NCBI GenBank assembly: GCA_965649765.1
Contig: OZ287748.1
Span: 15,314,001 to 15,378,000 of the forward strand
Origin: Bispira polyomma
Taxonomy: Eukaryota
Length of the DNA: 64,000 bases
Direction: 5' to 3'
The notes under the pieces were generated by a model, which was not told the DNA's origin, made no database searches, and saw only the letters and a list, made by a program, of their open reading frames with translations. Made by a program: the position numbers and the translations under genes. Below are positions 1-64,000 of this stretch, in pieces (position 1 is the stretch's first letter; every line of letters starts with the position of its first letter).

Positions 1-30
1 GATCCCAAACGGGTGGGGGGGGGGGGGGGG

Positions 31-3000
31 CATGTTTTATGTCAACCAGTTTCATATCGAAGTAAGAAGGAGGGGGGCTGAGAGGCAAGTGATTGTGAAA
101 CCGGCACTTCTTTAGTCAGGCTTTGTTCAGGCTTTCATGAAATGTATCTTTTTTTTACACATAAATGGTATATATGCTGATGATTAAGATATGGTTCCTC
201 AATTAATAATGTTGTTCTTATAAAAATGCCTAAAGTTTAGATCAAGCTGGGTTAATAATGAGTATAATGTGGTTCTTTATTCAGGCTTTCATGGAACATA
301 GGAAGACCTTAGGCTTTTTTACATGTAGAAGGTCATATGCAATTAATCATCCATTGAAATACCACTGACCAATCTGTAAATATATTTGTTAAATCTCTTA
401 TCTGAATTGATATGGAATGAATGTATTAATAAAGGGACCAGTAAATAAAGTTTGCTCTAGGTAAAAATACATTAATGCAGCCACCATAATTAAACAGACA
501 GACGGTAAAGTCTACCATCAATGGCAAAAGCTAATGCAATAAAATTATATAAATCTAATTAATAAGGAAAAAAATAAACAAAACAATTCTAATAATTGCT
601 GATAATATTAAAAATAGAGATAGAACACGTTAGTAAACTTTGTTACTATAATACCTCTGTTTAAATGTTACCTCATCTGTAAAGCCTATAAATATAAAAT
701 ACTACAGTTAATGATGTGGAGTTTATCCTTGTGATGAGTAATATTTTGTTGCGTTATCAGCTCGTTCGAGTTGAGTAAGAAAAGATTTAGCCCAACTTAA
801 AATAGACATCTTGTTGATAAGCTCAATATAAATGGCTCTCATTTAGTAGTGGGAAATATCCCCTATCTAGCTTTATGTGCGATTGGTTATTTACTTGTGG
901 TCAGGATTTTCATGCAACTCAATGAAATCAGCCTTTTAACTTTTTCCTACTCTTATTTTTGGATGGTAGACTTTCATTGCTGGCAAATCTTTAATTTTGG
1001 TTTTAAATGTTCTTGATCAATGTGTGGATTATTAAATCATTTGGAATTGTATGTTGCAAATAAAATTTGTTGAAAAAATGGTAAATTCGCTGGAGATTAC
1101 GTAACCAGTTATAACTGTATAATTCAGTATTGCTTCAGCATTACACCTTTTAGTAGGCAGAAAAACATCGGACAATTTTTGCATAGTTATAAACATGTAA
1201 ATTACAGAATGTAGATAGTAATATTTCTATTTCTTTGGAAAAGGATAGATATATGCTTTTTGTCAAGTACCAACTGACGCATTAAAGACAAATATTGTTC
1301 AGCCTTTACAGTAACTGTCATTTTTATATGACCAACTTTTTAGACCTGTTAAGTATCTGAGATTGTGTCATGTTTAGTTCGATTAACTGTTAAATTACTA
1401 GAGAATTTGAGACTATACATTTTAGAGTGATCAGGAGACTGTGTGTAAGAGAGACATGGTGAAATTTCTAACGTCTAGCGCTGTGGTGTTTTGAGGAAAT
1501 ATTGTCTGATATTAACCGAGGGTGATTGTCTATTTGACATTTTGTCCTGTGAGTTTATATGTATAAACAAACACCAGTGCAAAAGGAATAAAATATTACT
1601 TGATTAAAATCTGATATTATTAAATGCTATTTTTATTGTGATAAACAAGAGACAGTATAAAGTTTTTGTTTGCAATTTTGGAATATGTCAGACAGGTATA
1701 CAGATTTCAAATGTATGAGGTTTTAACTAAGAACACTAGTTTTTTTCCTGGACTCTATTAAGAAGGATACACTTTCAATAAATCTATACTGAAATACATG
1801 TACCGGAAGCTTGTGTCCTTTACTAATATGGATACTTGCATGGATACTCCAATATGAGGTATATATAAATATAGCATTGGATAAATATTTAGTCAGGCAC
1901 TTCCTTAACTATCTTGTGCCTGGTCAGGACATTGTATTTTGTGGCATACAAGATACTGCCTAAAGTAATGTTTAGATGTACACAGATTCGACATACCAGT
2001 ACAGTAACACTAATATAATATAATTCCTTGTTTTAGTTCTTAAGCAATAATTTACTTATCTCTGGATGGATTTTGATAATTTCTCAACCATTATTTTTAG
2101 AATTATATGGTGTTTTGCAGATGTTTCGACATAAGCATTGCAAATTCTGTTCAATTCAAACACATTTTAATTGAAACATTGATAAATGACACACAAAACA
2201 ATCCAATCATGGGATGTACTGGTTCTACAGAGATTCCAGACGATGCCTATATTAAGTCTAATGACAATCCTCAAGATTCGGGATGTTTTACAGATAAGTA
2301 TTTTAATCAGGACCAGAAACGTTTGGTTAAGGAATCATGGAAACTGGTCGACAACAACCGAGAGGAGAAAGGAGTGGCTATCTTCCTTAAAATATTTGAC
2401 AAGAGGCCGATTGTAAAACAGCTGTTTCCTTTCCGAGACCTTGAGGGTGAAGAGCTGTTGAAGAATTCACGATTTCGAGGTCATTCCAAGCGTTTCATGA
2501 ATGCCGTGGGGTCGACAGTGGATAACATTGATGCCTTAGATGTCAGTTGTGCTCCGACTTTATTGCAGCTTGGATGGAGACATGCCATGGTGGCAAACTT
2601 TATGAACAGTTACATGGACACCTTTGTGGAGTCGATACAAGAAGTCTTTGAGATTGAACTTGGACCAGAAGAAACCCCTCAGGTCAAACAGGCCTGGAAT
2701 TCTGTATTCAGATTCATCACTTCAAAAATAGAGGAAGGTTACCAGGATGCCCAAAGCAAACAAAAGCTGCAACAGCAGCAACTAAATCAGGATCATCAGC
2801 AAACAGAAGCAGTTAAGGCAGGCTCTGTAATAGAAAAGGATTTTCAATCTGACAGTAATACAGCTATTCATGTTAACGATATCACTTTATTGTATCCAAT
2901 AGAAACCAAAGAGGATAGACATATCGTCAAAATCACAGAAAATATGGTGTTGGGTCGAACCAATGAAATAAATGGCAATGTCATGAATCATTGTCCAGCT

Positions 3001-3905
3001 CCTCCTATTATGGAAAATCACGAATCAGCTGATCAATAGTATCTAATTGAGAACAAACAAATCATCAACAGTATTAGTACGGAACCAACTACTGAGACAG
3101 ATGTGTCATAACAGTTCAAAGCAATCATTGACAAATATAAAGACCAATAAAGAGACTTTTTATGTCTACTTATTGCAAACTGTTGGTTGGTCATTGTAGA
3201 CTTGTCTGTCTGGCATTGCTAAATATAAATGCTTTAAAACTATATTAAATGAGTGTGACATCTGCATTCGTAAAGCAAACATAATTCGTCATCAAACAGA
3301 GAATCCATGATTACATCTATTTTTTATACATGTGTATTTCTGTGTTCTGTGGTTTGTTTTTATCACTGACAGCAGGATTTTACATGTGTTTCTGTATTGT
3401 AGATAGACAGTTTATTTCAACAGTACAACTGTATTTTCATGCATAGGTAAACAACAAGATTACACATGCAACTTATTTGTATCTGTAATTAGGAATACCA
3501 ATAGCGATGCATAAATATTTAATGGGCCATTATTTACCATACTGGTGATCCATATATATATATACTGGTATTCCATACTTGTATGTCAAAGAGTAATATT
3601 TATGAATATAGGAGGTCATGACCTTTGACAGGACTTTAGTATAAAGAATTTATGATCTTGTTCATTCTCATGGAGAAATACTAAAATATTCACTTTTTAA
3701 TATATTGTAATATATTTAACTTATTTTTTGTGGGCAACACACTATATGATGAAAATAACATATTGGATCTATATTGTTTTTTCCACTATAATCCCAAGTG
3801 CTATCTGTCTTGGACTATTATGCCTCCAGCAACTGAAGGTATTTTGTTTGTAATAAGTTAGAGATAGCTGAAGTCACTAAAAACACGCACCACAGATTAC
3901 TTCTG
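31..3905 (+). repeat. Segmental duplication, copy 1 (globin plus flanks); paralog at ~31903-35710, resuming at ~48512-48595
   Basis: Collinear diverged matches, e.g. gtcaaccagtttcat (41 vs 31913), cagccaccataattaaa, aaatggctctcatt, aatcccaag..tatctgtcttggact (3790 vs 35671), gaagtcactaaaa (3870 vs 48557). Confidence 0.9.
2209..3039 (+). CDS. N-acylated (membrane-anchored) globin, globin-X/neuroglobin-like, copy 1; intronless CDS, 276 aa
   Basis: ATG at 2209 starts MGCTGS (Gly2 myristoylation, Cys3 palmitoylation consensus). Globin motifs: A-helix LVKESW, CD1 Phe in QLFPF, distal E7 His in FRGHSKRF, proximal F8 His in LGWRHA, H-helix AW. The upstream part of the ORF track (2107) is not conserved in the paralog; ttttgcag ending at 2120 looks like a 5'UTR splice acceptor. 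Confidence 0.9.
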   Translation: MGCTGSTEIPDDAYIKSNDNPQDSGCFTDKYFNQDQKRLVKESWKLVDNNREEKGVAIFLKIFDKRPIVKQLFPFRDLEGEELLKNSRFRGHSKRFMNAVGSTVDNIDALDVSCAPTLLQLGWRHAMVANFMNSYMDTFVESIQEVFEIELGPEETPQVKQAWNSVFRFITSKIEEGYQDAQSKQKLQQQQLNQDHQQTEAVKAGSVIEKDFQSDSNTAIHVNDITLLYPIETKEDRHIVKITENMVLGRTNEINGNVMNHCPAPPIMENHESADQ

Positions 3906-4059
3906 GGAGGGGAAACATAAGAAAAGACTTGTTGAATAAATATTACCTGGTCACCAAACTATACTTGATGTATTTCCACTCTTATGGTCTGTTTGCATCT
4001 ATGCCTAAATGTCTATATGTACAAGTCATATGTTTTGCTTTTTATAGGTATTTGGTGTT

Positions 4060-4600
4060 TATATACATTCTAAAATAAATAATTTCACCTCAGTGACGGA
4101 TATGTTTGATACACAAATGTTTGGAAACTGAGTATCAGAATAAATGTCCATGTAAACAATACCAAAGTCAATCGATGGCAACCAGGTGATGTGTGTGTTA
4201 GTGTTTTTTCTACAGTGGTGATTTGACGGGCACTGTTTTAGGGCAAATTGGTGTGCATGCTTTCTTTGAATCACACATGCAGCATTATAAATGACATAAT
4301 AATTATAATAATTGAGACATCTATGAAGAGACAAATTGATAAAAACATCCTCTAAGGCAGATATTCCAAGGTATGCTGGTAAAGTTTACAAGGCAACACA
4401 CAATTCCCAACAATGTTCTCACAACCAAAAGGACATTCATTGTTGTTTTCATTTTGCTTTTGATAAACTGTGCCTTTCCTATTGACATTACCCACTTGGA
4501 AACATATGCAATTATATGTTGCCTGATCACCTCTTAAAAGTGCCTACACCGAAATGTAAAGCAACATTTCACCACATTTGGAATTACCAACAACATTGCA
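4060..4600 (-). pseudogene. Possible highly degraded Crypton-like (DUF3504-type) tyrosine recombinase remnant
   Basis: Broken minus-strand frames give, in order, W*NVALHFG..RG, PCKLYQHTLEYLP..DVF and SNHHCRK. These resemble Crypton motifs HFGLRG, CPV..Y..YL and TNHSxRK. Many stops and frameshifts. Confidence 0.3.
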
Positions 4601-5591
4601 TAAATCAAGGAAAACACCCAAAATAGCTGGGATGCTGGTGCATGTTTAAAATTAAATATCTTGTCAAAACTCTGAATAATTTTGATCTTGTTTTTCGTTA
4701 AATTTTGGATTACCAAAGACTCAATAATGGGTACTTTGAACTGATGTATTGAAATCTTCCTGAACAATTATAACGCTTGAATAACCTAAAGTGAGTTTTT
4801 CAAATAAAATGTTCAAAATCATATGGAAGCCATGTATATGTCACAGGCCAAATTAAAATCCAAATTCATTTCTGAGCACATATAAAAGAGCAGTGCACCA
4901 AGAAAGGCTATGGGGATTACCACTATGGAGTTTTTGAAAAGGCATGAATCATACACTTAACCCTTTGTGAGGCATGTGATTTTTCACTGCAAACATTTAT
5001 TGCAATTACAGTGTTTTGCATTCAATCAGGGCAGTAAAGACATCAGGGAAAGTAATGAGACAAAGACAATTGCTAAACCAATTAATGACCATTAACAGTA
5101 GGTGGTGAAATAGGTAAGACAAATAATAGACTGACAAACAATAGACACACTATAAATGTTATTATTTTAATTATTTCAATAATTCTTATGTGTTGCATAC
5201 TCAGTACTTTACCAATAAATACAATCCCAAACCTTTTGACACCTATGTACTACCCCTAATAAGAAAATATTACACTGATAATACACTATTAATACATATT
5301 AAGCTAGTAAAAAACATTGGATTTTAATGTAGTATAGGGTAAACAAAACAAAAAAATTATTGGTGTGGTTAAGTTTAAATTTTACCCGGGTATACAGCAT
5401 TTTTATTAATGCAGTTACTATAATATTCCATGTATTATTGAATGCTTTGAACCATGAATGGAAAGTGCTTTAAAAGAAATAAAATAAATTCAATTTTAAG
5501 GTTGTTATCCGTACTTTTACTGCATACACAAATGATTAAAATTAAATAAATAATTAAAATTTGCCTCAATCTTAAATTTTATTTTCCCCTA

Positions 5592-5830
5592 TTTTAATCT
5601 CGCCTAGGCAAAATCAAAATGTTAATTTGGTCTAGGCAGATTTTAAATCCGCCTGGGCGAGATTAAAATTATACAAGACAAAACTGGAATTCCTAGGCAA
5701 AATCAAAATTTTAATCTCGCCTAGGTGGATTTAAAATTTGCCTAGACCAAATTAAAATTTTGATTTTGCCTAGGCGAGATTAAAATTTTAATCTCGTCTA
5801 GGCGGATTAAAAATCCGCCTGGATTTTAAT
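5592..5830. repeat. Palindromic/foldback array built on CCTAGG-centred units (MITE-like)
   Basis: ttttaatctcgcctaggcaaaatcaaaat (5592) is mirrored by attttgattttgcctaggcgagattaaaa (~5757-5785); several further self-complementary units. Confidence 0.75.
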
Positions 5831-8599
5831 TTGGCTTGTGACATATATACCTCTATTATAGCACTTTCAATACATCCACAAATCAAATATTTTTCAATTG
5901 AAGATATGTATCTTAACGTAAGTTCCCAATAAACAATGTTTTACATCTACAGCACAAGAACTAGCTGAAAATAGTAATATTATATACTTGCTGTATGTGA
6001 AAAATATACTTCTACACGTTCATATTTTAGTTAATAAAGTTTAAAGGTTAGATAGTGTATATTACTTTAGATGGGTTCTTGACAAGGTATTAAGTTTGTT
6101 TTGTTTGTTCATAAAATACTGTTGCATAATATTGTAGTATAATTTTATACCCTTTTATAGTGTAAATTTTATTAGATTATTGCGTTATATGAATTTATCT
6201 ATTCAGATTGTACATTAAGAAGTACATGTCATATCCCTGGATCAGTTTCTTGTATTTAGTGTTAACAAGATTTTTAAATCTTTTGATAACATTTAATAAC
6301 CTGGAAAAATATTTCCTCAGGAAAAATAGTTACTAGTGCATTATGATTTTGTTTTGTTGAATTTGGGTATTTCCAAAGACTGGAAGATGGATTCTTTCTA
6401 TTTTAAACTGAGGTATTTAAATATTTCTGACAATGAATAAACTTGAATAAATTTTTATTGTGCTTGTATTTTTTGTTTTAATCTTTGCAATATTTTCATG
6501 TCATAACAAAAATTAGGTTTTATAGCCCACCAGTGATACATTGGATTCTAATAGGCATTTTACAGTTGTTAAGATCCAGCATGCGTATTAATTTATTCAG
6601 ACAGATAACTTTCAATTGTAAAACATGTATTTTCAATTTTTTATAGAATTTTAAATTCGGTTCAATCCAAGGGCGATATAAGTTAAAATTTATAAGAAAT
6701 GATATGACATAAAACTCGGATAGTGTGGATAATAGGATTTAAAATGTAGCAATAATGTACATGATTTTACTTCTATTCATCGAACAATTCACCCTAGCTA
6801 TCTCAACACCTCTACTGACTTTGACCCAGAAAGGAATTGCAAGTACAACATGCGACCTGTTATCAATGTAAATGCTGTTTATTAAAAAGATTCTGCATCA
6901 AATGGAAACGGGGTCAAGTAAATATATTGTTCTGTTTCCAATTGTGATTAATTTGGCTCAAAGCGAATTGGCCAATGAAGTTTTCAAATTGAACTATAGT
7001 ATTCATTTACATAACTATGAACTATAGTAAAAATTTCCATACTGCCATCAGTGCTTGACGAAAGTTGAGATTTTCTTAGAATCTACTAGAAGATTAAGCA
7101 GCAGGAAGTTTGATAAGACATTACACAGAATATCATTGGGCGGATTAGATTGGATCTTTAATTCTTTGAGAAATTTCTATCCTATTTAGATGGGAACTAT
7201 TTCCATTTTCAGAATACTTATTAAGCATTTCAAGGTTTTTAAGAAAAATAATAAGAGATGATAAGTCACGAGACCTAATATTTTACAGTTATTATGTTAT
7301 ATTTATTTATATATAATATATGTGATCCTGCACATCTTACGTACTGATCAAGTACTAGATTTTCATTAGTGAAGCACATTGACAAGCGATAGCGGAAGCA
7401 ATTAAATTTGTTGAACCACAGTAAGTAAAATCAGAATTCCAATTTCTTGCATTGTAGCTTTTTATAAAAATTAAAATGAAACTATTGTATGCAATGGAGA
7501 AAATGAGACACTTTAGCTTCTAAGAGGTGATTATATGCTACCTTGGTAATAGCAGTCATTAGATGAACTCAAAGGTACTGATAACTTACATCAAAATTAA
7601 AAATATAAATGACAACCCTACAAACCTGTATAAAACATTAAGTAATAATAAAATAATGGAGAGGTAGGTGAAGTGGTATCATGACAACACTGTCGTTAGA
7701 AGTGCCTGGGGCAGACATTTCCTATTTCCTACTACATTTACATTTAGTTTCAAATTGTGGCAAATAAGAACTATTTTTTTATCCACAGACATGTGTCCAT
7801 GTGTGTGATAAATCTTCAAAACGTCCGTTTATTGAATCATAACGTTGCTGCCTCCTGACAGGACGATTATGAAACCATGTGCAATAGTTTAACTTTTTCA
7901 ATTCAAAAATGGTAGGGTGCACAACACCTGCAAGGAATAAAATGATCTTTCTCATCATATTTTTCGGAAAGTTTTACCTCCAATCGATTCTGAGATTTTT
8001 TTAGGGGAATGTATCTTTTTAATGGCTTTTGTTTGACAACTAAATTTGCCATGTATGTTACTTACCGGTAATCATGGGGTCAGTTTAATAAAAATAAAAT
8101 ACTTTTAAATGATCTCTGGGTTGAATTAATACCACCCCATTGAATCGATCATTTAAAGTGTGAACAAGACATAAGTATGGTGATTGTAAATCTGTAAATG
8201 GAAACAGGTCATAAGTAGTCAGTGAGTAGTCAAAAAAGGCACGCCCAGATGATAATAATAATTGGCTTAGTGATAAAATAAATGAGATGGATAAAAACAC
8301 ACACCTCGTCAGGGCTAATAATCTAAAGTAGCTTGGTTGCAGGATTTAGACAAAATAAATTACACAACACCAGTAACATAAAATAAAACTCTTTAGTGGT
8401 GTAATTTATTGCATACATAGAAAATGGTTATAGTAAATGACAGGGCAAATGAACTACAATAGAGCCATTATAAAAACAGATTATCATAAATAAATAATCT
8501 GATCGTATATTGCAGTTATCATAAAACATAATAAACTATCAGAGAAATGAAGGAATTCATATTTTAATAGATTACAGATAGCTGGTTACAGATTTACCA

Positions 8600-8806
8600 C
8601 AAACTAGTTCCAGCATTCAAAAATGACCTTGTATATAACTTTTTAAACAGGGAATTCTGCTGTACTAAGCATTTTCCTATTGTGAAGAACTGAAGGAAAA
8701 TAAAATAATATTTAAGGCATGTCAACTGCTTGCCAACTGACACCTGTTCTGTTAGTAACAAGGGCCTTCGACTACTTGTCGACAGCATTGGGGTTGAAAA
8801 GGTTAA
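8600..8806 (-). mobile_element. End of a non-autonomous DNA transposon (possibly piggyBac-like, TTAA end); second copy inverted at ~63752-63900
   Basis: tttaaacagggaattctg..tttcctattgtga..aaaataaaat and cttgtcgacagc..ggttgaaaaggTTAA match the reverse complement of 63752-63870. Confidence 0.55.
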
Positions 8807-9582
8807 GTATATATTTGTACTTTTTGCACCGAAAAGTTATTGAATGCCGTAAGTAGTCTGTGGTGTGTTGTAGTGACTCTAGCTATCTGTAACCTCTTAC
8901 CAAATATCGGCGATACTATTACCTTAGGGTTGAAAGTGTTCAGTTTTGTGACATCATTTATTCAAGCATTGCAACAATTAACCACAACTGGATCAAAATA
9001 ACAAGCTTGACAGTCACTGTGGGAAGATAATTGACAGAGAAAGTTCACATTTTAGCTTTGGTTAAGTTATTACCATCACCCCCAAGGGAATCCCAGACTC
9101 TTGTTACAATGATTTGTTGGAGTGCATTTAGTATTAATTTACAAGGGCACCCACACAAAAGACAATTTGGACTACTGTATTTTTTGTCCCTGCTCAAAGT
9201 TTTGGTCCCATTAGAGGACAGTAAAATGAGGAAACATAGATTTAAAGGAGATGATTTACTTCAATTTAAAGTAGGCATATTGTTAAATGCACAGGAACAT
9301 GAACAAAAGACAAGTTTTCAAGTCCAAAATTTATTATATTTCTTTCTTTTATTTTTTAAATCTAACCAATATTCCGTTCAATTTTGGGAAAATTAAAAAA
9401 ATCTTTAGGTGAATCAGACTGTGTTTTGTTCGAGACCGTTTTGTGGGCTGAGATTTTAATTTTCGGCAGAGGTGGGAAATGAGAGTGTTATCATTATGAC
9501 TGTGGACAGGTTTATCAAGAATACATAAGTGAAAGGGGGTTTGATTTTTTATACTTCAGTACAGGGTTGGGGGGGGGATTAT

Positions 9583-9951
9583 AATTACCTCATCTAAGAA
9601 GTTTTTGTTGGTTTGTTCATCAGTAGGATATAAACTAATCGAATTGAAAGAAAGGGATATCTTATATCAACCTACTAAATTTTGAGTGAATAAAACAATT
9701 AATTGGTCCACTTTTTGATGCTGCAGCGCTTTGGCAGGGGTATGGAATCTCCTGAGTGACCATTGAATTACCTCATCGAATAGATGTTCGTTGGTTTGTT
9801 TGTTTTTCACCAGGATAAAAACTAATCTAAATTGGAAAAAAGGAATATCCTATATCAACCTACTAAATTTTAAGGGAATAAAACAATTAATTGGTCCATT
9901 TTCTGATGCTACAGCACTTTAGGAGGGGTATGATCTCTTCTGAGTGGCCAT
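9583..9951 (+). repeat. Two ~183-bp tandem copies of a Helentron-associated (HINE/DINE-like) element
   Basis: Each unit starts aattacctcatc, contains a gtttgtt microsatellite and tatatcaacctactaaatttt, and ends ctgagtg.ccat; this resembles the ATTACCTCC..GTTTGTTTGT..CTGAGTGC layout of HINEs. Confidence 0.6.
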
Positions 9952-11499
9952 CACCAGATGAAGGATTTTGTAAATGGGAAGATGGGGTTCCAGAATATAT
10001 TGTAAACATAAATATAAAAATGTGGTTGTAAGACTTGTGTTTGCTGCAGCTCCAAGAATGATTTATGTATATGAGTGTCTTTCTAATTACACTTGATTTT
10101 ACTTAGAAGGATATCTGCAGAATCCAATCTATGACAATAACAAGAATATCTCATCAACCTCATCACCATTTACTTCCGACATAAATAACAATGTCTGTGA
10201 TCTCCTTCAGACACGACTTGGCAAGCAGTTCTAATTGAATAGTCTTTACTCTTCTCATTGGCACCCCAAAGTCACAAAGATGCAGTAGCTGTAGTGTGAC
10301 TTGAGATCAAAGGCTTAAAGCTTTAAATTGCTGAGCTTAAATTGCTGAGCTGCTGAACCTATTGGTTCTTATTACAAAACAATTGATCTACTTATACAGA
10401 AAAACTATGAAGTGTATGTTAAAAAATTACTTTTTATAGGATAATGTGCCAAAGATTAAAATGGATATTTCCAGGCTGAAAAGCTGGAATGAATTAATGA
10501 TATGTAATTATGTTAACATAATGAATTATGTTGAAAATGAAATGTAATAAAGATTTTGTAATCGAGAACTGATTGAAGCCTTTAATTTAACTTTTTATTG
10601 TACAGACTGCTGTGAAGTGTTATAAATATAATAAAAATTTGAATGAGAATTTCAACCTGTGATTTTTTTGTCAGGAAATTATTCTAATGCTAAGGGGGCC
10701 TGCAGGAAATTATATTATTTTGACAACTTAGAAAATTATTTTGTTATGGAGAACATATGGAGTGCCTATTTGTAATGAGTTCTGATTTGAAATCCGTTAT
10801 TTATTTTCTAAGGCTGGAATTTTCTTCTTCAGACATAAGGGAAGAGTAATGGATTCCTTTTATCTATGCAGTCAAGATATGATCATTTATTTGATCTAGT
10901 TTCCTTTTCTAAAACTGAGATGTTAGATTTGTATCAAATATTGGGGCGATTCAGCGTGGTTGTTTGATATACAATGCTTCTTTTTTAGGGGTGCCAATAT
11001 ATATTTCCAATAACAGTTTAAATAATCTCTGATTTTCAGGGAAAAAAAGAAAATTTGTGTCTTTGGATCACACGTCTATGGTTGCAGACCTTTGAATGAA
11101 AATGTCTAATTATTCCTTGTTTAATTTGATCTTGTGATCTTCTCTCTGATGCATGGAAGTCATTTTGTTTATGTCATCTTGTAATCGCTGTGGGGCTGAA
11201 TGGAATAACTGAACAAAATACAATTGACAAAATATTTATATTATACTTCTATAAAACAGGCTAAGAATTACACTTAAGGTCCTAAATAATTTGTTATTAC
11301 CACTGGTCTTGCCCATGTTTGATAAATTAAAAAAATGTAATAGGACCTTCTTGAAGTTCTTAAAAGCAATGATGATATAGGTACATTAACGCAAAGTTTT
11401 CATTATGAATGTTCATTTTCTGTTGTAAGATATACAACAGCATATGAATTCATTAGCAAATGGTAACTCACGCACAATTGATTGTAATAGTACTTATAA

Positions 11500-12005
11500 G
11501 TGGCATTCACACTGTCCATGTTCAGGCCCCGGCGTCGCCCAAGCCTTGCCGTTTACTCAAGACCCTCAGAACTTGGCTGATTGGGAGAAAAAAGGCGGGA
11601 AATAGTCATTTGCATTTGCATCTATTTGCATCCCCGTTTATGACCCGTTTATCCCTGTTTATGTCTGTTTATGCCCAGCTCATGTAACGGTTGTTTCAGT
11701 TTAATCAAGTTCTGGCAAGAACACACAAGTTCTAAACAGTTTAGGCCCTATTTACACAAGTTCTGAGCAGTTCAAGTCCCGTTTATGCACCGTTTATGCA
11801 GTTTCCTCCAGTTCTCTCAAGATATGCTTTCAGAGCCGACCACCCACAGAAGTTTTGAGCATGTTCAGGTTGTAGGTCCCATCTTTGCCGTTCATCCCCG
11901 TTTATGCCCAGTTTATGCCCAGTTTATACAAGTTTACTCAAGTTCACACACATTCTCAGAACGGAGTCGAACATGGACTGAGAATGTGGACAGTGTGAAT
12001 ACCAC
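11500..12005. mobile_element. MITE, probably PIF/Harbinger-type
   Basis: 19-bp TIRs gtggcattcacactgtcca (11500-11518) and tggacagtgtgaataccac (11987-12005), 1 mismatch; flanked by TAA/TTA-like triplets; internal short repeats (ccgtttatg). Confidence 0.75.
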
Positions 12006-12664
12006 ATTAACTTAAAGGGAGTTGCTGCATAAGCATTTTGGAATTTACAACTAAAGTAACAAGTATAAAATGTTATTGAAATGTGTTGCAAAAATTTTTT
12101 TCAAAGTCTTTTTAAAGTCTCAGATTTTGGTCTTAGATCCCTTGACAGTAAGAAAATATCTTTGGTTTGCTGTTAATGCTTAGACTAATAGTAGGCAGTT
12201 TTAAATATTTTAGACATGAACGTATACCTTCAGATTTAGTTTAGGCTAAGACTGTTTGTCAATACAGTCCCTACCATATATTAGTGTACAAAGAAAGATA
12301 TAAATATTTTGTCAACATACAAGTAGTTGAGTTCCTTGCTTAAAGCTCCATTTAAATGAAAAGTAAATAGGTTATTCCCATTACAAAAAGTGACGCAATA
12401 TTTTTGTCAATATTTCAGACATGAAAAATGTTTTTGAAACTTCGATTAAACTTATTAAATAAAGTTTTATAAAACTACAAAATGTGACACAAAAACTAAA
12501 ACTAATTATGCCAATAAATATTTATTTTGAAGGCCAATATATGTTGACTTTAAGCACTTTCCTAAAGTAGCACAATATGGGTAAAATTTTACAAAAATAC
12601 CTTAGGAGATTATAACACTTTCCTTACATAGTTATTGTTCTGTATTGTATTACTATGCTCAGTA

Positions 12665-12892
12665 CAGTACCTCCCTGTAGTCTGGTTAGAAGCTCCTGCT
12701 TCACAATCACAAGTTTCTCACAAACGTGGGTTCGAATCCTGTTCATGCCTTCATGTGGGAAAATTTGTCAAGTAGCTGCTGTAGGCTGGTGGCTTACAGT
12801 GCTTCACCAATGGTTTTTTCCACCATTTAATCTGGCCGTTGTGATATGACCTAAGCTGTTATAAGCGTTGTTAAACCCAACAAAAACTCAAA
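12665..12892 (+). mobile_element. tRNA-derived SINE (degenerate), MetaSINE-like 3' part
   Basis: A-box-like tagtctggtt, B-box ggttcgaatcc (~12729), then ttccacca..gatatgacc..gttaaac and an A-rich tail; shares gcttcacaatcac and atgtgggaaa with the SINE at 58526. Confidence 0.7.
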
Positions 12893-13709
12893 TTCTTCCA
12901 CCATTGAATGTGACTAATGTGATATGATATGATGTAAAACACAACTAAAGTCAGAGAATAAGACATTCATCAAAGTTCCCCGAGACAGTTCTGATAATGG
13001 ACAACAATTTTAAGCAGCTTTCTGAGCCCGATTGTATCTGCCTGTATTTCAGAGTCCTAGGATTAGATTGAATTTAAAAGTCCTCTGAATTTGAATTTAG
13101 TTTTCTCACATGAAGAACGAACAGAATTCAAGGAAGGAGCATTAATTGCCCCCTAGCCTTTCAACCAATCAAATATTGGGGCTTATTCTCTAAAATGATG
13201 ATTTAAAGTTACATTTTGGAATAAAAATATTAATATTCTCAAAAATATTGAAAAAGCGGGAGCTGCATAGATGACCTGATAAAGTTTCAATTTAGAACTA
13301 TATAATTTAGGGGTTCTCAAAGTGGCTTGAACCAAGTTGACGGAATGCTCTGTAACATGACACAGTAGCTCATTAGGTGTCAGGATTTTTAGGGGATTTA
13401 GAGCATCACTATTGCAGGGATTGGTTTTGCTGTAAAAAATCAGAGGGCAGCCGAATGAAATGAGTTTGAGGTCAAGGTCATAAGATGGTAGTTTGACCTT
13501 GTGTGTGAGGTTTTGAAAGGTAAGAGGTCAGATGCAGTTTGGGATATTTATTTATAAATCTTTAGCTTATAAATGTTTAGCTTCTATGTACAACTATACA
13601 GAAAATTTTGGATAAGAACTAAAATTTTAACATGCCAATAAGCAAGTAAAGGGTTTAAAAAACCCAACACATAAGATAAAATATAAGAGTAAGGTAACTC
13701 ATACACAAA

Positions 13710-13987
13710 GCAACGTGGTAAATATAACCAATGATGACTAAGAATAAATTGCTAGTAGCAATATGGTAAGTATAACCAATCATAGCTAAAAATAAGAAAT
13801 AAAGCAATATGGTAAATATAACCAATGACAACTACAAAATAAATGACATGCTAGTGCAGCAATATGGTAAATATAACCAGTGATAACTAAAATTAAAATG
13901 CTACTGTAGCAATATGGTAAATATAACCAATCGTAGCTAAACATAAAAGATAAAGCAATATGGTAAAAAATAACCAATCATAGCTTA
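13710..13987 (+). repeat. Six-unit tandem array (46-55 bp period), core gcaatatggtaaatataaccaa
   Basis: Core at ~13710, 13758, 13804, 13859, 13909 and 13955, directly upstream of YR element 1. Confidence 0.9.
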
Positions 13988-14355
13988 AACAATTTAAGAG
14001 AATTAAAGCCCTAAGGCAAAGAAGTGCCGAAGTCACTGCATAACAGAAGGCATGGCTTGTCAGTCGCTAAAGATATCACCTTTACGGTAATTTGTTGACA
14101 AGCATGGGTTGTTTGAGTCACTAAGCAGAAGTATTGGGGACAAGAGTATTTGCCGCCCTTTTTCATAATTAGCTTCGAAATTGAACAAGAAGGAAGCACA
14201 AAACTTTTAATTTGGACGCCATATTGGATAATTATACATGGTGATTTTAATGAAGTGGTTTTTAGTCAAATGTTTTTAGTAATCATTGATTTTAACATTT
14301 AAGAACATTTTATATATATACCACCATATTGTGTACAGAATTGTGTTTAAAAAGA

Positions 14356-15693
14356 ATGGGCCGGACAAAGAAGACAAAAGACTTACCAGAATGCTCAAAG
14401 TGTCAAAGTAGGCATGAAAGACCCGTCGGGACAAGATGTAAAAAAGCTACAGTATCTAACATGTCATTCACAGAAGAAGCTGATGAAGATCTTCAGTCGC
14501 CACCGGATGTAACAACAACCATACAAACTGTAAGTACATCTGATAACATGTACCGACAAATCTGTGAAAAACAACAGTTAATGATGGAAACTATTATGGA
14601 ATCCGTCACTAAACTACAGCAGGATGTAGCAGTATTACAACACAGAGACCCCATAGTCATTCCCAAGGTACAGAGCATGCCTACACCACTTCCCGTAGTG
14701 TCAGCGTCACTGAGCAACAAGGACGACGGTTATACACTGCAACAACAAGAAGTTGATCGAATATCACGACCGATTCCGGCTCCACGTAGACGGACATTAA
14801 CAGATCAGATTCATCCACTGTACACGTCAGGGACCACATTAGAGCAGATAGAACAACAACCAGGGATGACACATCAGGCTTCGCGTAACACACTGGCAAA
14901 CTCGCTCATACAGTCCTCGTTCACGGACAGCCTTATGGGGGGCATTAACGACATAGTACCTACACCAGATGTTTTACATCAGTCAGCAAAGATACAAAAC
15001 GAAGTCACAGCACGACTACAACAGTATGAGAGCATGACGGCGCACGAACTACTTCAGGGTAAGTCCTTATTAAAGAGAAAGTCAGGCAGGTATAACGTGT
15101 CAGATATATGTACTACAGATCCCATTTTCCGCTGGCCTAACGAGGGGTGTGTCTCTGGTATACACAAGAAACGCGTCTCATATGAGGACATTTCTATCGC
15201 ACAATTCGCATCGGGTCAGATAGCAAATATTCTAGAAGTAAAAAATTCAACAATATCCAGAGCCATGATGAAACAGTTAGGTGACACATTGCGCGACGCA
15301 GCTAATATCTCGTGGCCAGTTGCCAAGGGCGCATATGCAACAAATATGCACGACATAGAGGAGGGCAGGCTGACATGGTTAGACGACACAAAGTGGATAA
15401 TGAACAGGCTGTCATACTCTCAGGCTTTAATGTCAACGACAGGCCACAACGCACACACATCTAGCTCTCATCAGAGCACACATTCCAGCAATTCACAGTC
15501 AACGAAAACGCGAATTCCATGTCGGCATTTTCAAAAGGATCAGTGTCATCAGACAGCGGATCATGAGAACGCTACGATGATTTTCAAGCACATTTGCAGC
15601 CACTGTTTTAGGCAAACTAAAAGAGAGAATGCTCACCCGGAGAGCAAATGCTACAAGGTACATGGTCGACCAACAACAGCAACAACACAATAG
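14356..15693 (+). CDS. gag: Gag-like ORF1 of YR element 1
   Basis: First ATG (MGRTKK) at 14356; N-terminal CSKCQSRHERPVGTRC (Cx2Cx3Hx7C); conserved KSGR/RWPNE block; C-terminal CCH plus Cx2C..H..C zinc motifs. Confidence 0.85.
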   Translation: MGRTKKTKDLPECSKCQSRHERPVGTRCKKATVSNMSFTEEADEDLQSPPDVTTTIQTVSTSDNMYRQICEKQQLMMETIMESVTKLQQDVAVLQHRDPIVIPKVQSMPTPLPVVSASLSNKDDGYTLQQQEVDRISRPIPAPRRRTLTDQIHPLYTSGTTLEQIEQQPGMTHQASRNTLANSLIQSSFTDSLMGGINDIVPTPDVLHQSAKIQNEVTARLQQYESMTAHELLQGKSLLKRKSGRYNVSDICTTDPIFRWPNEGCVSGIHKKRVSYEDISIAQFASGQIANILEVKNSTISRAMMKQLGDTLRDAANISWPVAKGAYATNMHDIEEGRLTWLDDTKWIMNRLSYSQALMSTTGHNAHTSSSHQSTHSSNSQSTKTRIPCRHFQKDQCHQTADHENATMIFKHICSHCFRQTKRENAHPESKCYKVHGRPTTATTQ

Positions 15694-15714
15694 GACAACA
15701 GACTGGCTATAGAG

Positions 15715-18700
15715 ATGACAGATGTAAAAGTACGGGATAATGTTGAAGTGCATAAGGGGGTAGATAAATACTCAAACTCTGATAATGCAATGTTTAGTAG
15801 TGACAGAAATTTAAGGGCAAAATTAGACGATAACAGATTAATATTAGATAGTGGTAACAAAGGGGGAGGCATAGATGATCAGAGAGACAAACAAAGTGTA
15901 AATAGTACGACAAATACAAATATACTACAAATAAGCGCCAAACTGAATGAGAACATTATAAGTAACAGGAACGGAAAAAGTAATAGAAATCACAGAGTAA
16001 ATAGAAGGGATATTTATTGTATAAATAGTATTGATAAAAACAGTGAACTTGATAAAGCTGAAATGGGTGGCAAAACCACCAGTGTAAATAGAAAAAATAA
16101 TACACATAATCAGAATAACAGAATAAGTACAAAAAGGTGCGAAGATAAGAACAATAGTCATGTCAAGCAGGTGTTAGAAAGTAGAAATGAAAGGTGTGAA
16201 GTAAGGACAAATGTAAAAAAGTGTGAACAAGAACAGGTGTTAGGAAATCAAAGCAAAAAGTGTAAACTGAAAGTAAATACTGATTGTTCTAGAAACAATG
16301 TAGGCATAGGAGAAAATAGTGAATATCATAGTGATAGTAATAGCATGACATTGGTAGATGTGTATATACAAAGCTATGGTGGTGCAAATGGGACACCAAG
16401 TGTTTTTTATATAGTTAGTCGAGAAAGACCTGATATGACAGGGGTATATTGGGAAACATATGTCAACAATGTACGTACATTTGAAAAGGCCACTTATCAA
16501 CTAAATAATATTTGGCCAGTTGTATATTGTATGTCTACGTATATGAATGTAATGAATGAGATCACACAGCTAAAGGTCAACAACAACACACACAAACAAA
16601 ACAAAAAGATAACAAATAATTTCAACACTTCAAAAACTCATACAAAGACAAAAGTAAGCAGTACTAGCTATTATGTGAACATAATAGATGAACTATGTCA
16701 AAACATTGACAACATACCAAAGAAACAGACAATATATGCAGAACAGACACACAAGTCTAACACACAAATTCAAAAGAACATTCAGTATGCTCGGAACACA
16801 CACAATAAGAAACTAGAAATAAGGGCAAAACTTAGGGAACGAATAAGCAGTAAAGAAATACAAGATAACACAATACAACAAAACGATAAAGAAGATATTC
16901 ATACTTCAGCAACAGTGACATCTTTATTGAATGAAATCACAAACAAAACACACAAATTAAAAAAGGAAAGAGGAATACAGAATACTGGACAGCTTACAAA
17001 CAACAGAACTAATAATAGAGCATATGAGTTCATTACCCAAGATGACCTTAATGATTCATTCAATGGACCTGACAAGAAACCAGTGGACATAAATACTTAT
17101 AAGAAATTAAAAGAAGTAAGTGACATAATAAGGAACACAGGAGTAGAAAACTACAAAGTAGCAAGAATTCCTGTTAGGTCAAGTCTGAATATACATAATT
17201 GGAAAAAATACTTACAGGACTATCACGACCAATTACTAATTCAATATTTGGAATTCGGTTTTCCGATACCATTATATGACAGAAACAGACTAAATACAAA
17301 GAACATTACGAATCACTATTCAGCGAAGGCTCACCCTGAATACATAGATAAATACTTTGATACTGAAATAAGTAAAGAGACAATAATAGGACCAATTGAC
17401 GTAGATATACATACAGAATTTCATTGCTCACCACTGTTAACTAGACCTAAGGATAATAACCAAAGACGTCTTATTTTAAATTTATCTCATCCCATAGGAG
17501 CTTCAGTAAATGACTGCACTCATAAGGAGACATATGACAAAATGAACTTCCAATTAAAACTACCAACAACAGACCAGATAGTTGATCATATAGAACAAAT
17601 AGGGGACTGTTAGCAAAGGTGGACATAGCCCACGCGTTCAGAAATTTAAAAGTTGATCCGTATGATAGTCTAAAACTAGGATACCAGTGGAACGGAAAGT
17701 ACTATATTGATCAGAGCTGGACGTTCGGTCTGACACATGGAACGGCGGTATTCATGCGAGTCTCAGATGCAATAACATATATAATGAATAAGAATGGTTT
17801 CAAAGTGTTCAACTATATCGACGATTTTATCATTTGCGAGTCACAAAATAAAGCCCATCGAGCATATGAACTATTACAAAAGATATTAACAGACGTTGGT
17901 TTACCGATAAACGAGAAAAAGTTAGTTGCACCAGCAAAAAGAGTCACATGCATGGGCATTACGATTGATATTATCAACAGCACACTGAGTATCGATGATG
18001 ATAAGTTGAAATCAATATATGAAACATGTGTGGTATTTAAACATCTTAAGAAGGTGACAAAGCATAAATACCAGTCATTACTGGGTAAACTGCTATACAT
18101 ACAACGCTGTATAAAATCATCTCGAATCTTTATGAATCGTATGTTGAAAGTATTGCGAGATCATACAAGTCAAAAAACAATATACCTGACCGAAGAATTT
18201 AAGAAAGACCTAAACTGGTTTCTGCAATTTCTGATTCAATTTAACTGAACAACAAGTTATAAAGCAAAAGACAGAAATGCAGAAATTCTCTTACACGTCG
18301 ATGCATGCTTAGAGGGCATTGGAGGGATTGCAGATGGACACGTGTTCACTGCTCCACTCCCACACTGGATAAAACAAGATCTATCCATTGTGCACTTCGA
18401 AATGATCAGCGTACTTATCGCATTTAAATTATGGGCGCATAAATGGACAGACAAATTAGTAAAAATAAAATCAGACAATGCAGCTGTGGTCTCTATAGTT
18501 CAGTCTTCAAAATCCAGAGACACATGTCTCAGCACATGTTTAAGGAATCTATGGCTAATGTGTGCTACATATAACATAGAAATCATTATAGAACACATTG
18601 CGGGAAAAAAGAACATTTTGGCTGATACATTATCAAGATGGCATGATTTGGGGATTTATACAGAACAAATTAAGACAATTATAGAAAAACAATTTACTAT

Positions 18701-18746
18701 GGAAAAAGTGCATATTGAAATGTTTATTCTAAATGACAACATATAA
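15715..18746 (+). pseudogene. pol: pol (RT + RNase H) of YR element 1, with a frameshift at ~17610 and a nonsense TGA at 18246-18248
   Basis: SPLLTRPK, RRLILNLS, KVDIAHAF, YIDD, RNase H HVDAC/HFEM/SDN/LADTLSR split over three ORF pieces. Confidence 0.9.
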
Positions 18747-18752
18747 TTTCAG

Positions 18753-19732
18753 ACACACCCAAGACACTACAGCCACTACTACATAAAGCCATAAAAAGAA
18801 TAGGAGAGAGCCATAGACCACGGACGAACAGACAATACGACAGACACATGAGACTTTACATGGCATTTATAGTTTATCACAAGATTCAGCATGCATTCAA
18901 TTTCTGCAGAGTTCTGGGTTTCCTAGAATACCTACAACAGAATGGTATATCATATAAAGTCATTAACAACTATTTGGCCTCGATCAGATATCAGGCGAAA
19001 CGTCTGAATATCACAGACTCTCAGCTTTATGACCCAAGAATAACTTTGTATCAAAGATCTTTAGTACGGAATAGTACTTTCAAGCCCACCCCAAAAGGAA
19101 TTTTTAACCTCAAACAATTACACACAATTTCCAGACAATGTCAGCTAACTACATTTCCAGAACTGTACAGAACTGCATTCTTATTTGCATTTTTTGGATT
19201 TCTCAGGATTTCAAACCTTACACCTCAGTCACTTACCACTTTTGACCCAACAAGACACATTACACGATCAGATGTGATATTCGAAAAGCCAGGAATACAC
19301 TTGATACTAAAATGGTCAAAAACAAACCAAAATAGGACAGAACATGACGTAATACAATTACCTACCCTGAGAAATCCTTGGCTCTGCCCAGTAACAGCAG
19401 CAAAAGCACTAATGAATAAATATCCATTACAAGGTCAAGCACCATTACTAGCAAATCCTAAAAATGGAGGTAAATGTGTCACAGATACACAACTTAGAAC
19501 AGTATTAAGAACGATACTAACCCGAAGCAACATACCTCACACAGGTCACTCCTTTCATTGTTTTCGAAGGTCAGGGGCATCCCTGGCTTTCAACAGCAAT
19601 GTAAAACTTCAGAACATCCAGAAACACGGCTGTTGGAAGTCGGATGCTGTTTGGACATATTTACAGGCAACGTCACATGCAGCATCAATAATTCCTAACA
19701 CTTTTGCTGCTCTTATCCCCCCATCTTTCTAA
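18753..19732 (+). CDS. Tyrosine recombinase of YR element 1 (start placed at the predicted splice acceptor; first ATG 18848)
   Basis: FFGFLRISN (Arg I), KWSKT (Lys), HCFRRSGA (HxxR), HGCW, WTY (catalytic Tyr). Homology to element 2 extends upstream of the first ATG. Confidence 0.9.
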
Positions 19733-21009
19733 ATTTTTGGCTTTTGGCATTTTAAAAATTTTAAATAGTAAAATTTTTCTGTATAGTTGTACAAAAATTT
19801 GTAAATCTGTAAATAAATATGACTCCAAACAGCATCTGAATTTTCATATGAATATATATCTTACACTTCCCCCCCGACTGAGTGTTAAACCCACAATCCT
19901 TAGATATTCTACAAATATGTACAAGGGAGGAGGGTTGGGAGATTTTTGATGTTGTTAGTTTGATTTCTGACTTATCAGCGAGATTATAAGAAAGGGCGCG
20001 AAACGCTGAGGAGAGTAGAGGTGTTATCTAAATGCAGCATTGGGGTGAGAAGTGACTGTGATAAGCAAGTAGTTTTGAAATAGAAGTACAGTAAAGTATA
20101 GCATTTCCGCGGCTGACTAGCCATGCTACTTCGTGGCAGTGACGAAGAAACGTGTTAGTGATACAGCATGTGTTACTCACAGAACCTCTGTCCATTGGCA
20201 ACCAGTCAACATCACTGAAATGTTATTTTGTTTTCCTTCGGTACCATGTAATAGGAATGTTAGTACACCAGACTCTCCTGTTTAGGAAAATTATAATTTA
20301 GGCTGTTACTAATTGCTAGAAGTCTGTATCTGTAACCTATTTCCGTTTTTTTCCATTTGCTAGCAATGGTTTCCTCTCAGGGTCAAAAGGACAGTAATTG
20401 AGGTAATATTTGTCTCTGCTAAAATTATTTAGAGGGCTATTCATCAGACATAAACGATTTATTAAATTCAGTCATTCTCTGTTTTGGTAAAACAATGCTT
20501 TGAACCAAAGAGCTAGCAGGAGATTGATTTCGTGTAATGTCATAGATTTTCTAGCCATAGCTTATTAATAAGAGCTTTTTTTATTGACTGCTACTACTTC
20601 AGATATTTTTACTAGTGTCAATGAAATTATATTATATTCCTGATGAAGCTATAAATCTAATTAGAAATACTTTAAAGTCGGAGTATTTATTGATTTTTGA
20701 AGTATGTGTATAGCACAAAATTGATGTATTTCATCCTGTAAAGCATTTGTTCTTTAAAAATTAATAATTATACAAAATAACATTCATCGTTATCCAAATA
20801 CAACAGCGTGTAGACTTCTTACACAAAACAGATTAAACCAGAAGTTAAACCAGGGACCTTCTGGCTAATGCCAGGGCATAGAAGACCACAGTGCCCCTTC
20901 TTTAACCCTGCAGTTGGTGAGACTTTGTTAATTAAAAACGAACAAGTTGGCAGAAATTAGTTTAATTTCTATATTATTTTCGACATAGTATGTACAAAAT
21001 GTGGTTTAC

Positions 21010-21250
21010 ATAAGGTTAAAGCCACCTAAGTTGATTTTTGAGTTTAAGTGTGACTTAAACACATTGATATTAAGTTGACCTTAACTTGAATTAATGTTGA
21101 ATCACACTAAAATAAATGAGTGAGTAAAATACCCATTAAGTTTAAGGTCGCCCTAACCTGATTTTAAGGTTAAGCTTGACTAAGCCAATATTAGCTGCAA
21201 CCGTATATAAAGGTTGGTTTGAGATAATTGAGTTAAAGGTGGCTAAACCA
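21010..21250. repeat. Cluster of degenerate TAAGG-NNN-CCTTA palindromes (resembles 3' regions of YR elements 3 and 4)
   Basis: taagttgacctta (~21071), taaggtcgcccta (~21143), and repeated taaggtt. Confidence 0.45.
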
Positions 21251-22804
21251 ATATAACTGTAACTCTACACATAAATAAATATGGGATATTAATATTTTGA
21301 GGGTTTGTCTAGGTTCTGTAGAAAATGCTATATCGTTGTAAATTAACCGAAAAACCCCAACAAAACCCTTCTACCTTTATCAAACTAGTTTTAATCTTTG
21401 CCAGAATCAGTTTACTTCACCATTACTTTACCATTTTATTCAGTTTATATATATTATAGTTTTATTAAAAATGTCTATAACAAAAATGTTAAAATTCTAA
21501 TAGCCATTATTAGACCCTCTAAATCCTAGATATTTCTGTATGATAGAGATTATTCATAGCTTATTTTGTGATAATTCAAGTAATTTTTTCAAAGAGACTT
21601 TCTGGGGTTATATGACAGATAAACTAAGATATTTCCCTGATCCTCACTTTGATGACACGTTGTTTCCATTTTCACAGAGGTGCTATACTTTACCATCTTC
21701 TTCTGTAGCTCTTTAGGGCTATGGCAAAAAGGTTTAAAGACCAGAAATTACTCCTTATGGTCATCACACATTTAAGGTTTGTGGCCACAGTTCCACCCTA
21801 GAATATACACGTATGTTTTAGACTACTATTTGATTAGGGCAGATACTTGGCCAGTAATTGACTTACTGTCAGCTAAGCAGTCTACAGCTTGAGGCTCTAT
21901 CCAAAGAATGTCTTGGTCTTTACCTTAATATTTGCTATTAGTCCTCTTGTTAAGAGTAAATCTAACACTAAGCAAAGATCCCTTTTACTGTCACTGGGAT
22001 TATATCCAAAAGTATTGCAACATGCTTCAAATTTTGTTTTTTCAATGGTAATTTTTATTGTTTGTACAAATTGCATCTTTCATAAATTTGAAGCAGTTTC
22101 TAGCAAAGAATTTGACACTTTAAAAGATAATTGTATTTCTTTTTTCACACTGACCAGGAAGAGGTTTTGAAAGCTGGCTTTTGGAAAATAATTGAACTTG
22201 AAACAATCCAACCGTTTTTGTAGGCCCTTAGTTTCCCCATGGAAAGTAATTCAGTGGTAATCACATGCTAAAATCCATTTTATGCATTTTTGATAGCTTT
22301 TGAGAAAAACTAAAAAAGTGCAGCTTTTCCTGATGAAGTGGATTGTTAAATATTAATAGCTTTCAGCCATGTACTTTTTTATAGCTTCTAAAACAAGAAA
22401 AAAGTTCTTTTCTCAATTGCTTGTTAAATATTAACATAGAAACTTGAGAAAAAAAATTTCGAAACGTATTTGTGTTTCAAAAATTTTTTTTCAGATGTGC
22501 CATTTTCACATTCTATTGACCATTTTTATCAACAGGAATGTAAATATATTCTCTTTTACACAAGTTGTGATTAAGATATCCCTTGTTTTGATTTTTGTCT
22601 AGATAAATGTAGTGTATGTGAAATATATGTCTCTTGTCCCAAATGCTGAAAACTTTGAAAAGGGTAATATTTTTTAAAAAGGTCTTGTTTCATAACTCCT
22701 TAGCTTAAATATGGTTGTGGTTTGGTTCATTAAGCGATCATATTACCAAATGCATCACCTATAATGTTATAAAGACAAAAATGATAAAGAAATAGTGAAG
22801 CGGA

Positions 22805-23143
22805 GAGAGCTCTCAATAGAGTGAATAACTCCACCACCACGATGCAAAAGTGCCACAAAATAAAAATAATCCAAAAAAAAAAAAAAAAACATAACAAAAA
22901 AAAAGATTTCTGGATCACCTCTTCGATTGAATGTACCAAATTATAAGGAAGTCTCCCTTCATCTGTGCACCATTCCTCCATGTAAGTTGTTTAAGTAGTT
23001 TTTGTGTAATCCTGACAAAGGAGGTCTCCCTTCATCTGTGCACCATTCCTCTATGTAAGTTGTTTAAGTAGTTTTTGTGTAATCCTGACAAACAACTAAG
23101 CCAACCAGCCAACAACAAAACAAACCTGCTTGCTATAGGTAAT
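22805..23143 (-). mobile_element. HINE/Helentron-like non-autonomous element with an internal 73-bp tandem duplication (22945-23092)
   Basis: Near-identical duplicated gtctcccttcatctgtgcaccattcctc..gtaatcctgacaaa; the end aatcctgacaaac..ccaaccagccaac..aggtaat is the reverse of the HINE-type start. Confidence 0.55.
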
Positions 23144-24424
23144 ATAGTGACAGTTTCACATATTATTTTTGAAAAATTTAAATAGAGTCTACTTAAACAA
23201 AAATCAGATATGTTTGTAAAGGCAGTAAAGCCAGTAAAAATTACCCATTAAAATATTTAGAATTATTGTTATTTGAGTATATTTTGATATCTGAGGGGTA
23301 AACAGGGGTTGTCTTTTAAAAAAAGATACAGTCGCACAGTGTGAAATACTCATATTCATATGGCCACAATATACTTAGGAAAATCTGACACCCCTCAGTT
23401 TGGACGGGTCAATTGCTTCCAACCAATCCATGACAACTTATTTTTAAGAAGGCCACACCCTTTTCAATGGCAGGGCTCATTTTAGAAAGAAAACAACATG
23501 CACCTTATAAATAGATGTGATGAGGTAATTAATTTTAAAATCATTAACCTACATATTGCTGGACTAAAATTACATCGTATTTGTTAAACATTCCCTGATC
23601 TTCAAGCCACTATGAAGTATTGAGTTTGTAATAGCAGGGAAATTGAATTAGTTCAGCTATTTGAGATTTTGAATTGCATTTACATTGTTCATAAAGGTGT
23701 TGGTCAAAATGTTTGTTTTTTTAAATTAATGGAATTTTCCTGATTGAATCAACAATTCTGGGATGGTGCTTGACCTGGTATTCCTTTCTATATGCAACAG
23801 CTATGTATGAGTTTTGAGTATTGTTGTTCCCTCATTGGGTGGTCAGGTGTTTCCTTCATAAATCAGATCTCAGCAAATTACTTGTTAAATATATGTATAT
23901 TTGAAGGAACAATGGTGCAATCATCAAATTAAAAATGTAACTTGGAAACTTACTGTTACATAAGTTTTACACATTGTGAAAATATTTTTAATGAAAATCA
24001 GACAAAGCAGGTTAGTGTATACCCTTGGCGGCAAGTTGTGTCATCTCACTCATGGTAACAGTACTGGCAATGGTCTTCAGGAATCCTTGTAAGAGCTGAT
24101 TGGATGAAATACTGGTCTGGTTGCACAAAAGTAGCCATGGCATCCTCTTAATGTGAAACACAGTCTGGGCTGGGAACTTAACAGTGGCCCACTTGCAGAC
24201 TTTCTGGGTGTAATGTCTTGACCTTTGGCAGAACTGAAAGGAGAAAAGGAAAGGTATTCTGGAAGAATGACATGTCATAGGGCAGGTACATTAAGAAATT
24301 GTTACCCAAACAAACATGTGTCATGAAATAAAGGAATTGCAAGAAACCAAATTTAAAAAAACAAACAAAAAGAGCAGCATAAAAGAACACATTCAGGACA
24401 TGACAGAGGGCAAATAAGATGTAT

Positions 24425-24980
24425 ATGATATAGCAACTTAGGTACATGGCATACAGCAACACATATCAAATACAAAGTACATGACATATACAGCAACACG
24501 TACAAAACACATGTAAGTACAACATGTACAAAAAACATGGAGGTATGGGGCACAGCTAAAGGTATAAAACACATACATTTACCTGGCATACAGCCATATG
24601 TACAAGACATATACAGGTACCTGGCATACAGGAACAGGTACAAAAACAGATGAATGTACATGAAATACAGTCTAAAACATGTACATGGCATCGATCAACA
24701 TGTACACAATGCATTAGGTACATGGCATACGGCAACATGGCCAAAGACATACAAGTATATGGCCTACAGCAACAAGTACAACAACACATACAAGGACATG
24801 GCATACAGGAAGAGGTATGAAAACAAATGGATGTACATGGCATAATGTTTGACCTACAGAACACATACATGTACATAGCATACATCAACACGTACAACAC
24901 AAATTAAGTACACGGCATACAGCAACATGTACAAAAACAACCAATATAGGTACACGCATACAGCAGCATGTACATACAGT
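24425..24980. repeat. Degenerate minisatellite (tacatggcatacagcaacatgtacaa-like units)
   Basis: Recurrent ggcatacagcaac / gtacatggcat; accounts for the Cys/Met/Tyr-rich spurious ORFs. Confidence 0.8.
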
Positions 24981-25904
24981 AACATTATAGTTGACTGAGA
25001 AATGTGTTAAATAGGGTGTGTGCAGTTCAAATAACAATGTTTAACTAAAATGGTAAAACATAAGCAGACTCTATTTTAATAAACACACTAGTAATAAAAT
25101 GATATAGAAAATCATTCAAATAGAACGGTAAAGAAAACTTAACCGGTGCTCTTGCACACTGACTAGGATATGCGCCACAGAGGATGCCTGGTCATCGATT
25201 GTGGCGCTATAGAAGTAAAAAACATTAACATTAACTTGGGAAATGAACATGGAGCTACAGTTCTATATTACATGAAGCAGAAACACAGATGGAATTGGCA
25301 GCACTGAAATTTTATCTTTTTTTTGAAAAAAGTAGACTTTACAGATTGTATTTGCTATTAAACCATATTATTAAAAATAATTTTTAGTTAATTAGTCCTA
25401 AATTTGAAATCTGATATGACTTTCAGAGTAAATTGAATCTAAATCAGTCTAAACCTAAATAGATATAATTGTTGTTTTATTCTAGTAGTTCAATTGCTAT
25501 CAGCTCCACTACCCCTTGCATGAAAGTCTCAATAAATTTTATACATTCTTTGCTACATTCTATAATATTTATACAATGCTGTTTACACTAGTCGATTATA
25601 CAATCTATTGTTATACACTTTGATAATTACATTTAAGTTTAACAGCACTTTAAGTTTGATGCTCACTTTAAGGTTATAATATTATACAATTTAGGGTTAT
25701 CTTAATGATTCGACTTTAAAGTAAACTTATTATGCACTGATAGTGCTTATTAATACAGTTTCATTTAAGGTGCTCTTACTGAATTCAAAACTACCTTATT
25801 CTTGCACGAATGTGCTTAAATTGCTTAAATAATGTGACCTTAACTTGCATAAGGTTTAACTACACAAAATTAAAATACTGATACTGTAAAGTACATTATT
25901 CTAC

Positions 25905-26819
25905 GCTGACTGTATATACCTCCACACACAGTCGGACGTCTAGGTGCCATGATGCTTTATCTGATAAACTGGGATGTTTGCGTTACAAGCAAACGTCACA
26001 CCTGAACGTCAGAACGTTTAGAAGGTAAAAAAATGTGGATCAAGCCCTAATTGGGCATTCAATTTTGATAAAGTTTTTCTTATTCGTGTGTCTGTAAGAC
26101 TTGCCACCCTGCAGCAATTCTGTATTGGAAAGGAGGTTTATTCTCTTGTGGATCATACATTCTGAATATGTCAGATAGGGCTGTAAAGGGGCAAAGTACT
26201 GAATTGAGAAGTTTAGGGAGGGTGGTGATATTTACTTTATCTCTCTGTTGCATGGTCTTAGTCTATTCCAGCACAAACTTGACCATGGTTTTGGTAAAAA
26301 AATACATCACCACCTGCTAGGTGGCGTGTTCTAAGTGCTAATTGAATGGGGGCAATGTTCGAGATTATTAGGAATCCAAAGTGGGCCAAAAACACGGCTT
26401 TAAATACTTTGCCTATGTACAGGTTTTCTCATAATTTGATCAATTTCTCCAAGGTGGTTATATCTATGATGTTTTTGCTTACTACAGCCATAGGCCTTTT
26501 AATTCTCAAGGATTTTATAAAATACCTAATTTTGGTATGTTCTATACATTGGTATGGAAGGTCATACATTATGCATTTGGCCTAAATGCCAGAAACGTAG
26601 TTGCTTATCATATGCACTGTGACATTACTAGTCACCAAACATTCCAGAAAATATAATATCAATATTGCCAATATTGCTTGCACATTGATATTTTCAAATT
26701 TTATGTTTAGATGAAAACAGAAAAATACAAAAGTCCCAACAGTACTTGGCATTTCTGTGTATTGGGACAGAAGGCTTTTCGGAGTCTCAGGCTGGCTTGT
26801 CCAGAAAAGTGGGCCAACG
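25905..26819 (-). pseudogene. YR pseudogene of element 4
   Basis: Broken frames: LRKAFCPNTQK, FLECLVT..ISNYVSG, FKAVFLAHFGFL, TKTMQ, LCPF, TF*RSGVTFA, HGT*TSDCVWRYI. Confidence 0.8.
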
Positions 26820-26944
26820 CTACAAAAAAGCATAGTATCATTAATTATTATAATATTATTACTGGCAAGCCTAGGCTAGACTGTAAACTCTATACATAAC
26901 ACATATTTTATAACCAATTGACACACATATGATATAATACATTG

Positions 26945-37731: not shown

Positions 37732-40530
37732 ATGAAGAAGGACAGAAAGAACAGTCATTTAATTGCTAATAAGGTAATAGAGAATGATAAGCAATTAATT
37801 GTCGATAAGAACAATTACAAACATATTGAGACAGTAAATAATGCTAAAATTGATACAGTTGTTACCCAATCTGGGAATGATATGTCAAATTATTACAGAG
37901 TGATAAATGTCATTAATGGAAATAATGTAAGTCATAATGTTCTTGTTCAAGGTTTTCCAGATATGGGCTATAATGTACACAACACAGATGTGTCACAAGC
38001 AGACCATAAGGGAAATAGTGTGAGTCATAACGTTCTTGTACAAGGTTCTACAGGTAGGGGCCATAATGTACCCAGCACAGATGGGTCACAAGCAAAACAT
38101 AAGAACACTGGTCAGTACGTCAGATCTGATGGCGCTAAAGATCTAAAATATAACCAGGTATATATGAACAACAGCAGTAAAACATGTGAAGTAAGAATAG
38201 ACATCACAAATTGGAATTACATGAATAACAAGGGGGAATTTTCTTCTCCCATAGTGTATATTCACAGTCATAACGGCTTCTTTAAAAATTTCTACTGTCA
38301 AATCTGGGATCAGGCTGCTGGTGTTCATTATTATGACCAAATCGAATTTAAACCTTCTGGTTTACTAACAATTTTAAATTCGGTTTCTGCACTGTTACAA
38401 TATCAGGAATGTCAAGACGTCCAGTATGGTATTGAATACAATTATGTTTCTGCAAAAGACAAACAACAAGCGAAGGACATTAAATTGTTCTATGACAGAG
38501 ACATTACATGTTTGGACAGATATAACATTGACTATACTACATATATGGAACAAATTATTGACTGCATGATTGATGACTGTAAAGCGACTGATAATAATAC
38601 AGATAATGTAAATAATGATGAATGTATAACAAGGAACAAGGAGACCGGCAACATGACCGGGAAAAATGAAACAGGTAAGAGTCGTCCGCTTTGTGATGTC
38701 ATCACAAATCCGACTTCTTCAGAACATTTTAGGGACATGCTTAAAATGGCCAATCTACCTGTTATCAGGAAAACTACTGACATTAACAATCCCAATAAGG
38801 TTGTAGGGTTCATAGCTCTGTCCCCCACAAATTTTGAGTTTGTAGGTCCTGACAGGCAGGCAGTTACCATTAAGGATATTTCAGAAATTTCAAGGGTTGC
38901 TGAAATCATTAAGGAAACAGGGCTTCCCAATTATAGACAGGCTAGGATACCTATCAACTCAGGTTTACATATCAAAGCATGGGAGAACTTATTACAGGAA
39001 TATCCTGACCAGTTATTAATTCAATACATTAAGTTTGGATTCCCTCTGTCTTTGACACAACCAGAGGGTATAAGAAATCATAAGGTAACTAATCATTTCT
39101 CAGCTTCTCAGTACCCTGATGCAGTAAGGCAATACTTGGAAAAGGAAACATCATTGGGGGCCATGTTGGGGCCTACTAGGGACATTCCGGACCCTCAATA
39201 TAATTGTTCACCACTTCTTACTAGGCCAAAAGATATTACAAAGCGTCGAGTCATATTGAACCTTTCTTACCCAAAAGGGGCCTCGGTTAATGACAATGTT
39301 GACAGGGACAATTTTGACGGAGTGGCGTTTGTATTAAAGTTTCCAAACATAGATAACATTACAGAAGCAATTCGTAATACTGATGATCCGGTACTGTTTA
39401 AAATTGACGTGGCACGCGCGTTTCAAAACTTACGTGTTGACCCAGTCGACGCCATGAAACTAGGAATATTTTGGGACAATGTATACTATGTTGATCCGGC
39501 AATTGCGTTTGGTTGGGTCCACGGCAGCGCGGCCTTCCAGCGATGTACCGACGCAATAACCTCATTTATGGGTAACCATGGTTACCAAGTATTCGGATAC
39601 ATAGACGATTACGTTTGCGTTGCTTCAAAAGAACATGCTCAAGCGGGTTTTGATATGCTATATGATATCATGATGAAACTAGGTTTACCTCTTAACGCGG
39701 ATAAGCTTACTCCTCCCACTAAGAAACTTACGTGTCTCGGCATTGACTTTGACATTACAGCAGGCACCATTAGTATTCAGCTTGAGAAATTACAGGAAGT
39801 TCACAAAACATGCCTCGAAGTGCATAGAAAAAAATATATTTCTAGAAAAAAATTTCAATCGCTCCTGGGCCAATTGCTTTATATTCATAAATGCGTCGTC
39901 CCTGCCAGGATATTCATTAACAGATTATTAGCTGCTTTTAGAAATAATAGCATGAACAAAAGATTTAAGGTCAGCAATGAAATGCAAGCGGACATCCAAT
40001 GGTTTATAACATTTTTGGAAAAATTCAATGGGATAACATATATACAAAAAGATATTATCTCACACGCAAACGAGTTGCATTTGGATGCTTGTCTCACCGG
40101 ATTCGGGGGAGTATGGAATAATGAGGTATATGCCACCCCGTTCCATGATATTTTCAGCGGCAAATTGACAATTGTTCATTTGGAAATGTTGAATATCATC
40201 ATCGCATTAAAAATTTGGGCCGAACAGTGGAAACACCAGAAATTGAGCATCAACTGCGACAATATGGCTGTGGTTCTGGTAGTTGAATCACAGAAAACTA
40301 GAGACAAATTCTTAGCACTTTGCTTAAGAAACATATGGCTAATTACAGCAGCATATGATATTACACTTGAGATTAAACACATTCCTGGGAAAAACAACAT
40401 AATTGCTGATGCATTATCTAGAATATATTCAGTAAGAGGCATTGACAATAATTTATTGCAATCAATTAGAGATAATAATGTTTGGAGGTCAGTCCCACTT
40501 GAATATTTTAACTTAAACTTGACAATTTAA
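37732..40530 (+). CDS. pol: pol (RT + RNase H) of YR element 2 (932 aa)
   Basis: SPLLTRPK, KIDVARAF, FGWVHGS, YIDD; RNase H LDAC, HLEM, CDN, IADALSR. Confidence 0.95.
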   Translation: MKKDRKNSHLIANKVIENDKQLIVDKNNYKHIETVNNAKIDTVVTQSGNDMSNYYRVINVINGNNVSHNVLVQGFPDMGYNVHNTDVSQADHKGNSVSHNVLVQGSTGRGHNVPSTDGSQAKHKNTGQYVRSDGAKDLKYNQVYMNNSSKTCEVRIDITNWNYMNNKGEFSSPIVYIHSHNGFFKNFYCQIWDQAAGVHYYDQIEFKPSGLLTILNSVSALLQYQECQDVQYGIEYNYVSAKDKQQAKDIKLFYDRDITCLDRYNIDYTTYMEQIIDCMIDDCKATDNNTDNVNNDECITRNKETGNMTGKNETGKSRPLCDVITNPTSSEHFRDMLKMANLPVIRKTTDINNPNKVVGFIALSPTNFEFVGPDRQAVTIKDISEISRVAEIIKETGLPNYRQARIPINSGLHIKAWENLLQEYPDQLLIQYIKFGFPLSLTQPEGIRNHKVTNHFSASQYPDAVRQYLEKETSLGAMLGPTRDIPDPQYNCSPLLTRPKDITKRRVILNLSYPKGASVNDNVDRDNFDGVAFVLKFPNIDNITEAIRNTDDPVLFKIDVARAFQNLRVDPVDAMKLGIFWDNVYYVDPAIAFGWVHGSAAFQRCTDAITSFMGNHGYQVFGYIDDYVCVASKEHAQAGFDMLYDIMMKLGLPLNADKLTPPTKKLTCLGIDFDITAGTISIQLEKLQEVHKTCLEVHRKKYISRKKFQSLLGQLLYIHKCVVPARIFINRLLAAFRNNSMNKRFKVSNEMQADIQWFITFLEKFNGITYIQKDIISHANELHLDACLTGFGGVWNNEVYATPFHDIFSGKLTIVHLEMLNIIIALKIWAEQWKHQKLSINCDNMAVVLVVESQKTRDKFLALCLRNIWLITAAYDITLEIKHIPGKNNIIADALSRIYSVRGIDNNLLQSIRDNNVWRSVPLEYFNLNLTI

Positions 40531-40536
40531 TTTCAG

Positions 40537-41513
40537 GTTCTACACCAATTACACAGCAGCTTATGGACACAGCATGGGACAGGATTAATACTGCTTTAAG
40601 ACCAAAGTCTAATTCAGCATATGAAGGACAATTTAAAACATTTCTAGCTTTCTTACAGTTCTCAGGTATCCAACACATTACTATACATGCTGTAATTGCC
40701 TTTTTGGAGTATTTGGCACAAAATCTTTTATCTCCTGGAGCCATAAAAAATTACATGGCTGCTCTTAGATTTATTGCGAATAAATATTCATGGGACCTCT
40801 CTCCTTTCACGCACAATTCAGTGTCTCTTTTCCTCAGGAGTTTATCTCACAATTCTACATTTAGACCCAAACCTAAGGGGATTTTTACTATTCAGCAATT
40901 ACAGCAGATTTCAGCTACATGTGAGATTTTGGATGACCCAATTTTATTTAGGGCAATATTCTTGGTGGCTTTTTTCGGGTTTTTAAGGCTATCAAATATA
41001 GCTCCTCATTCTAGGGCAAGCTTTGATCCATCCAGACATTTCCTCAGACAAGATGTGGTTTTCGGTTATCCGGGAGCCCACATCATATTAAAGTGGGCGA
41101 AAAACTTACAAAATAGAACAGATACCCATATTATTCAAATTCCAGCCCTTCAGAACAAATTACTTTGTCCAGTAAGGGCTTTAATGGCTCTCCTCCAATC
41201 TAGGAAATTGATCAATAGCCAACCTCTATTTGCACAGGGCAAGGCACCTTTTCACACAATAGTGGCCTCACACGTTAGAACAGCACTGCAAACAGTTCTT
41301 TCGCACATTGGACTGCAATATACTTCCCATGGATTTCACACTTTCAGAAGGTCGGGAGCCACTTTCGCTTTTAACAATAATGTATCCCTTCAAAACATCA
41401 TGTCCCATGGTCTTTGGAGATCTTCTGCTGTGTGGACCTATCTACAAAAAACCTCCCAAGCAGCTTCTGTGGTCCCTTTGACTTTTGCGGCCACCATCCC
41501 TTCTGTTTTCTAG
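40537..41513 (+). CDS. Tyrosine recombinase of YR element 2 (predicted acceptor at 40536/40537; first ATG 40563)
   Basis: FFGFLRLSN, KWAKN, HTFRRSGA, HGLW, WTY: complete catalytic set. Confidence 0.95.
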
Positions 41514-41520
41514 TTTGGCT

Positions 41521-41750
41521 TGGGGCTAAAAATTTTACTTTTATTTTAAACATTTTTAAGCTTTTCTTATACTATGTTAAGGTCATATGTAAATATATAT
41601 ATACTAACATGTAAAAAATAAATACTCAAACTGAATCTGTTACTACCTTCTTCTCATATTTACAACATATCATGACCTTATTGATCGCAACTTGACCTTC
41701 AACAATCTTGACCTTTGATTTCAATTATATCCCTCCAATTATGGGGACTG
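41521..41750 (+). repeat. Split direct repeat B1 (230 bp)
   Basis: Identical by inspection to 42665-42894; directly abuts A2. Confidence 0.95.
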
Positions 41751-41966
41751 TGGTAAGCAGGACACCTTTAGGGGACTGCTACGTCAGTCCACACACTTTT
41801 ACTCTGCTACCTTAAATTCCATCAAGTTAGAACGACTTTTATTAAGCCATCTGTCCATCCCTACACTAGCCAATGAGAGGGCTCGAATGCTACCTTCTTC
41901 CCGCAAAAACATAAAGCCACCATATTAAATTCCGAATTTGAAGGAACAACAAGTTCATTTTAAAAA
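41751..41966 (+). repeat. Split direct repeat A2
   Basis: Copy of A1; the B1|A2 junction ggggactg|tggtaagc equals the joined element ends. Confidence 0.95.
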
Positions 41967-42664
41967 CCCACCTCCTCCCCTCACCTCAGCATAAGGTATA
42001 GGTAATGTGACTTATTTCCATTGCCGTCGGCCTTTCTGTGTGCATTCAGAATGAACACATGTAAAGACGCGATTATAAGGTTGAGATGACTAGAAATTAT
42101 TTATGTTTATTTAGCTGCCTCTCTGTGGGCATTTATGATGTACACATGGTAAAGACGCGATTATGTGTCAAGACAGGCGTTATGGATGACTAAACTGGAC
42201 AAATGGTCGTACAGACTTTGATTTGACAGAGTTTAAGCCCCCTTTTTATGGCTTAAAAGACAGGACGGACTACGCCAAGTTATGAGACATTTAAGGGTGT
42301 CTGTAAGGATAAATATAAAGTAGGTTATATGGGTATGAAAAGAAAGATCTTCAACGATCATTGTAACTAACACTGGCTGTTGCCTTGAATGAGCTATGAA
42401 GGATAATGTACCAATATGTAACTCGATATATGTGAAGTACTAGATATTCTTGTCATGTTCAATATGTATGGGCAAGCCCCTTTGTAAACCACTGTAATAT
42501 TATGTGGATGGTATATATAATGCAAAGTTAATATGATAAAGGCTAATTTATGTGCAATGCAATATGATATAATATCAGCACATGTTATTGTAGTATTTTA
42601 GACGTAACTTTTTTTTTTTATATGTGGCCTTTATTTAAAGTTGGTGATGATTATAGCTTCATTG

Positions 42665-42894
42665 TGGGGCTAAAAATTTTACTTTTATTTTAAACATTTT
42701 TAAGCTTTTCTTATACTATGTTAAGGTCATATGTAAATATATATATACTAACATGTAAAAAATAAATACTCAAACTGAATCTGTTACTACCTTCTTCTCA
42801 TATTTACAACATATCATGACCTTATTGATCGCAACTTGACCTTCAACAATCTTGACCTTTGATTTCAATTATATCCCTCCAATTATGGGGACTG
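42665..42894 (+). repeat. Split direct repeat B2 (230 bp)
   Basis: tggggctaaaaatttt...aattatggggactg, same as B1. Confidence 0.95.
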
Positions 42895-43864
42895 AGAAAG
42901 TCAAGGCAAATGAGGCCCATTAACAATAGCCTTATCAAATTGGGTCACTCAGGATCTTTTGTTGTAACTAAAAGGTAATCACATTTACCACTGATGCATT
43001 TAGCTTGTAATCCTGTAAGTTTTGTTCAGAGAGACGAAATGTGTAGAAGTTGGAGCCAAAGTATCAGCAACAAATATGTTGCGGAAAAAAGAGGTAAAAA
43101 ACCATTTATGTATCACACTACAAATGTCTGCAATATGCTGACAATGTTTTATGTACAGAAGTAGGCTTTCACCAGATTAGACATAGTTTACCTATTGAAG
43201 TATTTTTTGGACATGTGTATGTCGTCCATACACGTTATCGGTACATGTCAAGAAAGCAAAATTCTAAATATTTTATACTGATTATATGGTTTTGAAGGCA
43301 TAACTATCTCAGTGCCTCTTGGGATGAGTGTGAATTTTTAAAGACAACAAAAAGATCTCAATTGGGAAATGTTAAAATTGTATTCTATGTTAGATTTCTA
43401 CTTCTATGTACATACTCAGAATAAGGCCACCTTAAATTAAAGACAAGTCACTTAAGGTGACCTAAACTTGAGGTGAATGTTACTTTTAGCAGAGGTCAAT
43501 TTATGGTGACCTTAACCTAAGGTGAACTTAACTTTTATTAGGATTGGTCATTTGGGTTGACCTTAAATTAAATTAAGGTTGTGGTCATTTGCGTTGATCT
43601 TAGGTTTAGCTTAGTACATTGTGTAAACCTTTGGGGTCACTTGTAGTGGCCTTAGTGCTAGTTAACTCTGCCAAAGTTATAAACTTTTCAAGTTAAGTTA
43701 AATACAAGTACATGTAAAAGTTATATTTAAGTATACAATGTTTACGTAAAAGAGTAAATGCAATATAATTATAAGGTGGCCCTAAATATAGACATGTAAA
43801 ATTTTAGTATAAAATATATGATGGTTTTGTATTATAAGTGAGAAAAAAGAGACCCCAAGCCCAA

Positions 43865-44613
43865 CTAGTAAGTAGTAGTGTTTGCAAGAGCACCTTTGAA
43901 GGCCAGTGCCACCTGGGGAGAGGTATTATGGTCTTGGTTGATATATTTCCACACACAATCCGATGTCCAGGTGCCATGGGCCTGGATATCCTGTAATGGG
44001 ACCTTTTGGTTGAATGCATATGTGGCACCTGAGCGTTGGAAGGTGTGGAAGGTTATGTTTTCTGCCTGACAGTGTACCCGTGTGAGTATGGTTTGTAGGT
44101 TTCTTCTGACTCTTGTGTCTGTGAGTGGGATCCAGAGTGCATTGTGTTTAAACTGGAATAATTGTGAGTTGCTGGATCCAGGTGTGATGGCTAATAAGTT
44201 CCTAACTGCTGTGACTGGGCAGAGGGAGGAAAATGGTAGTAATGGTAATTTGATGATTCTGATTGTATTTTTTGACTGGAGTGTTTTTGACCATTTAACA
44301 ATGATGTGCATGCCAGGAGGTGCAAATAGGATGTCACCTCTGGAAAGCTGCTGAAGGGGGGGTGTAGCCGGCTACACTATGGCCGAAAGGTAATCTGCAA
44401 TGGAAAAACTAGAGACATTGCTTGTAACTAATACTTCTAAAAAGGAGAGGATAACTTGTGGAGTAATTGTTGTGAGGCTGATGTTTGTGAAACAGGTAAA
44501 GGCCAGGAAAACCCTGAAAATGTTGGTATAAGCCTTTTGTGTGGAAGGTCTGAAGACTTAGTGGGCCCTGGAGGCTGCCTTGGCAGCCATGGATGCCAGT
44601 TAAGGTGGTAAAC
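43865..44613 (-). pseudogene. YR pseudogene of element 3 (nonsense codons; internal deletion near 44360 removes the Arg-I motif)
   Basis: N-part FRPSTQKAYTNIFRVFLAF; C-part ORF 43865-44311. Confidence 0.85.
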
Positions 44614-44619
44614 CTACAA

Positions 44620-47090
44620 TTTTAATGGACCAATTAATATTCATGGTACCATCATTCACATTTATCCATTGTGGTTTTGCTATGTATTCTGTTAACCTGT
44701 TAGGACTATCAGTGTACATATGCCATCTGGAGAGGAGGTCAGCCACTGCATTATTTTTGCCGAAAATATGAATTGTGCTAAAACTGATATCTGCCATTGC
44801 CGTTTCCATATAAATATATCTGGCCATGGCTCCCAGTGTATGATCTTTTGTTCTACCTGAGTTTAATATGGTAACAACGGCTTCATTGTCATAGTGTATT
44901 AGTAGTCACTTGTTGCCCCACTACTTTTTCCAGAGCCTGACTGCAACTATTATATTAGCATCTCTAGGTGAGTAATGTGGTAGCTTTCATAGCCCCTGGG
45001 GAGTTGTTTTTTGTATACTTGATTGTTACAGCGACCACCTAAACCTTCTAAACAGGCATCTAGTTCTATATAATCCGTAATTGGTCTGTGATCGAAGAAT
45101 GCTCTACCATTAAACGAAGGGAGAAATTCACAGAACCAGTTAAGGTCTTGATGGAATTCAACCCCTAGGTTGATTGTGTGTGCAGTGTGGGCTGCGTGTA
45201 ATGCTTCCAACATTCTGTTCAGAAAAACTCTGGATACATCTAGATATATAGAGCAATTTGCCTAATAGTGATTGCAATTTTACTTGTCAGGATTTACACA
45301 TCTTTAAGATGTCATTGAGTTTTTCTTGGGGAACTGAAACTGTAAAGTTTTCCGTATCGATGAGGCCACCTAAACAGACTACTTGAGTGCTTGGACGCAC
45401 TATTTTCATTTTGCTAATTTCAAAACCTAGCTCATGGAGAGTGTCATGAAGGAGGTCAAAAGAACATTGTATTTTGAAAGGAATGCCAAAACCTATGATA
45501 TCGTCAGTGTAATTTATGACGTCACAGTCGTGACATTTCATACTGAAGCGAACTGCGTCACTAAGACGCTGGAATTTCGCACTACCATGGGAATACCCGA
45601 AGTGTAGGCATGTATCGACAAAGTATTGCTCATGTTTGAGACCTAGCAGATTGTAATCTGCAGGGTTGATTTTTACATGCCCGAAGGCCTTACTTATATC
45701 TGTTTTATAGAGCAAGGACCCCCGGCCAAGCTGACATATTTTTTGAGTAATAGTGTCCACTGTTGGAAGTGTTAACACAAACGGTGTATGTAATATTTGT
45801 CTCTGGACACGGCTGCGTTTACTGAGTGACCTTGAGTGAAACTCAAATCTATGATGACCATTCTATGGGGTGCACCTGGCTTTTCACGGGTCATGAATGG
45901 TGATACATGTAGATTGTCACAAGGGGGATCTGAGTAGGGACTCAACATGGCCCCGAATTTTGATTCTTCTTCTAAATAAGCTTTAATGTCATTGGGGAAA
46001 TCCCTACCCGATTTATGGTTTTCTTCCTGGTGGACTAAGGGATTGTTCTTGTCGATGTCTAGAGGGAAACCGTATCTTATGAGATATTTCATTTGGGTGT
46101 CCCAGTAGCCCTGTAAGTAAAAATCCCATTTATCAGCTTTAAGCTGGGATTTTACCTGGATTTGTTCCCCCATGAAGTTGGGGATTTTTGAGTTTTTAAT
46201 TTTTTCGTGAATAGTAAATACTGGGTTGGAACTGATATTTTTGAGATCAAACACGGGAACTGTTAAGTCTCCCAAAGGAATAAAGCCAAATTTATCAGGC
46301 GTCTGCCTGTCCCGATTTTGGAAACAATTGTTTTGTTTGGTTAACTTTATAAGTTCTTATTCTTAAGCTTTGCATGTAACTCTAAGTCATATTTGTCTAT
46401 GTTTTGTGTTTCACACTGACCCCCTTGATGAATAGGTTTGGTAGCCTTGTTATGCCTTGCCTTTGTCATTTTGGTTGTGCCATTAGTGTGTTTAACTTGG
46501 CTGTCACTTGAGGGATTGTTTTGTTCCTCTTTATGTTTTTCCCCATCCCCCTCAGTGAGTGTTAGTAGGGGGCAAATCTATTGTGGTCTCAACTATTGTT
46601 ATTACCCCAATTAGTGCCAATGCCTCCCAATTGTGGGAGTTGGGAAGTGCGACTTTTTGGACAATAGGGTCTGGTAAACAACCCCGAGGACTTTATAGTA
46701 CAATGGGAGGGGGGAAGGGTGTTTTGCTGACACTTTGTTCCCTCTGGTGGGAGTTTGTTAAGCCCCCAATTCTATGAGCTGGTGGCACGTCAATTGCTGA
46801 AATAATCTTAGGTACATTTGACTCCACACATTTTGGTCTGAATTCTTGGCGACCATACATTTTACGGGTGAGCGATAGTTGGAGGTACTGGGTGGTTTAT
46901 TTTTCCCTTTTAATGTTTTACCTTTGACTGAACTGAAACCCCTTGAGACAGCTTGAGCATAGCTTTTGACTTTTATTTTGGACCAGTCCGCTCTCCAATT
47001 TTCGCTCTCCCCATTTACACACATGTTACTTTGTACCGGTCTACTGGCTCTATACATGACATTTGTATTAACACTTTCTGTGTTTACCAA
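44620..47090 (-). pseudogene. pol: pol pseudogene of element 3
   Basis: ORF fragments 45772-46275, 45287-45778, 44950-45213 and 44600-44827 are collinear with pol of element 2; the 5' boundary is approximate. Confidence 0.85.
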
Positions 47091-47149
47091 ACTTTTAACG
47101 TTACATTTACTATCAGGACCTGAAGATCAACTTTTGGGCACTGCAAAAC

Positions 47150-47880
47150 TGTGGGAAAGAACGACCTGTAGTGAAGCAATTAGAACACACATGTGTATAT
47201 AATTGCCCTTTGTTTTCATGGTCTCCTTTTTGGGGACAAATGCCTTATGAAAAATTTTACAGGGGACGGATTTCTCACTACTTTTCTTGGTTGAGCCTAC
47301 GGACCCAGTTTGATTTTGGGTTATTGATTTTGGGTTATTATTTAATCATGGCACTAAACACTGCGACCCATTACGCCATTGACAGTGAATCATATGACAA
47401 GCGAGACTTATTGTTACCCCCTAAAGTTCTGGGGCCAGCTACCTGTCTTTTAACCCAAATAGTATCTGAACCACCACGTTGTGAGCGGAACGTACCTGAT
47501 TCATTTACTCGTTGTAATTCCCTCAGGTGGGCGTCAACTGCAGCCTGAAGATCACTGGGCTGCCTAAGCGTCTGAAGTGAGGGAACCACTATGTCATTCA
47601 ATGGAGTTGACCCAGCGCCTGCTACTGTTGTTGCTTTCACCGACACTGGGATCTGTTACACCGTAATCTGTTCACGAGCTGGCTCTGTATTGCTTTTAAG
47701 TTCATATTTGTCCATCCTGGAGCTCAGATCACTTAGCTGTTTTAGTATTAATAGGTTGATCTCGTTTGAGGAGACACTACCTGAGTTTGTACTGTTCACC
47801 ATGGAAATACATTTATCATTTGTAGGCTTTTGGTGATGTCCACCACACGCCTCACAGTCATAAGTTTTTCTGGGAGCCAT
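47150..47880 (-). pseudogene. gag: gag pseudogene of element 3 (internal deletions)
   Basis: N-terminal Cx2Cx3Hx7C, DIVVPSLQTLR..LQAAVDAHL..SGTFRSQRGG, C-terminal CPQKGDH..HVCSNC. Confidence 0.8.
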
Positions 47881-50049
47881 AACACTACAGATATAGAATA
47901 CGGCTGTTTTGATACGTGCGATTATTGGTAAGAGGTAATTTGTCAGAATTTTGAATAAACGTTTCAATATAAGTTAAAATGAATAGCCTGAAAACTTTTC
48001 TCTACTTTTGCTCCAACAAGTGAAGCCAATGATCGCAAAACTTAAAACAGAGTAATAAGACACAGGAACGCTGCTACACTGGATTCATAAGCACAATCGT
48101 CCCAATTCAGTAGAATAAAACTGTAAAATAAGAACTAAAATCACTAAAATCCATGTAAAAAGTCCAGCACATAATATTTTTGTCATATTTTTTTTGAAGC
48201 ACTGACCTTGGTAGTCCCTTCCTGCTACCTTGCACATTTCCTATCCAGTTTTATTAATTCATTCACCAAATGTTGAAACCAAATACACCAACTATTGTGG
48301 CATAGAAGTTTTTATTTTCGAAGGTATTCCATCCGCTTTTTGGTATTTCAGTAACTATAAAAAATCATTCCATGCTAAAGAAAAATATAAGGAATAAAAG
48401 TTTGATGTGCAGCTCAAACAAAAGGCTGGGTTGTATTAGAGTTTGGAAACATGGCATTATGCTTGTATATATGTGGACCCAAACTCTTTTGACCCCAAAA
48501 GAAGACTATAGCTGGCAACTGCAGGTAATTATTTTTGTAATATGCTAGAGATGGATGAAGTCACTAAAACACATACCACACACTACTTTTGGCATTCAAT
48601 AATCGCCTCTCATATAATTTTATAAACAGGGATTTCTGTAGTTTCCATCCCTGCCTAAAGGTCACACATACACGTCAAATGTTTTGCTCTTGATGTGTTT
48701 CTCTAGGAACCAGTCTTTGACGACAAAAAACAATGGAAGTTAAATAAAAATTATGATTTCCTTGTCCTAATTGATATGGGTGTTTCATACTTTATATTTG
48801 TTATGATATAAATAATCTCGCTTCATTGACTATTAGATCCAACATGAACGTATGGAAACAGAGCATTTTAGAATACGAAGAATGAATCAACTGGCCATTT
48901 CAATTCACATATTGTGTTTTCATCTTAGTTTATAAAATATTACTAAATTTGGGCTGATATAAATATATTTTTATGGGCAAATTCAAATGGAAGGAAAATG
49001 AACTGGTATTTGGTACAATATTTGGTACAATTATTGTACTACAGGAAAATAGCTTTGTTTTTTTACCTATTTTTTAAGAACTCCATTTACAAAAGGGCAT
49101 CATTTACTTCTGATAAAACAGTATTGAAAAAATGACTTTAGCAAGGAAATGAGGCAAATAAAGAGACATATAGTTAAAGAAAGTTATTTGCACAGTGCAA
49201 ACTATTAATTTTTATGTCTAATAAAAAAACCATCAACGTTTGATTACACAAAATCAACGTTGATTACACAAAATATTTATTGAAATGTACTATTTCTTCT
49301 GACTAAAATCTCTACAAATCTAAAGCTAAACTTAAACTCAACATTACTTATAAGGTCTACATACCTGGTGTGAGGGTGAAGTAAAGTAATATGTCATATA
49401 ATATTCAAGTGAATATGAATGTACACATATGATACTTAAAAAAACAAATATGTGTACTTTATGAAAGATCATTAAACAAAACTGCTTGTTTTTAAAATAT
49501 ACAAAAACATTTTTTTACTAATTTGGATTTAATTAATTTGGGTAGATCATAGATACCCAGTATACTTTGTTAGTTGTTATTTACACTACTTTAAATCTTA
49601 TTTTAATCAAATGGGCGTTAAATGTCACCTTAATGTATGGATCCTCTGTAGGTCCAAGTAAACCCACATAACAAATTTCAACCAAATCAGTGAAACAGAT
49701 TTTAGTAGTATTCTCTTGAAACCAAACTAAAAAGATATTGGTTTTGTTATCTTAAAGTCGCTCCTACTTTCCTAAACTAATGATCTCTTGGTTCAAACAT
49801 TCCTACTCACTAAACTGTTTGGCATTTATTTGTAACATTGCGTTTGTCATTGTAAAGCCTCTACCATTTTTTAAAAAACAGGACTTTAATATTATCTTGA
49901 AATAAAAACCCTCTCTTTGTTTAAGTACATCCACATACCAAATTTGAACAAAACCTGTACAAATATATTGTTAGTATCGTCTAGAAATGAAAAAAAAAAT
50001 CAACAGTAAAAATCAACAATTTTTTTTGTCAAACGTCTGTCCTTGAGCA

Positions 50050-50985
50050 GTTCTAATCCACATTCACATAAAAGACATTTATGTTTAATAGCTTTATAGG
50101 CCCCAGTAATTGTTCAGCAAAATTGTTGTTGTATCGATTCTAACATCTTTTGTTGTTCAACAGAGCAGCTATCATACAATTCTTCCCCATACTCTAATAT
50201 AGGTCTTGCATAGCTCACATATATCTGTCTCTTGGCTAAACGGGGCAGCTTGAATGACAATCGCTTTAGCTGAGATAGTATTTTGAGTGCTTTATCTGCT
50301 ATATTTTCTAAATGATTGTTCCATGTCATATTAGAATTAAATGTTACTCCAAGATGGGTCAGACAGCTTACTTTTTTAAGTTTACTGTCGCTCAGATACA
50401 GATCAGGATTATCTGTTGGTGTCAAATTTCTTTGAAAATATTATGTATTTTTTTTGCCGATTTATTTAAACAATCAAGGTCTTTATTAAGGAGCAAGAAA
50501 TCACATTCAAGACTTGATATTGGCCTACACAAAGATGTGTCATCTGCATATAGAAAACTTTCAGACTCAAGATCATCAGCTTTATCATTAAAATAAATTA
50601 AGAAAAGTAATGGACCAAGGATAGACCCCTGTGGGACCCCACAATTAATGTCAATATAATTAGAACTCTTACCCCCATCACAACTCTTTGTTTCCTATTT
50701 TTTAAGTAATCTTTTAACCATTGAAACAGTGTGCCACCAATTCCAATTTTTTAAGTTTATGTAATATACCGAGGTGCCAAACTCCATCAAAAGCTACTGT
50801 GGCATCAAGTGACACAAAGCAACAGTCCTATCCATTTTCTAAAGCACTATAAATTTTATGAGTGATGGCAATGAGCTGATTAATAGTTGAGTCCCGAGGT
50901 TTATAGCCGGCGTTCTTCCAAGTTAAAATATTATTTTGGATACAGTAGTTATACAGGTAAGAAAAGACTATTCGTTCCAATTCAC
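50050..50985 (-). mobile_element. Degraded LINE (CR1/L2-type) ORF2 reverse transcriptase fragment
   Basis: ERIVF..QLIAITHKIYSAL, LDATVAFDGVWH, GVPQGSILGPLLFLIY, LYADD, HLGVTFNSNMTW, RPILEYG. Confidence 0.85.
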
Positions 50986-51955
50986 CCTCCACAGTATGCT
51001 TGTTATGTAATAGTTTATTATTAACTAATTTGACAGTATGCTGTTTCTTGTCAGGTAATTGCTTTCTAAGTTCTTGCATTTTGGGTACTTGAGCTTGTCG
51101 CTGTTCTCTTATTATTGAAGGCAACTGTTCAGTCACACTAAACCGAGTTCCCTTTAAGTGGCTTTCTATTTGTATGAGGACTTGGACTGGAGGTTTCTGT
51201 AGAACTAAAAGATGTATCCTGCAATTTCCTGACTGTTCCTCCTCTATTCATAAAAAAACAAGCACAAAACTTATACATAAACAAGTGTGAGAGATTTCCT
51301 AATGTAATATTACATAGCAAATATAATCCACATTCCTAATTATATACACAGCATGCACTGGGTTGTATCCCCATTCAGGTTAATACACTCAGTACAATGT
51401 CTTTGCATAGTCACAAGAGTGTTCTGGGTCATAATCCACCTATTCCAATGTGGTCATGCAGATCTAAGCCCTCAGAAAGAGTGGGAAAACCTGGAAAAGC
51501 AAGTCATCTAGAATACTGTTGTGACTATTGAAACACATTATATGGAGTGTATAGACCTGAATGGGAGTAGAACCCACTATGAAAAGGTAATTTTTTAATA
51601 AATTGGCAAGTTAAAGACAATTTTCATTTTCTGGACATCTGTGACTTTAGATTTCTTGCCCATCAAATGATTTTCTGTGTTATGTTGTAAGGAAGATTTT
51701 TTTTGGAAGCGACGAGCTAATAATAACAAAAATGGATATGTTAATTAAAATACATATCAAAATAATTAAAATTCTCCACACTTTTTAAATTACCTACATT
51801 TATATGCCTGAGTCCTATTTTATTTTGATCAGTGTATATAAAGTTCTGCTTTTGAGGGGAATCCGTCTGATTGGCTTTTTGCTAGGATGATATGGAAATT
51901 GTAGTAAAGCCCCCATTTGCTATGGGTTAAAGTAGTAGTTAACATTTCTGTGTGA

Positions 51956-52212
51956 TGAATTGAATTGAATTTGGATATTTAACATCCACTCTAGTACCTG
52001 TTTAGGTTATATTGGGACGGGTAGTTGGAAACGCTAGAGAAAATACCACATACAGTTGATCAAGGTTCTGCACTGAAACCCGCAGCCCACAGTAAGAAAC
52101 TACCACCTTTCCCACATAGGCATCGACAGGATTCGAACTCACGCCGCCCAGAGGTGAGAGACCAGTGATTGTGAAGCGCAATGCTTGCTAACCACTAGGC
52201 CACCGCAGCCCC
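51956..52212 (-). mobile_element. tRNA-derived SINE, full length
   Basis: Reverse-complement copy of 58526-58780 with A-box, B-box and (aattc)n tail. Confidence 0.9.
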
Positions 52213-53081
52213 ATCACATTTTAGAGAAAACAATATTTGTATGGAATTACTGACACACATACATATAACATTTGGCATACATAATGTTAATGTTTATAAT
52301 ACTCAACATATATTTTTTGCATGGTATACCTTAGAGCACTTGTAAAATGGCAAAATCCAGCTTAACATAAAAAGCGTTTGTGAATTACTCTTTTTTACAA
52401 TGTCACAGTATTAAAAGAGATGTTTTAAGGTGTCACACATACCACAATATTCAAAATCTGATGATTTAATTTGATTCCACAAAATCAGGTTGTACTTGCA
52501 TGTTACAAATCTATTAATAAATACTGTATTGAAAGATGTGGGTCCAGACTAAAGTTTCTAAAACGAATAATATGCTTTCTGTGTATTCACAACAGAAGGA
52601 AATGATTCAGAGAATGACAAATAGTTTTACCAAACCAATAGTACAGGATTTGTTTGCACAATACTTTTTGATCTTGAAGGCCACACATCAATAATGCTTG
52701 ATGTGTCTATTTATTAGTACAATTACCAGGTCTTTTGTTTAGAAGTCTTAGAATCAATAATCATGTTTTTAAAATCAACCATTTTAAGACCTTCACATGG
52801 TGGGGGATGTGGGATGAAGTAAACTAGCAGACCTCTATTGGGTCAAGCTATGGAATGGCTATCTGTAAATAGGGTACACAAAAATATCATTAATTGCAGG
52901 AAAGTATTGAGGGAAGGAAATGTAAAGCTAATTTATCTTGTGGATAAATAAAGTAACCTTTTGTAGCATTGCTGCTGTTTTGAATTTTGGGAAAATGTCA
53001 AAGTTTGCTCTTTGATGATTGTCTATTGATGTCATTTAAAATATTGTGGATCTACAATATTAAAATAAATAAGAATTTCAG

Positions 53082-53411
53082 GAGCCACTCCACGTGTCAT
53101 CATCACTCAAGGCACTGAAATTAGCCTGGCCACAGCGGCAATCAAGTCAGGGAGTGTGGGCCTAACTCACACTGATAATGTGGATACTGCCCCTCCACAT
53201 ACAGGCATGGATGACGAGGAGGAGGATAATTATGAGGGGCTAAGCAAGAAGGCAAAGGTAATCGACCAACTGTCAGATGACCAGGAGAAGCAGTTGCTTG
53301 AGTGCTTTGCACCGCAGCCCCTCTTCTATAACCAGTTGCTCCGTGACTTTAAGAACAGGGCCAAGAAGTCCCGGTTGATGGCCAGACAGGGAGAGAGCAT
53401 GGGGCTCACTG
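53082..53411 (+). pseudogene. Exon encoding a MADF/Myb-SANT-like domain, probably the DNA-binding gene of a decayed Harbinger-type transposon extending to ~55640
   Basis: tttcag| acceptor and |gtaagt donor; LSDDQEKQLLECF..QPLFYN..DFKNRAKK..GESMGLT resembles the MADF N-half; the downstream segment at ~53653-53800 (PRMSFCDWIGLE) is broken. Confidence 0.55.
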
Positions 53412-54163
53412 GTAAGTTGTATTTAATATCTTTTTAAAATTGTGTCGGCAGGTATTTCAGTTTTACATTAGGCTTAGATTGTAATGTAATGTTTGTAATT
53501 TTTAAGAAACTTGTTAAATGTTGTGTAATTATCTAATTTAGTTTAGCTTTACAATATCAAGTGACTGGCAGTAAAATTTCTTATTATACCGGTTTTTGGT
53601 AGTAATAAGTTATCATAGTATCTAATTAAAATTGCGACTGCATTTATTTTAGGTTTACATTCAAGTGCCCGGAGGATTGATGACGCCATTATACAGCTGG
53701 CCAACCATTTCACCATCTCTCAACACACCGATTCGCTGCTGGTGACTGTGGCCAACAACCCCAGAATGTCTTTTTGCGACTGGATTGGACTGGAGTCTTC
53801 TCCCAGCCCACGGTATGGCCTTCCTCTACTCCATTATGGTAAAATGAGATAACTGGTCAACCAAAGCCTACTGTTAACCTAAAACACATGCAGTTGCAGT
53901 TATAATTATATATTAATATAACTTTTTACTATTAACTTATTATTCCTCTGCTCCTTCCTTTCCTCCTGGCCAAGCATCGGATTTAAGTTCGTTCACACCA
54001 CCAAACATCTGGTCACCATCAACACCACAACCAGAACAGCTGAAACTAACACAGAGCAGTTGTAGGACTCTTATTACCTCGGGCATATTAACCATGCTGG
54101 ACAGCAAACAGGGGCAACGGACCTTAAGGTCAGCCCACTCAAACGAATGAGGCCGGCACTGGA

Positions 54164-55010
54164 GATATTGTGCCCTACATCTATTCAGGTGACCAAAGTA
54201 GTGGTGGCCAGGCACAGCAGTAGACGGGGGACATCGGTGGTTGTGTGACTGTTATGTAAGTGGGGTGGGGTTGTAGTGAGAACTGTGACATTGTGAGATT
54301 TGTGAGACTATGACCTATGCATGTATATAATATTCAAGTGGATGTTAAATCAATTTATTTTATGTTACTTGCTGAATTTTTTACTTCAAATAAATTAATG
54401 CATTCCAAATTTACCTTCATGAAATCATCTTGAACATTTCAAACTTGACCTTTGGTGTATAAATTAATATTAATATTGAAATGTTGAAGTTAAACACCAA
54501 AGGTCAAGTTCAAATTTGAAATGTTAAAGTTATACACCAAAGGTCAAGTTTGAAATGTTAAAGTTAAACACCAAAGGTCAAGTTTGAAATGTTAAAGTTA
54601 AACATCAAAGGGCGAGTTTGAAATGTTAAAGTTATACACCAAAGGTCAAGTCACACAACCACTGATGTCCCCCGTCTACTGTGCCTGGCCACCACTACTT
54701 TGGTCACCCGAATAGACGTAGGTCACAATATCAATCAATTAATAATAAATTAATGCATTCCAAATTTACCTTCATGAAATCATCTTAAACATTTCAAACT
54801 TAACCTTTGGTGTTTAGTGGGGTGGGATTGTGACCTACATCTATTTCAAACTTGTCCTTTAGTGTATAACTTGAACATTTCAAACTTGACCTTTGGTATG
54901 AAACTTTAACATTTCAAATTTGAACTTGACCTTTGGTGTTTAACTTGAACATTTCAAACTTGAACTTGGCCTTTGGTGTATAACGTGAAAATTTTGTATC
55001 CAATGTTGAC
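54164..55010. repeat. Foldback structure: ~85-bp inverted repeat plus 32-bp satellite in both orientations
   Basis: 54164-54250 is inverted at 54649-54732; units caccaaaggtcaagtttgaaatgttaaagtta at 54475-54650 and their complement at 54845-54985. Confidence 0.85.
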
Positions 55011-56641
55011 CTTTTGTAGATATATTTTTTGGCTGTGCCAAAGGTTTCAGAGACCATCATGCTTAAGGTTTACCACAACATTTGGAAATCAGACAAGGTC
55101 AAGTTCATAGTCTTATGGTCATCACAAATGCCGACTTCAAATAATAAATGTTGTGAAGTGTCATGCTTAAGGTTTACCACAAGATTTATTATTTGGAAAT
55201 CAGACTAGGTTAAGCTTATAGTCTCCTGTAGTCCCACAGAATACTAGGTCATCACAAATCCCAACCCTCCCATGTCTCTCTCACAAACACAAACACACCA
55301 TAGTGCGGAAAACGGTGACTAGTCTCTGATAGTCACACCCTGATCTCAGACTAGACGCCGACAATCACACAGAGGTATTCGCAAGTCGCCAACCATTGCA
55401 CAACCAGTCCCTACAGATCTCAGATGATCGCTACAAGCTCTGGAGAGCTGCCGTGGATTGAATGTTGGTCATCGCCGGAGTGGTAGGCGACAGGTGGCCA
55501 ACCCCAAAAAGCTGAATTTAGGTGTGACTGCTACAAAAAATCTTTAAAATATCCCAGGTAGTCGCTAGTGATCAGCCGTTTTTCTTTGATTTCCAGCTCG
55601 CAGCAGCTCTGCTACTGGTCGGGAGGGCTGTGTGGCATTATACCCGTCCAGGAGAATAACTAACTGGAAAAAATAACTGGAAATACAATAATATACTGTC
55701 GTTTTAAAATAGACTTAAAGTATTTAAGCCTTCTGATATAATGAACTCCTACATATGCACTCATCTATTATTATACCGGAAGTGTTGTCTATTAATCGCT
55801 AAACAAAAGCATGCACATTTGAACTAATAAAACTTTTCTTAACTGCCGAAGGCCAACCAGTACCACTTAAGTATCATTTTCCTAACTGAAGGGAGAGGAT
55901 TGAGGATGCCATTTAATCAACTCTTCCCAAGATATTTAGCCTGATGCTAAGAAAAGCACCCAATAGCAGAGGATATCCATTTTAATGTGCCTCACTATGT
56001 GTGAACTGATGCACTACAGTAATTTTTTGATATGACACTAGTTATTTTCTTATCCATATATACGGTTTAGTTGAACATTTAACATCAGTAAACTAGGGTC
56101 ATCTTTACCAAAGTTCTTAAACACCTGCCGTGGTCTACCCTTGTGCACAATAATGATATCTAAAATATGATTACATATTCAAGTTTTTCAATTAAAAGTT
56201 CTATCAAAATAAATGGTGATTTCCATTGATAACGAAATCTATATGTATGGTACTCGAGCTAAAGCATTAAAATTGAGAACTTATTTTAAACAATTACCAT
56301 TATGACAACTATAAATTATTCTATGTTGATGTTGTTTTCTGTTATGTTTGTAATTACAGTGTTATTCCTTTAAAACTGTATATCGTTAATGCAGTGTTTC
56401 TCTGATGTGTTGTGTGTGTATTGGAAATTAAACTAAACAGCAGTCACGGGTTTGCAAAATAGAAAAAGATTGTTGAAGAAATAACCTTAAACAATTGTTA
56501 GCTATCTTCTAGAGATAAAGTATGTATGTGTATACCAACAGATGTACACCAGACTACTGATAAATATCTGTCCATAACTCAAATAACTGAAATTATCTGT
56601 GACAATACCTTAGTTCATCTTGTCAGTGTTCATCAGCAAAT

Positions 56642-56695
56642 ATGATTTATATTTGGTTATTAGTTCTGCTTTTATCCGTCTTCAGTTTTTCAAAA
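56642..56695 (+). CDS. C1qDC gene exon 1 (signal peptide MIYIWLLVLLLSVFSFSK)
   Basis: ATG, hydrophobic stretch, then a perfect |GTAAGT donor, phase 0, compatible with exon 2. Confidence 0.7.
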
Positions 56696-57559
56696 GTAAG
56701 TATTTATTTATTTTATTTTCCCAAAGACAACGCTTTAGTTATTGTCACCGTTTTTAATGTGTCTGTAAACTCTTTCAAACTAAACCGAATAATCAATTTC
56801 TTTTGGCAAGATTTTTTTTGATGGAAGGATGATGAAAACAGGCAGAAATGAGTACAACAAAATGTTTTATAAATCTCACAGAGCAAACATAGCTATAGAA
56901 AATAGGGCTGAATAAAATTGGTTTCTATATTTTGTCCTACAAATTTGTTTTAAGTATCAGTTGGAGGATCCTATTGGGATTTTTTGGAATGAAATAGTTT
57001 ACAATAATAAAGTATCTTTTATTTAATATATGTCACAAAAAAAAACAACATTTAATAAGCACACCAACTTTGGTAATGTACTGACTTTGTGTGACTTTAT
57101 TTAAAGAATTAAACCTATCCCTTTCCAACACATAACAGTCCAGTCACTTGTAGGCTGAACTACCTCAAAGAAATAGACCATATACCATTAATAGTAGGAA
57201 AATTGATAATCCAAATAGTAAGTGAAGATTAAACAGCTCAAAATTTATACCATTCTTTAATGTTTTGGACTTATTACTATGCTATGCTACTATTTTTTGC
57301 AAGCATTATATCTCCCGCACAGTGTGGGCCTCAAATCAGTATTGATCATTTCCATTATTTTATTATTAAAAAGCGTAGACCTTGGACAAGTGAGTGACAT
57401 CAGGAAATAGTGTGGCAGCCACGACGGTAAATAAATGTTAACTGAAAGCTTGGTTGAATAAAAACAAATTTTTAGTCTTTTTGACAAAACTGAGAGTCAT
57501 GAAGTGGTTGTGATATCTGGAGGAAGGGAACTTGACAAGCTGATGCTGTGTGAAAGAAG

Positions 57560-57657
57560 GATCAACTGTATGCAGTGTTTCCTCCAGCGTTTCCAACTAC
57601 CCGTCCCGATATAACCTAAACAGGTACTAGAGTGGACGTTAAATATCCAAATTCAAA
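57560..57657 (+). mobile_element. 5'-truncated copy of the tRNA-SINE (intron 1)
   Basis: Matches the 3' ~100 bp of 58526-58780. Confidence 0.9.
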
Positions 57658-58525
57658 GTTTGCTGTTTACCAATAAATCTGAAAACAAGTGAACGTGATG
57701 GAAAATCCATATAAAATTAAAATACCAGTACTACTTTTATTACTACTAATAATATAGCAATCTATTTTTATAGCTTTAATCTAGGGCATGTTTTAAAGAG
57801 AAGCTAGGGACCAAGGTGGTGCAGTGGTAAGACAAGGGGGTGACGATTCTATATATTAACAATGCCTCATTTGGAAAAGTTTGGTTTTAAACATTTTTAT
57901 GTGCCTGTGAATATTGCTTTCCACAAGAACATTTTCTTGTAAAATCCTCAAATGAACTAATTATTTTTTATAACATTTCTTATTTTTCAAAATTGTACTT
58001 GGTTATTTGTTGCACATGATAGGTGTTTAGTATTCAAATTTTTACTGGCACATGTAAATATATAATATATTGTATTCATCAAAATAAAATTTAGTGGAGA
58101 GAACATTTTGTCATTTCAGTGGTATCCGAAAATAAGAGTGGTAATTTTTTTTTACTTCAATGCATATTGAAAAGAGGTGCGTGATACTCTCATAATAGTG
58201 CTTACATATTCAACATAGGTCTAAAGTTATTATTTTTAGTTTATTTAAATTAATATTGATATTAAAGGTATTTAATAGGAAATCAAACAATCAAACTAAC
58301 ACAGTTTGCAGACAACACCACTTTAATACTTGATGGAAGTAAGTGTTCTTTGCAGGCAACTTTGAATGTATTAGAAATATTTTAGATTTATCAGGACTAA
58401 AGATGAACTTGGAAAAAAGTAAACTTATCTTGATTGGTTGTAAGAAACTTTTTACTCATTTGTGTCTATCTATTCCTACTCCTGATCATAATAATTTACT
58501 GTATAATTATCCTTGAAGTGGGGGG

Positions 58526-58780
58526 GGGGCCGCGGTGGCCTAGTGGTTAGCAAGCATTGCGCTTCACAATCACTGGTTTCACCTCTGGGCGGCGTGAGTT
58601 CGAATCCCGTCGATGCCTATGTGGGAAAGGTGGTAGTTCCTTACTGTGGGCCGCTGGTTTCTCTGCAGAACATTGACCGACTGTATGCAGTGTTTCCTCC
58701 AGCGTTTCCAACTACCCGTCCCAATATAACCTTCTGAAAGGTACTAGAGTGGACGTTAAATATCCAAATTCAAATTCAAA
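58526..58780 (+). mobile_element. tRNA-derived SINE, full length (intron 1)
   Basis: A-box tggcctagtgg (58536-58546), B-box gagttcgaatcc (58596-58607), tail caaattcaaattcaaa; three copies in the window. Confidence 0.9.
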
Positions 58781-58915
58781 CTGTGGATACAGTCCGCCAC
58801 TGAGGAATCCTTATTTTCTACATAATAATTATGGTTGTAATGTATTGTATTACTTTGTATAATTTTAATATGTTGTAATCAAATTTAAAAATTATTACAT
58901 GAATATTTTGTCCAG

Positions 58916-59063
58916 GCTGAAGACAACCAATATGAGTTTTTACTACAGACAGTTAGTCAGCTTGCCCGAGAAATAGATCTAGTGAAACAAAAGACAAGTC
59001 AGTTAGAAAAAGATCATGAAGTTCAAATAGCAGCTCTCAACGAAAAGATAGATAAACAGAATG
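58916..59063 (+). CDS. C1qDC gene exon 2 (coiled coil)
   Basis: ttttgtccag| acceptor; AEDNQYEFLLQTVSQLAREIDLVKQKTSQLEKDHEVQIAALNEKIDKQN; phase-1 donor G|GTGAGA. Confidence 0.7.
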
Positions 59064-60502
59064 GTGAGATAGTTTAACTCCAATCAAAGTCCCGGCAAAG
59101 TAGGTAATACAGTATTTACTCAGTATATCAGAATATATTGAAAGAGTACCAATTAGGGTAATGGGAGAAGGAGTTTCCCCAAAATGATTTATATATGAAG
59201 CTGTAGAGTTTGGATATCACATATTTAGAGATGATTCTGTTTTGACAAAATTTTACAAAGGTTAAAATTGTGAACATTTTACAATTGTGGTGTAGCTTTA
59301 ACATGTTATCAAGACCAATTGAAAAATATCATTCTGAACAGATCGAATTGAGGATAGGCCACCTCCTGAAGTCCTTTGGCTATTACCTTGTCTTTTGAAT
59401 GTTTTCTCGCGAACAGATATTTTATCCTAATTAAACCTAATATTAGAAAATAAGCCAGTATATCAGTGCTGCTTGTGAAGAAAACATATACCATCAAGAC
59501 ACTATGTAATATCACTTACATATCGTTCCTACTACGTTTTTAATTTGTTTAATATGCAAAAGGCCTTGCGCTTGGATCAGGGGTGAAATACTGTATGAAT
59601 AAAATTTTCATGTTTTTTTATTTTTTTACCATTGGGTTTCGTATTCTGATTTCTGAGTGTCCTGAATACGCCATACACATAATTAATGTTTTTGCACTGT
59701 TTTGGAAAAAAACTATTACATTACCTGGACATTAACCCCCTCTTTAGTTGTCACAGAATGGATTTTAACAAAGTAATGTTTAAATTACACATATTTTTGT
59801 ATGTTGGACAATAAGATTAAAATATGAATTTAATATTAATCGCCTATGTGCACAAAACGTGTGTTTGTAAGAAAGCCTTCTCATATGGTATTATGTTTAT
59901 GTAGAAGCTTTTTATGAGCCAATCTGTCTTCATATCCGCCTTATTCTCTAGACAGTTTGCACTGAATAGTTAAGGCGTTGTGTAATTTTTCTGGCTGTTA
60001 GTCCAGCTGTTGTTAGCTAAATAATCACATCTCTTTCTCTCCCCTCTCTCTCTTGTTCTTTTAACAACCTCAAACTACAAACACATTGTTTAAAGTATCA
60101 ATAATAGAGTATAACGTAATAATTTATGGAAATAAAATGTAATGAATAATCCATACTGTCACAACAAATCAGACAACTAGATGGGAGTGACAGGTTTATT
60201 ATCCAGTGGTGTGTCTTTACTGTTTATATTGTCACAAGCTAGTATTGGTGTCTGAATATAACATCCACCTCTAAGTTCATTGTTTGTTCAACAAGTCAAA
60301 ATGTTAATGTCACTACATTCAGAAACTTGAGGTAACAAATTTTAATACTATTAGATTACTGTTTGCAATCACATGGGAACTACATATGATGTGCAGTGCT
60401 TTATACATATAAAATCAACATAATATCTATCTATCTAATATCAGCTATAATTAGTAGCTACATTAATCAAACTCTTCCATCATCTTCTATTTTCCTGACA
60501 TT

Positions 60503-60640
60503 GTGACTTAGTGGGTAACAAACTAGTTTGGGAACACAGGGAACTGGGTTTGATCCTAGCCTCAGATGACAACACATAGAATGGCAGTCATCTGTCATAA
60601 GGGTCCTATACACACTGGTAGGCTAAAGATCCTTGGGAAT
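60503..60640 (+). mobile_element. Possible degenerate tRNA-SINE
   Basis: gtgacttagtgggtaa (A-box-like) and gggtttgatcc (B-box-like). Confidence 0.35.
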
Positions 60641-60798
60641 ATTGATCAATGGCCATTCCCAAGCATCTCTATTCAGTCAAGGGAATCATAATCTGGTTGC
60701 TGGTTGGCTGTTAGCAGTTAAGAAAAGACTGTATCATCATTTTAATTACTAGTGCATATAAATACAAATGAAATGACATATTTTTGTTTTAAAAACAG

Positions 60799-61052
60799 GT
60801 CGGATGAACTTTATTGGCTTTACAGCATATAGTACTGTCGAGTTAGAATTACATGAGGGGGACATTGCTGTGTTTAACACGGTAGAAACCAATGTGGGGG
60901 GTGGTTATAACACTGCCACAGGGATGTTTACTTGTCCCACTACGGGTCTTTACTTCTTTGGTACAGCATCATATTCTAATCCAGACACAATTGTTGAAAT
61001 GCGGTTAGTGAAGGAGGAAGTCGGAGTGATTGGTTCATTGGCGGATGTTGCG
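60799..61052 (+). CDS. C1qDC gene exon 3 (gC1q N-part)
   Basis: IGFTAY..AVFNTVETNVGGGYNTATGMFTCPTTGLYFF, a classic C1q signature; cag| phase 1, |gtatgt phase 0. Confidence 0.9.
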
Positions 61053-61879
61053 GTATGTTCTATGATATATTTTGTCATCATTTTATAGTTTTTAAACTGC
61101 CTCTTAGTGTGCTTCACCTTACCTTAGCTATATTCTATTTAACTTACTGCAGTATGTTTTGTCAGGCTCCGCCAACATGCGCAATAGCAAGCAGTACTTA
61201 CTAGAAATAGGTTAATAGAATGACTTTAGTAGGTACTAACACTTATCAAATTGGCACAAATATTTTCAGCTTACATGTCCAAAATTATTTATTTAAACAT
61301 TAAATTATACATGTTTTTTTATATATTCATCTAAACATATAAAAACACATATAAACAAAACTTAACCTGTTAAATATATAAAACTATATTGAGACTAATG
61401 TATTTGTCTATTCTACATGACCTTCACCCAACTGCTTGAAAACAGACTGTACTGTACTCTATAATCATACACCTACTAATATAATCCCCATGGAATTAGA
61501 TTTAGTAATGTGCTAGTTTATCAAAACAAAGAATTCAATAATCTAATATAATTTAGTTCATTTATATATAAGATAAGCTATTGTAGTTCTTATTATAATA
61601 GTTTGTTTACAAATAACTTCAATTACTTACTGAAGTTATCACAGCATATATGTGGGTAAATTCAGTACTTATGTTTTTTCCAGTAAGTACCACTCGAATG
61701 GTACCCATTGAGCACTGCTGACAAAAAACAAGAAAAGTACTTATGGAAACAACTAATCGAATACAGCTATTCAGTGCTCTGACCTGGAGTTTGAAGATTT
61801 GACCTTGATTAAAACTAGCAGTTGGGATTATTCTACTACTACACATAGAGTTAACTGGTTAAAATATTAATATCTAACA

Positions 61880-62190
61880 ATGAGGCCACCTTAGTTAAAA
61901 ATTTAAGTTTAATGTAATATCACTGTAAGAGTGACTTCACTTGACTAAATTTAAGGTTAACGTAACATTAATTAGAAATTAACTTTACCAAAATTAAGGG
62001 CAACCTTAACAAAATTTACTATATTTAATTTCGCCTAAGCCTTACACGTGTCTAGTTGAGTTTAATTAGACTTTGAGTTTACAAGAATTAAAGGTAACCT
62101 AAACAACATTACAAGATTTTAAATGGCCTAAGCCTTACATGTGTCTAGTTAAGGTTACGCAAAGTTTCGACTATAAGGTGGCCTTACTAG
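61880..62190. repeat. Cluster of TAAGG-NNN-CCTTA palindromes with an internal duplicated motif (intron 3 of C1qDC)
   Basis: tgaggccacctta (61881), aagggcaacctta, taaggtggcctta (62174); gcctaagccttaca.gtgtctagtt occurs twice. Confidence 0.5.
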
Positions 62191-62873
62191 ATAAAATGTG
62201 TAAACTTTATAAGATATAAATGATAGAAAGAGATACAATAACCACTATAACAAGTATAAAATTATAAAATATAAAAAGTACAGAAACACTAGCTAGCTAA
62301 AGACTAAAAACTGATAAAAATAAAAGGTGCATGTATATAATCTCTTTTAGAGTCCAGGGCATCGAAATATTACTGAACCTTAGGTTGCTGAATAATTCAG
62401 CCTTAACATCAAATCAGTGTATTGTACGTATATATGTGTAGTGAGGAGATCTTTTAATTACAATTACAAATTTAAGCACATGAATCTTGGATGCGTGAGG
62501 CTATAAACTCACCTGAACAATAACAGTTTATGGTCTTTTAAACTTGCTTGCATTATTAAGTTCACCAACAGTACAGCTGCTTACAAGTATATCTATGGAG
62601 TTAACAGTTTATATCTTAGCTGGTATTCACTGAAGACACCTTCGAGAGATCAGCTCAAATTGGTATTTATCTTTCTCTGAGCCCTTTTGTGAATACGGCC
62701 TACTGTTGTAAAAGTCCATATTATCTTATAAAATTTTAATGGTGACACAAATTATCACCTATAATTCAATTGTTTGGACCAATATCAAGCCACTTGTACC
62801 AAACAGTTAACTTTTGTATTCCATATTATTTTGATATACAAAGCTGACTCCATGTTTAGGTTTTGTATTGCAG

Positions 62874-63032
62874 GGTGCAGACCAAGGGGCTAATTTCTGG
62901 GTGGTCGAATGCACAGCAGGGGAGAAGGTCTGGTGTGAACAGAACCGCCCGGGTGGCTACCTGGGTGTGGGATATGGTGAAGATGTTGTTCTAAACTCTT
63001 TCGTTGGCTTCCTTATAGGGATAACAGCATAG
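62874..63032 (+). CDS. C1qDC gene exon 4 (gC1q C-part, stop)
   Basis: ttttgtattgcag| then GADQGANFWVVECTAGEKVWC..NSFVGFLIGITA*, matching C1q GDxVW and F(S/V)GFL motifs. Confidence 0.85.
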   Translation, partial: GADQGANFWVVECTAGEKVWCEQNRPGGYLGVGYGEDVVLNSFVGFLIGITA

Positions 63033-63751
63033 AATACATTACTGTAGAGTAATTAAAACATTTTTTCGATGTTGATAACACTATTATGTATCTGCCATGT
63101 GATCAGCAAAAATGCTGTGATTCTGTTTGTCACCGGCAGTATTATATCTATAAAGTAACTATAAATGATGAAATTATTAATAAAGAATTACTCCTTTGTA
63201 TCTGGTGTATTACTTTTCCCACAAGTGGGACGCTGACATAAGGAACTACTACTATGCACAAAAGGTCTTAGTCTGAAGCCTAAGATTTTGAGCTTTTAAT
63301 TTGGCTGTAAATATTACCAATTTGGTCTAAGTTTCAGTGAAAGTAGGAAAAGAAATTTGTTTAGTGTTAACATTGCATTGAATGCTTAGGCTAACAGTAG
63401 GCAAACTAAAAATATTTTAGACATAAATGGTTACACTAAGACACTTTGTGTATACGGGCCCCGGGGAATTAAATAATTTATTACCATAATCTTGTTTATA
63501 TATATATTACGAGAAGATCGAGAATTCGCTATACCACATCCAATTTTTCAGATAAACTGATAGCCGATAAGTTAACCATTTGTTTGCTGTTGGGTATGTT
63601 TGTCTTTCACTCCACTCTTTCACTTTGAAATTAATCTTGGATTTCTATTCACAATTACCAATCTAACTTCATTTATAAATATTCTCAAATTAACTACTTC
63701 TATTTTAACTTATAACCTCTGCATACCTGTTTAATTTTACTCAGGTGAGTT

Positions 63752-63900
63752 AATAACTCTTTCGACCCTAAGCTGTCGACAAGCAGTCGACACCCCCAAA
63801 ATATAATTTTATTTTCTTCCAGTTCCTCACAATAGGAAATGCCTAGTACCACAGAATTCCCTGTTTAAATTATTTACAAAGCCATTATGGAATGTCAGAA
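63752..63900 (+). mobile_element. Second copy of the DNA-transposon end seen at 8600-8806
   Basis: taactctttcgaccctaagctgtcgacaagcagtcga..cacaataggaaatgc..cagaattccctgtttaaa. Confidence 0.55.
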
Positions 63901-64000
63901 GTAGTCTGTGGCTTGTGTTTTAGTTCTTCAGATGATGCTCCTAAGCTGTGGAATGATTTCCCTTTCTCATGCGCTTTAGAATTCACTAGCGCAGAGATTA

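Follow-up and report, generated by a model that had tools for sequence, protein, structure and literature searches.

Expression of the start-less recombinase of tyrosine recombinase (YR) retrotransposons has so far been guesswork, and four such elements (El1 to El4) raise the question of how it is made in the 64,000-nt stretch of Bispira polyomma DNA analysed here (the window; contig OZ287748.1, positions 15,314,001 to 15,378,000). In this study, we found matching conserved splice signals in gag and at the YR frame, and one related copy lacking exactly the intron between them, so the recombinase is likely made by gag-YR splicing. The conserved gag-to-YR intron offers a mechanism: these Ngaro-like elements probably translate YR, fused to the N-terminal part of Gag (Gag-N/YR), from a subgenomic mRNA that has been spliced, with Gag and Gag-Pol coming from the unspliced RNA, which would also be the template.

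The elements are Ngaro-like (order DIRS), by their repeats, gene order, YR and absence of a methyltransferase. As described in excerpts of five papers, Ngaro-like retrotransposons carry gag, RT-RNase H and YR on one strand, no methyltransferase, A1-ORFs-B1-A2-B2 repeats and a short pol/YR overlap (PMC9210276, PMC4157794, PMC3266345, PMC8547959, PMC3783388). Here the order gag, RT/RNase H, YR holds, with all three on the same strand and overlapping little, and split direct repeats of the A1-ORFs-B1-A2-B2 form were found in El2 and many relatives. In El2 (plus strand), A1 (35761-35973) is 99% identical to A2 (41751-41966); the 3' repeats (41521-42894) consist of B1 (41521-41750), A2, a spacer and B2 (42665-42894), with B1 and B2 100% identical. 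El1 (14028-19869, plus strand) has the A1-ORFs-B form without A2-B2 and is 99.5% identical to the related locus L075. El3 (43310-48195) and El4 (25540-31109), on the minus strand and with approximate limits, are decayed, and an AT-rich insertion of about 1.15 kb (27965-29121) lies within the RT of El4. No methyltransferase was found after RNase H: pol ends about 35 residues past the last RNase H motif, and Pfam gives only RVT_1 and RVT_3 in it. A PAT-like assignment was rejected because the methyltransferase is absent, although split direct repeats are present; a DIRS1-like assignment was rejected because the repeats are direct, not inverted terminal ones, and the methyltransferase is absent. 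No hydrolase ORF was seen in these elements, and in a quick YR tree, which included no named Ngaro references, a long branch parts them from the hydrolase-bearing element L240.

The enzyme at the 3' end is a tyrosine recombinase and not a DDE integrase, as indicated by a Phage_int_SAM_1 match, present in the El2 YR exon, and by a Cre-like fold. The YR exon of locus L157, homologous to that of El2, folds like Cre over its full length (Foldseek E 5e-9 to 1e-8), and the fold begins at the first helix past the acceptor. Its sequence identity to Cre-type recombinases is 12-17%, and a sequence search of YR against the PDB gave no match below E 0.07. Gag matched no Pfam family and gave no informative Atlas match.

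A sequence-only reading of the window had placed a splice donor in gag and an acceptor at the YR start of each element, and all eight sites were found at those places and in phase 1. The donors (a slash marks the cut) are CAGG/GTAAGT in El1 (15058/9), CAAG/GTAAGG in El2 (37072/3), TCAG/GTACGT in El3 (47496/5, minus strand) and GCAG/GTAATG in El4 (30224/3, minus strand). The acceptors are TTTCAG in El1 (18752/3) and El2 (40536/7), ATTGTAG in El3 (44614/3) and TTTTTTGTAG in El4 (26820/19). Joining the El1 gag exon 1 (14356-15058; 703 nt, 234 codons plus 1 nt) to its YR exon (18753-19732; 980 nt) gives 560 aa, and joining those of El2 (36079-37072; 994 nt, 331 codons plus 1 nt; and 40537-41513; 977 nt) gives 656 aa, both free of internal stops as had been claimed. 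The predicted El1 intron (15059-18752; 3,694 nt) contains the gag C-half, a TAG (15691-15693) and pol (RT-RNase H), which is interrupted twice, by a frame change near 17586-17613 and by a stop codon (18246-18248); the end of pol lies 6 nt before the acceptor. The predicted El2 intron (37073-40536; 3,464 nt) contains the gag C-half and pol and ends in the acceptor; its TAG (37684-37686) is in frame with an intact pol of 947 codons (37687-40530). The joins of El3 (predicted intron 2,882 nt) and El4 also land in the YR frame, and in El3 a stop follows four codons past the acceptor. A second phase-1 GT of similar consensus score lies 27 nt downstream of the main El2 donor (37099/37100), and it is not conserved across families.

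Two further statements held in part. The donors had been assigned to the same Gly codon of gag; they are not in one strictly homologous codon and lie, depending on the clade, 59 to 74 nt upstream of a conserved gag WP motif. The splice had also been said to remove the zinc motifs, which is only half right because exon 1 usually retains a motif of its own: an N-terminal C-x2-C-x3-H-x7-C motif is present in the retained exon 1 of most clades, El2's being without it. In El1, exon 1 comprises a basic N-terminus, this motif, coiled-coil-like heptads, a linker and a conserved helix.

We examined the donor in related loci that were top matches to YR or RNase H, in families related by descent. A phase-1 donor was present in 42 of 44 families, compared to 70 of 1,175 pol control windows (6%); of the 124 loci, 15 lacked a gag anchor, and stops near the donor affected 10 of the other 109. 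The best GT was in phase 1 in 95 of 99 loci, with A at +3 in 42/42 and G at +5 in 35/42 families. Where the codon after the donor encodes Lys, it is AAG in 26 of 27 cases (background 695/2,241, 31%), and Thr is encoded by ACG in 8 of 8 (background 158/1,615). Fixation of the Gly codon as GGT had been proposed as a test: the donor-window Gly is GGT in 45 of 50 cases, and two nearby conserved gag glycines are GGT in 13 of 27 and 4 of 23. The donor codons are fixed at the DNA level. At one locus, L134, the donor assignment is doubtful.

The acceptor was similarly constant. An AG in phase 1 and at a fixed position, the second proposed test, was found in 48 of 50 families, all related copies from this genome. 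It lies 62 or 59 nt before a conserved R-P-x-T-x3-Y motif in 116 of 119 anchored loci, these distances having been taken from the data prior to counting; the count omits five of the 124 loci, El4 with a misplaced anchor and El3, L114, L140 and L150 with no usable one. TTNYAG was present in 46 of the 48 families having the AG, with T at -5 and Y at -3 in all 48. Since the background at coding positions of the same elements is 6.0% for AG and 0.35% for TTNYAG, the acceptor signal is more than expected by chance. The flanking residues vary (S, V, T, A, L, P or I before, G, D, E or A at the join). YR-frame stops number 162 in the 30 codons upstream of the acceptor and zero in the 30 downstream, and a branch-point-like motif is barely enriched (26/48 families; 18.7 expected). 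The AG counted for L063 is probably spurious and reflects a local duplication.

One copy has lost the predicted intron. L157 (G000:C1:95305346-95311799) matches one intact C9 element at 98.3% identity in exon 1 and 98.8% in exon 2, and it is without exactly the 3,323-nt GT..AG segment of that relative. Both breakpoints match sites predicted beforehand from other elements, and there is a 2-nt microhomology at the junction. This copy, taken from the assembly, most likely derives from a reverse-transcribed spliced RNA. It was the one intron-less copy among 44 loci and again the one among 150 rows; none turned up in 40 additional gag loci, and in a further 300 rows no open YR frame exceeded 378 aa. 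GGT fixation, the fixed phase and position of the acceptor and this exactly intron-less copy support the claim that YR is expressed from a spliced subgenomic mRNA.

It was also considered whether the splice is real but secondary, with YR arising mainly through reinitiation or an internal promoter, at an ATG close by or a near-cognate ATT. An ATG lies near the YR start in 23 of 48 families, no more than 13 codons downstream in 15 and in frame upstream in 8. El2 has one 9 codons past the acceptor, so that El2 by itself would not need the splice. The ATT of TAATT, which overlaps the pol TAA, is in the YR frame in families with the 6-nt spacing; stop-start coupling at UAAUG is used by the SART1 retrotransposon. 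The rarity of intron-less copies also fits this reading. However, no ATG position is conserved, and 25 of 48 families lack an in-frame ATG before YR-exon codon 17. As had been noted, simple initiation does not account for the YR start of El1, where no in-frame ATG occurs until 32 codons past the acceptor and an in-frame stop lies 5 codons before it. The pol stop shifts (5, 7, 8, 9, 16 or 33-91 nt) while the AG stays fixed relative to YR, and phase 1 is kept at both ends, which would matter only for a joined frame that is translated. A mainly unspliced origin of YR is unlikely.

A Gag-Pol-YR polyprotein made by programmed -1 ribosomal frameshifting in the short pol/YR overlap is less likely still. 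For Ngaro YR this was proposed by Poulter and Butler in 2015, as quoted in part of a later article (PMC13003380), whereas the elements studied here have a conserved gag-to-YR intron. In 32 of 48 families pol ends with a stop 6 nt before the AG and YR is in the -1 frame, and some overlap exists in 34; pol and YR share one frame in the copy L090 and in two database proteins (P0001, P0002). However, a slippery heptamer occurs in only 2 of the 34 overlaps, and in 14 of 48 families YR is in frame 0 or +1 or separated from pol by 33-91 nt, yet the AG is kept. Of 16 clade B loci of the same elements, 13 carry the canonical A_AAA_AAC where gag meets pol, so a true slip site is visible where present. 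The family mates of L090 carry a stop between pol and YR, and frameshifting accounts for neither the donor nor L157. The -1 frameshift listed as a Ngaro trait, a review proposal and not a formal criterion, fits these elements poorly, as overlap and slippery site are unconserved. That the sites simply result from protein conservation or base composition, with L157 a chance deletion or assembly error, is hardly credible: the genome is AT-rich and L157 is a single copy from assembly with microhomology at its junction, but synonymous positions are fixed at the donor and not at the conserved glycines nearby, both sites keep their bases where the amino acids change, and the L157 breakpoints were predicted beforehand.

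In the spliced-fusion mechanism, joining the phase-1 donor inside gag to the phase-1 acceptor where the YR frame begins would yield an mRNA translated into Gag-N/YR as the main YR form. From the unspliced RNA, Pol may be made by UAG readthrough in clade A and by a -1 slip at A_AAA_AAC in clade B; splicing would spare YR two successive rare recoding events. With its zinc motif, coiled coil and helix, the retained Gag part might bring YR into the Gag particle or influence where the element inserts. No listed RNA run contains the element, and the 37072-40537 joint was absent from the three listed read runs, of unrecorded type and DNA-like cover, an absence that says little about splicing. Longer YR homologues included no Gag-YR protein and two Pol-YR frames instead; in a near-length search none of the 120 of 322 matches listed was longer than 348 aa, and a two-half Gag/YR profile gave 22 weak matches in protein libraries, none spanning both halves. 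The gag-YR splice was undescribed in the literature searched; Repbase and the key Ngaro review, outside that search, may mention a spliced YR.

Retroviral env and foamy-virus pol are 3' genes expressed from spliced subgenomic RNA, with unspliced RNA as genome. The predicted expression of YR is similar, but here the 3' gene encodes the integration enzyme and the donor is deep in gag, so that 130-330 Gag residues would be fused to YR. A retrovirus-like balance of spliced and unspliced RNA would thus operate in a retrotransposon order without LTRs or a DDE integrase. In Ty1/Copia elements, the host spliceosome sets protein ratios through a subgenomic gag RNA that encodes Gag alone and drops the enzymes, as reported in part of one article (PMC5580714). 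The elements here would likewise use the host spliceosome to set protein ratios, but the splice would skip pol to give a Gag-enzyme fusion. Unlike Cre-type tyrosine recombinases, YR is predicted to have an N-terminal Gag extension; the real integration enzyme would be the Gag-YR fusion, which bears on its biochemistry, genome-engineering use and element annotation.

We tentatively suggest, at somewhat less than even confidence, that Gag-N/YR splicing is ancestral and general in Ngaro-type elements including the hydrolase-bearing lineage, that the -1 overlap is an acceptor buried in the end of pol, and that YR enters the Gag particle by way of the zinc motif and coiled coil fused to it, which also take part in target choice. 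In Cafeteria Ngaros, loss of ORF1 accompanies altered target preference, according to the part of the report consulted (PMC8547959); a role of the Gag part in target choice, if true, would explain this. Splice signals recur in other organisms, in favour of the spliced-fusion mechanism itself: the metagenome contig L235 has a donor and an acceptor, both in phase 1, with the acceptor again at -62 although the pol stop is 334 nt away. Of 20 database YR proteins of sufficient length, 19 have G or D at the join. In the hydrolase-bearing L240, gag contains a phase-1 GT that shares the top score, and a phase-1 CAG lies where pol and YR overlap.

The four Ngaro-like tyrosine recombinase (YR) retrotransposons in the window, El1 and El2 on the + strand and El3 and El4 on the - strand, lie on contig C1; the animal genome it belongs to measures 1.035 Gb and has 14 large contigs. 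They match the published Ngaro-like plan, as laid out in PMC9210276, PMC4157794 and PMC3266345. RT, RNase H-like and YR N-terminal domains were identified by Pfam, and a Pfam search of the element proteins found no methyltransferase. El2 is a complete element: its 947-codon pol is intact, and its split direct repeats run A1-ORFs-B1-A2-B2 at 99-100% identity. El1 has a broken pol and stops at repeat B. A sequence-only reading had placed a splice donor in gag and an acceptor before the YR frame of each element, and a coordinate check in the window recovered all eight sites. The joins predicted for El1 (14356-15058 + 18753-19732) and El2 (36079-37072 + 40537-41513) were stop-free over 560 and 656 residues, as it had reported. 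El3 and El4 are decayed, and their predicted joins are nevertheless in the YR frame. The RT of El4 carries an AT-rich, MITE-like insertion of about 1.15 kb (27965-29121) whose ends are inverted and internally repetitive.

YR and RNase H searches of the genome each gave 7,500 to 14,390 candidates. We analysed 120 fetched loci, hand-chosen down the ranked lists, together with the four window elements. Grouping at 80% nucleotide identity yielded 50 families, with a median amino-acid identity of 32% across the first 100 YR residues and several deep clades in a quick tree. With anchor distances taken from the data prior to counting, a phase-1 AG was found 62 or 59 nt upstream of the conserved R-P-x-T-x3-Y motif in 116 of 119 anchored loci (48/50 families), which bears out the claim of a conserved acceptor phase. 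Position -5 was T and position -3 a pyrimidine in all 48 of these families, and the encoded residues varied (seven kinds in the codon before the join, four at the join). TTNYAG occurred in 46/48 families versus 0.35% of coding positions. YR-frame stops numbered 162 within 30 codons upstream of the acceptor and 0 within 30 downstream, a clean frame favoured by the choice of loci as good YR matches.

Of 99 loci where the gag frame was clean, 95 had their top-scoring GT upstream of the gag WP motif in phase 1. A phase-1 donor with a score of at least 6 out of 9 against a donor consensus was present in 42/44 families, versus 70/1,175 equal-sized pol windows. The expected preference for GGT at the donor held: glycine codons in the donor window were GGT in 45/50 (background, 464/1,477) versus 13/27 at KSGR and 4/23 at WPNEG, other conserved gag glycines. 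The following codon, when Lys, was AAG in 26/27 (background, 31%) and, when Thr, ACG in 8/8 (background, 158/1,615); each provides a +5 G. These results indicate that the constraint at the donor acts on DNA. The donor had been assigned to the same Gly codon in all elements. The phase and the preference for GGT stood, but its distance from WP is clade-dependent (59-74 nt), and the donor is therefore not one fixed codon.

A screen of YR matches with unusually long open frames identified L157 (G000:C1:95305346-95311799), in which the gag N-half is joined straight to YR, without the gag C-half or pol. Compared with one intact element on contig C9, it was 98.3% identical in exon 1 and 98.8% in exon 2, and lacked exactly the 3,323-nt GTAAG..TTTCAG segment of that element; microhomology at the junction was 2 nt. 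L157 spans repeat A to repeat B, limits shared by five intact-type members of its family (27 YR-side loci checked). The simplest reading is that a spliced RNA was reverse-transcribed and inserted. No second intron-less copy was found among the loci and search rows screened. Copies with A1-ORFs-B and no A2-B2 are frequent (L168, L175, L176, L185, L193 and El1), and A/B repeat pieces of the L157 family lie beside El1 on the opposite strand, near 13500-13640 and 19960-20150. Both observations are consistent with recombination between repeats.

Taken together, the DNA points to a gag-to-YR intron that is real and conserved, carried by elements of a known kind, and to past splicing. We are highly confident that the splice occurs, and a Gag-YR fusion is probably the main YR form. 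Splicing-based expression is known for retroviral env. It is also described for Ty1/Copia gag (PMC5580714). No description of the gag-to-YR splice was found in the openly accessible literature searched.

In the predicted fusion, exon 1 retains a basic N-terminus, heptads resembling a coiled coil, a variable linker and a conserved helix whose end coincides with the donor. The splice was expected to strip the zinc motifs of the Gag C-half. It does remove the Cys/His region at the C-terminus along with the WP core, but most clades keep a C-x2-C-x3-H-x7-C in exon 1, which is missing in the clade of El2. A model of the natural open frame of L157 gave a confident Cre-like recombinase starting directly after the join; the preceding Gag helix was of low confidence, where the alignment had no depth. 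The Gag part may have a tethering or targeting role. A link between ORF1 and target preference, drawn by Hackl et al. (PMC8547959) for Cafeteria Ngaros, would fit this.

Programmed -1 frameshifting from pol in a small pol/YR overlap has been proposed as the route to YR (Poulter and Butler 2015, cited from section 17 of PMC13003380). Such an overlap is present in 34/48 families, but only 2 of the 34 have a slippery heptamer, and the other 14 families keep the AG despite another frame or a 33-91 nt gap. Recoding signals do appear at the gag/pol junction of these elements, which serves as an internal control: clade A has TAG-G (37/42 loci), in frame with pol in 8/9 families whose pol is unbroken, and clade B has A_AAA_AAC, placed in the gag frame (13/16 loci). 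Initiation at a YR ATG is possible in 23/48 families, including El2, but 25/48 have no ATG and no ATG position is conserved.

One element group has two gag-pol recoding styles, in-frame TAG-G (L031-L110) and A_AAA_AAC (L111-L150). The former resembles gammaretroviral readthrough; in the window it lies at 15691-15693 (El1) and 37684-37686 (El2), + strand. Gag and pol share a single open frame in clade B copies L136 and L150 (1,219 and 898 aa). Pol and YR do so in L090 (G000:C9:6394271-6403233; 1,267 aa) and database proteins P0001 and P0002. For L090 this is probably stop-loss, because family mates carry a stop there; frame-0 families could use readthrough between pol and YR. In database protein P0137 (134 aa), it is the gag core and not gag-N that is joined to the start of YR; the cause may be a deletion, an error in the gene model or use of a second donor.

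In other organisms, metagenome contig L235 (YR 46% identical) has CAAG|GTAATT as putative gag donor and TTTGTAG| as putative acceptor at -62, both in phase 1; its pol stop lies 334 nt before the acceptor. Among 120 database YR proteins listed, 20 were long enough to cover the join; 19 had G or D there, preceded by S in 17. L240 has the same CAAG|GTAATT in gag, in phase 1 and joint-best GT, and a GDSL-like hydrolase ORF downstream of YR (weak Pfam match). L240 and three relatives also have CAG in phase 1 where pol and YR overlap; as a putative acceptor it is only a lead, confounded by a conserved L-S-R-F-Q protein motif.

Two intron-less globin ORFs starting MGC (2101-3039 and 33637-34560) sit in a duplicated segment, with copies about 31.5 kb apart and 82-92% identical. 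A dispersed repeat, about 260 nt long, has inverted copies at 51957-52212, 57560-57657 and 58523-58780; ARAGORN found no tRNA in it, and it also occurs inside the gag of L133 and adjoining L131. On contig C3, eight equal gag matches, seven at about 29.4 kb spacing, mark a large tandem array that includes an element (G000:C3:15669732-15880201).
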